A DNA stretch of 64,000 bases from Eledone cirrhosa. Taxonomy: Eukaryota. Below the pieces are notes generated by a model. It had not been told where the DNA came from, did no database searches, and saw only the letters and a program-made list of their open reading frames with translations. The position numbers were made by a program, and so were the translations under genes. The stretch is from positions 175,026,001 to 175,090,000 of the forward strand of contig OZ024742.1 of assembly GCA_964016885.1 (NCBI GenBank), written 5' to 3'. Each line of letters begins with the position of its first letter. Within the stretch, counting starts at the first letter, position 1. Positions 1 through 64,000 of the stretch are shown here, one piece after another.

Positions 1-1075
1 TTGCCGTCAAGTAGCGTGACAGAGCACGCCTCTTATCAGCCAACAAGTCTTCTATATGTACATCATTCTCATTAAACCAGTCCTGATGTTTTCTCTGCAC
101 CAATCCCAGAACACGCCTGCCTACATCATAAACCGACTTTTTAAGGGTCGGCCAATCCTCACCAAGATCTGCAGCCTGCATCTCTTCTTCCAATGTCCTC
201 TTCACATTTTTATCCTTAAGACGAGCAGCATTCAATCTTTTGGGCAGGGCAACACCAGGAGCCCGGATTTTACGTTTAGTGATTAGTTTCACTTTTGCGC
301 GTACCAGGCGGTGGTCTGTACAGCACTCAGCTCCACGAAGTGCACGAACACACTGCACATCCTGTCTGTCACGCATCCTGACTAAGACGTAGTCCAAAAG
401 ATGCCATTCCTTAGATGCAGGATGCATCCATGTGGTCTTGAATTTGTTCTTTTGTTGGAACATGGTGTTGGTAACACACAGATCCAGCTCCTCACACATC
501 TGCAGCAGGAGCATACCATTGTTGTTACACTTTCCCACCCCATGCCTTCCTATTACATTCCATGTGTTAAAATCTCTACCCACTCTAGCATTAAAGTCAC
601 CAAGCACGATGACTTTGTCTGCCTGAGGGATATTTCTTAAAACACCTTTCAAGGCATGGTAAAAGGGCACTTTTTCTTCATCGACAGAATTCATAGTTGG
701 AGCATACACACTCATCAGGGTCGCATATCTTCCTCTGTCCAGCGGAATTCTCATGGACATAAGACGCTCACTAATCCCTACCGGGAATTCTTTTAATTTA
801 TTCACAAGTACAGTCTTAACAGCAAATCCTACCCCAGCCTCTCTTCTGGTTCCTTCATCTCTTCCTTTCCAGAAGAATGTATATTCTCCACAAAATTCTG
901 TAAGATCACCATCTCCAGCTAACCTCGTCTCAGATAAAGCCACGATGTCAAGATCGTAACGTCGTAGCTCCTTTACAACAAGAGCGGTCCTTCGTTCAGG
1001 ACGCTCCAAGGAATCCCTGTCAAGCAGCGTCCGTACGTTCCAGCAGCCAAGACTAAATGCCTTGTTTGGCTCTAT
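1..1075 (-). mobile_element. RTE-clade LINE, N-terminal AP-endonuclease region, frameshifted, runs off the window start
   Basis: Minus-strand translation gives LGCWNVRTL..RPERRTALVVKELRRYDLDIVALSETR..YTFFWKG..GVGFAV..SVYAPT, then after a frameshift GDFNARVG..TWMHP..WHLLDYVLVR..TDHRLV. These are APE motifs in RTE spacing. Confidence 0.9.
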
Positions 1076-1206
1076 TACAATGGCACGATGACGAGCGGGC
1101 CCAGGCTGTGATAACCTGGGGCCCCTGCCCTTATTGCCAATTATCTTTTTTGTTCCAGAACCTAAATTGCCAATTATCTCTTTTATATTATTCTGGAACA
1201 TCATTG

Positions 1207-1212
<6 letters not shown>

Positions 1213-1247
<35 letters not shown>
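1213..1247 (+). repeat. Poly(A) run
   Basis: About 35 consecutive A; explains the poly-K ORFs in the track. Confidence 0.95.
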
Positions 1248-1251
<4 letters not shown>

Positions 1252-1258
1252 TAATAAT

Positions 1259-1371
1259 TGTTTCTACTTTAGGCACAAGGCCAGCAAATACCCAGTGCAT
1301 TACTGGTAGTTTATTTCATCGACCCCGTAAGGATGAAAGGCAAAGTCAACCTCGGCAGGATTTGAACTCAG
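1259..1371 (-). mobile_element. tRNA-derived SINE family A, 5'-truncated
   Basis: Reverse complement contains the B-box GAGTTCAAATCC, GACTTTGCCTTTCATCCTTACGGGGTCGAT and the 3' end GTAGAAACA, shared with more than 20 copies in the window. The central segment resembles the Deu/Nin SINE domain (from memory). Confidence 0.85.
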
Positions 1372-2709
1372 TAATAATAATAGTAACAATAATAATAATA
1401 ATAATAGTACACTATTAATAATTATTAATGCACTCGTGCAATGACTGTGCGTGACGAATATTTTTAAAGTGAAGAAAGACTGTGCACTGAGCCAATCCCA
1501 CTCTCTGAGCGACAGTAGCTATAACCCGAAAAGAAGAAAACATCAACATCATCGGTAACTACTGAGCCGCAGGTTTTATGTCGGAGTTAACCCAGTTTCC
1601 TGAGATGCCTTCTCCTAGAAGAATACCCTGACAAGGGCTAGGAGTTCTTCACTCCCAGTGGTTTAACTGCGCGATCGGGCATCCAGCCCTATTATTTCTG
1701 TCCCCGCGCAAAAAAAAAACAAAAAAAACTCACTTATTGACACTTATACGTACGACATACACATACATATGCGCGCACACACACGCATACATACGCGCGC
1801 ACACAGCAACACTCATACATACAAACAAACACACACACGCTACTCACTTACACACACATATATACATATATATATATTACCGTCATTACTGATACAAGAT
1901 TACAAGATTATGTTAACTGTTGACTTTCAAGAGTTTGTATAGTTGAAGCCGTTCGTATTACAGTCCAGTATTATTACAATTGCTTTACAGCATAGAGATA
2001 TGAGCTCAAATCCCGCCGAGGTCAACCTTGCCTTTCATCCCCATGGAGTCAACAAAAGAGAGTACCAGTGATGCGCTGGACCAGTCGCTGGATCTGTGCC
2101 AAAAGCAGAAAAATTATTATTATAGTTGTTTTCTTAAGACCCGGTCGCTGGTGATGGTGATGGCCGCGGTGATGGCGGTGGTGGTGGTGGTGGCAGTTGA
2201 TGTTGTTGTTGTGTTCTGTGCGTGTGTGTGTGTGTTTTGTTATTTTGAGTTTTTTTGTTTGTTTGTGGATTTTGGGGGTTTTTTTTTAATCTTTTGATGC
2301 CGCTGTTGTTGTAAATGTTCATTTCAATTATGTATATATATATATATACATACATATACACATATACATATATATACATACATATACACATACATATATA
2401 AACACATATAAACACACACATACACATATATATATATATAATGATATGTTTCTTTTATTTGCCACCAGGGCATCAAAAGTGGGACAAGTACAATGGGGGG
2501 AGTTTACAAAACAAGGCGTCCTCAATAAGGAGGAGGCAATAACAATATATAAAAATAAAATAAAATATAACAAAAATAAAATTTATAACAAAGTCCTCAA
2601 TAGAGAGGAGGCGCCTTGGGGGGTCGCACACACCCCCGAAAAAAGTGTGCAACCCTTCTCCTCAGGAGCACAGAGAAGGGGTGCTCCCTTGGTCTTTCAT
2701 CTTCCTCAC

Positions 2710-5700
2710 CTATAGTCTGATGTAGAGTGAAGGCCCATTCACACGGGCCATTCTCGCCACTTTCACCCATCTTTCATAGAAACGGCTGGGGTGCAGCACC
2801 TCTCTCTCCATCCTGATCCTTCTTCCGAAATGATATCGGAAGAAAAGGACCAGTTGTTGGCCAGAGAGAAAGGTGTCTGACCTCAGTCCTTTCAGACGCG
2901 TCCACCATACAACCTCTTTCGCCATGGCTATTACGCACAGAAACACCGCCTCTCCTTCGTTTTTGAAGAGGGGAAGCGGCTTGATCGTTACAATAGACTC
3001 GGTGGTCAACCGGATCGGTCCCACCCTTGACAGCAGTTGTTCGACATAGCCCCACAGATCGGCAATGCCCGAGCAGTGTACCAATGCGTGTGCAACGGTT
3101 TCCTCGTCGCACACGCATCTGGGACAGACCTTTTTCGATGGGTCCCTACCCAGGCGCCCGTGTCTGTAGAGCCTTTCTCGAACGGGCAGAGCCCTTCTGT
3201 AGCATTGCCGGGCCAGGGACCTCTGGAAGTTATCCATGGGTCCCGGGCTGAATGTCCTACCGAACAGGATGGCCAGTTCGTCTTCCTCCATGACTAGGGC
3301 TTCTCCGAGGGCGTCGTCGCACCTGCTAACCACCAGCCCTCTATAGAATGACGAGGTGGATTCTCCACTGACAGCCGGGTCCGCCTGCCAGAGAGCCGTG
3401 AGCGCCTGGGCACACCCGCTGTGCCAGGCGCCCAGTTTTCTCGGTCTTTTCTTGACCCAGGATTGCAGCTCGGTGAGTGAGACGAGTCTGGGAAAGGCTC
3501 GCCTCACAAACGGGGCCCACACCGGTTGACCGAAGAGGAATACCTGAAGGTGCCGTAGCCTTAATGCGTGTTTACGTATCATTAGCCACGGCATTCCCAG
3601 CCCTGCTTTCGAAGGGTGTTGACAGCAGATGGATCTCCTCACCATAGGAGCCCGCTTCTTCCAAAGGAATTGGAAGAGTGCGCGCTCCATTTTGGCGAGC
3701 GTTTCCCTTGGGCAAGGCACCATGGTCAGGCGGTAGTAGATGACAGACGCTATATAAGTGTTCGCCACCTCCGCCCGACCTTTCAGGGACAGTTTGCACT
3801 CGGCCCACTTCTGGGTCAGTGCAAACACCCTGCTCGTCACCTCACCCCAGTTCTTCTCCACCTGGAGGTCTGGTCCGAACCAAACCCCGATCAACTTCAC
3901 CGGGACCTCCGTCCAGCGCCCGACGACGCCATCGGAGGGCATCGATCTGCCCCTCCACGTGCCGAGTTGCAGACCGATCGACTTGTCCCGGTTCAGCTTA
4001 GCCCCTGTAAACCTTTCGTACTCCTCCAGTAAGGTGCCGATCGCCCCGATTTCCGAGGCCGTCGACACCATTACTGTTACGTCATCGGCGTAGGCTGACA
4101 CCGCTTTCCGCAATCCCGGTTTCAACGGGATGCCCTGCAACAACTCCAACTTCCGCAGCAGTGGCTCTAGAGTCACTACATACAGAAGGGAGGAGAGAGG
4201 GCACCCCTGTCGGATTGACCGCGCGATTTCGAACGGCTCCGAGAGGTAGCCGTTCACCTTGACCCTAGAGCAGATGCGGCTGCTGTGCATGGCGTTGATC
4301 CAGCCCCTGAAAACGGGTCCGAAGCCTGCCGCCGCTAGCACCGTATCCAGGTAACCATGATCGACCCTATCGAATGCCTTAGATTGATCCAAGTTGATCA
4401 GGGCCCCACCAAAGCCGGGTTCGTTCCCAACCCTCTCTATGATGTATCGCATGAGGTGGAGGTTATCGTGGATGGACCTGGACGGGATAGCACATGTCTG
4501 CGCATCTCCCACCAGGTTGCCCACGACAAGCGCCAACCTCTTTGCTAGCACCTTGGCCAAAATCTGTAACTCTGTATTTATCAGAGTTATGGGCCTGAAA
4601 TTATTTATATCGTCCCCCTTGTTCTCGTCCTTCCTCACTAGCGTGACCACGCCCTTGCTCACAGCACAGGGAATTCTCCCGTTCTGTTGCCAGTTGCAGT
4701 AGACCGTCTCGAGGAGTTCGGGGAACAAGTCTGGCATAGCTAGATATAGTTCGTATGGAAGACCATCGAGACCCGGGGATTTGCGTTTGCCGCATTGGCT
4801 CAGCACGTCCTCTATCTCAGCGGCTGAAATCGGCTCCCCGCAGGACTTCGCCTCCCTGTCCGAGAGACGCGGCAGGCCGTCGATGTATGGACCGAAGTCC
4901 ACGTCCCCAACCGGCCCCCCGCCCCTTCCGAACAATTCGGCAAAGTGCTTTTGAAAAGCCTCGCACATCTGCTTAGGTTCAAGGATCACCCGTCCATCCT
5001 GGTCTCGCAAAGACCGGATAGTGGATCTGCTCCCTCTTTTGGCTTCTGTCACGCGGGCCCAGCTAACAGCTTTGGTCCCCTCGTTTCCCAGAGCACGTAT
5101 TTTGCTTCGGACGATGCAGCCTTCGTGTTTCGCGTCGAAGAACTGGCCCAGGGCCGTTCTTGACGCTAGCACTCTGGCCACGTCGCCGCTTCTAATTGCC
5201 TCTTCTACACTATCTACCAACTCCCTTTCCTTCCTATTTCTATTGGAGGCTAACTCCTTACTAAATTCTATAGAGACTACTCTAATCTCTCTTTTGAGAG
5301 ATCCCCACCACCTGCTGTTGACGATGGCGCCCGTCAACCGCTCCTTAACTAAAGTGCTAATCCGGTTCCTGTAAGCCTTACTTGCCGGTAAGGACAAGTT
5401 GAGCTTCCAGTAACCGGGTCCCTGTCTATGAGTTCTGTCAAGGTTGACCATGCAGGTCACTAATTTGTGGTCTGAATAGCCAACCATGCGCATTTTTGGA
5501 CAACTTAAAAAGTCCTTATCCTTAATTCTAACTAAGAACCTATCTAGGTACGACCTAGATGTTCCGCTACGATTTGCCCAAGTCCAGGTTGGCGCAGTCG
5601 GAAAATCTAGTCGATATCTATCGGCCAGGTCAAATCGACCGATTAATCCTTTGAGGCTATTACACCCCTCTCTATCGGGACAGGCCCCTACGTAGTCCCA

Positions 5701-6147
5701 GCGTGCATCTAGGATACCATTCCAGTCCCCCACTAATAGCAAGGAGCGGGACGTCCCTAGAAAAGTCTCCAGACGATGGAAGAAGTCCGGCCGCATTGAC
5801 CCGAAAGGGCCGTAGGCGGCTACCAACCTAAACGCTCCGCCTTTACCACTGCTAAGGTCCAGAACCACTAGTCGACCCTCCGGGTCCAAATGTACCGTCT
5901 GTGTTGCGAGACCCAGATGTTTTTGCAGCAGAACGACCACTCCACCCCCACCTCCGGGCTGACAGAGAGATGCGTGCATCTCAAAGTCATCAAAGGTGGG
6001 GGCCAGCTGTCGCACGTTGCTGATCCGGGCCTCGCAAATAACCATCACATCTATACGTTGTGACCTGAGGTCATTTAGAAGCATTGCTTGCTTCCAAGTT
6101 GAGCCCAGGCCACGCGCATTTAGACAGCCTACTTTTAGCATAGCCAT
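2710..6147 (-). CDS. Tx1 ORF2p: AP endonuclease, reverse transcriptase and C-terminal CCHC domain; uninterrupted
   Basis: GCLNARGL, GDWN, SYLDR, SDH (APE); KSPGLDG, FRPITLIN, DQSKAFD, RQGCPLS, YADD (RT); CPRC..ETVAHALVHC. First ATG at 6147; the track start at 6171 is a GTG. Confidence 0.95.
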   Translation of the reverse strand: MAMLKVGCLNARGLGSTWKQAMLLNDLRSQRIDVMVICEARISNVRQLAPTFDDFEMHASLCQPGGGGGVVVLLQKHLGLATQTVHLDPEGRLVVLDLSSGKGGAFRLVAAYGPFGSMRPDFFHRLETFLGTSRSLLLVGDWNGILDARWDYVGACPDREGCNSLKGLIGRFDLADRYRLDFPTAPTWTWANRSGTSRSYLDRFLVRIKDKDFLSCPKMRMVGYSDHKLVTCMVNLDRTHRQGPGYWKLNLSLPASKAYRNRISTLVKERLTGAIVNSRWWGSLKREIRVVSIEFSKELASNRNRKERELVDSVEEAIRSGDVARVLASRTALGQFFDAKHEGCIVRSKIRALGNEGTKAVSWARVTEAKRGSRSTIRSLRDQDGRVILEPKQMCEAFQKHFAELFGRGGGPVGDVDFGPYIDGLPRLSDREAKSCGEPISAAEIEDVLSQCGKRKSPGLDGLPYELYLAMPDLFPELLETVYCNWQQNGRIPCAVSKGVVTLVRKDENKGDDINNFRPITLINTELQILAKVLAKRLALVVGNLVGDAQTCAIPSRSIHDNLHLMRYIIERVGNEPGFGGALINLDQSKAFDRVDHGYLDTVLAAAGFGPVFRGWINAMHSSRICSRVKVNGYLSEPFEIARSIRQGCPLSSLLYVVTLEPLLRKLELLQGIPLKPGLRKAVSAYADDVTVMVSTASEIGAIGTLLEEYERFTGAKLNRDKSIGLQLGTWRGRSMPSDGVVGRWTEVPVKLIGVWFGPDLQVEKNWGEVTSRVFALTQKWAECKLSLKGRAEVANTYIASVIYYRLTMVPCPRETLAKMERALFQFLWKKRAPMVRRSICCQHPSKAGLGMPWLMIRKHALRLRHLQVFLFGQPVWAPFVRRAFPRLVSLTELQSWVKKRPRKLGAWHSGCAQALTALWQADPAVSGESTSSFYRGLVVSRCDDALGEALVMEEDELAILFGRTFSPGPMDNFQRSLARQCYRRALPVRERLYRHGRLGRDPSKKVCPRCVCDEETVAHALVHCSGIADLWGYVEQLLSRVGPIRLTTESIVTIKPLPLFKNEGEAVFLCVIAMAKEVVWWTRLKGLRSDTFLSGQQLVLFFRYHFGRRIRMEREVLHPSRFYERWVKVARMARVNGPSLYIRL

Positions 6148-6171
6148 GTTGGTGGTGAAGAGAAAAGGCAC

Positions 6172-7809
6172 TTACCTCTCTGCGTCCCGGGTATCGGGCT
6201 GCACAATTTCCATTAGGGTGGGGGATGGGTTGTTGGGTGGGGTGGTGGTTTGTGGAAGTGTAGGGGCATCAGTGTGTTGTGTGGTTGGGGAGCTTGGAGT
6301 TGTGTGGGTGTTTGGGTAGGGGGTGGGATAGTTTTTTAGGAAGACGCGGTTAATGGGCCCGACGCAGGGGGGAACACGTCCTCTTTAAAATTGTTTTTTA
6401 AAGTTTTATAGGTGTCCTGTGGGGCCTTAATCATTTTGAGGTGGGGGAAATCCCCTGCCTGGGTGAAGTTAGGCCCTTGTGTTTTTATTAGATTGTTGTT
6501 GTATACAATGTTTAACAGTTTTTTGTTTCTTGTGTTTATGTATGTGTATGCATGTTTTTGTTTTTGTGTGGTGTTTTTTGTTTGCTGTTGTTGTGAGCTC
6601 TTTTGTGTTGGTGTCAGTGTTATGTTTTGGGGAGGGGTTGTTTTCATTTGTGTGTGGTGTGTTTTCTTTTTTTTCTTTTGATTGTGTGGAAGTGCTCCTC
6701 CTCATCTGACGACGAACTAGGGTCATCTTCCGCGTTGGAGGGGAGGGTATATTTTCGGGTTGTGTTTGCGGTGCGGGTGTTTTGGAAATTGTTTTTGTTT
6801 TTTGAGTGGAGGAGATGGGTTGGACATTGTTTTGTTTTGGTTTGAGCTGTGGTGGTTGTTTTTGTAGTGGTAGTTGTGGTGATTGTGTTGGTTGTGCAGT
6901 TGTTGGTGGTGTAGGCAGGATTGGGGTTTTCTTATTAAGTTGGGGACAGACAGCCCTCAGGTGACCTCTGGTTCCGCAGAGGTAACACGAGGGCCGTCTA
7001 CCCTCAATGGTAATGTTGATGAAGGCTAGATCATCCAGTATGACGCGTTCAGGGATCTGGGCGATCCTTTCGGGCCTCATTTGAACTACAAGTTCGAGGC
7101 TCGTTCCACTGAACGCGTCACCCGATGCCTTTCCAATAGACACCAGCATGTCATCCTCCAGGTCCAGGAAACCTGTCAAAACCCACCATATGTCCATAAT
7201 CGGCAGGATGGTGTGGATTTTTATTTTTTGTGTTCTTCTACCCATGTACGTAGGGTAGAAGGTGTATGCGGTGGATGCGATTGGTTTGATGGACAGTTTC
7301 ACTGCTGTGTCCCTGTCCTTCATGAGAATGGATAGACTCCCGTAGAGTCTATCCTTCTGAATGAAGGTGATGTCCTTCATGACGTCTTTTAAAACCAGCT
7401 CTATCTCACTCTGTGATGGTTGAGCTGGTTTTTTACTTTTGTTCGAGATTGTCCTAAACATGACCGTGTTTAGGAGTCTCTGGCTTTTTAGTTCCGGGGG
7501 GGGGGGGGGATGGATTGTGAATGAACCATTTTCTCCGTACACTATATATTTTTTCGCATCTGCCAGTAGCTCCTTCGCTTTGGTTATATCTACTGGCAGA
7601 TAGTCGAGGGTTTTCCTTGTTGTCTCGGCGAAGGAGAAATTTTTTTTGTTTTTGTTGTTGTTGTCGTTGGTGGTGTTGTTGTTATCATTGTTGTTGTTGT
7701 CACCGTTTTTTGTCTTGTTGTTGTTATTGTTATTGGTGTTGTTTTCGTCCGTCGCATTGTTGTTGTTGTTGCTGTTGCTGGTGCCGCTGGTTCTTTGGGT
7801 TGTTGCCAT
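6172..7809 (-). CDS. Tx1 ORF1p, gag-like, with CCHC knuckle; C-terminal part broken by frameshifts
   Basis: Asn-rich N-terminus and CYLCGTRGHLRAVC (CX2CX4HX4C). Protein-like continuations occur in other frames: SSSSDEEEHFHTIKRKKRK; HAYTYINTRNKKLLNIVY..FPHLKMIK; and ..MEIVQPDTRDAER* ending at TAA 6172-6174. Confidence 0.85.
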
Positions 7810-7824
7810 GGCAACGTCAAGTTG

Positions 7825-7962
7825 TCAGTTAACAGGTCGAGAGAATTCTTCTTCTGGCTGACCTTTCTTCTTGACCTCTGCTACTGTGACAGTGGCAGGG
7901 GGAAGCTGTAAGTTTATCTTTCCCTTTCCTCCTTCGAATTTTGGTGAAGAAGCTTCGGCCAT
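7825..7962 (-). CDS. 45-codon upstream ORF in frame with Tx1 ORF1
   Basis: MAEASSPKFEGGKGKINLQLPPATVTVAEVKKKGQPEEEFSRPVN-TGA, followed by CAA CTT GAC GTT GCC and the ORF1 ATG. Start context aaATGG. Confidence 0.55.
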   Translation of the reverse strand: MAEASSPKFEGGKGKINLQLPPATVTVAEVKKKGQPEEEFSRPVN

Positions 7963-8209
7963 TTAAAAAAATATTGACTTTTCAACAAGAAAAAACTTTT
8001 TTTTTGTTTAACTATTTCGCCTAAAGGCGTAGAATATTTTGAGAGACTGACCAGATCAAAGTTTGACCTGGCAGTCCCTCTACAAAATGGTACAAAAATG
8101 AAAGTTCACAGTTTACAATTTCCGGATGAATTTAAACAAAACTTACCGAGCGAGCTCAGCACATGTGTCCATCGTATTGATAGATAGAATAGATATATAT
8201 AATGATAGA

Positions 8210-8737
8210 CACCCAATAGTTTGAACTGGTTTATAGAATTCTCTTGGCCTTTGTCACTTTAAAGTAGAGCTTTAAAGAATTAGCTTTTAAAGAATTTCCC
8301 TTTTCTTTAAGCCCATCAACCATGACCGACTCCCAACGATCTTATAGACACCTTATAAGCATTGTTAGCTTAAGAGAAACTTAAAAATAAGGAGTGGCAC
8401 CCCATTCTGAACCTGTTTATAGAATTCTTTCTGCCTTTGTCACTCTAAATATAAAATATAGCCTTAAAGAATTAGCTTTTAATGAATTCCCTTTTCTTTC
8501 AACCAATGACCGCCACCCATCCTACTCCCCACCCTCTCCTACCACCTGAAAAGATATAAATACCACAACACTTATTTTTGGAAAGCCAGATTCCTGATGA
8601 TTTCTAAAGTATGAAACAGTTCTATTCCTGTAGAATCTCATCTATATTAAAACTTTTATACTCTGCTATGTATTATACTCTGCTAAGTACCTTACTTACT
8701 GTGGTTACCTCCAATTCAACCTGGAATAACTTACCTA
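8210..8737 (+). mobile_element. Penelope-like/retrozyme-like remnant with internal ~120-bp direct repeat, hammerhead motif and (TA)n end
   Basis: 8210-8335 resembles 8400-8520; hammerhead core at 8588-8638; ends at (TA)n 8737-8750. Confidence 0.5.
8588..8638 (+). ncRNA. Type I hammerhead ribozyme motif (stem II degenerate)
   Basis: AGATTC-CTGATGA-tttctaaagtat-GAA-ACAG-ttctattc-CTGT-A-GAATCT: perfect 6-bp stem I, 4-bp stem III, GUA triplet. Confidence 0.7.
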
Positions 8738-8769
8738 TATATATATATATTCAAGTAACATAAGATATT

Positions 8770-9327
8770 GTAAGTTAAGCAGATTTGTAGTTTCAAGTTC
8801 TTCTTGTTTTGTCTCTTTCAATCATTTTCATGAAGCAATATCCATATATTTTCATTTTCCCTGCAAAGAAAATACGATAGTTACTTTCAGAAGCTTATAC
8901 AATTCTTCGTAGGAGTTACAAAGAACCATTCCTGTAAAGCATTTCTGTTTTTATTGATGATTTTGTAATATGATAAATCTTCTTTATTTGGCATGTCCAC
9001 TCAATAATTTTGCATTTCTTTTATCTTTTGTCCCAATAATCAAATCCTCTCTATGCTTCAATGAATGATATTTAGAGATTTAGCAACATGTTTACAAGCT
9101 AGTGATAATTCTATTTATAGGATAGCATTTAAATATTTCTTCCCTTCATATTCTGCTTGTTATATTCTGGGATTTTTCTCATTAATTTCCTCAGTGACAA
9201 TGAAAGGCAATATAGCATTTAGTTTGTCAACTTGGTTAAAAGGATCACTATATATGTATGTATGCAGTAGATAACTTCATTACTGGATTAATTCTATTCA
9301 GAGAAACTTATCGCAGCTTTCAACTAT

Positions 9328-9375
<48 letters not shown>

Positions 9376-10480
9376 GACTACGACTACGACTACTAGTAAT
9401 AATAATAATAATATCATTATTATTTATTATTATAATCACATCATCATCATCATTATTATTATTACACTGATCTTCTGTCATATCAGATTAAAGAATTATT
9501 TCCATGGAGTATTATTTTCTAGTTAATTCAGAATTCAGTCATACAAAAGTAAGATAGTAGTAATTATTGTTGAGAGGTGATATACAATAGAGGATGCCAT
9601 TATTTCAATTGTAGCACACTAAGTGGTAGTTGGTTAGTCTACTTGTTGACAATTGGGAGTCTTCTTAGTCAGTTCTTTTGTATACAATCATAATATTAGC
9701 ATATTTAGAATGTCATTAGTTGTCAAAGAAAGGGAATGAATACACTGTGAATAAACATTCTATCTTACCATTTCTGACCAGTATTAGTTTGGAACATGCT
9801 GTGGAATTCTGAGATAAATACCAGCTGTCTGATAAGTAGCAGGATTTAAATTTATAACTAGTGGACTTGTGCCATCAATAATAAAGGGGATATCTTTAAA
9901 CTTATTTAGTTTTGGGATTCCAGGATCCATATGCCAAATGTACCAGGATATGTGAAAAGTAATGCAAACTGTAAAATTTGCATTTTGAATAAATTAATCA
10001 TTTGCATAAGAGGAACATTATAGTTTACATTGATTAGTGAAATGATGAAAAATAATGATATTTTGATAATTTATTTCTAGGATATAATTACAGAAATGTT
10101 CAGCATTTATGTACAAATGACATGAAGGAATAAATGTTTCAGTAACTATGGAAAAATAATTATCTACAGGGATAAAAGCAGGGTTAGATCCCAGGACGTT
10201 GTGATTAGAAAATGAACTTCTTATTTTAGCAACATAACTGAGATAGGGAATTACATTGTATTGAAATACACTACCTATGATTCTCATAATTTTTTTAATA
10301 ATCCTGAATTCAGAGGGATTTAACAAAATAACATTTCCATTATTAAACTGGTGTTCAGAACAAACCTTATCAAGGGTAGAGAGGTCTCTGGTGACTGATG
10401 ACCATTTCAACTATTGGTATTGGGAAAAAAATGTACCTTCAATGATGATAAGGAAGAGGAGGAAGAGCATGACCTGATTT
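8770..10480 (-). pseudogene. Decayed coding-like region of unknown origin
   Basis: One frame reads as protein for about 140 codons (9250-8820) with scattered TAA/TGA. There is also a 130-aa ORF at 10018-10410 and WHMDPGIPKLNKFKDIPFIIDGTSPLVINLNPATYQTAGIYLRIPQHVPN near 9940-9790. No family recognised. Confidence 0.45.
9323..9462. repeat. Compound microsatellite (TAC)n/(TAA)n/(CAT)n
   Basis: Seen directly. Confidence 0.95.
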
Positions 10481-11267
10481 GGTATAGTTACACATCAAAT
10501 CTGATCCCATGATTAATATGAAAACTGGCATGGGCCTTGAATTACTGACCCTTGTTTTAGAAGGAAATGTTGCCTTAGTATACTTGTGGTCATTGTATAA
10601 ACACTTTAAAACAAAGAATTTTGCATCTTATAACCAGGTGTGGTTTCAGATGTGTTTGTAGCAAAGGAAAATCCCAATGTGGACAATCTACCTGTTAGAA
10701 AACACAGCCAAATCTCTATTAAATCACACTCTGTCATTAATAAAGAATAGAAAACGCATTTGATAATATACTCTTAGACACACAAATGTTGAACTTATGA
10801 TGGAATAATCATGGCTAGAAGACTTTTGATCATAATGAAATTTTTGATCGATCCTTTAGAAAATTCAGTTTGGAATTTACATTGGAAATTTCACCCATTT
10901 ATCTTCTTTTTCTGACACATCACAAAAAAGGTGAAAATATGTTTTGTTTCTCAACCTACTCATGCCTATGCAAGTAAAACTATTCTACATGCCACCACCA
11001 TAAATGAAACTTAAAGGTCAGTTCACATTCTGATCCTGGCTGGCTGGACGGAAGAAGGCATTGTCTTGGAGGATGGCGAGGGAGACACCCTTGAACAGCC
11101 ATGCCTCCTAATAGGGCTTGCACTTGATCATCTGTTCAGAGGGGGCACATTGGATGATATTGTACTTAGGTATAATATTCTTTTATTTTGTTTTCAATAA
11201 CTGGATCATGGCCATTTTCAAGCACCAATGTCAAATGTAGTGAACATCATAAGGAGGTAGCTTTTTT

Positions 11268-11625
11268 GGGGCACCACATACAAAGAGGGTGGCCATTGTG
11301 GGAAACAACATTCAAAGATTGTGACCAACATGTAGCACCATATTGAAAGGTGGTGGTTATCATGGGGCACCACATTCAAAGGTGCTGGCCATTGTGTGGC
11401 ATCATATTGAAAAGTGCTGGTTATCATGTGGCACTGTATTTAAAGATGGTGACCATCATGGAGCACCATATTCAAATGTGATGGCCATCGTAGGACACCA
11501 CTTTCAAAAGTGATGACTATCCTGGAGCACTGCATTCAAATTTAGTGGCCATCCTGGAGCACCACATTCAAAGGTGGAGATCATCCTAGAGTGCTGGCCA
11601 TCATGGTGTACGACCTTCAAATGTC
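11268..11625. repeat. 32-bp minisatellite, about 11 diverged units
   Basis: GCAC-anchored units at 11271, 11335, 11367, 11399, 11431, 11463, 11527 and 11559; consensus approximately GGAGCACCACATTCAAAGGTGGTGGCCATCAT. Confidence 0.85.
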
Positions 11626-12541
11626 TTTTAGTCAACACTAGTATTTATTTTGAGCATGGAATTGGATGATAAACAACTGAAAAATGAAACATGCAAGGAT
11701 CACAACTCCAATTCCTTTTATCATAGGTTTCCTGGATCAGCATTGACATGGGATTAAAAAATTAATAATAACCAAATGGTTAAATAATGTTTGCTACTTT
11801 CTAAATTGGTGCGTCCTATTTCTATTCAAATTTTGTTTGTGATAAACATAATTGTCATTTTTAGGGTGGGGTGATGAATTGGCAGAGTCAATTGATCTTT
11901 AGATAAAATGCTTTGCAGTATTCATTTGAGCTTTCTGTGCTTTAAGTTCAAATCCCACTGAAGTTAACTTTGACTTTCAAGGTCAATAAAAAAGAGTACC
12001 AGTCTAATACTGGCTCGACTCTTTCTCTCTATCTTACTTGTTTCTCACCTCATTTCTATCTATCTCTCCTTCTCTGTGTTTAAACCTGGAAAGTAGATGT
12101 GCTCCACCAGTTTTTTAATGCCCCCAAAATGCTGTACATTAATACAGTACTTCCATGACTCCATCTGAAGTTATGTGTAAATACCTAGTTGATATCCTTC
12201 AGGTAGATAAATCAATTTCCTGCTTTTGAGTTTACAGCAATTTAGATGTTTGTCTATCTATAATATGTTTATTCTGGATTCAATCACACCATGTAGCATC
12301 CTTTGTATGTTTTATTATATCATTAAGTTGAGCAATGCCATATTATATTATCAACATCATTTCATCTTTGTGTGGGTTGAGGCGACATCATCTTGCTCAT
12401 ACATTCCATATTGACATGTTTTCTATGGCTGCATCCACTTCCTAATACCAATCACCTCAATGGCATAAATTGACCCATGTACATATGTATAATAAACATA
12501 CATAGTCTTTCTATGAGTATTTTAAGCTATATTCATGTCAT

Positions 12542-12627
12542 AGCTACCTCACTATTGGGGTAAGTAAGTAGCTGATGAACTGTAACAACTGTGAAATGCA
12601 TGATTTTACTTCATTCTTGAGGTAGCT
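12542..12627 (+). ncRNA. Decayed minimal hammerhead-like motif inside a hairpin
   Basis: CTGATGA (12572)..GAAATGCAT (12593), enclosed by a perfect AGCTACCTCA/TGAGGTAGCT inverted repeat; proximal stems imperfect. Confidence 0.35.
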
Positions 12628-12950
12628 CTAACATCTTTACATTTGATATATTGACAGCAAGAGTAAATATACATTAACCATATGAAATCATATTTTAATA
12701 GAATTGTATATAAAGGACAGTAGTTCCTATTGAGTATGGACTTGATATATAAAGTATGGATTGAATATACAGTGTGGAAAACTTAATGAAAAACTGGAAG
12801 TTTCTTAGATTATTATAAACAATTGCTAGCAGAGAAAACAGTCATTTAAAATAATAGTGTTGATGAAAATGATAAATATTTTAGAGCACATTTGTAGTAT
12901 AGGAGTGGTTTCAGGTAGTGGTTTGGTATTAATAGTTAACTGTCAGATCT

Positions 12951-12953
<3 letters not shown>

Positions 12954-13032
<79 letters not shown>
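12954..13032. repeat. (GA)n microsatellite
   Basis: About 39 perfect units. Confidence 0.98.
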
Positions 13033-13034
<2 letters not shown>

Positions 13035-13682
13035 ATTTAGCTCTACTGCTTCAATTGAGTTAATCAACAGACCTATTGAGGAGAGGGAGTAACTGAGCTC
13101 AACTGCTTAAACTGATATTAACAGCATGTGTTTAATGTATGTGTAAAGTGTTATGAGAATTTATATTGAATTTTAATAAATTTCAAATAGGAAATTTATT
13201 TACAATAAATGGCTAATAAGGACTAGATATGATTTATTAAATTGTTGTTTTATGATTTTGGTGTTTTCTGTACTATATAAATATAATGAGAGAGGGAAAG
13301 GCGAGAGATGCTGAGTAAGAGAAATATAAACAGAGAGAGAGAAAGAGGGAGAGATTAAATGATAGTGAGTGTAAATGGGTGAAAGAAACAGAGAGAGAGA
13401 TAAAAAAGAAAGAGGAGAGTTAGAGATTGAGAGGGAGAGAAAATGAAGATATGTAGAGCAAAACACAAAATGGAGAGATAGACAGTGTGTATGTGAGAGA
13501 AAGAGAAAGTAATTAGATAGAAGAGCAGAAAATAAAAACAGGTGTGGAGAGAGAGGGGTAAAGAAAGAATTAATTGAATATAGTTTAAAGACCTGCATAT
13601 TTTCAGAAAATGTTAATTGTGTGAGTGAAATTTAGTAGATGGAAACTGTGTGGAAGCCAATCATGTATGTATATATATGTGT

Positions 13683-14125
13683 CATCATCATCATCATCAT
13701 TTTACGTCTGCTTTTCCCTGCTTGCAAGGGTGGGACATCATCGTTTAATGTACACTTCTCTTGCTAACAAGGGTTGGACAGGTCTTCATAAGTCAGTACT
13801 GAAACGGGACTACTGACATCCTAGACAAGCTGGGGTTCTGTATCTTGCTTATATATAGACTTACATTTTACCAAGTGCATAGGAGAGGTTGTTATATCTT
13901 TAACACAACTGTCGAGTTCTCGCAACCCTTTGTTTGGCCAGCTTTCTAAGAATGGATGCCCTTCCTGTCACCAACCACTTTACAGTCTGTACTGGTTGTG
14001 TTTATCATATAGATCACCAACACAGCTGAAAGATCATACCAATCGTTGTTTAGGCACACAACAGGAAGCCCTTTCTGTTGCCAACCACCTTATAGGGTAT
14101 CCAGGGTGCATTTTCGTGGCACCAA
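13683..14125 (-). mobile_element. Decayed RTE-3'UTR-type SINE/LINE tail fragments
   Basis: (TCA)n tail, TTTTACGTCTGCTTTTCCCTGCTTGCAAGG and GGATGCCCTTCC motifs shared with the RTE 3' UTR at 53430-53725. Confidence 0.65.
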
Positions 14126-14919
14126 TGCTAGAGAGGTTGTTGGTCTTTGTCTCATTGAAAGAACACTCTCTGCTCTGTGAACATGTGATTGAAGTGATAG
14201 AAGGGAGATAAGCATGAAGGTATGGCAAGTGTGATATGATTAGACAGGGTGATGAGTGGGGAAGGGAAAGGGGCGACATTTGATAGAATATCCTCCTTAT
14301 GAGGTCCTATTTATGGCATTGATTTATGGCCATATGTCCTTTGTGGAACCAACTCTTTTAGTCACCTCATATGGCACAAAGAGAATATAGTGTAATATAT
14401 TTCTAAACCAGACACACATGTGTATTTTAGTATACTGTTTGTTTATGTATGTAACTTAGCAGTTTGGCTAAAAGTGTTTGATAAAATAAGTACCAGTGTT
14501 GAAAAATAAAATCAAGTGCCAGGGTTTTATATGCTAATTAAACCCCTTTAATTTAGTGCTCCAGCATGGTCACAGTCTAATGAATTTTAAAAAAATAAGA
14601 GTTAGTTATGCGAGTTGCCAGTTAACACATTTGTTACCATATTTTTAATGAAATATACTGCCAATGTCTTTCACTTAATTATCAAAATAATAAAAGTGTT
14701 TAGAGAAATTTAGTAAAATAACAAGTAAACAAGTGTCTGAAATATTATGAAAAATTTCTTACACAAAATTATGATGAAAAGTTTTAATATAAGTATGAAT
14801 ACATTGACCTGCCTAAAACTGCTCCTTGATTCATAAAACAAAAGCACCCATTTTAAAGTGTTTTTTTTTTTTACTTACATTAAGATCTAACATAATTTTA
14901 TGTTAGAACAATATCTTAA

Positions 14920-15140
14920 CCCTTTAGCATTTATACCGGCCGTATCCGGCCAGAATTCTCTCACCTCTTTCTGTTCAAACCGGCTATAACCGACTACTCA
15001 GACTTATGTTAAAATATTGTTCTCAAAATAAATAATATCAAAATCTCATAGATTCGATATTAAGTGAGATAATTATGTGAGGTAAAGCCTTTACTGTGAA
15101 AATATAATAGTATATATAGAATAATGTAAATGCTAAAGGG
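14920..15140. mobile_element. piggyBac-type MITE, 221 bp
   Basis: 14-bp TIR CCCTTTAGCATTTA/TAAATGCTAAAGGG with TTAA on both sides (14916-14919, 15141-15144). Confidence 0.9.
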
Positions 15141-16289
15141 TTAAACCTTTCATTAACATTCTGACATTTAAGAGAGATTTAGTAATATAACTAATTTCTT
15201 ATTAAGTTGGTGTTTGGAATAACAACAAAGGTTCTTAGATAGGTAGGTTTTTAGATAAATATATACATTTAAAAATATATTGATTTGTATCATAAAACCA
15301 ACAGTGATTTTAAACAGTTTCATATTAAATATTAATGAAATAATTAATAATTTGAATAAATCCCAACTAAGTTTTCATAAATTATTTCAAATGCATTGTA
15401 TTTCATTAGAAATATAGTATGTTTAAACTGGCAATATTGTATCATATAACTGGATTTGTTGTCAGAGGTGTTGGTACAAAAAGGGTTATTAGTAAGCTGG
15501 TAAGCTGCTGTTTGGAACATAATATAACAAAGGTTCTCACATAAAATTATGATAGAAGTGTTTTAGATAATTATAAACATTTCAAAATCTACTGTTTTCT
15601 ATCATACATCCTGGGATGGTTTCAGGTAGTTACATATCAAATGGGTTAAATCATAAAAAATTATATGATCCTGAGCAAGTAACCCAGCAATAATATAAAG
15701 CATTTGAAAATGTTCAAAATATGAATAAATTTCAAGTTGTAGGTTTTTTGCACTGACAGTGTTATTAGCCATGGGCTATTTCATTTTTACAAACATGTTT
15801 TATATGCATTTGCCATTTAGTTTTTTGATGTGTGTATATATGTATATACATTCATACTGTCTTTGTGTGTATGTGTTTTTGTGGTTTATATTTGATTGTG
15901 TTTTGTTCATTTGCATGTGTATGTTTTTTTTCTGCTGTGTGTGCACTTGATTTTGTGTATATGCATGCCTCTTAGTAGAATTCATATGCTTAGTCATGGA
16001 CTTATATGTGTTAATCCAGTCTAATAATACACACACACATACACATGAATACTCTCTTATATGTTTGCACACATGTATACATACATAAATACATAGACAA
16101 GAACATGTAATTACATATAAATACAACATAGATTAAAACTAAAGTCTGAAAATAACAGGCCAATTTTGATGAGAGTAGGGAAAGAAATGAATCATACTTA
16201 TATTAAACGTTATTGATCCTATCACTGGTGACTATATGAAAATATGTGATAGCATGTATTAGATTAACAATACCTCTGGATGATTATAG

Positions 16290-16860
16290 TACAGCCTATA
16301 AAAAGCATTCAGTACACCCTGTAAACTGGTAGTGTTTGTGCCACAATTATAAACACCTAGTTGACCCTGTAAAGTGGTTGCACTGGGGACAAAATAAAAA
16401 GCACCAAGTACACCCTGTAAAGCGGTATTACTGGAAATATGGTAAAACATACCCACTCCACCATGTAAAGTGGTAGTGTTGATGCTACTATACAATGCAC
16501 CCCGTCAATCCTGTAAAGTAGTAGTCCTGGTGCTAAGTTAATATACACCCATCCACCATGTAAAGTGGTAGTGATGGTGCTACAATAGAACACACCCAGT
16601 CCACCCACTCAAGTGGTAGTGATGGTGCTATGATAAAACATACACAGTACACTCTCTAAAGTGGTAGACCTACTGCAACAAAAATGTACTCATTACAGAA
16701 CGTAAGTTGGTTGGGGGCTATGAAGGGGATCTGGTAATAGAACCACACCAAATATAGAATGTATGAGCAAAATAAGGTTACTCTGATCTGTCTGGACACG
16801 AATCATGACAACTTGTCTAACATGGAATATGGACATAAAAACAATGATGATGATTATATT
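16290..16860 (+). repeat. ~48-bp tandem array (about 8 units) running into an RTE-type tail
   Basis: CAGTACACCCTGTAAAGTGGTAGTG..GGTGCTACAATAAAA units; tail ends ATGATGATGA near 16850. Confidence 0.8.
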
Positions 16861-17994
16861 ACAGCTACTATTACTTTGACAGAACAACATAAGCAACCTG
16901 GATGAATAATAAGGAAAAGAAAGAAGCTGATCGTCAGATCAGACCAACAAAGCAAGCGTGCCATAGGCCTTTCACATGCTGATACTATCTTGCAGTCACA
17001 ATTTCTGGCAGAAGGAGAAATAAAGTATTTTTCTCAATACACTGCCCAGTCTATGAATGTAACCCATGAATTTATAATGTGTCTAACTTGTACTGCAAAA
17101 GGGTCTATTTAATTTCCAAGATACTTTTGAACTCCACTATCCAAACAGATTTGAATGAAGCATCCCAGATTTTGTAGCTATGCACAGAAATAAGCATACA
17201 TGCCAAATTATTGATGGTTTTAGTCAAAGGGACCATAACATATTATTTTAAAAAATTGAAAAAAATAACAAAATATATTGACTTGCAGATCGAAATGACA
17301 CAAATGGGTTCAATAACATCGAATAACAACAATATAATTCCGGTTCTCATTGGAGTTTGGGCTCAATATTACTAAAAGTGAGGGGTGTCTTAAGCAAATT
17401 GACTTCAAATCACAAATTGCTCTCTGACAAAGGACTACCCTGTTGGACACAGCATAGATACACAGCAAAGTCTAAAGTCCTAATTGAGACTCAATAGGTA
17501 GAAGATCCAATGATTATCATATTTACTGAAAACCATATATAATATTGATGATAGTGATAAAGTTAATAACTATAACAATAAAAACAGCAATAATATCAAC
17601 AACTAAAAAACCACACATGATCAATAACAACAACAAAAATAGCAATAATGATAAAAAAACATCGACAGCATTAATAACAGCAACCACGACAATAATGACC
17701 AGTGATATCTGATTTAGGCACAAAGCAAAAAATATTGGGAAAAGAGGAAAATCAATTAAATCAACCACTTTGATATTACTGGTGGTTTACTTCATCAACC
17801 TCGTAAGGATGAAAAGCAAAGCTAACATCAATAGGATTTGAACTCTAAAAGATGGAGATTGTTGTTCTTGAATCCCTTAGCTAAGGCACTCACTTGGCAT
17901 CTTAGAGATTTGGGGTTTGATTATCACATGTGCCACAATCCACGTTTTTCTGTTACCAGCGATATTTTAATCGATTTTCTCAATTATAATATAA

Positions 17995-18529
17995 TCTAAA
18001 CTATAATAAAGTAAGGAGCGTAGGACTGCGTACAGTTTATAATTTTTTATCCCATAAGTAAAATAAGTTTGATTACTTTGAATAAATAATTGTTTCTAAT
18101 TTAGTAGATAAATTATGTAATATTCATTCATTACTTTGAATAAATAATGAATGAATATTACATAATTTATCTACTAAATTTCGTGGCTGTTGATTAAATA
18201 TATTTTGTTTACTTAAAGATTCACTTCTTTAAAATTTCTGAAATCTCAACACATCCGGTTGGCCATCGGTTAAATAAACATACTAATTTTCTATCACTAA
18301 TTTTCTCCTAATGCAGTTTATATATAGTATCGTCTATTTTAATGGTTTACGTTATTGATTAAATAAGACAGTGTAACGCAGTCTTTGTTCAATTTCTATT
18401 TATTATATATTGTCAATTACAATTTTACTTGATGTATCATATCTACATGTATATATACCTGCGTATAATATCAATATACACACTACACATGCTAGCAGAA
18501 AACCACCCGAAGAGTGGTTTTTCTGCTAG
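17995..18529 (+). mobile_element. Non-autonomous Helitron family H, copy A
   Basis: 5' TCTAAACTATAATAAAG; 3' hairpin CTAGCAGAAAACCAC..GTGGTTTTTCTGCTAG; sits between host A and T with no TSD; four more copies in the window. Confidence 0.8.
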
Positions 18530-18539
18530 TTATCATAAT

Positions 18540-18724
18540 TGTTTCTACTTTAGGAACAAGGCCAGCAATTACCCAGTGCATTACTGGTACTTTATTTTAT
18601 CGACCCCTTAAGGATGAAAGGCAAAGTCAACCTCGGCAGGATTTGAACTCAGATCGTAAAGGGACGTAACTATGCTGGAAAGCATGGCGTCCGACCCTCC
18701 ACCGATACTGCCAATCCACCGCCC
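18540..18724 (-). mobile_element. SINE family A, full length
   Basis: GGGCGGTGGATTGGCAGTATCGG head, B-box; near-perfect TSD TAGTTAT(C/T)ATAAT. Confidence 0.9.
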
Positions 18725-18914
18725 TAGTTATTATAATGATCAACTATTATTATAGTCATTCACATTGGGATAACTACATTTCAAATTTTCTGAATATTTC
18801 TTAAGTCAACCTGATGTACATGTTTTATTCTATTTTTTCTTTAACATTAGTTTTCTCATTTTAATTTTTTAAATTTTATTATTAATTATATGTATTTTAA
18901 TATTTTTCTTATTA

Positions 18915-19368
18915 ATGGCAATGGATTGGCAGTATCAATAAAGCGCTGGACAACATGCTTTGCAGCATATAGTTACGTCCATTTACGTTGTAAGATTAAA
19001 TCCCCCAGAGATTAGATTTGCCTTTCATCCTTATGGGGGTCAATAATGGTTTCTTATATAGGAACAAGGCCAGCAATGTTGGGGGAGGGGAAAGTTGATT
19101 AAATCTACCCCAGTGTGTGACTGGTGTTCTTTATTTTATTGACCCAATAAGGATGAAAGTTAACATTAACCTCGGCAGGATTTGAACTCAGATAATAAAG
19201 GGCTGTAACTCTATGATGTAAAGCATGGTGTCTGACGCTCTAACGATTCTGCCAATCCACCGCCCTTATGGGAATCAATAATGCAAAGTACCACTATTGC
19301 ACAGGAGTTGGTATATTTGACTTTTCACTTCCCTTCAAATTGCTGGCCTTGTGCCAAATTAGAATCAA
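18915..19368. mobile_element. Nested SINEs: plus-strand copy interrupted by a minus-strand copy (~19047-19264)
   Basis: CTTATGGG..TCAATAAT is duplicated on both sides of the inner copy. Confidence 0.75.
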
Positions 19369-19948
19369 TGATAAAAGTTACATAAACAATAAAAACAATA
19401 AAGAAACCATTATTATTTTTATGTTTATTTTCATTTAAATCTTTATTTTATTATTAATTTTACTATTTTTATTATATTTTAATCTTATTACTATTGTTAT
19501 TATTTTTACTATCTTTATATTATTTTCATTTATCTAAAAAAGAAATTCTCTATGTCCTGGAATTGTCAAGATTTTAAATCCAGTAACTTCTATTTGAACA
19601 TTATCCATGCTAGTGTGTAATCACGTGGCCCAATAGGAAATAGAAACGAGGCAATTGGAATTGTTTTTCTTGCCAATATCGATCAAAAAGACCTGCTGAA
19701 GCATATAATAGCATTATCTGTAAATTAAAGAAGACCATATGCTATCTCAACTGAATTGGAAGAACTCACTACTGATGTAGTAGTGTCATTGCTAGATGGA
19801 TGAGGAGAGAAGAGGTAAAGCAGGAGGAAGAGGAGGAGAAAATAGATGAGAGAGGGTTGGAGGAGAAATAGGAGTCTGAGAGACGAGAGAAGGCAGTGTT
19901 AAGTGAGTGTGAAAGAGAGGATTCACCCCACCCCCAACACACACATGC

Positions 19949-19979
<31 letters not shown>

Positions 19980-20758
19980 CACACACACACATATATATAT
20001 ATATGTATGTATACATTTATGCCTCCTGAAAATGTGAATCTAGCAAATTACAGGATGTTTAATAACATTTCCATTCAGACTGCCACAAGCAGATGGATTC
20101 ACAAAAAATAATGATTGGTCTGGGGTTGGAAAATCAAATTTTCTACCCATATGAAATTGTTTTTCTCAGTAATCAACCCCCTCCTCTTACCTGCCGCTCT
20201 TGTTTGTCACTTCAATTGCTGCCACTTCCGCAGCACCAGGGCTTTGTTGTACTTTCTAGCACCAACTTGGTGCCAAGAGGACGCATTTTACTTCTCTCTT
20301 GGATCTGAATGTCTGTTTATCTAATTTGTTCATTTTATCAAGCAAATATCATACCAAGAGAACTATTTAATTTTCTGTTGCCTGAGCCCGCAATTATATG
20401 TGGTACTTCCAAGTTAAATTGTGTGAAACCACAGCCGGTCATCCATTTTCATCCTTTTCTCCTGTCTATCTATCACTTCTGTGAGACAACCGACTTCTAG
20501 CTGCTGATTTCTGTCCTTTGGGTTAATTTTACTCGATGCTGTTATTGACAGTATTTTGGTGTTTTAACAGCTATTCTTGAACTGAGTTTTTCTCTTTATT
20601 CTATATATATGTATGTTTTAAATGCATATATATGTATATATAAATACATACATACACACACACATATATATAGTAATAATAATAAATTTGAAGACTAAAA
20701 GCCAAAGAGGGCTCGATAAGGCTAAATATATATCAAATATATAAGAACCGTAGAGCAA

Positions 20759-20870
20759 ATATTTATTAAAATAACAGATTAAAGTTTAAGCAAAGAATCG
20801 CTGCTTTCACCCTTAACGGTGAAAGCAGCGATTCTTTGCTTAAACTTTAATCTGTTATTTTAATAAATAT
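20759..20870. repeat. Perfect inverted repeat, 53-bp arms, 6-bp loop
   Basis: 20759-20811 is the reverse complement of 20818-20870. Confidence 0.95.
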
Positions 20871-20885
20871 ATATATATATATATG

Positions 20886-21260
20886 AACTATAATAAAGCA
20901 AGGGCTGTGGGACAGCGTACGGTTTATTTCATTTAATCCATTTAGTAAAATAAGTTGGATTACTTTGAATAAATAATTGTTTCTACTTTTGGCACAAGGC
21001 CAGCAATTTTCCCAGTGCATAACTGGTACTTTATTTTATCGACCCTGTAAGGATGAAAGGCAATGTTAACCTCGATGGGATTTGATTTCAGTCCGTAAAT
21101 AAAAATAATTGTTTCTATATTAGGCACAAGGCCAGCAATTACCCAGTACATTACTGGTACTTTATTTTATCGACCCCGTACGAATGAAAGGCAAAGTTAT
21201 GATTGAATATTACATAATTTATGTGCTAAATTTTGTAAACAAATAATTTCGTAAAAATAA
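20886..21260 (+). mobile_element. Helitron family H, copy B (5' part), carrying two truncated family A SINEs
   Basis: AACTATAATAAAG start; SINEs at about 20978-21098 and 21110-21198 at the same internal site as in the other copies. Confidence 0.75.
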
Positions 21261-21419
21261 ATAATCTAAAATTGACTTCTTTTCAAAGTTGCACTTCCGG
21301 TATATCGTCGCCACCACCACCACTTCAACTACCATATATATAGAAAGAGAGAGTGTGTGATGAGAGAGATAATGATTTTGTACACACTGACGCGTATGAG
21401 TGTGAACATACATACATCT

Positions 21420-21794
21420 ATACTTGAGAGGAGATTGGATGGCACATATACCCGCCTCTTAATGAGAGTGCAAAACCTATCCTGGAAACGACATCCCACC
21501 TTGTCTAAAATCTATGGCAAACTCCCTCGAGCCTCTGCCCTTCTAAAATCCCGGAGAGCTCAATTTGCTGGCCACTGTCACCGTGCCAGCAATGAAATCA
21601 TATCCGCTCTTTTGCTCTGGAACCCTGACTCCAGCCTGACTAGGAGTAGGAAGCTGACATTCCCTGACGTTATCTCTAGGGATACGGGAATCAGTAGACA
21701 GGACCTGGGGGTGGCGATGGGGGACAGGGAATTCTGGGGCATGAGAGTGAGATACATCATCTCGACAGTAGTCGATGAATGATGATGATGATGA
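21420..21794 (+). mobile_element. RTE-clade LINE 3' fragment (second family)
   Basis: LDGTYTRLL..RRAQFAGHCHR..LLLW..MGDREFW, then a stop and an (ATG)n tail. Confidence 0.8.
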
Positions 21795-22056
21795 TATGTA
21801 TGAGTATAACACTATTATGAGTTATTATGAGTATATAACTATAATCACGCAAACACAAAATTACAAAAATGCACTCTCACGGACATAATTCACACAAATA
21901 TTCATACATTCACACATACATTGACACAAACACATACAGTCATGATAGCGTTGGATTTAATTGGAAATGGGAGGGTAAAACAAGTATAACGTTTTATTTA
22001 TTTATTAACTCTTTATTTATTTATTAATTATTTTTTTAAAAACTCATCTAATATAA

Positions 22057-22928
22057 CTAGCAGAAAAACACTCTATGGGTGGTTTTCTGCTAGCTTGTGC
22101 AGTGTGTATATTGATATTATACGCAAGTATATATGCATGTAGATATGAATCATCAAATAAAACCGTAATTGACAATATACACAGACATTGAACGAAGACT
22201 GTGTTACACTATCTTCTGTAATCAGTAATCCATAATACATTAAAAAAAAACACGATATTATATATAAACTGCATTAGGAGAAAGTTAGTGACAGAAATAT
22301 ATGTATATTTATTTAAACGATCGCTAACCGGAAGTGTTGACATTTGAAATTTTAAAGAAGTGAATATTTAAATAAGTAATAACATATATTTAATGAACAG
22401 CCACGAAATTTAGTAGATACATTGTAATATTCATTCATTATTTATTCAAGTGAATTGGCAGTATCGGTAGAGGGTCGGACGCCATGCTTTCCAGCATAGT
22501 TACGTCCCTTTACGATCTGAGTTCAAATCCCGCCGAGGTTGACTTTGCCTTTCATCCTTACGGGGTCGATAAAATAAAGTACCAGTAATGCACTGGGTGA
22601 TTGCTGGCCTTGTGCCTAAAGTAGAAACAATTATTTATTCAAAGTAAGGGGTGGTGGATTGGCAGTATCGGTAGAGGGTCAGACGCCATGCTTTCCAGCA
22701 TAGTTACGTCCCTTTACGATCTGAGTTCAAATCCCGTCGAGGTTTACTTTGCCTTTCATCCTTACGGGGTCGATAAAATAAAGTACCAGTAATGCACTGG
22801 GTAGTTGCTGGCCTTGTGCCTAAAGTAGAAACAATTATTTATTCAAAGTAACCCAACTTCTTTTACTAAGGGGGATAAAAAATATAAACCATACGCAGTC
22901 CCGCGTTCATACTTTATTATAGTTTAGA
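22057..22928 (-). mobile_element. Helitron family H, copy C, with two tandem family A SINEs (22450-22629, 22648-22833)
   Basis: Same TC/CTAG termini; ATTATTTATTCAA(AGTAA) repeated at 22437, 22630 and 22834. Confidence 0.85.
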
Positions 22929-23109
22929 TTAAGCACTGTTGTAAGCACATTGATTAGATATATATATAAATGTAATAACATATAAATTATGTTGGATGCA
23001 GACACACACACACATATATATACATATATATTTATATATATACACACACATACATACCACACCACAACGGCCACACACATATATCTATACATACATAGAC
23101 ATATATATA

Positions 23110-24588
23110 GGCGAAGGCTAGACGGAAGATCGCATGCACGAAGTCTGGTCTGAAGTACGCATGCGCGAAGACTGTTTCGAAGTGCGCATGGGCGAAGGCT
23201 GGTCCGAACTGCGCATGCGCGAAGGCTGGTTCATACTGCGCATTCGCGAAGCTTGATCCGTAATGCGCATGCGTGAAGTCTGGTACGTAATGCGCATGCG
23301 CTAAGGCTTGTCCGTACTGCGTATGGGTGAAGGCTGGTACAAAGTGCGCATGCGCGAAGGTTGATCCGTATAGCGCATGCGCAAAGGCTGGTCCGTACTG
23401 CACTTGCGCGAAGGCTGGTCCGTACTGCGCATGCGAAAAGGCTGGTCCGAAGTGGGCATGCAGGAAGTCTGGTCCGAAGGCGCATGCGTGAAGTTTGGTC
23501 CGAAGTGCGCATGCTCGAAGTCTGATGCAATGTGCGCATGCACGAAGTCTGGTCCGAAGTGCGCATGCGCGAAGTCTGGTCCAAAGTGCGCATGTGTGAA
23601 GGCGGGTCCGTACTGCACATGCGCGATGTCTGGTGCGAAGGTTGGTCCGTACTGCGCATGCGCGAAGGATGGTCCGTGCTGCGCATGCGCGAAATCTGGT
23701 CCGTACCTTGCATGTGCGAATGCTGGTCCTTACTATTAATGCGCGAATGCTGTTCCGTACTGCACATACGCAAAGTATGGGCCGAAGTGCACTTGCACGA
23801 AGTCTGGTTCGAAGTGCGCTTGCGAAACCTGGTCCGAGGTGCGCATGCGCGAAATCTGGTCCGAAGTCCACATGCGCGAAATCTGGTCTGAAGTGCACAT
23901 GCGCGAAGGCTGGTCAGAAATGCGCATGCGCTAAGGCTGGTCCGAAGTGCGCATGCCCGAAGTCTGACCCGTACTGTGCATGCGCGAATGCTGGTCCGTA
24001 CTGCTCATGCACGAAGGCTGGTCCGTACTGCACATGCGTAAAGTTTTGTCCGAAAGTGCGCATGCGCGAAGTCTAATCCGCAGTGCGCATGCGCGAAGGC
24101 TGGTCCGTACTGCGCATGCGCGATCTGGTCCGTAAATTGCATTCGTGAAGGCTGGTCCGTACCGCGAATGCATGACGGCTGGGCCGTACTGCGCATGCAC
24201 GAAATCTGATCCGAAGTGTGCATGCGCGAAGACTGCTCCGCACTGCGCAAGCACGAAGGCTAGTCTCCGTACTGCGTATGCACGAAGGCTTGCCCAAAGT
24301 GCACATGCGTTAAGGCTGGTCCAAAGTGGGCTTGCACGAAGGCTGGCCGAAGTTCGCATGTGAGAAGGCTGGACCGTACTGCGCATGCGCGAAGTCTGGT
24401 TCATACTCTGCATGCGCGAAGGCTGGTGAGAAGTGTGCATGCGCGAAGGCTGGTCCGAAGTTCACATGCGCAAAGTTTGCTCCGTACTGCGCATGCGCGA
24501 AGGCTGGTCCGAAGTGCGCATGCGCGAAGACTGGTCCGTACTGCGCACGCGTGAAAGCTGGTCAGTACTGCGCATGCACGAAGGCTTG
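23110..24588. repeat. 27-bp GC-rich minisatellite, about 55 units, each with TGCGCATGCGC
   Basis: Consensus TGCGCATGCGCGAAGGCTGGTCCG(TAC/AAG); flanked by (TA)n. The 9-codon period explains the many ORFs here. Confidence 0.97.
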
Positions 24589-24719
24589 TATATATAAATA
24601 TATATACAATATATTTCTATTCTCCAACTATTGATTTTCTTCATCTATCCAATCCCCTCTTACATATTCCAGCACTGTCTTTTCACCAGCACCTATTCAC
24701 CCGCCCACACACACACACA

Positions 24720-24755
<36 letters not shown>

Positions 24756-24756
24756 C

Positions 24757-25098
24757 ATCATCATCATCATCATCATTTTACGTCCGCTTTTCCCTGCTTG
24801 CAAGGGTGGGACAGGAACTGATTCTGGCTTGATTTCTACAGCTGGATGCCCTTCCTAACACCAACCTCATTTACAGTGAGTGCTGGGTGCTTTTTTCCCG
24901 TGGCACCTCCACGACCACTTTGCAGTGGAATGATATGGACCCCAGTCCCTATCATCTCATTTCTACAGCTGAGTAAACTGGAGCAATGTGAAATAAAGTT
25001 TCTTGCTCAAGGAAACAACACATCACCCGGTCTGAGAATTGAACTCACAACCTTTTGATTGCAAGGCCAATGCTCTAACCACTAAGCCATGTGCCTCC
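24757..25098 (-). mobile_element. tRNA-derived CORE-like SINE with RTE-derived tail
   Basis: Head GGAGGCACATGGCTTAGTGGTTAG..GAGTTCAATTC, CCTTGAGCAAGAAACTT core, GGAAGGGCATCCAGCTGTAGAAATCAAGCCAG tail as in the RTE 3' UTR, and (GAT)n end. Confidence 0.85.
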
Positions 25099-25262
25099 TA
25101 TATATATATATATATATCTTTCAGCTTTTTTTCACTAATCCTTTTGTTACTTTATTTCTAAAGAAAAACACTATCTATTATTTTCAAAGGTTTTTGAAAT
25201 TAATGAAGAATTTGAAGGAAATTTTCCTTATTAAGCTAATGATTGGAATATAAAATTATAAT

Positions 25263-25448
25263 TGTTTCTACTTTTGGCACAAGGCCAGCAAATTACCCAG
25301 TGCATTACTGGTACTTTTATTTTATCGACCCCGTAAGGATGAAAGACAAAGTCAACCTCGGCGGGATTTGAACTGAGATCGTAAAGGGACGTAACTATGC
25401 TGGAAAGCATGGCGTCCGACCCTCTACCGATACTGCCAATCCACCGCC
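25263..25448 (-). mobile_element. SINE family A, full length
   Basis: TAAAATTATAAT duplicated on both flanks. Confidence 0.9.
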
Positions 25449-25976
25449 AATGTAAAATTATAATGCAGTGATTTTAGAGAAATATAAACACTTTAAAATA
25501 AACAATCAGAGGCAGTTTCAGGTGGTTTGGAATCAAACGATTTGATGTAAAATGGAAAATTGTATCATTTGAAATACCTTAGGTAAAAAATTAAAAAACT
25601 ATTCAGATTTGTTACCTCAGAAACGTCTGAAATGACATTTTCCACTCTTCAACTAAATTTGTGGCTTTGTGCCTACATAAGAAATCTACAAAGCATTTGA
25701 TTAAATGCCTTAACATTGGTCTAGCTATTAGCACTCTATGTTTGAATCCTACCAAAGTAAACGGTGCATTTTTTCCTTACAGGGGCAATAAAATAAAGTG
25801 TCAGGCCTATATTGGGGGTCGATGTAATTGACAGAGTATTTCATTAGATGGAAAAGGTTAACGTTTTTATATTTATCTAATCAACTTTTATCATAATGTT
25901 ATGTAAGAACTTTGGTTAAAATATGATCTAAACCCCAGATAAATTGGTGACTTTCATTAGAAATATGATGAAAGTA

Positions 25977-26238
25977 TTAAACCTTTTGATGCCAAATGTT
26001 TTGAAACCATCCTCGTTCTATGATACAACACTATTTATTTTCAAGTGTTATATTTATCTAAAGACTTTACATAATAATTCTATGTAAGAAACCTTGTTAA
26101 ATTATGCTCCAAACTTCAACAAAATAATAAGAAAGTGAGTTACATTAATAAATCCCTCCAATTACTTGATTATTTTCAAAATTGTTTGAAAATCACAGAC
26201 AGTGATTTGCATTAGAAGAATGGAAATGAAAGGGTTAA
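25977..26238. mobile_element. Older piggyBac-like MITE; representative of many decayed copies (near 14620, 15150-15650, 25140, 28640-29080, 39840-40160, 48130-48480, 60270)
   Basis: TTAA(A/C)CCTTT..AAAGGGTTAA ends and the shared internal motifs AAGCTGGTGTTTGGAACAT and TTCTTACATAAAATTATGATAGAAG. Confidence 0.6.
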
Positions 26239-26704
26239 TGAACTCCTATAGTAAAAACAGCATTGTATTGCTTTTTGTTTGTTTGCTGGGTTTTCTATCA
26301 GAATCTATAAAGGCATTGCTGCAAATATGAGGTGTCAACAGCTTAAAGCAACTAATGAAAATAACAACAAGTCAAATAATATGGAAGACAAATGAGCTAA
26401 AGAGGTACTATAATCCCTTTAGTCTCCACAGATTTCTCTGTTAAAAGCTAGGATTAGCAGATATGGAAGTCTACATCCTTCGTCTATAGGAATTACCATT
26501 TCATTCTTGAGAATAACTTGATTGTCATGGAAATACTCTGGAGATAACCAGATCTAATGGGCAAAGAAGGTATTGGTGGATGAAATTTACTGTCAAGAAT
26601 TGGGGATTATAGAAGATTTAAAATGTTTAGAGAAACATTTAAATGGATGCATAAACTAATTAGAATTTACACTTGGATATATATACACTTTGTAAAATTG
26701 CAAT

Positions 26705-27415
26705 GATGGTGACATAACATACATCCAGTCCACTCAGTAAAATGGCATTGCTGGTGTCATAATAAAATACTCTCAGTGCACTCTGTAAAATGGCAGATCT
26801 AGTGTCATGATAAAATTCACTCAGTACACTCTATAAAATGGCATTGCTTCAACTGTGATACAAGTCACTCAGAACACTGTAAAATGGCAGTGCTGGTGCC
26901 ACAATTAAATGCATCCAGTACACTATCTAAAATCTCAATACCCATACCACAACAAAATGCATCTTATATGTTCTATAATATGGTAGTACTTGTGCCTCAA
27001 TAATACTCCTTCAATGTGTAAAGTGGTAGTGCTGTTTTCACAATAACTTTGACTACTTTCCAGAGTGAGCAGGGTGCATCTAGTTCACTCCGTAAAGTGT
27101 TAGTGTTGGTGCCATGATAAAATGCTCTAGTGTACTCTGTAAAATGTTAGGGCTTGAGACATGACAAAATACATTTAGTACAATATGTAAAGTGTGAGAA
27201 CTCGTACCACAATAAAATACACCTAGTACATCTTATAAAATAGTAGTGCTGGTATAACAATAAAATGTAACCAGTACACTGTGTAAAGTTATTAGCATTA
27301 GGAAGGAGATGCAGTCATAGAAACCATTTCAAAAAGGTTATCTGACCCATCATATCTTGGACCAGGACAACTCATCCATGCCAGCATGGAAAACAAATGT
27401 AAAATAATGATGATA
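26705..27415 (+). repeat. ~48-bp tandem array (about 12 units) ending in an RTE-type tail
   Basis: Same unit as at 16290; ends CCATGCCAGCATGGAAAAC..ATGATGAT. Confidence 0.85.
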
Positions 27416-27574
27416 ACTTACCAGTTTCTAAAGATAGAATTTCCTATTCTGTTCATGAAATGTCAAATGCTTTTGAAACTGAGCAAATAAGATTGTTTAT
27501 TTCTTAATATCCTGTGACGATTTAGCAGAGAATATCTAAAAATCAGTTTGTTAATTCAAATATTTTTATCTCTA

Positions 27575-28100
27575 TTAGTTGACAATTTATTATGAAAATT
27601 TGCATTAAACTAAAATAACAACTATAATTTTTACCAGGATAAAATCATAGTGCTGTTTTATATTACTCGATAATGTCTAGCTAATGTAGTTCATGTGGTG
27701 TGTTAATTCAAATTAATACTGTAGTGCTCGTGTAACAATAAAATATAACCAGTACACTATGAAAAATGATTTGCATTAGGAAGGACATGCAGTCATAGAA
27801 ACCACTAGTAGACAGATTTTTGTGAAAATTTTCAATAAAATAAAGTAAGCAGTTTGATTTTTAATGTAATGCAGATATAATGCTACCTAATACTTTTAAA
27901 GAATGCCTTGCTATTGTGGTTTCATGTGCATTGTTAATTCAAATGATATAGTATTTTTACTAATAAGCAGATTACTGTGAAAATTGGGTATATTAGAGTA
28001 GAGTCTTTACTTCCCAATGCAATGCAGTCATAGTGGTGTTTTGTACTATCAAAGATGTCTCATTAATGTGATTTGATGTGATGTGTTAATTTCAATGTTG
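27575..28100. repeat. Three diverged ~140-bp direct repeats
   Basis: ..TGAAAATT.. to ..TGTTAATTCAAAT blocks near 27575, 27806 and 27960. Confidence 0.55.
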
Positions 28101-29710
28101 ATAGGCAAATTGTTGTAAAGATTTACAGTAGTCTTGAGATGAGTAAATAATTCCTTGTGAGTGGAATTTGATAATGGAATCTGCAGAAGCCCATCGTGTA
28201 TGTATGTATGTGTGTGTTTATGTTTGCATCTGTGTCACAAAATTTAGAGGTTCCACAAAATAACAGTGATTCAATAAAACATGTACAAGATTTTAAGAAA
28301 GAAGTATACAATTAATCTGTTTATATCTCTTTGTCCATCAGAACTAATAGACGTTACAACCTCTCCTCATATACACAAAACTATTAATAATTTTACATGT
28401 CCTCATCTCATAAATTTAAATAAACTTAAAAATCTCATAATTCCATATTCTCCTAATCTTGATTAAATCAAGTTGGTGCTTCAACATATTTGCAGTCTGA
28501 GGACTGAAATGAGTAAAATAATAAGCACAAACACTGTGTGAATAACATTGAGCTATGAAATATTGGGAAATATATAAACACTTGCCCACTTGCTATAATG
28601 AAAAATAACATCACACACAGCAATGAGCCTTTGTTGTTAACCCATTCGTAACCATATTTCTATCAAAATATGTTAATTTTCTTTCAAATAATTAAGAAAA
28701 TAATCAAGAATCTCAAGATATTTTGTGATACTATCCACTTCTGATTCTATAAAACAAAATCACTCATATAAAAGAGTTCTTTGTTTAACTTAAAATCTTC
28801 TAACATAATGTGGTATAAGAACAATTTGTTAAGTTAAATTACAAATATTTTCTTGATAATAAAATAACTAAAAGTGTTTTGTAAACCTCTTAACGCTATT
28901 CATTAATCAATTGAAATAGAGTGTATGTCATTAGAAAGAGGTAAGCTGGTTTTTGGAACATTATTTCTGTAAAATTATGATGGAAGGTTTTTAGATAAAA
29001 ATAAGCATTTTAAAAGAAGCAATATTGTATTGTACAAGCAGGGGCGGTTCCAGATGGTTTGGTTTCAAAAGGGGTTAAGTGTGAACATTTTTCTATTTAT
29101 TTAACTGTCGAAAATCAGAGAGTTCTAATCATAAAAAATATAAATCTTCATTACAGCCACTTCTTAGTCATTAGGCTTGTTCTGCGTTACATGAAAATAT
29201 ATTTCTTTTTTTTCAACTCATTTATCGCTTAACTTCCAAATATGATTTAGTCATTCTATTCAGTTACTGCAACTATTAAATTGTATTCACCCTTAATCTC
29301 TTCCTATCTGTCTCCTATCAATTACTGCCATACTAAAACAAACACATATATATATACAACATAGTTTCCAAATGAACTCGCCCCTACTTGATTAGGCTGA
29401 AAATTCAGAGAAATTCAGTCATACCATGAAACAAATAAAGATTAATTGGAATTTCTTTCCTATTTTTCTTCCATGAAACACTTCTCAGTTCATAACTCTA
29501 TTCAGTTAACCATTTTGGGTTGATGGTGTTTATATTTATTTATTAAGATGGTTGGCATTGAGAAGGGCATCCAGCCATAGAAAACCAAGCAGAATATGGA
29601 TCATATGAGCAAGACATGTTCACTTGATCTGTCTGGTCACATAACATGACACCTCATCTAACCCACAACAGCATAGAAAATAGATGTTAGACATAGATAA
29701 TAATAATAAT

Positions 29711-29895
29711 TGTTTCTACCTTTGACACAAGGCCAGCAATTACCCAGTGCATTACTGGTACTTTTATTTTATTGACCCCGTAAGGATGAAAGGCAAAGTT
29801 AACCTCGGCGGGATTTGAACTCAGAATGGCAAGGGCCGTAACTCTATGCGTCAAAGCATGGCGTCCGACCCTCTACCGATACTGCCAATCCACCG
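29711..29895 (-). mobile_element. SINE family A, full length
   Basis: Head, B-box and GTAGAAACA end present; next to (TAA)n. Confidence 0.9.
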
Positions 29896-30368
29896 CATGA
29901 TGTATTTTGTTTACAGTTTACTCATGCATATGCGTTTAAATTTGACTGAAGCAATGGAAATATATGAGTAATTATGAGGTGAAACATATTTACATGAATA
30001 CCTAAATGTAGCTTCTTTCCCTGGGCAATCATCATAAGATATTGTGGTTTTAGAAATATTTCATCTTTCTTTTTGGTTTTACTGTTTTGTTTATGTTTAT
30101 TCATAAATTATTAGTTTATACTTGCAAGGCAAGCAGAAAGCAAAGTTATTAGTAAAACATTAAATAATTGCTAAAATATTTCTAAATTATCTCCTCGTAT
30201 TGAATATAAAGTAAATCAATTCTTTTATTCTTTTACTGGTTTCAGTCATTAAACTGTGGCCATTCTGGTGCTTTACCTGAAATTGATTTAGTCCATCAGA
30301 CCCAGCATTGATTTTCGTTTTTTTCTGGTATATATTTTAGCAACCTCTTTTTGTTACATTATAAGATA

Positions 30369-31345
30369 CTAGCAGAAAAACCACCCTTCAAATAAAATCG
30401 TAATTGAAAATATGCACTGAAATTGAAGAGAGACTGTGTTACACTCTCTTCTGTAATCAATAAAGTAATCCATGATACATTTAAAAAAGACAATATTATA
30501 TATAAACTGCATTAGGAAATATTAGCAACATAAATATAAACCTTATATAATGATGCAAATATATGAACGTTTATATAAGTGATGTAATAAGTGTTATAAT
30601 ATAATTGTTTCTAGTTTTGGCACAAGGCCAGCAATTAGCCCAGTATGTTACTGGTACTTTATTTTATCGACCCCGTAAGGATGAAAGGCAAAGTTAACCT
30701 CAGCGGGATTTGAACTCAGACCATAAAGGGCTGTAACTCTTTGTTGCAAAGCATGGCGTCCGACCGTCTACTAATACTGCCAATCCACCGCCCTTATATA
30801 ATAAGTGTTATAATATAATTGTTTCTACTTTTGGCACAAGGCCAGAAATTATCCAGTGTATTACTGGTACTTTATTTTATCGATCCTGTAAGGATGAAAG
30901 GCAAAGTTATCCTCAGCGGGATACTGCTAATCCAGGACGCTAATCAGAAGTCTTAACATTTGAAAATTTTAAAGAAGTGAATCTTGAAATAAGCAATAAA
31001 ATTATTTATATTTGATCAAGAGTTATGAAATTTAGAACATAAATTATGTAATATTCATTCATTATTTATTCAATTGGCAGTATCAGTAGAGGGTCGGACG
31101 CCATGCTTTGATGCATAGAGTTATGGCCTTTGCCATTCTGAGTTCAAATCCCGCCGAGGTTAAATTTGCCTTTCATCCTTACGGGGTCAATAAAATAAAG
31201 TACGAGTAATGCACTGGGTAATTGCTGGCCTTGTGCCAAACGTAGAAACAATTATTTATTCAAACTAATCCAACTTATTTTACAAACAGGATAACAAGAT
31301 ATATTCAGGACGCAGCCCCACACGCCTCCCTTTATTTTATTATGA
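30369..31345 (-). mobile_element. Helitron family H, copy D, with three family A SINEs (30606-30793, 30820-30935, 31074-31250)
   Basis: CTAG end at 30369; TSD ATTATTTATTCAA at 31061 and 31251; ATAAGTGTTATAATATAAT duplicated around the first SINE. Confidence 0.8.
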
Positions 31346-31409
31346 TAAACAGACACAAATGTAAATTAAGCCATGGATAGACACATGTATATTCACATCA
31401 ACATCACAT

Positions 31410-32835
31410 ATCATTATCATCATCAACATCTTACGTCTATTCTTCCACACTAGGATGGGTTAGATGAGTTGCCTGTTGTGGGCAATGCTAGGCCAGGTGA
31501 CCATGCCTTGCTCATAGAAAACTGACTTGGGCTTGATTTCTAAAGCTGGATGCCATTCCTAGCACCAATTTCATTTACATTGTGTACTGGGTGTTTTTAC
31601 CATGTACATCATCATCGATTTTATGTCCATTTTTCGATGCTTGCATGGGCTGGATGAGTCCTTCACAGCAAGCCACATGTCAATTTCCTTCATCATCTCC
31701 TCTGCCGGCTTTAGCAATTTGAAGTTAGATCTCACAACCTCTGCCCAGGTCTTTCTTGGTCATTCTCTACAGCGGCTTCCTTCCACTAAGATTTCCTGGC
31801 ATTTCATCACCCATCAGTCATTGTTCATGTGCATCACATGTCCATACCGACACAGTCTTCTCTCTTGTACACCACTTCAGATTCCTCTTAAACCTTGCTT
31901 CACCATCAGCTTATCCAAACTCTGCCTTTCTCTCACATTTACATTGCACATCCAATGAAACATGGTTGCTTCCTTTCTCTCCAGTCTATGTATGTCCTCT
32001 GCAGTCACAGCCCATATTTCACTACCATGCAGCATCACACTTTACACACAGGCATCATACAGTCATCCTTTTGTACATAGGAAGAAACCTTTTTGTTGTC
32101 AACAGTGGGAGCAGTTCTCTAAATTTGTTCCAGTCTATCCTTATTCTAACTATTATACTCTCAGAGCACACTCCTTCACTGCTAATTAAGTAACCTAGAG
32201 AGCAGAAGCTATCAACCATGTCTATGGATCCTTCATGTGATTGGTAAAAGGTTCATATCATTGGCACTCTTCCTGTCGATTACCCTGTGCATCTTCTACA
32301 TGCAAAGTACTCCATTCCTGTTAGTCTACTTGTTATCCCACTACATTTTTTGTGAACCCAAGATTTACATTGTATACATTATGTGGAGTTTTGCCTATTC
32401 CTTTCCTATATATTGAGCAGGGCCACTTCACTGAAGGAATCAAGGTCCTATCTTATTTCCTCATCACTAGCACTTTAGTTTTAGCTAAGTTTAATCTTAA
32501 CCCTCTTTTTATTCCAAATTCAGTTTCGATAATCGGAATTTATTTTCTAGTTATATTTTGTTTTCAGTTATAAGGACCAAATCATCTGCATTTTAAACTC
32601 CTTTGTTATGGCCTCCAGAACTATGATGAAAAGTAATTGGCTAAAAACTGGACCTTGATGAACTCCTACTTGTACTTTGAATTCCTCACTAAACTCATTT
32701 CTTACTCTCACTTTAATGACAGCTCCTCTGTACGTAATTTGCACTGCTCTCACAAGCCATTCATCTACACATAATTTCCTTAAGGACCGCCAGATAATAG
32801 ATTGTGGTACTCTGCCTAAGGCCTTTTCTAGATAC
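31410..32835 (-). mobile_element. Decayed RTE LINE (RT to 3' end) plus tail fragment
   Basis: LEKALGRVP..VDEWLVRAVQ..VGVHQGPVFSQLLFIIVLEAIT; homologous to 52124-53425. Confidence 0.85.
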
Positions 32836-33374
32836 ACACACACAAGCATATATATATGTGTGTGTATATATATATAAATATATATATAGATAGATGAATG
32901 TTCAGAAATGTGGAATATCTCAAATGCAGGAATATAGCCATGGATACACCTTTAGAAAATGGGCTAAAATATTCCTATATATGGAGAATGTGGACAGTAA
33001 TCACTACAGAGAATTGAACTGTGTACCTCTCAAATTCCAGCTGACTGAGTTAAACCAACTTAAATAACATTAAATTTCAGCACTTATCCCAAATTTGAAG
33101 AGTACAGAGTTTGATTGCCTTTAGTTGCTGCTGGCCTCTTTTCCCATTTACAGGAGTATTTTACCCGATTTTCTAAAGGTGTCTCCACAGATAATTTCTT
33201 GCCATCAAGATTTTCTACATTTCTAAACATTTCAATTCATTTGGTACTTCAATGTTTATTTACAATATATACACACACATATTTACAACACACACACACA
33301 TACATCTATGCAAAAAGTAAATGGAAACAACAAAGCAAACAATACATTGCAATGAAGAAATATATTAATTTAAT

Positions 33375-33875
33375 TGTTTCTACTTTAGGCACAAGGCCAG
33401 CAATTACCCAGTGCATTACTGGTACTTTATTTTATCGACCCCGTAAGGATGAAAGGCAAAGTCAATATATTAATTTAATGCTTAATGTAGTAGGAACATA
33501 GTCTTAATGTTTCAGACACTAGTTGTTCTTCAGAAGATAGAAAAAGAAATAAAAGATAAATAGAAACATATAGAGTGAGAAGAGAAAAGGACTGAAAAGA
33601 ATTGGAGATGAGAAAAAGCATGTGTATTCAGTCAGCCATATATATATGTATATAATAATGATTTCTAGTATAGGCACAAGGCCAGTAATTTGGAGGGAGG
33701 GAAAAGTCAATTAAACCGACCCCAGTGCGTTACTGGTACTTTATTTTAACGACTCCATAAGGATGAAAGGCAAAGTTAACCTCGGCAGGATTTGAACTCA
33801 GATCATAAAAGGCCATAACTCTATGCCATAAAGCATGTTGTCCGATGCTCTACCGATTCTGCCAATCAACTGCCC
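33375..33875 (-). mobile_element. Two family A SINEs (33375-33465 truncated, 33660-33875 full length)
   Basis: First copy has TSD ATATATTAATTTAAT; diagnostic motifs present in both. Confidence 0.85.
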
Positions 33876-35749
33876 TAATAGTAATAATGGGTATAAATCA
33901 AAGTTATAGTCGCAATATAGCAGATACCAGCCTCAAGGGTTTGAGAAGTTGATACATTTTCACCCAGAATAAACACAAAAAGTTAATAAAGTGTGACACC
34001 AAGAGTAAAGAGACCAAAAGCATGTTGCTGATATATAGATCGAACATTAACATATATACTTACATATACAAAGACAGAGAGAGTGGGGGTTGAATCGATT
34101 ACTCCGCTCAACCCTGGAAAAAGGACTTGGTCTGAAATATCAAGAAGTTCTTCTCCAGTCAGTGTGAGTTAGTCCTTCTCGTGCATTAAGTGATATTACT
34201 GCTATTAGCATTCAGATTTCCTCCTAATGTGTTTTTACAAAATAATGCATTGGTAGAGATATTAGAAGGTTGGTTTAAACATTTTGGATCTTGTTCTGGC
34301 TCTGGCTCTGATCATTCTGAATTCAAATTCCATCTCCTACTGACAAGAATTATGAATGACAGACAGTATTATTAATGGAAATATCAATGGAAGAATAATT
34401 TCCTTTGTTTTATCTGATGATCTTTTCATTTCCTTTGTATTTACAAATGAGTCTATAGAATTATATAAATGTATGCAGTTGTCTTTCTCCACCTCTTTAT
34501 CTACCCCCTTTCTCTGTCCCTCTCCAATCATATGTATGTTTATGAATGAGTGTGTGTGTTTGTGTGCATGAAGTCTCCTTGAGCAAGACACCTTACGTCA
34601 TGTTGTTCCACTTCACCCAGCTGTTAAAATATGTTGTACCTGTAATTCGAAGTGTCTGCCTTGTTACATTCTAGCATAATGAATTTGCCTGAGAACTATG
34701 TTGATCAAAATCAGCTGAAGTTTTCATTGTTTCCAATTAAGTGCCAATATAGCATTTCCCTATTCTGTTCTTCCTCTCTTAAATATGTTTCAAAACCTGA
34801 AACAGTCATGGTTCTGGTATTAGGTATTAAACATGCTATATTTAGTGTTAAACCTTTGGAAGTTTTATTGTTAACCTATGTTTCATTAAGTGTTTAGAGA
34901 CTGGTGGTGGTTATCTTTCCATTGATCTTATTATTGTTGTTACTAGCTGTCAGTTGCAAATACCATCAGTTTTCCTGTGACAGGAGGCAGGATTTGAACA
35001 GAGAATGTACAGAGCTAGAACAAATACAACAAAACAACATTTCCAACAATTTAACTATTCTGACTAGATTGGTATTTTATTTAGTGACATTGAAAGGGCA
35101 AAGTTGACTTTGGCATGATTTGAACTCAGAGTGTAGAAAGGGAGATTAAATACTGATGCATTTATTCCAATGCTCTAACATCTCTGATAGAAAAACAGTG
35201 TAGATATAACTATCATAAATATATAAATATACTATATTCTAAAGACGAGGTTAACAGTCCTGAAAATTATATTCTTACTAAGAATAACTCATCACAGACA
35301 TTTAGACATACAACTTTCTTTCTCTTTCCCTCTTTATATATCTATATTTATAGATAGACATGGATGAGCGGATGTAAAATGTCGGTGATATGTTTATATA
35401 TGTGTCTGAGTGTGTGTGTGTGTGTATATAGATAGAATGAATGTAAAATGACGATGGTAATATACATATACAATATATATATATATATAACTGACAGAAT
35501 GCACTGATATACAATGTCATATTCTAAAGATATTTACAGTGAACTATTGACATTTGTCTATTAACCCATGTCTTACATCCAAGCCACATCAGAAATATCC
35601 AGGCCAAACGATTGTGTGTGAGACAGGGGGATTATGTGGGTCAGTTGGCATGGGCTTATCATGTGAGGGGGATACTTGCCTAAAGTTCTAGTTCTTTTAT
35701 TATCTTCTATTACTTATAAGGAAATAACCATCATCATATACATGTATAT

Positions 35750-36112
35750 AGTGGTAAATGCAGTCAAACCACTGAAAAACAGACCTTCTAGATAGTGCCT
35801 TAACAACGTGGAACAAAGACTCTCTCAGCTTTACAGAATCCCTCCCTGCTGGCTCTAGGGATTCCTGGCACTTCTGGTCCTGCCTGAATCACCTCCGAAG
35901 TTTGGCTCTACAGCGACCAACCTCCAGAAATGAGGATATGCCACCGATGATGATTCCAACTGCCAATGCAATCACAAACTATGGAGTACCTTCTTGTTTG
36001 CCCCAATCCTGAAGATTCATGCATACTTAACGCTCTTGAAAGCTTAATACTCCAGGCAAGTCCCTGTGTGCAACACTAGATGGGTGTGGTGTAACGACTC
36101 AGCAAGAAAAAT
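35750..36112 (+). mobile_element. Decayed LINE 3' fragment, Vingi/Ingi-like
   Basis: Frameshifted WSCLNHLRS..TNLQK*GY..NCQC..QTMEYLLVCP resembles the W..LNRLR..KWG..CxC..QTM.HLL.C C-terminus. Confidence 0.45.
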
Positions 36113-36139
36113 AATTTGTAAACCATATATAAATTATAT

Positions 36140-36715
36140 GTATTTAGCACTGATTATTAAGGTACATATTGAGCAATTTTGAAATTAGGGCAACATTTCA
36201 CAATTTGCCTTGTATATTACCATCTGTGGGAGCCTGCAATTTACATCCGGCTAGGGCCTATTACCAGCTTTGAGGGTCTTTATTTTACATCAGAACTTGA
36301 CCAGCTTTGGCGGTTTGCATCTGGGCTGGCCTGTTACCAGCTTTGATGGTTTACATTTTACATTTGGACAGGCTTGTTACCAGCTTTGAGTGTTTATATT
36401 TTACATCAGAACTTGACCTGTTACCAGCTTTGAACTACATTTTTCATCTGAGCTGGCTTGTTACCAGCTTTGAGGAACTAGATTTTACATCTGGGCTGGC
36501 CGTTACCAGCTCTGAGGGTCTACATTTTACATTTGGTCTGAACCTATATTACCAGTTATTTGTGGGGTAGGCGTCATTACAATATACATCTGGCCTGGGC
36601 TTATTTCCAGCTTTCAGCAAAGATGGTTAGGGCTATGCCTTACATTCGACTTGGATATACTACCAGCTTTTGACCCTACAATTTACATATGGTCTAGACC
36701 TATATTACCAGATTT
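36140..36715 (+). repeat. ~42-bp tandem array (about 11 units) with a unique leader
   Basis: TTTTACATCTGGGCTGGCCTGTTACCAGCTTTGAG units; leader plus about one unit recurs inverted at 62020-62135. Confidence 0.8.
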
Positions 36716-38051
36716 GTGACATGACAAATAAGCACTGAGTCCAGCCTATCAAGTAGTCATGTTGGTGGCATGACAGAAGGCATCCCGTTCAACATGTGGA
36801 GTGGTTATGTTAGCAACACATGACAATAAACACTCAGTTCACTATTTACATTGTGGACTGGGTGCTTTTTGTCATGTCACCACCACAACTACTTCACAGG
36901 GTGGACTAGTTGCTTTCTGTCGTGTCTGTGCCAAATATGTACTAGTATGTCTTTTACCTCCTACCTCTAGTGCTGCTTCCACAATAAAATTCACTCTGTA
37001 GAGCACAGATTGTATGTAAGAAAGGTGTGAGCTTCCACTTGGGAGTGTGTGAGAACATATGTAAAACATATAGGTATATATATATATAAGCAATCCACAA
37101 ACAAAATTTTGTAACAATTTGGTGAAGAAACTGAATATTATTTATTCCATCTATAAAATAATGGGTTATGTTTTCGTGACAATAATACAAAAAAAGATTC
37201 ACTATAACTATATCTTAGTAAGTTTCAATCCAGAGAACTGGTAAAGGACTCAAATAGAATTGTGCTTTATAACAATAAATTTGAAAATGCTTTTATAACT
37301 TTCGTAAAGATTCAGGGAAGTGAGCTATAGAGTAATTCATATATGTTTTTTTATTTTAAAATGAAGTACTTTTATTTGTGCACAAACAATATTTGTTATA
37401 AACTTCAAAATAAATACCAACTGCTAAATCAGTACTTTAATTAACTTAACCTAAAGAGGACACAACACAAATGAGAGGGATTCTCTAGCTGTTTATCTGA
37501 AAATATGGGTTAAACATTGTTGGAAACTCAATAATTATAAATAATAATTTTTTGTACTTAAATATGTTCACATTTCCCATATAAACTGCGACACCTATTT
37601 CCACAAAATTATAACTTAAAAATTCAGGATATAACTTAACTATTGGAGCTATAAACCATCAATTTAAAATAAAAGCTACATTACATAATATGTAAAATAG
37701 AGAAGTGATGTAGCTTCCAGTGAAACTTTACACAAATTTAAATGGAACACAAGCTCAGTAGCTAGGATTTATCTATTTGCAGTTGATATTCCTAAATGCA
37801 AGCACAGATTTTATTCTAATAGTTTCTTCCCTTGCACATCTTACCTATGAAATTCTCCTTCAGCTTCTTGCTTTCCTGATCACTACAACTTTCAAAAATT
37901 CAAAAGAAGCATCAATCAGCAGCTCTCTCCTTGATTTATGTTCTCTCTGTCTTGCACATTTTAATTGCTTTATTGCCTTGCTTGTGGTGAGCAAATTAAT
38001 ATAAATATATATATTTATATTTTTAGAAGATTATGTATCTATGTATATATT

Positions 38052-38333
38052 TAAATGTGTAGGAAAAACAAATACTTCACGCCTAGTGTTTGTTTTTCCT
38101 ATACATTTAGAAATATTATTACTCTGTGATCTTCCACCTGGATACTATAATTTGATCCCTCTTTTTGGACTATTACTGTAGCTATTACTGTAGACCATGT
38201 TGAGAAAAATACTTTGGTAAGCAATCTTGTTTTACTTTTGTTTGTACACTTATCTACACAAACAAATTTTACTCGTACATATATTCATATGTGTGTATAT
38301 ATATACACATATGAATATATGTACGAGTAAAAT
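38052..38333. repeat. Two palindromes (25-bp arms 38052-38109; 29-bp arms 38266-38333)
   Basis: First has two mismatches, both G-U compatible; second is perfect around a TA-rich loop. Confidence 0.85.
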
Positions 38334-38403
38334 ATATATATAGTAATAATAATTATGATCACCAAAATCCGAAGAGGGGTCAATAATCTGTAATAATAAT
38401 ATA

Positions 38404-38652
38404 TCATCATCATCATCATCATCAACGTTTAACGTCCGTGTTCCACGCTTGCATGGGTTTGGACAGGGGTTTTCCCACTTGAGGCAAGAGTGATTGTCTT
38501 GCTCGCATAGGACTGTCTGGCGGGTTTTCTACAGCTGGATGCCCTTCCTAACACCAACCACATTTACAGTGTGGGGCTGGGAGGTTTTTACCGTGTTGCC
38601 TACACGGCCACATTACAGCGTGGACTGTGTGTTTTTTTTTGTCGTGACACCT
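38404..38652 (-). mobile_element. RTE 3'-end fragment, near-identical to 54385-54635
   Basis: Both give the same spurious peptide MSCSHRTVW..YSWMPFLTPTTFTVW; (GAT)n tail. Confidence 0.85.
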
Positions 38653-41010
38653 ACACATATGTATATATATATATAAATTCAAAAGCTGCAGTAATTGTCT
38701 TCACACTATTTACATTATTGTCCATGTCCTTTCTCAGTAACTCCTTGCATTTAAGTTGTTTTATTGCCTTGCTTGAGGAGAGTAAATTAAAATATATATA
38801 TCATCATCATCATCATTTTACGTCTGCTTTTCCCTGCTTGCAAGGGTGTGACGATATATATAAATATTCTTATAATAATTGTTTCTACGTTAGGCACAAG
38901 GCAAGCAATTACCCAGTGTATTACTGGTACTTTATTTTATCGACCCCGTAAGGATGAAAGGCAAAGTTAACCTCGGCGGGATTATGGAGCAAAGATATAA
39001 TTATATAACTTTTAATCCTATGGTGATTTTCTTTCAGACTGGAATCTTAATAAAAATCTTGTGGTAATTCATTATTATCATATATCTATTTTCCCAGTTA
39101 GAAAAGGTTGGGCCAACATTGTTTTTAAAAGTGGCTTTCAAGCAACATCATCCAACACAAAACTAATTATAATTCACTGTGAGCTGTGTCTATCTTTAAA
39201 TTTATTCACCTCATTTAGGTTTCTTTCTTTTCTTTTTTCTTTATTTACATGAAAGCCTGCGTTTATTTATTTATTTATTTTTTTTTTGCTGTTTTTTTTT
39301 GGCCTCTAAATATCCATATGTGATTAATGTTTTCTTTGCAACAAAACTAAAATATGTGCCCAAGGTAAATAATTTTGAAATTTATAATCATGTTGCAGCC
39401 AATTTTTAATTTTAATTAGTATCATTTTCGTTTTAATTATATACTTTTAATTAACTAAATTATATTTTTGTAATACCCTGCTTTCCAAATGAAATTATTT
39501 TACATATTTTACATATTCATGAAGTGTTAAGTATATTTTCCTTCAACAAGGAAAATTAGAGTCATTGTTTTTCCATAGTTAAGGGTTAAGGTTGAAATTT
39601 TGATTAGAAGTGCTGTGGTATTGAACTACAATATATTTCATTGGAAATATGCTTGTGAAAGTGTTAAAAGCAATATAAGTGTTAAGATTTTTATCCTACA
39701 GCATTTTATGCAAAACGATACTGAAATTGCACTACTATTAAATCTTTCTTTGCTGCAATTTTATTGAAAGATGCTGTCAATGATTTTTAAATAATTTTGA
39801 AAAAATTAAAAAATATTTATCCAAATTACTTTCTCATTATTTTAGCTGGTGTTTGGAACATAACTGACCAAAGGCTCTTACATAAAATTACGATAGAAGA
39901 TTTTTAGATAAATATAAGCGATTTAAACCTTTCATTACTGTATTTCTAATGAAAATCACTGCCTTCAGTTTTCATATAATTTTAGGATTTGAAGAGATTT
40001 TGTAATATAAGTAATTTCATTGGAACATAACTTATTAAAACTTCCTTACAGAGAATTATGATGAGAGATATATAAATAAATATAATCCCTTTAAGATAAA
40101 AGTTTTTGTATCCTGTAAGTAGTGGTGGTTTCAGGCAGTTTAGTAACAAAAGGGTTGTTAATAAATCCTCTATTCCTTTATCTGCAAGTCTGTGTGTGTA
40201 CACAGCATATTTACAAATATAGCCATGTACATACTTTGCCATATAAATAATCTCATTTATAATTGCTTGTTCATAGACAAGAGGTACATAAATTAAAAAT
40301 CGAAGTTAGTTTACACGGGGTCAGCATGAAAAGTCAGAAATTGTTGATTGTATTTAGTAAAGCAAGGACAACGGAGCAAGAATTGCTGCCAAATATTCTC
40401 TCTATTGCTAAAAGGAATTATTTAAACACTGCCAACTTGCTGACAGAGTTGGTCAATACAACATCCAATTAAAACAGTTGAGATTTAATAATTAGTTTTC
40501 TCTAAAAATTCAATTGATTTACAGACATTTATTTACATCAATACATTATGTATCCATTTGTATATATGACATTATAATTTGATAGTGCAGCATTATTTTA
40601 ATAATATAGTTATTAATAATATATTGTTAATTATATGTAGGCGGCATTATAAAATTTGATTAAATGCATTGCAGTATTCATTTCAGCTCTCTGCACTCTG
40701 AGTTCAAATCCCGTTGAAGTCAACTTTGCCATTCTTCCTTTCAAGGTCAATAAAAAAGTACCATTAAGGTTCTTGAATTAATTCTTCATCTATATCCCTT
40801 TCTCATTTCCCCTATAACACAGTCTCTGTCCTTCTTGGTGAAAAGTAGGCTGTGTTCAGACCTGGTGAGGAGATAGGCTCTGCCAGTTTGAAATTGTCCA
40901 ACACATGCTGTATGTTACTATGGTGTCCCTAAAGCTCTACCAGGAGGTACGGGTAAAGACAGAGTAGGGGGAGGAAGAGGAGAATTATTATTATTATTAT
41001 TATTATTATT

Positions 41011-41567
41011 GTTCTTTGAGTCTCAGTCATTGATGTTAGTTAACTGGAAAGTTTGGTGAAATGAATATCAAGCCACTACCTGCAGCCTCAGATATTCAGG
41101 ACGTATCGGAGAGTTCTTGCTGTTCCCAGCAAGCATGCCTTTTGAAGCATTCCAAAAAGCGTGGCGGGGCCAATTTTCTTTAACCATCCCTGGAAATATT
41201 TTGAGATAGTACCTAGTACGCCTATGACAATCGGGACTACTTTGACTTCATGGCAGTCCCATATCCTTTTCACCTCCCACTTTAAGTCCTGGTATCGGTT
41301 AATTTTCTCCCTCTTCTCTTGCACTCTTGTGTTGAATGGGCAGGCCACACCCACAATCAGGCACGATCTTTTTTCCTTGTCCAAAACCACCAGGTCAGGT
41401 CTATTGTGTTCCAGTTTCTTGTCCGTCTGTATCCTAAAATCCCACAGCACCTTCACCTGATCGTTTTCTATCACCGACTCTGGCTTATGCCACTTCTCGG
41501 AATGTGGTAAATCGTTTACTTTGCATAGGTGCCAGTGGATCACCCTGCCCATCACATCATGTCTCCT
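41011..41567 (-). mobile_element. R4-clade (Dong-like) non-LTR retrotransposon, 5'-truncated, restriction-like endonuclease domain
   Basis: RRHD..IHW..LWDF.IQTD..HNRPDLV..ACP..K..RYQDL..VVPIVIG.LG; (TAA)n on both sides. Confidence 0.9.
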
Positions 41568-41699
41568 ATTATTATTATTATTATTAATATTATTATTATT
41601 ATTATTATTATTATTCAATATGTTTGATGCTCGACACCACTACGTTGACATCATATGCATATGCTGACATTGATAGTCTGCATTCTACTTTCCATGACA

Positions 41700-43053
41700 T
41701 GATCTAGGATCTGGAAGGTCTGTGTCAGCATATTTTGATGATGTCACCATAGTGATGTTGAGCAGCAAACATATTAAGTTGATTGGTACCATTCTTGAGG
41801 AATATGAAGCAATAACAGGAGCAAGAATTAACCAAGAAAAGTCAGTGAGCTTGCAGCATGGCACCAGGAGAAGCATGTCCATGATGTCCTACAATGGCAT
41901 CAGGTGCTGTACAGATGGATCTGTTAAGTTACTCAGGGTCTGGTTTAGTCCAGACCTCCAAATGCATAAAACCTGGGATGAGATAATGAGCAGAGTGACC
42001 AATCTAACCTATCTCTGAAAAGTCGAGCAGGGGTGGCACACATGTACATTGTGTCTTGTCATCTACTACCGACTGATCATTATTCCTTGTCCTGGTCCAT
42101 ATCTGCCCATACTGGAGCGTTTGCTTTTTCACATTTTGTGGAAGGGATGCATACCAATTATCAGACAGTCCATTTGTTGTCAATACCTGCTGAATGGAGG
42201 ACCAGGCATGTTGTGGTTGATGATGCCCAAACATACTTTCTGGCTAGGTCATCTCCATCTTTACCTCAACGGTATTTGCCATTTGCTAGACCCAGTTTTT
42301 CACAGCTCATCTCCTTGACAGAGCTACAGTTCTGGGTCAAACGAAGACTGAGAGGAAGCACTAGGAAATTGAAACATTCTCAAACTCTCACCGTCTTTAA
42401 CCAAACAGGCAGTGGGATCAGGGGAATTCCACCTTGGCTTTCTATAGAGGTTTAGTGGTGGGTAAAAATGACAAAATTCTTGGGGAGACTCTATGGGTTG
42501 ATGAAAATCAACTAGCCACTCTTTTCCAGAGGATTTCTGTCCAGGGCTCTTGGATAACTTGCAGAAAATCCCAGGCCTGGCAGTGATATCTTGAAGTTTG
42601 GCAGTTTGAGATAAACACTATAGGCATGCAAGTGCCATCAGCTGGGAGTGTGCAAGTGTGTGCAGGGCAATGAAACTGCCTGCATTTACTCGTCTAGTGT
42701 CTGAGTATTGCTGACTTGTGGGTTTATGCTGAACCCTGCTGTCATGTGTAGGACTATCAAGTGAGTCCATTGTGAAGATAACCCCATCTTCTTTTAAAGG
42801 GGAAGGACAGGCAGATTTGTATCTGCCTGGTGGATATGGCAAAAGAGATTGTGTGATGGATGTGTTGGAAAGGGTTGAAAATGAGTACTTTCCTCTTCAG
42901 TGAAGCCCTAATTAATCTTTTTAGGTTTCACCTGAAGAGAAAAATCAGAGTGAAGAGAGAAATGCTGCTTTCCAAACAATTTGTTGTAAGGCGGGAGAGA
43001 GAGAGATGAGCATGGCTCAAGTGAATGGGGTTGCTCTGAGTATGTGCCTGTAG
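41700..43053 (+). mobile_element. Decayed 5'-truncated Tx1 relative
   Basis: SAYFDDVT..EEYEAITGARINQEKS..WFSPDLQ..IYYRL..LFHILWK..RQSICCQ; collinear with the C-terminal half of ORF2 at 2710-4100. Confidence 0.9.
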
Positions 43054-43204
43054 ATTTGAGGTGAATAACTGGGATAGAGCAATTGCCATAATAGTCAACT
43101 GAAGAGTTCTAACACATAATATTATGCAAGATCCTTTGTTGTGATATGTTAGAAAACTAATTATATAACTGTGTGATATTTATCAATGTAAAAGCTATAT
43201 AAAT

Positions 43205-43712
43205 CAGCAGAAAACCCTTCGAGTGGTTTTCTGCTAGCATGTGTAGTGTGCATATTGATATTATACGCAAATATATATGCATATAGATATGATACGTCAA
43301 ATAAAATTATAATTGACAATATGCACAGAAATTGAAGAGAGACTGTTACACCGTCTTCTGTAATGAGTAAAGTAATCCATGATTAAAAAAAGTGAAATTT
43401 AATGCAAACGAAAAGAGAGAAAATTAGCAACAAAAATTTGAATGCTATGATATAACGATGCAAATATATAGACGTTTATATAAACGATATGTGATATAGC
43501 GTCCATTATATTATAACCGGAAGTAATGACATTTGAAAATTTTAAAAGAAGTGAATCTTGAAATAAGCAATCATTATATATAAGAATATATTTATGTTAA
43601 ATCAACAGCTACGAAATTTAGTACATATATTATGTAATATTCATTAATTATTTATTCAAAGTAATCTAAATTATTTTACAAATGGGATTAAAAAATATCC
43701 TTTTATTAAAGT
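43205..43712 (-). mobile_element. Helitron family H, copy E, SINE site empty
   Basis: Hairpin AGCAGAAAACC..GGTTTTCTGCT; single ATTATTTATTCAAAGTAA at 43647-43664. Confidence 0.8.
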
Positions 43713-43838
43713 ATATATATATATATATATATATAGAAATTTTGTATTTCTAAAGAAACACGGTTTTAGTAAGCTGTAGCTGTGCAAACACCGGGGCTAA
43801 CACCCTCTGGTGGTGTCCAGCAGAAGCAAGGGGGGACA

Positions 43839-43882
43839 ACAGTCTTCGCATTTTAGGCTCTCCTGGCCTTCCTCAGGACGGT
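43839..43882 (-). ncRNA. Minimal type I hammerhead, copy 1 (mutated)
   Basis: ACCGTC-CTGAGGA-AGGC-cagGaga-GCCT-aAAA-TGCG-aA-GACtGT. Confidence 0.65.
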
Positions 43883-44154
43883 CCCTTCAACCGCTTGCGA
43901 CTGCTGGACTTGAAAACAGTCGAGAATATATAGTTTTCTCGTCTGTGTAAATGAGGTGATTAATCTCATTTGCATATGAAGCTGCGTAACTTGGCTCAAC
44001 TGATAATAGAATAGTATTTTGCTTCAAGTATAGCTTTATACAAATATGTATAGAAATTTCGTAATTCTAAAGAAACACGGATTTAGGAAGCCATGGCTAT
44101 GCAAACACTGGGGCTAACAGCCTCTGGTGGTGTCCAGCAGAAGCAAGGAGGACA

Positions 44155-44198
44155 ACCGTCTATGCATTTCAGGATTGACTGGCCTTCCTCTGGACGGT
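44155..44198 (-). ncRNA. Minimal type I hammerhead, copy 2 (mutated)
   Basis: ACCGTC-CaGAGGA-AGG-ccagtcaat-CCT-GAAA-TGCA-TA-GACGGT. Confidence 0.7.
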
Positions 44199-44205
44199 CC
44201 CTCCC

Positions 44206-44428
44206 AGGGTAAACAATATTAATTGTGTAATTTGTTGTTAGTGTCCAAATGAATAAATTCTTTGTTGCTGCTTCCAACACGTGAGCAACAAACATAGAGT
44301 TGACTGTGGCAGAAACATGTAGTAGAGAGATCAAGTCCAACTACCTTGAGGGATTGACCCTGAGATTTCTTAATTAAAATAACAAAATTTAGTTTGACTG
44401 GTAACTGAAGCCCCTTAAATTCAACCTC
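44206..44428 (-). mobile_element. Helitron RepHel PIF1-like helicase C-terminal fragment
   Basis: EFKGLQLPVKLNFVILIKKSQGQSLKVVGLDLSTTCFCHSQLYVCCSRV..NIVY matches the Helitron INKSQGQ..FSHGQLYVA.SRV motif. Duplicated TG/CA-rich blocks at 44465-44830 probably belong to the same element. Confidence 0.85.
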
Positions 44429-45117
44429 CCATATACTCTCACACATATATTTGTCAGTCAACACATATGTATATGTATATGTATGTGTGTGTGTTTAATT
44501 CTCTCTGTGTCTGATTAAATATTTACATGATAATGTATGCGTATGTAACTTAATAAGGCCTAACGTATGCAACAAATGCAGAAACACACACTCACAGACA
44601 CATACACACTTATATACAAAATGTGACATCATCGTCATTGTTGTCTTATACTATCTCACATACTCACACACATATGTACATGTATGTGTAGATGTGTGTG
44701 TGTGTTTAATTCTCTGTGTATCTGATTAAATATTTACGTGAAGATGTATGTATGTAACGAACGTGCAAACACACATGCACACACTCATATACAAAATGTG
44801 GTGTCGTGTTATAAAATGTTGTTTACTTATAGTCTATACTAGAATATTTTAGATAAAATGTTATATTGTTTTAATCCAAATGAAAATAAACATTTCATGT
44901 TGTTAGTCCCGTGTTCTATAACCTATAAAATTTGATTTGATTTGGTTGAGCTGCTTGAGAATGCATAAGGAAAAGACAGACAGACAGATAGACAAACATT
45001 TTATATACATATATATATATATACTTATATATGTGTGTGTGTGTGTCTATAAATATATATATATATATGTGTGTGCGTGTGTGAATATGAATATATATAT
45101 ATATGTGTGTGTGTGTG

Positions 45118-45166
<49 letters not shown>

Positions 45167-45197
45167 GTGTGTATGTGCATATATAAATATATATATA

Positions 45198-46140
45198 TCA
45201 TCATCATCCTTTTATGTCCGCTTTTCCCTGCTTTCAAGGGTGGGACGGATCCTATTCAGCACAGCATCTCTCCACTTGTCATGGTCCTTCGTCATCTCCT
45301 CTATGAGCTTCAGTGATCTGAGGTCTGCTCTCACCACCTCTGCTTATGTTTTTTGTGGTCTTCCTCTACTGCGTCTTCCTTCAACTGGGATTTCAGAGCA
45401 CTTCTTTACCCAGCAATCATCCTCCATGCACATCACATGTCCATATCATCACAGTCTTCTCTCCCGCACAGTACAACTTATCTCTCTTATACACAGTTTC
45501 TCTCTCAACTCATCTATACTTGGTTGTTCACGCACATACATTGACATTGCACATCCAATAGAGCATGGCTGATTCATTTCTTTCCAGCCATTGCATATCC
45601 TCTGCAGTTGCTGCCCATGTCTCACTACCATGCAGCATTGCGCATCTCTTGTAGTTGTCTCACTCAGAAGAGGGCATCTGTTGTACTTTTTCCAGGCACA
45701 AAACCAAACTGCATCTCATTGAATTTGACCCTTTCTCTAATTAGTTGTGCTAATATTCTTTCTGCCACTTTCATAAACTGATCTATCAGTTTTATACCCT
45801 ATAATTGCTCCTCTCCAGAGCATCCCCTTTACCTTTGTAGCAATTTATGAGAATACTGTTGCACCAGTCTTTGGGTATGACAGCGCCATATATAGCTTGA
45901 TTGATGATGTGTGCAATGAGTTTTGTACCTACTTCACCTGATGCCTTCAGCATCTCAGCAACTCTCCCTAACGGTCTAGCAGCCTTACCATTTTTAATTT
46001 CCTTAATTGCATCTTGGACCCTATATTCATCAATCTCAATAGCTGGTCCATCTGTCGGGTCTACTGGGGGTTATTTCTCTCTCTCCCATTCGTTCTCCAA
46101 ATTCATCAGTCTCTCATAATGACTTTTCCAGGCCTCCTTT
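45198..46140 (-). mobile_element. Decayed, internally deleted RTE LINE
   Basis: REQPSIDELREKLCIREISCTVRERRL near the 3' end; GKAA..VAEMLKASGEVG..YKGKGDALE.SNYRGIKL upstream; (GAT)n tail. Confidence 0.85.
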
Positions 46141-47807
46141 TTCTGATCATTAATGTAAATTTTATATATACATATGAATTGCATACATATGCACACATGT
46201 TTATAAAAATGTTTTCATTAGTTTCAACTATTAGACTGGGGCCATGCTGAGCATCACTTTAAAGAGATTTAATTGATCATATTGAACTTATTTTTTTCAC
46301 GTCTGATATTTATTTCATACATCTATATGTCAAACTGCTAAGATACAGTATATATACACACACACACATACTTACGTCATCACCATCGTTGGTGGGTTAG
46401 ATAGGTCCTTTAGCACTTTTGAAGCCTTGGAAACTTCCCTAGTGTTGGTGCTATGATAAAAACTCCCAGTGCACTCTATCAATTGTTACCAAATGACGAC
46501 CATTACCAGCCACATTAGTTGCTTGGTAATACATTGCACATTTCCTGTCAATCTATAAACAGTTTATAGTAGATTAGAGAAAAACACAATCAGTAAAACA
46601 GTAATGGAATTAAAAATAGAAACATTTTTTTTAGAGTGAAAGCCTTAAGATGCCCCTTCCTTACTCTATGCACTTCAATCACATGAAGACTTATTTAATA
46701 AGATTAAAATTTAAACACTTTTTATTCTGACGTATGTACCACGATAAGAAAATAAATATTTTCAAATGAAAAATCCCCGATTTAGTGAAGATTACCATGA
46801 TGGGAAATTAGATACATTCCAAAGAAAAATCTGCGAAAAGTGATTCACAATATAGTAGGGAATTACTATACACCTGTAGATACATTTTAGGGAAGATGCA
46901 ATGATAAAATGCACCCAGTACTCTCTGTAAAGTGGTTGCTTATAGAAAAGGCATCTAGCTGTAGAAACCATATCAACATTGGAATGTATGCATGTGAGAT
47001 ATATGTCTCCCCACCACAAAGCTCATCTGGGAGGACAATACATTTTATCAAGTACTGACTTCATCTGTGAAGAACTGTGCAATCCATGCCTGCATGGAAG
47101 AATAGATTTTAAATAGTAATGATAATGGTCATGGAGATAATGTATATATTCTCTTTACCGTGTAAATTTAGCTGTTTGTTGTTTATTTTCTTAAGAGAAA
47201 CCATCTTTTCCATTCTTGTAGACAATAGAAAATAAATTAATGTTCAGTGATCCACAATTATTGGTTTTTACTAAAAAATAATTAATAGGATAAACAATAA
47301 TTTATTGATGGCTACTTCTAAGATGGGTGAAATGAAAAGATCTCAGGTGTAAACTGTGTTTTACACAAGAAAGCTGTTTTTTTTCTCCAACATCTCTTAT
47401 TGTTTAACCATTTTATTACCACATTTTAAAGAAACTCATTCTCCGACTATAATCTTTAAATCCTTTTGAAAAGAATTTGAGGTGTTTAGTTATATAATTA
47501 ATTTTCCTACATATCACAACAAAGGTTCTTACATAAAGTTATAATGTGTTAGAACTCTTAAGTTGTGTCAAAAACATGACAATATCTATTGTTCTGGTGT
47601 CAGGATAAAATGAACTCAGTAGAGCATGGGACTGTATGTAAGCAAGATGCAGAACTCCGGCCTGTCTTAGAGGTGAGTAGCCCTGCTTTAAAACTGACTC
47701 GCTCTGTAAAGACATATCCGAACATTGCTAGCAGGGCAAAGAGACATTAAATGATGATAAACACTACAAATTATAGCTTACTATACTAGAGCCTTCTAGC
47801 ACTTTTC

Positions 47808-47918
47808 TGCTGCTGCTGCTGCTCTGCTGCCGCCGCCACCGCCGCCGCTACCTTACTGAGGCTGCTACTACTACTAAAACTACTACTACTATTACTACCA
47901 AAATAACTTCTACTATCG

Positions 47919-47952
<34 letters not shown>

Positions 47953-47953
47953 A
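47808..47953. repeat. Compound (CTG)n/(CCG)n/(CTA)n microsatellite
   Basis: Seen directly. Confidence 0.9.
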
Positions 47954-48511
47954 AGATTAGAGGTCAGAGTTCAGAGAGCCAGAACAAGTATTGCAAATCA
48001 TTCTATTTTACACTTTAATGACTGTGTCAATTCCTCACCTCGACCTAGAAGACAATATTGTTTGAGAGCCTTAACTAAAGCCTATGCTGGAATCAGGAAA
48101 GTTAATAGAATCTGCTGTCTTCATTTTAACCCTTTTGTTACTATATTCTTAATGAAAGATACTGCCTATGGTTTTCAAGTCATTTTGAAAATAATCCAGA
48201 ATTTTGGGAGATGTAGTAATATTATTAACTTGCACATAAATTTGGAGTTTGGAACATAAAGATGCTTACATAAAATTGTTTGTAGGTTTTTAAACATAAA
48301 CACTTTAACCCGATCATTACTATATTTCTAATAAAAGACACTGCAAATAATTTTTCCAATAATTTCAAAAATAATCAAGAATTATTTAGTTGATTCTTAC
48401 ATAAAACGAGGACAGAACATTTCAAGATAAATATAAATATTTGAAAATAAACAGCTTTGTATCATAGAACTAAAAGCAGTGATATTGAAACTAATTTAGC
48501 TGTCACATCTG

Positions 48512-49070
48512 GAATGTACTGGGTGCATTTTATCATGGCACCAGCACAAACACATTACAGAGTGTACTGGGTGCATATCATGGGACCGTCATTAAAACTT
48601 TAGAGAGTGTACTGGGTGCATTTTGTTATGGCACCAACACTAACACTTTACAGATTGTACTGGGTGTATTTTATCATGGCACCAGCACTAACATGATACA
48701 GAGTGTACTGGGTGAATTTTATCAAGGGGTGAGCACTAACACTTTACAGAGTGTACTAGGGTTCATTTTATCATGGGACTAGCATTAACAATTTACAGAG
48801 TGTACTTGTTGCATTTTGTGATGGAACCAGAATTGGCACTTTTCATAGTGTATTGGGTGTATTTTGTGATGGGACCAGAATTAACACTTTAAAGAGTGTA
48901 CTGGGTACATTTTATGGCACTACCACTAGCATGTTACAGCATGTACTGGGTACATTTTGTGATGGGACCAGAATTAACACTTTGCAGAGTGTACTGTTTA
49001 ATTTTATCATGGCACCAGCACTAACACTTTACAGAGTGCACTGGATGCATTTTATAGTGACACCACCACT
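48512..49070 (-). repeat. ~48-bp tandem array (about 12 units), same family as 16290 and 26705
   Basis: GTACTGGGTGCATTTTATCATGGCACCAGCACTAACACTTTACAGAGT units at 48516, 48564, 48610, 48657, 48705 and onward. Confidence 0.9.
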
Positions 49071-49895
49071 CAAAAGGACTCTATATTACCTCTTTTTCTG
49101 TGTGCACTCCTTTACAAAGAACACTCACTATGTTTCAATAAATGATGTTCTATAAATTCTATATAATCCATTTGTATGTATTTAGATTAATCTGCTCTTT
49201 CTATAGAATGGAATTCACATTTCCTCTATTCCGCACACTTTTCTAATATTTTAAGTAACAAATTTAGATTGGTATAGCACAAATTTCACTGAATATCTTT
49301 TTCACTTCTATTCAGATAGAAATTCATCCAAGAATAGACTCCAAAATGATATATTGCTGACCTCTTAGTATAATTGTCATATTTTGACGCTTCTTTTATT
49401 AAGAAGAATAGAATGATAAAAAAAAATCGTTACAAAATTATTGACTTTTCAAATCTCTTCTACACCTGTGGCTTTTTATATAGATATCTACGGCTACTAA
49501 AGTTAGCAGCCGGGAAATTTTCATTTTAATCTTTAACTATTTTACCATTCAACGTGTTACAAAATTAGCTCATATTTTATCAGTGTTCCATGTAATTCAT
49601 ATGTAAGAATAGAATTGGGGTTCATTAAAACATCCAATCAATTTGAGGTCAACTTTGCCTTTCATTCTGCTGAGGTCGAAAGAAAATGTACCAATCCAGT
49701 ACTGGGGTTGATTTTTCTTCTATATCTCTTTTTTACCCCTTTTCTCTCATCCTCTCTTTCTCTGGGAGAAATAAGCTATGTTCAGAACAGGAAAAGGAAT
49801 GGGTTACAGCAGGTTTTAAAGAAAATGTCCAAGACATTGCTCCTACAACTATATCAGGTGTTACAAGTCCATACACACATACATATTTATATATA

Positions 49896-49929
<34 letters not shown>

Positions 49930-49930
<1 letters not shown>

Positions 49931-50229
49931 CAGAAGACCTGACTTCCCATGGGTACAAGCCGAAGCTGAAGCATAGAGACAATATGCACCCACCCCCTCC
50001 CACTGCAAAATGGGAGGGGTGGGGCATATTGGTAAAAAAGCACCCAGTACTCACTGTAAATGAGGTTGGTGTTAGCAACGGCATCCAGCTGTAGAAATCA
50101 AGCCAAAATCAGTTCCCGTATGAGCAAGACAAGGTCACCCAACCTGGCATAGCCCAGAACAGGACAACCCGTCTAACCCATGCTAGCGTGGAAGAATGGA
50201 CGTAAAACGGTGATGATGATGATGATGAT
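49930..50229 (+). mobile_element. RTE 3'-UTR fragment
   Basis: Matches 53400-53725 but carries only one 48-bp unit; (GAT)n tail. Confidence 0.85.
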
Positions 50230-50689
50230 ATACACACACACACAGACAGATGTGTATAGATCATTAATACAATATGAAGGCTAGATTTCATAACTTCTTT
50301 TATTATGTAATTTATTTAATTGTATAATGAAAGAAGTTATACAATCTAGACTTTTTATTTTATTATTAATGTATTTAACTCCGTCCTGCACAACCCATGT
50401 AATACTACATCAAAATTGGTAGAATACACACACATAACACTTAGTGCTTTTTCCTTATTAAAACATAGCTTTGCTGATTGGAGCATCACGATTACAGCTC
50501 CTGCTACCAATTAGGAATCACTCTATAAAATGTATATACCTAAACATATATGTATATACATACATAAATACTCATATATATGCATATATATATATATATA
50601 TATAGGAACGATCGACTTTCGTCAAATCGGACCGAGGGAACAATGTTTCCGTTGGTCTTTCCAATTGCTAATACTATCTATCGGTCGCA

Positions 50690-50820
50690 ACTCCAGGTAG
50701 AAGGAGCAACGTGAAATAAAGTGTCTTGCTCAAGGACATAACGCATCACCTGGTCCAGGAATCGAACTCACAACCTTACGATTGCGAATCCAATTCTCTA
50801 ACCACTCAGCCACACGCCTT
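50690..50820 (-). mobile_element. tRNA-derived CORE-like SINE head
   Basis: GGCGTGTGGCTGAGTGGTTAG..GAGTTCGATTCC..TGTCCTTGAGCAAGACACTT. Confidence 0.8.
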
Positions 50821-50854
<34 letters not shown>

Positions 50855-51299
50855 TATATATATCTATATATATATATCTGTCAGTCACACTTTCTATCGA
50901 CTGGCCTCTTCCTCGCACTTCCACTCACTCACTCTCTGCTTCTCCCCCTCTCACTTCCTCCCGTTTGACCTGTGTGGGGGTCCTTTCTCACTCACACCTC
51001 ACCCACATCAGATGGTCTGTATATATTTCTCGCCCATGAAATTCACCCAGCTTAAGCTGAATAGATATGATGTGCTTGTTTCTTCCTATCTTTCTGTTGC
51101 TATACCATTTTTGTTTGTTTAGTTTTAGTTGTCTCGCTCGCTTTACGCGATATTATTTAGCTATTGCTCGAACCAACTGGAGGTATATGATTTCAAAGCG
51201 ATGAAATACCAATGATAGTTGGAAAATCACTGATGAAGGACTAATTTTGTTCATATGAAACCCATGTGCAACCACGCAGCACTCAATTCTTCTCATATT

Positions 51300-51675
<376 letters not shown>

Positions 51676-51758
51676 GGAGGTGAGTTTTATTGTAGTACAA
51701 TAAAGCAATGCAGATATCGGATAAGAAGCACTCTACAGTTTGTGGGACTGGAGTATGC

Positions 51759-52097
51759 ATAATATAAGATCAAAAGATGGTTAAAGGAGTTCAATATATT
51801 TTATTATGCGCATTTCAAAAACAAACATCATCAAACAATAATATTTGTGTTTTCATCAGATAAAACAGGAGAACATGATATGAAGGCTAAAAAAACACTT
51901 GTTGATAGTGCAGTTATGATATGTTGATATGTTGATTTAAAACTGCACTATCAACAAGTGTTTTTTTAGCCTTCATATCATGTTCTCCTGTTTTATCTGA
52001 TGAAAACACAAATATTATTGTTTGATGATGTTTGTTTTTGAAATGCGCATAATAAAATATATTGAACTCCTTTAACCATCTTTTGATCTTATATTAT
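51759..52097. repeat. Perfect long inverted repeat, 157-bp arms, 25-bp spacer
   Basis: 51759-51915 is the reverse complement of 51941-52097; no mismatch found by eye. Confidence 0.95.
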
Positions 52098-52123
52098 ATA
52101 TATATATATATATATGCATATAT

Positions 52124-53425
52124 ATGCTCTTCCTTGTGAGGCAATTACAGGAAAAGTACCTAGCTAAAAGTAAGCCACTCTACTTGGCATTTGTCGACCT
52201 TGAGAAAGCCTTTGACAGAGTTCTACGTGCAGTAATCTGGTGGGCTCTTAGAAAACTAGGAGTAGATGAATGGCTTGTGAAAGCGGTACAAGCCATGTAT
52301 AGGGGAGCAGTCAGCAAAGTTAGGATTGGCAATGAGTATAGCGAGGAATTTAGCGTACAGGTTGGGGTCCACCAGGGCTCTGTTCTTAGCCCTCTCCTGT
52401 TCATCATAGTCCTGCAGGCAATAACGGAGGAGTTTAAGACCGGATGCCCATGGGAACTCCTGTATGCTGATGACCTCGCACTCATAGCTGAATCTATGGT
52501 AGAACTAGAGAATAAATTCCAAACCTGGAAGCAGGGACTAGAGAGAAAGGGCCTCAAAGTCAACATGACAAAGACTAAGGTCCTTATAAGTAGACGAGAA
52601 AACAGAACCCAGATCCCCTCAGGGAAATGGCCTTGCTCAGTATGTAGGAAAGGTGTAGGTAGGAACTCCATTCTTTGCCCCAAATGCAAACAATGGGTAC
52701 ACAAGAGATGTAGCGGGATCTCAGGAAGCTTAATTAAGAATGTAGGATTCACATGCAGCAGCTGTGCTGAAACAGCAAGCAAACAGCCACAGGAAACAAG
52801 TACCACCAATCTCTGGGAGGGCCCTGTAGAAACAGTAGACAGCTTCTGCTACCTAGGTGACCGAATTAGCAACGGAGGTGGGTGCTCAGAAAGTACAATA
52901 ACTAGGGTAAGAACGGGATGGAAGAAGTTTAGGGAACTACTACCACTGCTAGCTGCAAAAGGCTTCTCCCTCAGAATGAAAGGCAGACTGTATGATGCGT
53001 GTATCCGAACAGCGATGTTGCATGGTAGTGAGACCTGGGCGCTGAAGGTGGAAGACTTACGTAGATTAGAGAGAAACGAAGCCTGCATGCTCCGATGGAT
53101 GTGTAACAGTAATATACGTGAACGACAAAGCATAAATGAATTGAGAGAGAGACTGAGCATAAGAGGAATCAAATGCTGCGTGCAGGAGAGGCGGTTACGC
53201 TGGTATGGACATGTGATGCGTATGAAGGATGACAGCTGCATAAAAAGGTGCAGAGCACTAGAAGTTGATGGAAACCGCGGAGTGGGGAGACCCAAGATGA
53301 CTTGGGATGAGGTGATAAAAGCCGACCTTACCCAACTACACCTCTCAAAGTCAATGACACACGACCGTGACTTCTGGCGTCACGCAGTAATACAGGGTAC
53401 CCGACCTCCCATGGGTACATGCTGA
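52124..53425 (+). CDS. RTE reverse transcriptase C-terminal half with embedded PHD-like finger (partial)
   Basis: FVDLEKAFD, GVHQGSVLSP, YADD, GLKVNMTKTK, C4HC3 insert, FCYLG, RRLRWYGHV, GRPKMTW. The ATG is at the truncation junction. Confidence 0.92.
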   Translation: MLFLVRQLQEKYLAKSKPLYLAFVDLEKAFDRVLRAVIWWALRKLGVDEWLVKAVQAMYRGAVSKVRIGNEYSEEFSVQVGVHQGSVLSPLLFIIVLQAITEEFKTGCPWELLYADDLALIAESMVELENKFQTWKQGLERKGLKVNMTKTKVLISRRENRTQIPSGKWPCSVCRKGVGRNSILCPKCKQWVHKRCSGISGSLIKNVGFTCSSCAETASKQPQETSTTNLWEGPVETVDSFCYLGDRISNGGGCSESTITRVRTGWKKFRELLPLLAAKGFSLRMKGRLYDACIRTAMLHGSETWALKVEDLRRLERNEACMLRWMCNSNIRERQSINELRERLSIRGIKCCVQERRLRWYGHVMRMKDDSCIKRCRALEVDGNRGVGRPKMTWDEVIKADLTQLHLSKSMTHDRDFWRHAVIQGTRPPMGTC

Positions 53426-53722
53426 AGCATATAAACAATATGCCCCCCCCCCACCGCAAGGTGGTCGTGGAGGTGCCACGGCAAAAAAGCACCCAGCCCA
53501 CACTGTAAAGTGGACGTGTAGGCGCCACGAAAAAGCACCCAGCACTCACTGTAAATGAGGTTGGTGTTAGGAAGGGCATCCAGCTGTAGAAATCAAGCCA
53601 GATCAGTTCCTGTATGAGCAAGGCATGGTCAGCCGACCAGACACTGCCCACAACAGGACAACCCGTCTAACCCATGCTAGCGTGGAAGAACGGACGTAAA
53701 ACGGTGATGATGATGATGATGA

Positions 53723-53725
<3 letters not shown>
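52124..53725 (+). mobile_element. Young 5'-truncated RTE LINE
   Basis: Open RT frame, 3' UTR with two 48-bp units, (GAT)n tail, (TA)n on both sides. Confidence 0.95.
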
Positions 53726-53759
<34 letters not shown>

Positions 53760-53907
53760 TATGTATATATATATGATTAAGTTAAAGATGTACATCCATA
53801 TATGTATACTGAAATACTAGTATGTATATGAATACACACACGTATACATATGTAGATGTACCAAGTTTTTTTTTTTTTTTCACTGGTTATTTGTTTTTAT
53901 ATATAGA

Positions 53908-54636
53908 TATACGCAGACTAGAGAGGAACGAAGCTTGCATGCTCCGCTGGATGTGTAACAGTAATATACGTGAACGGCAAAGCATAAACGAACTAAGGAA
54001 AAAATTAGAGATAAGAGGGATCAGATGTTGTTTACTCGAGAGAAGGCTGCGTTGGTATGGACACGTGATGCGCATGAAAGTCGATAGCTGTATTACAAAG
54101 TGCAGGGCAATAAAGATAGACGGTAGCCACGGAATAGGCAGACCTAGAAAAACATGGGATGAGCTGATAAACTCCGACCTCACACACTTACACCTCTCCA
54201 AGACAATGTCACTGGACCGTGACCTTTGGCGGTACTCAGTAACAGAGTAGACCCGCCTTGCCAGTAGGCATCTCTAACAAACTACACCCCGTCCCGCCAC
54301 CACCCCCACCCCATCCACACCACCCCGTTCTATGTAAAGTTATGTTGGTGCCGCGCCATCCAGGCCGAAACAAATGAGATCGTGTAGGTGTCACGACAAA
54401 AAAACACACAGTCCACGCTGTAATGTGGCCGTGTAGGCAACACGGTAAAAACCTCCCAGACCCACACTGTAAATGTGGTTGGTGTTAGGAAGGGCATCCA
54501 ACTGTAGAAAACCTGCCAGACAGTCCTATGCGAGCAAGACAATCACTCTTGCCTCAAGTGGGACTACCCCCGTCCAAACCCATGCAAGCGTGGAACACGG
54601 ACGTTAAACGTTGATGATGATGATGATGATGATGAT
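53908..54636 (+). mobile_element. Second 5'-truncated RTE (sister subfamily)
   Basis: RRLERNEACMLRWMC..RRLRWYGHV..GRPRKTW; different 3' UTR variant; (GAT)n tail. Confidence 0.92.
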
Positions 54637-54640
54637 ATGT

Positions 54641-55020
54641 ATGTATATATAGTGTATTTTGCCATACACTGTATACCTAATTAAAAGCATTTTGAAGACC
54701 TTACGCTATTGTTTTAAAGTAGTGACTATGTTACTTATTTCTTTTTTCAGCAGACAAAGGGAGATAAACTGACAGATCTCTGTTTCATATTGTTTGTACT
54801 CCTCAGAGTCTAGCACTCTCTTTGCCTGCTGAAAATTATGAATGTTGAATTCTTATAGAATTCGAGTAATAATCAGGAATTGATTATACAGAGCGGTTAC
54901 CGGTCCAGCAAAAATTGAAAATTAGAATTAGTGCTCTGAAATAGCGATATATATATGAATGTATATATAGTGTATTTTGCAATGCACTGTATGATTAATT
55001 AAAAGCATTTTGAAGACCTT
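54641..55020 (-). mobile_element. Hammerhead-bearing element with 62-bp terminal direct repeats, 318-bp period (retrozyme-like)
   Basis: 54641-54702 resembles 54959-55020; hammerhead lies between them. Confidence 0.72.
54744..54835 (-). ncRNA. Extended type I hammerhead ribozyme, near intact
   Basis: TAGACT-CTGAGGA-GTA-caaacaa-TAT-GAA-ACAG-agat-CTGT-C-AGTTTA. Stem I continues after an internal loop as a 20-bp helix TTTTCAGCAGGCAAAGAGAG/CTCCCTTTGTCTGCTGAAAA. GUC site between 54771 and 54770. Confidence 0.85.
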
Positions 55021-55049
55021 GTAATTACCAATTTACTGTTCCCAACCGT

Positions 55050-57260
55050 GCAGAGAAACATGCTTTTCTGGAAAGGTAATGATGATGGGGTAGGTGGAGT
55101 AGGCATTCTTCTAGATGAGAAGTGAATAAATAAGTTAATTAAGGTCGCTAGCATTAGTGACAGAATTATCAAGCTTAGAATAGTCATAGACAATATAATA
55201 ATTGTTTTTACTTTGGGCAAAAGGCCAGCAATTATCCCAGTATATTACTGGTGCTTTATTTTATCGACATAGTAAGGAGGAAAGGGAAAGTTAACCTCGG
55301 CAGGATTTGAACTCAGACCACAAAGGGCCATAACTCTATGTTGCAAAGCATGGCATTCGACCCTCTACCAATACTGCCACTCCAAATGACAATTATTTCT
55401 AGCTATGCATCACAAGCAGGACTACATAAAGAACAAAAGGACTGCTATTATGAGTAACATTTACTTCATAACTATTAGAAAACAAGATAGACAAATGGTT
55501 ATAAAGTTAAGACTTCCCTGGCGAAGAATGCACTACCCAACATTAGTTAGTTATTAGTGACATCAGCATAAGCACAAGACAAAGGTAGTGACATGGGAAA
55601 TCTAGAGGAGTGTTTGGAAGCTAAAGGAACATCCAGTTAACTGTAGATTCAAGGTAGCTATGCATGGGGCATATAAGGAAGACGAGATAGACACATATGA
55701 CCTAGAAGGCAATTGGATGTTCCTATGTGGCAATCTGCTGCAGACAACTGACAAAGTGTGGCCTGATGTTGGCACAGCACAAAGGATAGAGCCATTAATG
55801 CCAAGAAACAGGTGTGAAAAGACTTGAAAATAGCGGCAGCAGCAACAAGTACTAGGGAGCTAAAGGTGAAGCAAGTTAACAGGTCTACATAGTATGATAA
55901 GAGTCTAAAAAAAAGGTTTGCCAATGTCTTGCAACATAAAGATCAGAAACATAAGGTGTTCTACATTGCAAGACATGTGTCTGTATGAATTAAGATATTG
56001 TTGAGGAAAAGTGAATTCAAATTGTTACCAGTGCACTTATCATAAAAAAGAGGCCTGGAAATGTCATTCTGAGAGTTTAATGAATGTGGAGAATGAATGT
56101 GGAGGAAGGGAGACTTCTTCAATCTGACCCTACTAAGAGGCCACCTATCACATTGGTAGTTATAAGATTGCAAAAAAGGAATCATGGAGATGAAAAATGA
56201 TAAAGCTGCTGGACGGTCTGAGATAGTCAGTGAGTTGCTGAAAGCATCTGGGGAAGTAGGAACTGAACTAATCACCTGAATAAACAATCAGACAATACAG
56301 GATGCAGTCATATCCAATGACTGGCAAAGCAGCATAATCAAAACTTTCTAGACGGTGATGCCCTAAAAAAGACAAATTACAGGAGAATAAATCTCTTGGC
56401 CCAAGGTATGGAAGTGGCAGAAAGCCTTCTAACTCAATAAAATAGGGAAAGAGTCAAATTAGATGAGATGCAGTTCAGTTTAATGCCAGGGAGGAGCACC
56501 ACAGATGCCATCTTTTTAATAAGATAACTACAAGAGATTTTCTTTTTTTTTTCATTTAGGGAAGGCTTTTGACAGAGTACCACGATCTGTCATTTGGTGG
56601 TCCTTAAGGACACTAGGGGTAGAAGAGTGGCTTGTGAAAGCAGTCCAAGCCATGTAGAGAGGAACTATCAGTAAAATTAGTAAGGAGTGAATTTAGTGAG
56701 GAATTCAAGGTGCATCAGAGTTCTATTCTTAGCCCACTAGGCCATAACAGAGGAGTTTAAAACTCATTGTCCATGGGAACGACTGTATGTTGATGGTTTA
56801 GTTGTCATTACTGAATCTGTGGAAGAACTAGAAAGCAAATTCTAGCTAAGGAAACAGAACTTAAAATCAAAAGAGCTGAGTTTAAACTTAGCAAAAGGCA
56901 AAGTTAATAAGTAGGAAGGAAGATAGGACCGTGATCCCATTTGGGTAGTGGCCTTGCCAACTTGTAGAAAAGGAGTAGGTATAAACTCTATGTGATGTAT
57001 ACAACGCAAATCGTTGGTAGAAAAGAAGTGTAGTGGGATAGCAGGAAAAGAAGACTTCAAATGTAATGGATATTTAGGGTCAATTGATAGTATGTATATA
57101 ATAAATGTTCAGGATCAATTGATCGTTAGAGTGCCACTGATATAAATCTCTTTCAATTCCAGGAAGGATCCATGGAAGGGGTTGATATAATTAGCTATGA
57201 AAGAGAGTGCTCTGATAGTACAGAAGCTAGAATAAGGACAGATTTTGTTTCTGTGGGTGA
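55050..57260 (+). mobile_element. Old, heavily decayed RTE LINE (EN-RT-PHD), interrupted by a family A SINE at ~55204-55385
   Basis: FWKGNDDGVGGVGILL..ISDRIIKLR; KAAGRSEIVSELLKASGEVG; DEMQFSLMPGRSTTDAIF; KAFDRVPR; CRKGVG.NS. Confidence 0.85.
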
Positions 57261-57430
57261 ATGGCAAAATAGATGTATTTTCTCAGAGTTAATTCTATGG
57301 AGTTGCATATCAACTACCAATTAATCAAAGTATCAATATTTAAAAAAAATATTCTGCTCATTGAATTGATTGAAAAACAATGGATTAATTAACTATAAAA
57401 GCTCGACTTATTTGTTTCCATTATTCAATA

Positions 57431-57468
<38 letters not shown>

Positions 57469-57669
57469 ATACGGATATTGCTACATCTATATGTAGCAAT
57501 ATCTGTAGGTGTGAAAAGAGAAAATATAAAATTGTCCTCAATCAAGAAGAGAGCGGAAATATATTATTTTTTTATGTTCATACATGGGACAATGGCACTA
57601 TACAAGGTTTCAAGGTCACTAATTTGATGCCTTTGGTATTCTGGAGGCATACACGATTGCTGTTAGTGG

Positions 57670-58025
57670 TCATAATGGTGACATTACAAAAACCACCTAG
57701 CCCACAAAGTGGTCATGTAGATGTCATGACAAAAAAATGCACCCAACCCACACAGAAAAATGGTTGTGTAGGTGTCATGACAAAAAGCAGCCAGCCCACA
57801 CTGTAAATTGGTTGTGTAGGGGTCACGACAAAAAGCGGGCAGCACACTGTAGAGTGGCTGGCATTAGAAAGGGCATCCAGCTTTAGAAACAAAGCCAGAA
57901 ACAGTTCTGTATGAGCAAGATGCAATGACCTGACCTGACCTGACCTGACCTGACTCTAATGGGACAACCCATCTAACCCATGCTAGCATGGAAAATGGAC
58001 ATTAAACGATGATGATGAGATGATG
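57670..58025 (+). mobile_element. RTE-type tail with four 48-bp units and an internal (TGACC)n expansion
   Basis: Shared tail motifs and GATGATGA end. Confidence 0.8.
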
Positions 58026-58037
58026 TGTATGTATATA

Positions 58038-58570
58038 TCTATAATATTATAAAGCTCTCTCTTCACTCTCTATATGACAAAACTCTTTTACTTTCCGTAT
58101 CTACCCTCAATATATCAACATAGAGATGAGCGTCGTATATATGTTTATTTCAAAAGCAGGTAATACATACACCAAAAGGCAACCCTTTTAGAGAGATAGA
58201 GAGTGAAAGAGACAGATTAGGAAAACTACACACTCACACATCTAAAGAGAGAGAGAGGAGAGACGAGAGAGAGAGACAGGGAAAGAGAAACAGAGGGACG
58301 GGCAAGGAGGTAATACATACATCTAAAATCATTTGGATACAAATATCATAATATAATGGTTGCAGAACGAAAATACAAAATACAGACAAATATAATAATG
58401 TATATATCCCTCACACTTTTTCTGCCATTGCTTGCATAAGTAACACACACACGCACGCACACACAAATACACATACTTTCACACCTGATTTCGCCAATTG
58501 CCAGATAACATCAAAACAAAACACACAGACACACACATACACAAACACACACACACGCATATCTATACTT

Positions 58571-58611
<41 letters not shown>

Positions 58612-58974
58612 GATCATTCACCCGCTCTATAATTTAACTGCTTTACTCTCTCTGTCGCTCTTCACTCTCTATATGACAACACTGTTTTAGTTTCCGTATC
58701 TCCCTTCAATATATACACACATAGAGAGAGAGAGAGAGAGAAAGAGAGAGATTTAGAGAAAGATTAGGAAAACTACACACACACATCAACAGAGAGAGAC
58801 AGAAAAACAGAGGGAGGCCATTAGAAAGAGAGAGATACAATTAAACTGTTAGTTTTTCAGAGAGAGAGAGAGAGTCGGAAGGACAATGTGACACGGGAGG
58901 GTGTGTGGTATCTTTGCAGTGGAGTGGTGGGGGCTGATATACCTAGCCGGACGTCAGCCGGACGGGCCAGCTAG
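58038..58974 (+). mobile_element. Non-autonomous Helitron (second family)
   Basis: 5' TCTATAATATTATAAAG; GC-rich subterminal GCCGGACGTCAGCCGGACGGGC; 3' CTAG; between A and T; internal duplication 58055-58250 / 58655-58800. Confidence 0.75.
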
Positions 58975-59052
58975 TATATATATATATATATGAAAAAAAG
59001 GAAAAGAATGACTTCACTTGTAGTTCTAAATAATTTGATTTAATTTTATAAT

Positions 59053-59639
59053 TGTTTCTACTTTTGGCACAAGGCCAGCAATTACGCAGTGCATTACTGG
59101 TACTTTATTTTATCGACCTCATAAGGATGAAAGGCAGAGTTAACCTCGGCAGGATTTGAACTCAGAATGGCAAGGGCAGTAACTCTATGCATCAAAGCAT
59201 GGCGTCCGACCCTCTACAGATAGTGCCAATCCACCACCATTTAATTTTATATTATAATATTATAAAATTAATCAAATTACTTAGTGAAGTCATTCTTTTC
59301 CTTTTTTCAAATATACGGAAATGTACCAAAGATCTCACACATTTTCCAATATATATATATATATATATATACACAAATTTAGTTGAATGCATATATTACT
59401 GAAACAATTCCTCTAAGAGTACATCTGTAATTGTTCCCATAGTGATAATATTAATCATTAAATCAAGGTTTTCAATATTTACTATCCTTGTCTTTGTATC
59501 CTGGCTACAAGATATTTGTGCACAGAATGCATTATTTCCTGCCGAGGTTGACTTTGCCTTTCATCCTTACGGGGTCGATAAAATAAAGTACCAGTAATGC
59601 ACTGGGATAATTGCTGGCCTTGTGCCTAAAGTAGAAACA
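59053..59639. mobile_element. Two family A SINEs in opposite orientation (59053-59238 minus, 59539-59639 plus)
   Basis: Second copy has TSD ATTATTTC. Confidence 0.85.
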
Positions 59640-60094
59640 ATTATTTCAGATACTATTTAGCATTGATGTAGGCAATTGGGTGTTTTTCCCTCTTGAGAAT
59701 ATCTGTTTTTTTTTATATATTCTTTCAGAATATTTTCTCACTTTCTTTGGAAATTGAATTTATTTTTGTATTTTTTTTTTGTGAAACGCTACTTAAGCAA
59801 TTTCTTTAATTTCTTTCAAATCAAAGAACTTCATAAGATACATTTCTATTTTTAGAATCCATGGCAATCTGTAGTGTAGTGAGGACAATGTTATACATTA
59901 TGGAATATCATTTTTCTTATAATTTATCTATATACTATATTTCAACATTTGACTTTTTCTTTCAATGAAGAATGAAGTAAAAGAAGAGCTGCAAGCTGTC
60001 AGTCTTTATCATAAAACAGAATAAAAGCTCAATAGAAATATCTTTCAATTCATTAATTGACTGATATAAAATCAAGTTATTTCCTGCAGTAGAT

Positions 60095-60252
60095 ACAGTC
60101 AGTAGACATACTTGTATATACACATATCTATTAAATGAGTAGCTACATAGTCAATAGAAATACTTGTATATACATATATCTTAAATGAGTAAATATATAG
60201 TCAGTAGAAATACTTGTGTATACACATATCTATTAAAACAGTAAATATATAG
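60095..60252. repeat. ~51-bp tandem repeat, three units
   Basis: AGTCA(G/A)TAGA at 60097, 60149 and 60199. Confidence 0.8.
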
Positions 60253-60387
60253 CCATATCAATATATTACTTAACCCTTTTATTACCATATTTCTAATGAA
60301 AAATATTATTTGGGATTTTCAAATAATTTTGAAAATTATTAATTTTGATGAATTTAGTTATATAACTACTTTTATTTAAAGTAGAAG

Positions 60388-61020
60388 CAGGTGATTAGCA
60401 GTATCGGTAGAGCATCAGACACAGTGCTTCGTAGGATAGAGTTATGGCCCTTTACTTTCTGAGTTCAAATAACGCAGAGGTTAGCTTTGCCTTTCATACT
60501 TGCGAGTTGATAAAATAAACCACCAGTAATGCACTGGGGTTAATGTAATCAAATTTCCCCACTCCCCCAAATTGTTGGCCTTGTGCCTAAATCAGAAAAC
60601 CTTATTAAGCAGGTAAGGGCAGCGGACTGGCAATATTGGTAGAGCATTGGACAATATGCTTTGCTGCGTAGAGTTACGGCCCTTTACATTTTGATTTAAA
60701 ATCCTGTCAATGTTAGCTTTGACTTTCATCCTTATGGGGTTGTTAAAATGAAGTACCAGTAATGAACGGGGGTCAATTTAATTGACTTTCCCCTTCCCCC
60801 AAAATTGCTGTCTTTGTGGCTAAAAGTAGAAACCTTTAATAAACAAGTGAGGGTGGTGGATCAGCAATACTGGTAGGGCATTGGACAACATGTTTTGCTG
60901 CAAGTAGTTATGGTTGAGATTAGCTTTGCCTTTCATCATTATGGAGTCAATAAAATAAACTATTAAGGTCAAATTAATTGACATTCTCCTTCCCTTCAGA
61001 ATTGCTGAACATGTGCCAAT
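60388..61020 (+). mobile_element. Three head-to-tail older family A SINEs inside a decayed MITE
   Basis: Heads near 60390, 60617 and 60850, separated by TTA(A/T)TAA(A/G)CA(A/G)GT-like spacers. Confidence 0.75.
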
Positions 61021-61424
61021 TATAAAGCTGGTGTTAGGAACATAATTTAATAAATTTCGGATTTAAAATTATAATAAATTACTTATAAATCTTACATCAT
61101 GAAGTAGAAATGAATGCTTAAAAAACTAAGATTATCAGTTTTTCTTCAAAATCTCGTATATATCTCTGGCTTTTATTAATCAAAATTATAAGCAGTTTCG
61201 TTCATTAAAAATATGGTAACTAAAAGGTTAAATCTCTATATTTCTGTATCATGTGATCAATAGTCTATTTGGGCATTGTCTACAAAATATTCTGTGGAAA
61301 CAGTACTATTAAAATACAGCATATTGGAGATATTATGTACAATGTGATACTCATTTGAATTTGTCAAATTAATAAAGTATGAGAAATTAATATTTATTAA
61401 AGAATATGTGATATTGCATTAACT

Positions 61425-61605
61425 GTATGGGGTAGCTAGTGAACTGTATGTGATATACAGTGAATTAGGTGTAAGCGAGTGAATAGTATGTGATGTCTAA
61501 TGAATAGTATGTGATATCTAATGAATAGTATGTGATATCTAGTGAATTGTACGTGATATCTAGTAAATTATGTGTGATATCTAGTAAATTATGTGTGATA
61601 TCTAG
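61425..61605. repeat. 21-bp minisatellite
   Basis: GAATAGTATGTGATATCTA(A/G)T units at 61481, 61502, 61523, 61544 and onward. Confidence 0.85.
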
Positions 61606-62512
61606 GGTATTTAAAACATAGTAAGAAAGCAGACTAATTCATGCTCTTGAGAGGTGAACTGAGAGATAAGTTGAGAAAAAAAATTAAAAAGTGGTATATC
61701 TCAACCGTAGCACCCCAAAGACAAGATTGCAAAATCACTGCCTTAGACAACAGCTAGCAACACCAACTGCATCAGCCATTCTAATTCACAATGTTTCTTC
61801 GCCATATATGATGCCTTCTTCCCAAATTTATTGTAGAAAAGGGGAGCTGTCCAGAGACTGAGGTCATCGGAGGTCTTGATACTAACTGACACAAAAAAGA
61901 AAGTGTCTCTCAAAGCCTAGTTTTAGTTATATTCTGCTCCTATGCATTATGGGTGGCAGTACCCAAGCTTGTTTGTATGAAATATCTAGGGAATTGTATA
62001 CAAATTTGGTATGAAAACTAGACTAGATGTAAAATATAGGTCCTTGAAAATCTGGTAATAAGCCTGGGTGAGTTGTGAAATGTAGGCCCCATTTCAAAAT
62101 GTTCATTAAGTGTTTTAATAATCAGTGCTAAAATATAATTAAACTAGGTTTCACTAAATGTTTTGAAATACAGTCTCAGTGACTTCTCATATTTTGCTTT
62201 GCATGGTAAAATTGTTATAACCTGTGTTAATATATGTTTATTATGACCTTTTGTTTGCTCATTATGTCACTCTGAAGTGCAAAACATAAAGTACTAAATC
62301 TTATGATTTATATATGGGGCACCAGTATACACTGATATTCCCCCCTCCATACACACGAGCACACATTTCTGTGTATATATCATGACTCATACACTGTTCA
62401 CTTTCCTGACATTTGTACATTATTCTATGTACCATACATGTATCTTTGATGAGTTGTAGTGCACCTGAACACTGCACAAAATAACTTTTCATTATTTAAT
62501 TGGCATTATTTA

Positions 62513-62687
62513 ATTGACAGTATCGGTAGAGGGTTGGACATGCTTTCTAGCATAGAGTTACGCCCCTTTACGATCTGAGTTCAAATCCCGCCAAGGTTAA
62601 CTTTGCCTTTCATCCATACGGGGTCGATAAAATAAAGTACCAGTAATGCACTGGGTAATTGCCAGCCTTGTGCCAAAAGTAGAAACA
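62513..62687 (+). mobile_element. SINE family A
   Basis: TSD ATTATTTAA; 5' junction ATTATTTAATTG is duplicated. Confidence 0.85.
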
Positions 62688-63519
62688 ATTATTTAAAAGA
62701 CATATTGCATACATGATATACGTAAAATTAACCAAAAATAATTGATTTTTAAAAACTAGCACTTTGGAGTAATTATCCCCTTCAAAATCATAGACCCATG
62801 CCAAATAGATAAACTAGCATGCTGGTCTGTTCTAACGTGCTTAAGACCGTACATTCTGAAATTGTTACTTAGTATTATGTAATTCTGCCTTATTTTCGGC
62901 TAGTTTTCTATTCTCCCAGTAAAACCTCAAGTTGGAATATTTACAGTAGTATTACTATTCCTGATTTATTATATTTTCTTCTTTTCTATCTTTCTTTGTT
63001 TCTTCTTTCCTTCCTTTTGTCTCCCTTTTCTTCCTTGTCCAATTTCTAATCAATCCAATTTACAACAACAGTCTTCTCTTACTTTTGAAATTATGGTTTA
63101 GACAGAAGCAGTAATAAATAATTTGTCAAGTCAATAACTCAATGCTAACACAATGAATTATGAAATGAATGTCTTTGAAAATATTCTGAAGTGTTTCATA
63201 GTTCAGCATATCATTTGCTATTTTTCGTAACACTACAATGTAATCTATAGTAGAAGTTAAAGGTATTACAGTGGCAACATAGTTGAAATAATTATTTCAT
63301 GTAAATGACAATTTTCAAAAGTTACAGCTGAAGTGATGCCATTTCAAAACCAATATTGCTGTGAGTATCCAGTTTAGAATGAATACATATCAATGTGTAT
63401 TGTAAGAGAAAACTAAAAGGGTTGGTGCTAGGAAAGGCATCTGGCTGTAAAATATTGCTTCAATTAGAATGCTTTCTTTCATGGAGCCTGCAAGGTTAAC
63501 CTCTGCTTTTGCATTAGTC

Positions 63520-63785
63520 TATCCTTTATCCCACTGCTTGTTTACCCATAGTTTACACTTATCGCACCATATGGAGTGTCTACCTACTGATTTTCTGCAT
63601 CTTCAGTGCAACCATTTCAATGAAGGCAGCATATTCCTAAGGTCTTCCCTACTTACTAAGACTACTCTGAGGATATTTGATTCAAGATTTAGTTTCCATA
63701 TCTGGAAATTCCTCTCTAAATCATCCACAGATTTAGCTATATGTACTAGGATATCAGCACATAGGAATTCCTATGGGAAGCTGAT
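63520..63785 (-). mobile_element. Decayed RTE RT/PHD fragment
   Basis: FLCADIL.HIAKSVDDLERNFQIWK..CRKSVGRHSIWCDKCKLWV. Confidence 0.7.
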
Positions 63786-64000
63786 CTAAATGACAACCAC
63801 ACCCAATATAAGTTACACTGGGAGATCCTAGCTAGGGCTAGATCGTATAACGGAAATAAAAGACCATGTGACATCTGCGCCGCTGAGGCCCTGGAAATAC
63901 TCTACGCCACAGACCACATCTTAAACAAAAAATCTGAGGCAATTTCGGCTTGTAAACATAAATTGCACAAAACTTTCCTCTGCTACAGCCCCACGTTATA
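63786..64000 (+). mobile_element. Penelope-like element, C-terminal part of the GIY-YIG endonuclease region; open frame running off the window
   Basis: LNDNHTQYKLHWEILARARSYNGNKRPCDICAAEALEILYATDHILNKKSEAISACKH matches the W.I...A..Y....C.LC..E...I....LNK.SE....C.H pattern of invertebrate PLE endonucleases. Not in the ORF track. Confidence 0.75.

Follow-up and report, generated by a model that had tools for sequence, protein, structure and literature searches.

An HMM search for a non-autonomous Helitron-like family finds exactly five copies in the full window, 64 kb of Eledone cirrhosa contig OZ024742.1, to which all counts below are confined. Copies A (positions 17995–18529, forward strand) and C (22057–22928, reverse strand) are full length. 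Copy B (20882–21290, forward) is divergent and 3′-truncated, copy D (30369–31345, reverse) has canonical ends and an internal deletion near the 3′ end, and copy E (43204–43713, reverse) has degenerate ends and carries no SINE. Copies A, C and D start with TC, end in CTAG, which fits the CTRR expected after a 3′ stem-loop, and appear to have inserted between A and T without duplication. Canonical ends are missing from B and E, which both start with TA in TA repeats; E ends in CTGA, B is truncated, and D has lost the left arm of the hairpin. The 3′ hairpin gives a folding z of about -7 in A, C and E. Canonical HLE1 elements, as described in PMC11417382, likewise have a 5′ TC, a 3′ stem-loop followed by CTRR, and A/T insertion sites without duplication, but the stem of the family described here reaches into the terminal CTAG. 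No RepHel domain was detected in 292 frames scanned within the window, and no autonomous partner is present there.

Pairwise divergence between the Helitron copies ranges from 12.9 to 23.1%, with A and C forming the closest pair (12.9%). An 18-mer shared by the copies occurs six times exactly and once with one mismatch, in copy D, against an expectation of 0.51 at up to 3 mismatches. Over 30 columns at the shared site, referred to here as the pad, conservation is the highest in the family (29/30 versus 67%; permutation p = 0.004).

The SINE that occupies the pads is present as 17 copies of a short type. A full copy is about 190 bp, with an A-box-like sequence at 12–24 and a B box at 77–85, as judged against the box consensus, and has an (ATT)n tail. 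As is usual for tRNA-derived SINEs, the copies are dispersed, some are 5′-truncated, and the target duplications are 0–20 bp. The SINE may resemble the DeuSINEs (Deu/Nin central domain). Neither ARAGORN nor Rfam detected a tRNA; the matches they gave, in AT repeats and a palindrome, were all chance ones. MetaSINEs carry a 66-bp Meta domain behind the tRNA head; by eye, the SINE shows no likeness to the BivaMeta and BivaMD sequences (PMC4824008 supplement), and membership of the MetaSINEs was rejected. A stem-loop in the tail has no significant folding support (z 0.1 and 0.4), and the core pattern of the SINE gave 0 matches in prokaryotic genome contigs. No partner LINE tail came up when the SINE tails were searched against the window with its SINEs masked and against four LINE-like fragments at their 3′ ends; the insert in Helitron copy A was the one significant match, and a partner may lie outside the window. 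The pad SINEs are 3–13% diverged, and the mean for all 17 short-type copies is 8.7%; judged by divergence, the Helitron copies are older than their SINEs. Ten of the 15 short-type loci sit in 18–39 kb. Counts exclude old degenerate SINEs (at 1997, 17703, 18881 and 40655, and fragments) and a long-type cluster at 60393–61025, the junctions of which are not definable.

Six SINE events are located at one base of the pad in four of the five Helitron copies, all antisense to the Helitron and all with the 3′ junction GAAACA/ATTATT, where the slash marks the junction. The pad of copy A (18072–18148, reverse) has a 19-bp duplication (18072–18090 and 18130–18148) around an aborted insertion of 39 bp. 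This insert consists of 8 nt of SINE tail (18091–18098), with a tail match of 19/20 nt (E = 5e-4), and a flank copy of 32 nt in inverted orientation (18098–18129), whose endpoint is exactly at the C at position -1. Copy B carries two 5′-truncated SINEs on the reverse strand, B1 (20978–21099), with a target copy of about 10 bp at 21100–21109, and B2 (21110–21197), with a duplication of at most 2 bp. Two SINEs of a young subfamily are found on the forward strand in copy C, C1 (22450–22629), with a 13-bp 5′ target copy (22437–22449), and C2 (22648–22833), with 18-bp target copies at 22630–22647 and 22834–22851. The single pad SINE of copy D (31074–31250, forward) has a 13-bp 5′ target copy (31061–31073) and belongs to a subfamily other than that of C1 and C2. 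The pad of copy E (43646–43664, forward) is empty and has A in place of C at -1 (43646). Elsewhere in copy D, a second internal C/ATTAT site holds a tandem SINE pair (30606–30934, reverse) in the orientation opposite to the pad SINEs, with duplications of 20 and 0 bp, and a full-length SINE lies over the end of copy A (18540–18724, reverse), where its 13–14-bp duplication, at a C/ATTAT target, overlaps the terminal CTAG. This arrangement is much as the original prediction described it: five copies with a shared site, the same occupancy copy by copy, one orientation and one 3′ junction, and SINEs less diverged than their hosts. Duplication lengths were said to differ (13, 18 and 19 bp), and they do, but 13 bp is common to C1 and D, and those in copy B are about 10 and at most 2 bp.

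No SINE junction is common to two Helitron copies in the window, where no SINE-bearing copy is seen to have propagated, and A and C carry different SINE events, although they are the closest pair. In AU tests, the five pad SINEs are rejected as a single clade (p = 2e-4), and so is a C1 + D clade (p = 6e-6), despite the 13-bp duplication that these two have in common. In the SINE tree, D joins two non-Helitron SINEs (89/97), and the nearest copies to C1, at 1.1% and 1.9%, are outside Helitrons. A C1 + C2 clade has support of 51/0 and is neither established nor rejected. On the tree, the pad SINEs do not group together (values as low occur in 161 of 500 shuffles), and the six events, which would derive from several SINE subfamilies, are likely to be independent in origin, as had been predicted.

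Every one of the 17 short-type SINEs, within Helitrons or elsewhere, has its 3′ junction at ATTA(T). Of 13 non-pad SINE loci, 11 have C at -1, versus 69 of 387 ATTAT background sites (p = 3e-7), and the count is 7 of 8 when only loci with duplications of at least 7 bp are used (p = 4e-5); the -1 test includes s59048 and s1253, though these are not C/ATTAT sites. The two non-pad loci without C are the centre of a palindrome and a microsatellite of ATT. In the training loci (n = 11), position -1 is C and position -2 is never A, and a matrix trained without the pads gives the pad of copy E a score of 4.7, versus 9.1–9.7 for the occupied pads. C/ATTA(T) is the general target of this SINE throughout the window, and since it is targeted everywhere, the common 3′ junction of the pad SINEs is the SINE's general rule. 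Sequence-directed insertion was correctly predicted, but its main cause, this general targeting, was overlooked. The emptiness of E is not necessarily due to the -1 base, because E lies within a 16-kb stretch without this SINE, and two other intact CATTAT sites in E are also empty. Twelve of the 18 SINE events are elsewhere than the pad. After insertion, C/ATTAT is kept by the 5′ target copy, whereas in the 3′ copy, which comes after the tail of the SINE, position -1 is A. Contrary to the original proposal, the duplication hence does not regenerate the target; the original 5′ copy keeps the C and was likely hit again. Each of the three tandem pairs has a longer target copy in the middle than on its outer 5′ side (13 < 18, 2 < 10 and 0 < 20).

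The predicted enrichment over ATTAT sites is observed (4/5 versus 10/386; Fisher 5e-6), but ATTAT is the wrong background because the SINE requires C/ATTA(T). Against sites with this motif the excess comes down to 5–11-fold (p 0.0005–0.01), a post hoc value from one window and five copies. Intact pads are occupied in 4 of 4 cases, compared with 8 of 69 CATTAT sites, 5 of 29 CATTATT sites, 2 of 13 CATTATTT sites and 8 of 45 sites scoring equally with the matrix, and the excess is still seen when the comparison is restricted to 17–40 kb. It does not reside in the 12-base motif, since the pads have no scoring advantage over other occupied sites and are equalled or bettered by 37 empty ones. In AT content and low stability, the upstream flank of the pad ranks in the 92nd–98th percentile of empty sites. 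A preference for flank context has no positive support outside the pads, as these two properties do not separate other occupied sites from empty ones (p 0.75–0.93); among six measures of flank composition, five show no difference between these sites and one gives p = 0.043, a comparison that is partly circular. A hairpin or cruciform at the pad is not indicated, folding being no better than in shuffles (z -0.2 and -0.8).

The explanation that we favour, with a probability of roughly 0.6, is that the SINEs at the same base of four of the five old Helitron-like copies likely arose independently, through target-primed reverse transcription, at the general motif C/ATTA(T), in a context that likely favours the pad 5–11-fold. 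The insertions share a base because that base is the general target motif, which is found at SINE sites throughout the window and has lost its C in empty copy E. A putative partner LINE would nick the strand antisense to the SINE at 5′-TAAT/G-3′, and the freed end would pair with the (AUU)n tail of the SINE, fixing both the orientation and the 3′ junction. Variable second-strand cuts, together with 5′ truncation, would produce duplications of 0–20 bp. The inverted flank copy ending at the -1 base in copy A is consistent with such a nick. Second SINEs would enter the 5′ target copy, yielding head-to-tail pairs. The weakest step is the last, in which the endonuclease or the priming step may read the flank of the conserved, very AT-rich Helitron block, and the Helitron would be a passive carrier of a good target. 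In PMC3649969 (L1, snap-velcro) and PMC7265360 (R1Bm/SART1Bm), pairing of the RNA's 3′ end with the nicked strand is shown biochemically to boost priming, and the pairing proposed here from our analysis would resemble it. Targeting by motif plus context is reported for EhSINE1 (PMC1635306) and for L1 priming (PMC3649969).

It is possible, though rather unlikely, that motif and chance suffice, the pad being an ordinary C/ATTAT site and 4/4 a lucky post hoc draw in a SINE-dense stretch. The number of pads is four, two thirds of the short-type loci (10/15) are within 18–39 kb, and no context feature predicts occupancy elsewhere. If the aborted insertion in A is scored as empty, p is 0.01–0.13 across motif definitions (0.03–0.13 for the stricter motifs) and 0.03 for the matrix set. 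Counted per event, however, six on four pads against 5 on 29 sites gives p = 8e-4 (0.001–0.006 within 17–40 kb), second insertions are found at 3 of 5 Helitron-internal loci versus 0 of 10 others (p = 0.02), and the tail match described above indicates that SINE tail is really present in the insert of A.

A doubtful alternative is RNA-assisted homing, whereby RNA of a pad SINE, read through by Pol III to a T4 run at +28 and so carrying about 30 nt of pad sequence, pairs with the nicked strand of other pads, with positive feedback. T4 runs are absent from 16 of 17 SINE bodies, the first T4 is at +28 in all four occupied pads, and the conserved Helitron block spans this stretch; accurate priming by R1Bm reportedly depends on the presence of downstream target sequence in its RNA (PMC7265360, citing Anzai 2005). 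Against this, the pad SINEs are unclustered and similar to background copies, and no SINE with the 28-nt pad flank occurs away from a Helitron in the window. It seems improbable, to the same degree, that a homing loop between two unrelated parasites turns a SINE with a 5-base motif into a filler, perhaps a disabler, of a functional Helitron element.

No more convincing is an adaptation or tethering of the SINE/LINE machinery to the Helitron, through a protein on the conserved 5′ block or open chromatin, which would include the renewable safe harbour originally proposed. The conservation of the pad favours it, as do the 8 of 18 events that fall within Helitron bodies (about 3.5% of the DNA). 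However, most events are off the pad and the same motif is used everywhere, the Helitrons are 13–23% diverged and older, their SINE-bearing copies were not propagated, and a second Helitron-like family in the window is empty at 2 of 2 CATTAT sites. The flanking DNA is just as non-coding: no host coding domain was found around the Helitrons in 285 of 305 frames of at least 48 aa beyond 8 kb (the remainder being 15 in the satellite at 23–24.6 kb and the last 5), and the sole domain match was a reverse transcriptase. The renewable safe harbour itself has no support here.

That the tandem pairs are one SINE duplicated by unequal exchange between target copies is slightly less credible again; C1 and C2 differ by just 3.2% and are tree neighbours without support, but the two SINEs of each pair do not match in 5′ end or in the length of the target copy, B1 and B2 are 10.6% and the D pair 8.3% diverged, and unlinked copies are nearer to C1 than C2 is. 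One ancestral capture, spread by rolling-circle copying or local duplication, is highly improbable and, barring gene conversion of each SINE, refuted in the window: the 13 bp common to C1 and D and the presence of five copies within 26 kb are outweighed by the rejection of monophyly, the differing subfamilies and 5′ ends, SINEs younger than the host divergence, and the different events in A and C.

With six events at the same base and strand, and likely of independent origin, the pad adds a further case to the SINE hotspots already known inside other transposons, one with a 5–11-fold excess beyond the motif. Cantrell et al. (2001) reportedly described hot spots for SINEs in mys, a rodent element, with repeated independent insertion at one site of a mobile element, in a retrovirus-like host and at orthologous loci across species, whereas the pad recurs in paralogous copies within one genome. 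AluSx hotspots are located after position 72 of MER5A1 and, in antisense, after position 102 of MER45A (Levy, Schwartz and Ast; PMC2836564). As described there, these also involve a recurrent SINE, with several subtypes at the same spot, at one position and orientation of a DNA-transposon family, and known motifs alone fail to predict them all, as with the pad. The pad differs in its Helitron-like host, in the (ATT)n tail and C/ATTA(T) target in place of poly(A) and TT/AAAA, and in its very high occupancy, 4/5, though among only five copies. EhSINE1/EhLINE1 of Entamoeba (PMC1635306) similarly use a short motif with G/C beside ATT in an AT-rich genome, and the motif is necessary but not sufficient, flanking structure contributing. 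There, GCATT lies on the nicked strand, the cut falling inside ATT, whereas the CATTA found here lies on the other strand; the similarity of the letters may therefore be superficial. EhSINE1 is also not described there as nested in another transposon, unlike the pad SINEs. Tx1L in Tx1D of Xenopus is, like the pad SINEs, a non-LTR element inside a DNA transposon, and is cited as a safe-haven strategy in PMC6719617, but Tx1L is an autonomous, sequence-specific LINE, whereas the element here is a SINE with a 5–6-base motif. Dedicated targeting of the Tx1L type was rejected, with 6 of 18 events, not nearly all, at the pad.

The target rule that these findings provide for an abundant invertebrate SINE is precise (C/ATTA, with a probable nick at 5′-TAAT/G-3′), comes with a natural point mutant as its control, and aids the search for the partner LINE. 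Shared SINE insertions at such sites are unsafe phylogenetic markers. If the 5–11-fold excess is true genome-wide, thousands of paralogous pads would constitute a mutational scan of what determines non-LTR hotspots in addition to the motif read by the endonuclease, which PMC2836564 and PMC1635306 leave unanswered. Homing, if true, would add a new type of interaction to those among transposons.

The AT-rich, repeat-dense and animal-like window holds exactly five copies, A to E, of a Helitron-like family of ~480-510 bp, running from A (17995-18529) to E (43204-43713). Copies A, C and D have a TC start, a CTAG end and A/T flanks, features that match the HLE1 criteria in the accessible text of PMC11417382. 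A 3′ hairpin is seen in A, C and E, copy B is truncated and the ends of E are degenerate. As no RepHel domain was found in the 292 frames scanned, the family is called a non-autonomous Helitron on structure. The hairpin stem (18490-18529 and homologues) takes in the terminal CTAG, so that a 38-bp inverted repeat begins and ends with CTAG.

The SINE that inserted measures ~190 bp and carries motifs resembling A and B boxes; its tail is (ATT)n, and its copies show 5′ truncations and duplications of 0-20 bp. Each of the window's 17 short-type SINEs ends in GAAACA (AAAACA in one) followed by ATTA(T), and the common 3′ junction is thus not peculiar to the pad, the shared insertion site ~90 bp from the Helitron 5′ end. 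Six perfect matches to the 18-mer marking the pad are present, plus a seventh with a single mismatch (0.51 expected at ≤3 mismatches). The layout given in the original prediction, with tandem SINEs in B (B1, B2) and C (C1, C2), one in D, an aborted insertion in A and an empty pad in E, is correct; overlooked were a SINE on the CTAG end of A and a 13-bp duplication common to C1 and D. Older, long-type SINEs (19042-19266, 33654-33875) carry ~30 bp extra before the tail and themselves end in C|ATTAT, both features being lost in the short type; the one at 19042 is nested in an older SINE.

Recurrence at the pad is real and independent, and is largely accounted for by a short target motif, C|ATTA(T), where the bar marks the insertion point. 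Judged by the 5′ target copies, 11 of the 13 loci outside the pad have C at -1, a base that precedes 69 of the 387 ATTAT sites in the background (p=3e-7); the count is 7/8 when only long duplications are included. This enrichment bears out the predicted sequence-directed insertion. None of the 11 C-bearing loci has A at -2 (p=0.02), and of the two lacking C at -1, one is the centre of a palindrome and the other an ATT microsatellite. A SINE with T at -1 occupies the middle of an inverted repeat of 55 bp (75% complementarity) at 58994-59307, and this may be another insertion-linked inverted duplication, as in copy A. The -1 base is C at the four occupied pads and A at the empty pad of E, which falls to rank 488 when scored with a matrix whose training set excluded pads. 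Copy E is suggestive as a natural control for this base, and is not a clean one because it lies in a stretch without short-type SINEs where its two other intact CATTAT sites are also empty. Both CATTAT sites are empty in a second, unrelated Helitron-like element (58038-58974), which has a TC start, a CTAG end and an internal duplication and lies within a TA repeat.

The predicted enrichment over ATTAT sites holds (pads 4/5, others 10/386, p=5e-6), but ATTAT is not the real motif, and against CATTAT-type sites p is 0.0005-0.006. Pads were occupied in 4/4 cases versus 8/69 for CATTAT (p=5e-4), 5/29 for CATTATT (p=0.003), 2/13 for CATTATTT (p=0.006) and 8/45 for matrix-matched sites (p=0.002). 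Event-rate ratios of pad to other sites are 7-11, or 5.5-18 within 17-40 kb; p becomes ~0.01 if E is kept among the pads and 0.01-0.13 if A is scored empty. Because the choice of site was post hoc and made in one window, the excess over the motif is graded only as probably real. No other 30 columns of the family are as well conserved as the pad (29/30 versus 67%, p=0.004), which does not fold. Its upstream flank is unusually AT-rich, which is not a mark of other occupied sites.

The favoured reading, at a probability of roughly 0.6, is that independent, target-primed insertions would occur at the general motif of the SINE, with flanking sequence giving a putative extra preference for the pad; its first half taken alone is highly probable. 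Motif plus chance is possible and considerably less probable. RNA-assisted homing through read-through to T4 at +28 is unlikely: the position of T4 fits, but the SINE tree offers no support. RNA-target pairing is reported for L1 (PMC3649969) and SART1Bm/R1Bm (PMC7265360) in the parts of those papers available. Tethering or an evolved safe harbour is just as doubtful, and the "renewable safe harbour" originally proposed is not supported, as 12 of the 18 insertion events took place elsewhere than at the pad, the Helitron hosts are older than the SINEs, Helitrons carrying a SINE were not copied, and the frames scanned in the neighbourhood (285/305) show no host coding domain. This SINE falls short of the standard of Tx1L, for which transposon-targeting as a safe haven is described in the accessible portion of PMC6719617.

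Once a SINE is in place, its ...ACA precedes the 3′ target copy, which is without C; the original 5′ copy keeps this base. Insertion therefore preserves the target and does not regenerate it, contrary to prediction, and a short duplication leads to its loss (B2, second D site). In all three tandem pairs the outer 5′ target copy is shorter than the middle one, as expected if the 5′ copy took the second SINE; tandem duplication as the source of the pairs is a shade less likely still than homing. The second site in D (30586-30934), also overlooked originally, holds a tandem pair in opposite orientation, one member having an internal deletion of ~66 bp. In E, 20 bp at 43494-43520 are homologous to this site, inverted and empty, with CATTAT kept. 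Three older long-type SINEs lie head to tail outside any Helitron (60393-61025), showing that the pad is not needed for tandem SINEs.

The 18091-18129 insert in A consists of 8 nt of SINE tail and then a 32-nt inverted flank copy ending at the -1 base, and matches the young-subfamily tail at 13 of 14 nt. It is surrounded by a 19-bp duplication, the last four bases of which overlap the inversion. The insert appears to reflect a switch of template at TTTAG microhomology, away from the SINE RNA and onto the flanking DNA, with copying back to the nick; it fits a putative nick at 5′-TAAT|G-3′ followed by such a switch.

Independence of the insertions, as predicted, is borne out by their different subfamilies and by AU tests, which alone were relied on, rather than topology, because no tree branch was starred. 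Helitron copies diverge by 12.9-23.1% and pad SINEs by 3-13%. The young subfamily that includes C1 and C2 has its nearest members outside Helitrons, and the pad SINE of D groups with two other copies outside Helitrons. The AU test rejects a clade of all five pad SINEs (p-AU 2e-4) and also one of C1+D (p-AU 6e-6); C1+C2 is neither supported nor rejected. Capture of one ancestral SINE, for which congruent trees were the predicted sign, is excluded by these rejections and carries almost no weight.

A near-perfect 112-bp palindrome (56-nt arms, 98%, spacer 0) lies directly upstream of copy B (20759-20870), and a tandem array of ~30-bp units at 23110-24590 is GC-rich amid AT-rich surroundings. An apparently intact two-ORF LINE (2710-7824, minus strand; 451 aa, and 1153 aa with endonuclease, RT and zf-RVT domains), which we take to be Tx1-like, has a degraded relative near 41780-42450. 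LINE fragments include an endonuclease ORF (2-1315, minus), a presumably RTE-like RT ORF with a PHD-like finger and (GAT)n tail (52076-53425, plus) and a presumably R4/Dong-like piece with an (AAT)n end (41091-41639, minus). The repeat mix resembles that described for octopus in the available parts of PMC13282606 and PMC8967140, which makes an octopus a likely host; those of PMC13282606 and PMC12988792 contain no passage on nesting, and those of PMC3899998 no sequence.

The pad is comparable to the Alu hotspots in DNA transposons, with one position and one orientation, documented at scale in the accessible text of PMC2836564. For EhSINE1, a motif is necessary and insufficient, according to the part of PMC1635306 available. 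An (ATT)n end is likewise seen in a bivalve SINE whose partner is an L2 element (PMC4824008, available portion), which may be a lead to the partner clade. The literature searched yielded nothing on a Helitron that hosts a SINE hotspot, nor on the target motif C|ATTA(T); Repbase/Dfam, subscription papers and octopus-paper supplements were outside the search and may hold the family. The value of the locus lies in a clean target rule, a point-mutant empty copy (E) and an unexplained excess.

Follow-up and report, generated by a model that had tools for sequence, protein, structure and literature searches.

Two hammerhead-like motifs stand one repeat unit apart on the minus strand of the 64-kb window (the whole stretch of DNA analyzed here), and they raise the question of what kind of element left them: a retrozyme, the truncated end of a Penelope-like element (PLE), or a repeat of some other sort. 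The first-pass annotation had read them as tandem minimal hammerheads of a retrozyme-like unit that would release a 316-nt monomer. We are fairly confident that the locus is instead an old, mutated 1.5-unit copy from a many-copy family of 316-bp hammerhead repeats, likely a PLE-mobilized non-LTR retrozyme, which appears to lie inside a Helitron. Judged by its letters, this particular copy is probably dead.

Four of the seven public runs aligned to positions 43620-44340, Helitron flanks included, at 80% likeness. The contigs of X1 and X2 come from a single sample of organism A, possibly the source of the window; X5 consists of RAD reads from another sample of organism A, and X4 of contigs from organism B. 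The family figures given below rest on the 40 variant rows (of 154), 24 loose ends (of 956), 15 joints (of 64), and 24 pieces (of 9,475) that were listed.

Architecture of the insertion

The whole insertion (43732-44206, minus strand) spans 475 bp and amounts to 1.5 units of an apparently non-coding 316-bp repeat of the retrozyme type. In the direction of the minus strand, a repeat alignment delimits an upstream (5′) repeat (44049-44206) made up of hammerhead A and a tail of ~110 nt, and a downstream (3′) repeat (43732-43890) made up of hammerhead B and its tail, which runs into a (TA)12 tract. Between them lies the spacer (43891-44048, minus strand), the part of the unit that is present once at the locus; it exists in many copies in the family, as well as in organism B. 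The two direct repeats described earlier are real: they are 159 bp long and identical in 136 of 159 alignment columns (43732-43890 versus 44049-44206), and a 1-nt indel separates a part with an offset of 316 from one with an offset of 317. The right boundary, formerly placed at 44202, belongs at 44206, since the majority letters at 43887 and 43889 match the right copy and the loose ends at 44206 continue into the spacer. The 158 bp between the repeats are without a reverse transcriptase (RT) or GIY-YIG ORF, the natural 316-nt monomer has a GC content of 42%, and no further copy of the 316-bp repeat was found elsewhere in the 64-kb window.

The Helitron on both sides of the unit

Immediately to the right of the insertion (44207-44422, minus strand) lies the C-terminal part of a Pif1-type Helitron helicase, frameshifted and ending in NIVYP at the insertion point. 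This fragment matches Helraiser (7lcc_A, E 3.9e-5) and, in a HMMER search, 1,952 proteins at E<=0.001, and tblastn places it at 44206-44422; a word-index search with the same Helitron piece returned nothing at E<=1e-5, whereas HMMER did match. Among the best 150 of the 1,952 matches, 4 to 6 residues stand between the N[IV]V[YF] motif and the end in 45 of 78 cases, and these residues are typically P/K/Q, E/Q, V/A/I, and L. A spider was the only organism named among the Helitron matches. Beyond the (TA)12 tract, on its left, come minus-strand letters that can be read as the rest of a V codon, an L codon, and a stop, and then a repeat that ends in a hairpin. We read 43706-43713 as the probable last helicase codons and stop, and 43203-43711 (minus strand) as the continued host, those putative codons together with a Helitron-type 3′ region and its terminal hairpin. 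This 3′ repeat has the highest depth of all in the run alignment, and two other copies of it in the window (18130-18533 and 22051-22449) have the hairpin and end in CTAG.

Helitron sequence thus flanks the unit on both sides in one orientation, and four of the six X4 Helitron pieces listed end at 44204-44206. The unit therefore most likely landed among the final codons of the Helitron ORF, with the loss of ~3 target letters. The earlier statement that the unit abuts a helicase fragment is accurate as far as adjacency goes but incomplete, as the unit appears to sit inside the Helitron and to split its last helicase codons. Alternatively, those codon letters and the TA tract may be a decayed extension of copy B, and the ungapped spacing fits this as well. 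The (TA)12 tract itself (43712-43735) stands at the 3′ end of the element, and its last 4 nt are common to the repeat. No target-site duplication of at least 7 nt was found across the two ends, and the TA tract blurs the 3′ end; in metazoan non-LTR retrozymes such duplications, when present, exceed 4 bp. TA tracts are described as preferred targets of PLEs (PMC8557442).

The wider window is microsatellite-rich, LINE-rich, and 35% GC, a composition that would suit an octopus; none of eight ORFs taken from it had an exact match. An apparently intact two-ORF LINE of the L1/Tx1-like kind occupies 2713-7824 (minus strand), with a zinc-knuckle ORF1 of 451 aa and an endonuclease-RT ORF2 of 1,153 aa from stop to stop; it is GC-rich and therefore probably young. 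A second LINE RT fragment (52076-53422, plus strand) carries a PHD finger after the RT domain and has many relatives; the named LINE matches are to a hydrozoan and lancelets at 48-57%, plus one entry under a bacterial name. A GC-richer complex minisatellite lies at 23100-24590; its units measure ~27 bp, and both of its strands contain long open frames. A dispersed SINE-like repeat of ~185 bp has at least 10 copies in the window at 83-97% identity, among them 18535-18720, 22450-22840, 25255-25450, 29700-29895, 30600-30790, 31070-31260, 55195-55385, 59045-59235, and 62510-62695.

Two hammerheads, each broken in a different place

A descriptor scan places the core of hammerhead A at 44155-44198 (minus strand), where majority letters restore the motif. 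Its helix I (44193-44198/44155-44160) has 6 bp and may extend beyond a 2-nt bulge to ~44142/44205. The CUGANGA box (44186-44192) reads CAGAGGA, U4 having changed to A; helix II (44171-44185) has its outer pair broken at 44174; the GAAA box (44167-44170) and an ATGCAT palindrome (44162-44167) follow, and the predicted cut falls after AUA, between 44161 and 44160. Hammerhead B (43839-43882, minus strand), placed by the same scan, has majority letters equal to those of the other copy. Its CUGANGA box (43870-43876, CUGAGGA) and helix II (43855-43869) are intact; G12 has become A (43854) and U16.1 has become A (43846), one further change has occurred in the palindrome (16.2) and one in helix I, and the predicted cut lies between 43845 and 43844. 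C3 of the two minus-strand motifs is at 44192 and 43876. The exact spacing of 316 first reported is borne out by the predicted cuts, 44161/44160 and 43845/43844, which are 316 nt apart, and so is the observation that the two hammerheads are mutated at different positions, A being without U4 and B without G12 and U16.1.

Taken singly, the motifs are inconspicuous. A strict descriptor matches neither copy, and a relaxed scan (at most three deviations) returns 13 sites in the window, these two and 11 others, so that the single motifs are not above background. Each folds no better than shuffles (z of +1.2 and −0.06). Rfam reports no hammerhead in the whole window at E<=1, nor in 43800-44230 at E<=10, because the motifs are too decayed or helix III is too short. 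One of the other hammerhead-like sites, at 12566-12611 (plus strand), is AT-rich, with an exact CUGAUGA and GAAA, one deviation from the relaxed descriptor, and then ATGCAT; no second copy of it was seen, and it may be a product of chance.

Taken together, the two copies tell more. When either copy's letter is allowed in each column, one perfect descriptor match results, and none of 20,000 column shuffles gives such a match (the core boxes alone are matched by 315 of 20,000). The earlier claim that combining the copies yields a complete motif therefore holds, but the CpG restoration that accompanied it is unsupported. At 43847 the other copy's letter accounts for 237.5 of 241.5 of X1 contig depth, which gives ATGCAT in place of the proposed ACGCGT; since ATGCAT is itself a palindrome, the restoration is unnecessary.

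The label "minimal" also has to be given up. Helix I is 6 bp long and helix II 4 bp, while helix III consists of 1 bp plus a palindromic loop of 4 nt, lengths that are canonical for metazoan type I hammerheads as described by Cervera and de la Peña (2014; PMC4209133). The same source gives minimal hammerheads a helix II of 7-8 bp, a helix I of 4-5 bp, a bulged base after A9, and a G10.1-C11.1 pair; the minimal features are absent at this locus, where helix II has 4 bp, helix I has 6 bp, and there is no bulge.

Majority letters of a many-copy family

The unit belongs to a large family. Across 43620-44340, 4,420 contigs aligned in X1 and 4,450 in X2. Summed depth per bin of the unit in X1 runs from 1,496 to 173,250, versus 14.9 for the contig identical to the locus, figures that are no copy number and read only as many copies, probably thousands. 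Dozens to over 100 distinct contigs cover each variant site, at 100-10,000 times the depth of the locus-specific contig.

Every core position broken at the locus is restored by the majority in X1: U4 at 44191 (77 contigs, depth 8,291 of 8,507), the helix II pair at 44174 (101 contigs, 60,468 of 60,945), G12 at 43854 (22 contigs, 319 of 372), and U16.1 at 43846 (18 contigs, 229 of 242). The free core position N7, by comparison, varies, with 14,141 of 14,720 of depth at 43872 differing from the window. The majority letters give CUGANGA, GAAA, A15.1-U16.1, A17, and helices I and II; the possibility, raised with the initial description, that a family consensus would lack the core is thus answered by its presence. 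The main subfamily carries A10.1-U11.1 and an AUA cut site. The conserved pair at 10.1/11.1 is G10.1-C11.1 according to PMC4209133, and AUA is reported as a natural but slower hammerhead cut site (PMC1636495).

Of the 40 variant rows listed, 25 fall in the repeats and were compared; 17 of the 23 differences between the copies are private changes, 9 in B (left) and 8 in A (right), and 6 are undecided, so each copy has drifted ~5-7% from the majority. One letter is common to both copies against the majority (43802/44119), as expected if both come from one template. No copy with two intact consecutive hammerheads was seen among the contigs, which are short, with no listed piece spanning the stretch, and no multimer of at least two full units was seen among these short contigs either. 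An exact-pattern search of viral contigs and prokaryote genomes gave 0 further copies, and in metagenome contigs only one stretch, an unrelated hammerhead-like motif. This motif (L001, 1995-2045, plus strand, on a 29-kb contig) has an AGGC/GCCU helix II and a helix I that pairs imperfectly, in a neighborhood that looks prokaryotic.

A second subfamily with a re-paired helix II

Many contigs leave the alignment within the hammerhead. Loose ends occur behind 44170 in 37 contigs of X1, 39 of X2, and 13 of X4, and before 43894 in 35 contigs of X1 and 37 of X2, with an agreement of 0.70-0.76 along consensus lines computed by program. Read by eye on the minus strand, they contain a perfect CUGAUGA box, a helix I with one G-U change, and a helix II of GAAC/GUUC versus AGGC/GCCU, with a 7-nt loop that differs by one letter. 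Three of the four helix II pairs are thus changed on both sides, and the changes include the standard G10.1-C11.1. A low-agreement loose end of this second subfamily (X2, 43834, 0.57) has its GAAA box broken. With joints that lead from 44170 back to 43910 (261), 55 letters remain for the hammerhead part, so the second subfamily fits the same unit length.

Depth in X4 over the first subfamily's core is nearly nil (16 and 0), and organism B for this reason seems to hold mostly the second form. A helix II re-paired on both strands of the stem suggests that the ribozyme has been under selection. Cricket satellite hammerheads are known to have compensatory changes at 10.1/11.1 (PMC2837043).

A closed unit, probably not a truncated Penelope

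A retrozyme and a truncated Penelope-like element predict different junctions. The main competitor of the retrozyme reading, which we regard as unlikely, is that the locus holds two 5′-truncated ends of an autonomous PLE arranged head to tail (a pseudo-LTR pair), with the spacer formed by the 3′ end of the ORF and the 3′ UTR. Several features of the locus are those of PLEs: the partial tandem, a hammerhead near the 3′ end, and the (TA)n target. Two of the three minus-strand frames of the spacer are also open, over 56-59 codons, and a low-copy autonomous partner would be invisible in the run alignment; in the 64-kb window itself, no Penelope partner was found.

If the locus were such a pair, the tail-to-spacer junction should be unique to it, yet this junction recurs. 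The wrap-around near 44048 is present in X1 pieces covering 43908-44070 (28 other letters) and 44021-44172 (19), the listed X1 contigs bridging 44048 by 22-28 letters, which is under our 31-letter-per-side rule. Depth at 44042 is 26,638, and no loose end at the 44048 junction stands among the six listed for each of X1 and X2. Behind 44043, 109 X5 reads, possibly from one locus, have a loose end in which 25 of 30 letters, compared by eye, agree with the tail. The hammerhead-to-spacer junction recurs as well, with loose ends behind 44206 in 34 and 24 contigs. Since all junctions of the unit recur, the wrap-around included, the unit is a closed, apparently non-coding one and not a one-off truncated Penelope; the concern that the spacer might simply be the end of a PLE ORF is countered by the recurrence of its junction with the tail in other copies.

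The open frames argue in the same direction. One of them has a stop at 44002 in the majority letters (1,440 of 1,536 of X1 depth), and stops close the other from the junction to 44023; a deletion of 1 nt at 44042 is frequent (3,654 of 26,638). Pfam returned no match for the two spacer frames tested, a weak negative given how short these pieces are, and Atlas gave no usable match for the one frame submitted. Nor does the hammerhead have the bulged base and long helix II that mark the minimal motifs of PLEs. At the level of the family, the initial proposal of a retrozyme-like unit is therefore upheld by the majority core, the second subfamily, the closed unit, the 42% GC, and the absence of a protein family match. 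The choice once posed between retrozyme and Penelope stands only in part, as the two are partly one thing, because a recent preprint argues that non-LTR retrozymes derive from PLEs as non-autonomous elements (Li, Clavereau, and Pollet 2026, bioRxiv 10.64898/2026.07.22.740005).

A SINE-like or satellite-like repeat that happens to carry a hammerhead, and that spreads through linear RNA or DNA duplication with no circle, the half-copy being a local duplication, is slightly less probable still. The non-majority letter shared at 43802/44119 is what a local duplication would give, and contigs as short as these revealed no multimers; repeated rounds of copying from one template, however, would be just as likely to leave such a shared letter. 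Against this reading, too, in the family as a whole the parts of the unit adjoin one another in a closed circle, the re-paired helix II of the second subfamily speaks for selection on the ribozyme, and the unit has no Pol III A or B box pattern. A chance resemblance to a hammerhead, pieced together from two mutated repeats, might be suggested by the failure of each copy on the strict descriptor, the shuffle-like folds, the silence of Rfam, and the 11 other relaxed matches. This reading is largely refuted by the family data and very improbable, given that no shuffle in 20,000 gives a perfect match, that the core bases missing here are exactly those supplied by the majority of independent copies, and that N7 varies and helix II is re-paired in the second subfamily.

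A proposed route to the 1.5-unit copy

For the retrozyme reading that we prefer, the following course can be proposed. Intact copies would be transcribed past two hammerheads, and the two motifs would pair through ATGCAT as a double hammerhead, helix III being one pair with a palindromic loop, and cut after AUA. A host ligase would close the 316-nt piece into a circle, a Penelope-type reverse transcriptase would copy the circle, or else an uncut multimer, through more than a single round, and the product would be inserted at a TA. The insertion starts ~45 nt upstream of the first cut site and has a whole ribozyme at each end. One pass along a linear cut monomer cannot yield a 475-bp product with a complete ribozyme at each end; its length and both ribozymes would require a template that is circular or multimeric.

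Each core of a double hammerhead is made of the boxes of one copy and the cut site of the other. At the locus, one core would be without G12, and the other would be without U4 and face a substrate without U16.1, so that monomer release is unlikely and the locus is predicted to be inactive in the double-hammerhead form. The expectation that cleavage at both sites would free a 316-nt monomer from this locus is accordingly not supported, both enzyme halves and one substrate half carrying core changes. Eight of nine predicted Xenopus retrozyme dimers showed no cleavage in vitro (bioRxiv 10.64898/2026.07.22.740005).

The octamer hairpin and the predicted fold

The spacer contains a 10-bp inverted repeat (43946-43975; arms 43946-43955 and 43965-43974) that holds a perfect octamer (43968-43975). 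With one octamer in the unit and nine in the window, ~0.04 would be expected per 316 bp, a figure to be read in the knowledge that the octamer was noticed after the fact. The deepest bins of the unit are 43945-43969 in X1 and X2 and 43945-43994 in X4. We regard the octamer hairpin as a lead only, which may be an internal promoter element. The promoter of newt satellite 2 includes an octamer-like element. According to PMC2220036, which cites Coats et al. 1994, this is an internal Pol II promoter of the snRNA type.

The natural decayed monomer has a circular minimum free energy of −83.0, with z of −3.1 against 200 dinucleotide shuffles. The opposite strand (43845-44160, plus) folds more stably, at z −6.5 versus −3.1 (200 shuffles each).

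A far-reaching version of the retrozyme reading would have the lineage common to at least two related animal species and still expressed as an abundant 316-nt circle, with helix II swapped between subfamilies (one of them A10.1-U11.1) and transcription from an octamer-based snRNA-type internal promoter, as in newt satellite 2. We consider this conjunction improbable. If it were true, an octamer-based snRNA-type promoter would be a general solution for the expression of animal retrozymes in all tissues.

Comparison with known systems

A search of the literature on hammerheads and retrozymes in cephalopods, octopus, and squid found no such family by title or abstract; repeat databases and most subscription papers fell outside the search. 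The main text of an Octopus vulgaris repeat paper mentions ribozyme, hammerhead, and retrozyme 0 times. The locus likely represents a new family of a known kind, an animal non-LTR retrozyme that was likely mobilized by Penelope. As the kind is well described and the copy probably dead, a specialist would not be surprised. The family adds one more to the animal retrozymes and offers a tidy case of an insertion that is longer than one unit and bears a complete ribozyme at either end, which is what the circular-template model predicts. Its two natural helix II variants lend themselves to testing how much tolerance the ribozyme has for A10.1-U11.1, and its conserved octamer hairpin gives a testable clue to the transcription of retrozymes.

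Newt satellite 2 is likewise a hammerhead repeat, of ~330 bp, and the octamer of the present unit lies in the best-conserved part of the spacer. The PLE pseudo-LTRs described in PMC4209133 share with the locus a type I motif in two direct repeats, a palindromic loop 3, and a dimer-dependent design. Unlike them, it has no RT or GIY-YIG ORF between the repeats, and its hammerheads have canonical helices and no bulged base. The Penelope-like landing features, a partial tandem and a TA-microsatellite site (the latter as in PMC8557442), are present at this one site. With the retrozymes of Li et al. (2026) the unit has in common the pLTR-like partial tandem, a length within their range of 51-972 bp, and a TA-rich landing site; their survey is mainly of vertebrates, and under their rule for "active" retrozymes, two consecutive complete motifs, the locus fails, since neither copy passes alone.

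The closest likeness is to the metazoan non-LTR retrozymes of Cervera and de la Peña (2020; PMC7229834), whose units measure 220-245 nt in corals, 350-390 nt in mussels, and 330-350 nt in axolotl; the authors assign canonical motifs to retrozymes and minimal ones to PLEs. The present locus departs from that description in its 1.5 units, in the decay of both motifs, in the A10.1-U11.1 pair and AUA site of the main subfamily, and in the lack of a detected target-site duplication. It agrees with it in being an apparently non-coding head-to-tail unit of 150-450 bp, with a GC content under 45%, canonical type I hammerheads, many copies, and a self-paired predicted fold, and in having two ribozyme subfamilies in one genome, as the mussel and axolotl retrozymes do.

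Follow-up and report, generated by a model that had tools for sequence, protein, structure and literature searches.

In the accessible passages of PMC7229834, metazoan non-LTR retrozymes are described as non-coding, low-GC monomers of 150-450 bp that carry a type I hammerhead, occur as dimers to multimers and lack LTRs, and the family described here shares these features. The same passages propose that a Penelope-like element (PLE) or a LINE copies a circle by target priming, and the available part of a vertebrate study (bioRxiv 10.64898/2026.07.22.740005) proposes that retrozymes are non-autonomous PLE derivatives that use the PLE machinery. How retrozymes re-enter the genome is described as an open question in the accessible parts of both sources. 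In PLEs, two adjacent internal reverse-transcription starts define a tail (PMC11167929). A precedent for a protein-free PLE passenger is provided by the non-autonomous Chlamys elements (MRC1), most of which have no hammerhead according to the portions available of PMC8557442 and PMC11167929.

We analysed a 64,000-nucleotide stretch of the Eledone cirrhosa genome (hereafter the window, numbered from its first letter). Its hammerhead-bearing locus is probably a decayed, protein-free, 318-nt retrozyme that was inserted by a PLE copying an RNA that was itself probably circular.

The insertion in the window

The whole insertion occupies 386 nt of the minus strand (54635..55020), which amounts to 1.21 units of a 318-nt retrozyme unit. 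Unit coordinates (q) are given in the RNA sense, with q1 at window position 55020 and cleavage after q250. In this sense the insertion is 5'-truncated at 55020, and its 3' end at 54635 lies a few nucleotides before the short end of the family. Unit positions 1-68 are present twice, as a first pass at 54953..55020 (the 5' copy) and as a second pass at 54635..54702 (the 3' copy), both on the minus strand. The initial annotation had described 62-bp direct repeats 318 bp apart that end in TA repeats; the spacing of 318 is correct, but the repeat measures 68 bp with 62 of 68 positions identical, and the TA-like tract is internal to the unit. The segment between the family short end (unit 74/75) and long end (100), 54921..54947 on the minus strand, is designated the 26-nt tail by comparison with PMC11167929, and we infer that its bounds are reverse-transcription start sites. 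The reported absence of a reading frame holds, as no frame of at least 120 codons overlaps the insertion.

The 3' end of the insertion adjoins a (GAT)n LINE tail, and the 5' end adjoins a degraded stretch without TA. We take this stretch to resemble a LINE endonuclease; tblastn found no match there. Other LINE sequences in the window are a reading frame with endonuclease and reverse transcriptase (RT) at 2710-6171 (minus strand), one with RT and a PHD finger at 52076-53425 (plus strand), and a 3' fragment at 53813-54636 (plus strand); (GAT)n tails are located at positions 53708 and 54612. A different, minimal hammerhead with an 8-bp stem I and the loop 3 sequence UGCGCA forms an inverted pair at 51997 (plus) and 51859 (minus) beside a long (TA)n, and its motif also occurs in locus L110. 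A hammerhead-like motif of a short TA-targeting family, W, lies at 8594-8630 (plus) and recurs in L097, L101 and L110; in L028, a W end adjoins a retrozyme 5' end. Kinship between the retrozyme and family W was considered and rejected, because the likeness did not extend beyond the core and TA tracts. A GC-rich 27-bp minisatellite of 54 copies is found at 23111-24586.

Structure and condition of the hammerhead

The minus strand at 54744..54835 contains a type I hammerhead with an extended stem I. The core CUGAGGA (54800..54806) has the C3-G8 form. Stem II and loop 2 (54787..54799) are decayed: the strands GUA (54799-54797) and UAU (54789-54787) face each other with a G.U at 10.1-11.1, and a C.A replaces a C-G pair. 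The segment 54771..54786 consists of GAAA (54786-54783), stem III (CAG-AGAU-CUG with an A15.1-U16.1 pair and a near-palindromic loop) and GUC, whose last base is 54771. In stem I, UAGACU (54812-54807) pairs with AGUUUA (54770-54765), followed by an internal loop with UGC facing U and by a 20-bp helix (54835-54816 with 54763-54744) that contains one A.C mismatch and one G.U. The motif thus comprises CUGAnGA, GAAA, a UH cleavage triplet ending and three stems with stem I open, and hammerhead rules predict cleavage between 54771 and 54770. These elements agree with those first reported (catalytic core, 4-bp stem III, 6-bp stem I, internal loop and 20-bp helix with one mismatch). The 3-bp stem II of that description is present as three pairs, but it is really the 4-bp stem of the family in decayed form.

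The fold of the 92-nt segment is unusually stable (z = -5.0; none of 200 shuffles was equally stable), although this fold differs from the hammerhead fold. The cmsearch that had been suggested as a check did not recover the motif: no Rfam hammerhead reached the gathering score, and at E values up to 10 the matches were due to chance.

The window copy deviates from the column majority at 6.0% of positions, compared with a median of 3.8% in 49 loci. It has kept C3-G8 and lost the fourth stem II pair. Stem I could still pair despite its private changes, but these give rise to a competing hairpin, and the predicted stem I pairing is 0.0, compared with 0.48-0.97 in four other copies. Likewise, the predicted probability of the active fold is 6e-6, as against 0.002-0.02 in the same number of other copies. 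Judging from these fold predictions, the ribozyme of the window copy is probably inactive and expected to misfold. It had been singled out as the leading candidate for ribozyme activity, a claim that we abandon in view of the decayed stem II, the stem I predicted to be unpaired and at least 207 exact intact cores elsewhere. Two consecutive intact ribozymes are present in the family (the L037 pair), whereas the window locus has one ribozyme; it is an ordinary decayed insertion.

The family and its conserved fold

A first look yielded 2,796 candidates in the 3.0-Gb genome. Forty were scored and all were near full length; the 39 besides the window copy showed 90-93% identity and lay on many contigs. 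One 32-mer of the unit has 1,028 exact matches genome-wide. Further copies with the 318-bp period and tandem arrays, which the initial annotation had named as a check, are both present. Its proposal of a non-coding retroelement also stands, with a short 318-nt unit, one hammerhead in each, head-to-tail repeats and dispersed copies; non-LTR retrozymes are defined by a short non-coding monomer that holds a single type I hammerhead and is repeated head to tail.

Four related subfamilies (A1, A2, B and C) were distinguished. A1 has G10.1-C11.1 and A2 has A-U at this pair, and together they account for 207 exact 35-nt cores. Among 100 listed of these 207, counted by hand, 72 have A-U, 27 G-C, one A.C and none G.U. 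Subfamily B, with 2,657 candidates and 79-85% likeness, has a shorter stem III; its loci L115-L143 share a unit of about 315 nt, copies 94-96% alike among themselves and the same two ends. Stem II of this subfamily starts with a U.U at its base, like the axolotl HHR_Amex2 in the accessible passages of PMC7229834. Its stem III is too short for stability as a monomer, and subfamily B likely works as a dimer. In subfamily C (102 exact 41-nt cores), the core UUGAUAA corresponds to U3-A8, a natural hammerhead covariation according to the available part of PMC4209133.

In an alignment of 45 ribozymes from A and B, 93.6% of the cells at stem positions pair, as against 46-52% with slid partners. Two-sided changes, located in stems I and II and the long helix, number 124, a value reached in none of 500 shuffles, although related sequences inflate this test. 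The U and G of loop 1 are at least 90% conserved in the same alignment. A literature search on the tertiary contact between loops 1 and 2 found nothing. Among 200 A and C ribozymes, which include array units and are thus not independent, the 3-8 pair is C-G in 103, U-A in 79 and other in 18 (Watson-Crick in 182/200), and the 10.1-11.1 pair is G-C in 116, A-U in 65 and other in 19 (181/200). The proposed covariation check accordingly found compensatory stem and core-pair swaps across subfamilies. Because the stem pairs swap in this way, the hammerhead fold was kept while the subfamilies spread, which implies, as far as sequences can tell, that ribozyme activity mattered.

A donor-like GTAAGT lies 3' of the ribozyme (window 54738-54733, minus strand; mutated in the window copy), and an acceptor-like TTTCAG lies within the tail (54941-54936, minus strand). 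Genome-wide, no spliced-junction copy of a PLE-like 5' intron was found. In L017 (1674-1786), the ribozyme hairpin is missing in its entirety (about 100-110 nt) from some contigs, possibly because reverse transcriptase skipped it. Three contig sets from one sample contained variants like those of DNA, joints between opposite strands and joints that skip the hairpin; they are uninformative on expression.

Ends, arms and targets of the insertions

The ends were mapped in 49 distinct long copies (60 retrieved, 11 duplicates removed). The 3' ends lie at q74 in 18 loci, at q99-105 in 25 and at q64-70 in 6, whereas the 5' ends are variable. A set free of length bias was obtained from the first 100 of the 1,028 32-mer matches, all on contig C1, which merged into 78 loci. 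Head-to-head arms are present in 57 of these 78. The outer ends could be classified in 41, of which 34 combine a short with a long end, four have two long ends and three have two short ends (p = 1.3e-5); the other 16 head-to-head loci have unclassifiable outer ends. TA flanks 93 of 121 arms. Two ORF-bearing PLEs in the same genome (L097 and L107) also show an inverted pair with one short and one long end.

The family therefore combines fixed 3' ends, an optional tail, 5' truncation, an inverted arm and a microsatellite target, the features by which PLE mobilisation is recognised. We regard its assignment to the retrozyme class and its mobilisation by a PLE as very probable. In L227, a near-symmetric inverted insertion has short ends on both sides and an identical internal deletion in both arms.

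Candidate partner elements

GIY-YIG sequences gave 10,596 candidates, and about 50 loci were examined from 150 listed matches. Loci L092, L097, L107 and L063 represent several PLE families in which the GIY-YIG domain is C-terminal, the targets are (TA)n and the short and long ends differ from family to family. None of the roughly 50 loci contains a PLE with sequence alignable to the unit, and no RT and GIY-YIG frame is attached at a fixed junction in these loci or in about 190 retrozyme loci. The initial annotation had reckoned with ordinary pseudo-LTRs attached to a PLE reading frame; there are none among the copies examined. L063 was considered as such a pseudo-LTR and rejected, being a sister-subfamily insertion into (TA)n at a PLE end.

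In 192 loci, six of 77 free 5' ends join PLE sequence without intervening TA. The PLE is F2 in L223, L258, L259 and L266, and F1b in L155 and L267. These two families make up 1.1% of the flanks in 185 other loci (binomial p ~2e-4, a post hoc test prompted by L258, with 12 subfamily-C loci added afterwards). Each of the six junctions lies at a different point. Five are head-to-head, and the PLE arm reaches its own terminus in four of them, whereas in L267 it runs beyond the retrieved stretch. The junction in L266 keeps the same orientation and lies behind a 25-nt inversion. Because a microsatellite is lacking at 49 of the 77 free 5' ends, a TA-less junction alone is not special, and insertion into a PLE followed by deletion of one flank could alternatively give rise to such junctions. 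No direct retrozyme junction was found for other PLE families in the compiled set.

The long ends of F2 and the unit have the last 7 nt before (AT)n in common. Beyond this 7-nt end, there is no alignable similarity between the unit and F2 or F1b, and the tails differ in length (26 nt in the unit, ~64 nt in F2). F2 and F1b are likely the mobilisers. The distance from short to long end is 34 nt in another family, F4. By eye, F2 and F1b appear to carry minimal hammerheads of the U3-A8 form.

Template of reverse transcription

Among 123 arms, 84 continue past the cleavage site, 45 are longer than one unit and eight pass two sites; one ends within 2 nt of the site. At polymorphic columns, units in tandem agree in 749 of 912 comparisons (82%) and inverted arms in 835 of 963 (87%) within an insertion, compared with 54% between loci. 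L061 contains an array of 7.2 units. That in L258 has 14 full, near-equidistant units and terminates in a short end and (TA)n; the divergence of its units is flat (12.6-13.4% over spacings 1-9), and units 9 and 10 have about eight variants in common, a sign of later duplication or conversion. This array suits a single rolling event, although it would look much the same had the template been a homogeneous uncleaved multimer or had the array expanded quickly once inserted. The tandem arms of L027 and L043 change subfamily away from the cleavage site, and therefore template jumps or mixed templates occur. The read-through, the 14-unit array and the shared alleles bear out the proposal that the element was copied from a circular or multimeric RNA, and we favour a circle as the probable template.

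We envisage that a copy with two intact ribozymes would be transcribed and would cleave itself, perhaps while dimerised via the palindromic loop 3, to release a 318-nt monomer that would be ligated into a circle. The RT/GIY-YIG protein of a PLE (F2 or F1b) would cut both strands of a (TA)n target, and cDNA would start at about unit 74 on one strand and about 100 on the other. Each cDNA would travel a variable distance round the template before the far ends are joined, which would give the redundancy, the inverted arms and rarely long arrays, with an occasional arm copied from the PLE's own RNA. The fuller form of this reading, in which an unrelated Penelope protein rolls the 318-nt circle from two starts for up to 14 rounds per event and one complex may take retrozyme RNA and PLE RNA for opposite strands, is put forward tentatively, at slightly less than an even chance.

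The strongest competitor, which we nevertheless consider rather unlikely, is that the same PLE machinery copied a linear multimer that had been transcribed from tandem copies and left uncleaved; the ribozyme would then only free the RNA from read-through transcripts, or act late. An anole PLE in vitro used uncleaved RNA, its hammerhead was dispensable and unprocessed RNA was the main substrate (PMC11167929), and therefore a multimer template is realistic; in the available part of bioRxiv 10.64898/2026.07.22.740005, one of nine Xenopus retrozyme dimers was cleaved. The 7- and 14-unit arrays exist in the genome, the two mixed-subfamily arms are consistent with a multimer, and a homogeneous multimer would account equally well for the read-through and the shared alleles. 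However, long transcripts with intact yet uncleaving ribozymes would be needed although compensatory change keeps the fold. Furthermore, on the second pass eight arms run past the position of a cleaved 5' end and none halts there, and 100 listed of the 207 intact cores include a single same-strand pair 318 apart.

A cleaved linear monomer would stop the cDNA at q251, which 84 of the 123 arms pass, and it could mimic a circle only if the RT jumped from its 5' end to a 3' end. The family does show template jumps (the two subfamily switches and those onto PLE RNA), but the two mapped switches are located elsewhere than the cleavage site, a junction gap is absent in the 45 aligned ribozymes and just the one arm ends at the site, so we consider this template very unlikely. 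We give about as little weight, or slightly less, to the idea that an unsampled autonomous PLE left these copies as ordinary pseudo-LTRs with 5' truncation. Every insertion feature is also a feature of PLE ends in the accessible parts of PMC8557442, and the PLE loci covered are a small share of the GIY-YIG candidates. Nevertheless, the sequence upstream of a unit is another unit, up to 14 times, and never coding; no reading frame runs on from the tail in 30 loci with an unusual base after it; and the scattered, mostly head-to-head PLE junctions argue against a fixed attachment. If the rolling-circle reading is true, the family holds the missing step of the retrozyme cycle as a DNA record. An existing in vitro PLE assay could directly compare circular with linear templates.

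Comparison with known systems

The titles and abstract openings covered, with subscription journals mostly outside the scope, contain no retrozyme tails, pairing of short and long arms or PLE-retrozyme junctions, and the available main text of an octopus repeat annotation (PMC13282606) does not mention hammerheads. Circles and cleavage were shown for the coral, mussel and axolotl retrozymes in PMC7229834; for the present family they are predicted from DNA. Most copies here are dispersed insertions of 0.3-2.5 units, in contrast to the arrays of metazoan retrozymes; fixed ends, tails and inverted arms are all present here and are not described in the accessible passages of that source. The vertebrate retrozymes of bioRxiv 10.64898/2026.07.22.740005, as described in its available part, are similar in having dispersed monomers, few arrays and co-occurring PLEs. 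There, the link to PLEs consists of pseudo-LTR homology, as reported in Xenopus, whereas here it consists of insertion scars and direct junctions.

The closest resemblance in insertion structure is to PLEs of the Neptune/Nematis type. According to the accessible portions of PMC8557442 and PMC11167929, these share 5' truncation, partial tandems, an inverted 5'-truncated arm, a tail on one side, insertion at (TA)n or AT-rich sites, and two adjacent internal RT starts with a hammerhead upstream of them. By the same sources, they differ in that the retrozyme has no reading frame, its 26-nt tail compares with 30-40 nt, and it carries a canonical hammerhead with a long stem I instead of a minimal one. 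The retrozyme class is already known, and the insertion footprints are unusually direct here: two start sites, the pairing of short and long arms, the lack of a stop at the cleavage site and junctions with PLE RNA, together with named candidate partner enzymes.
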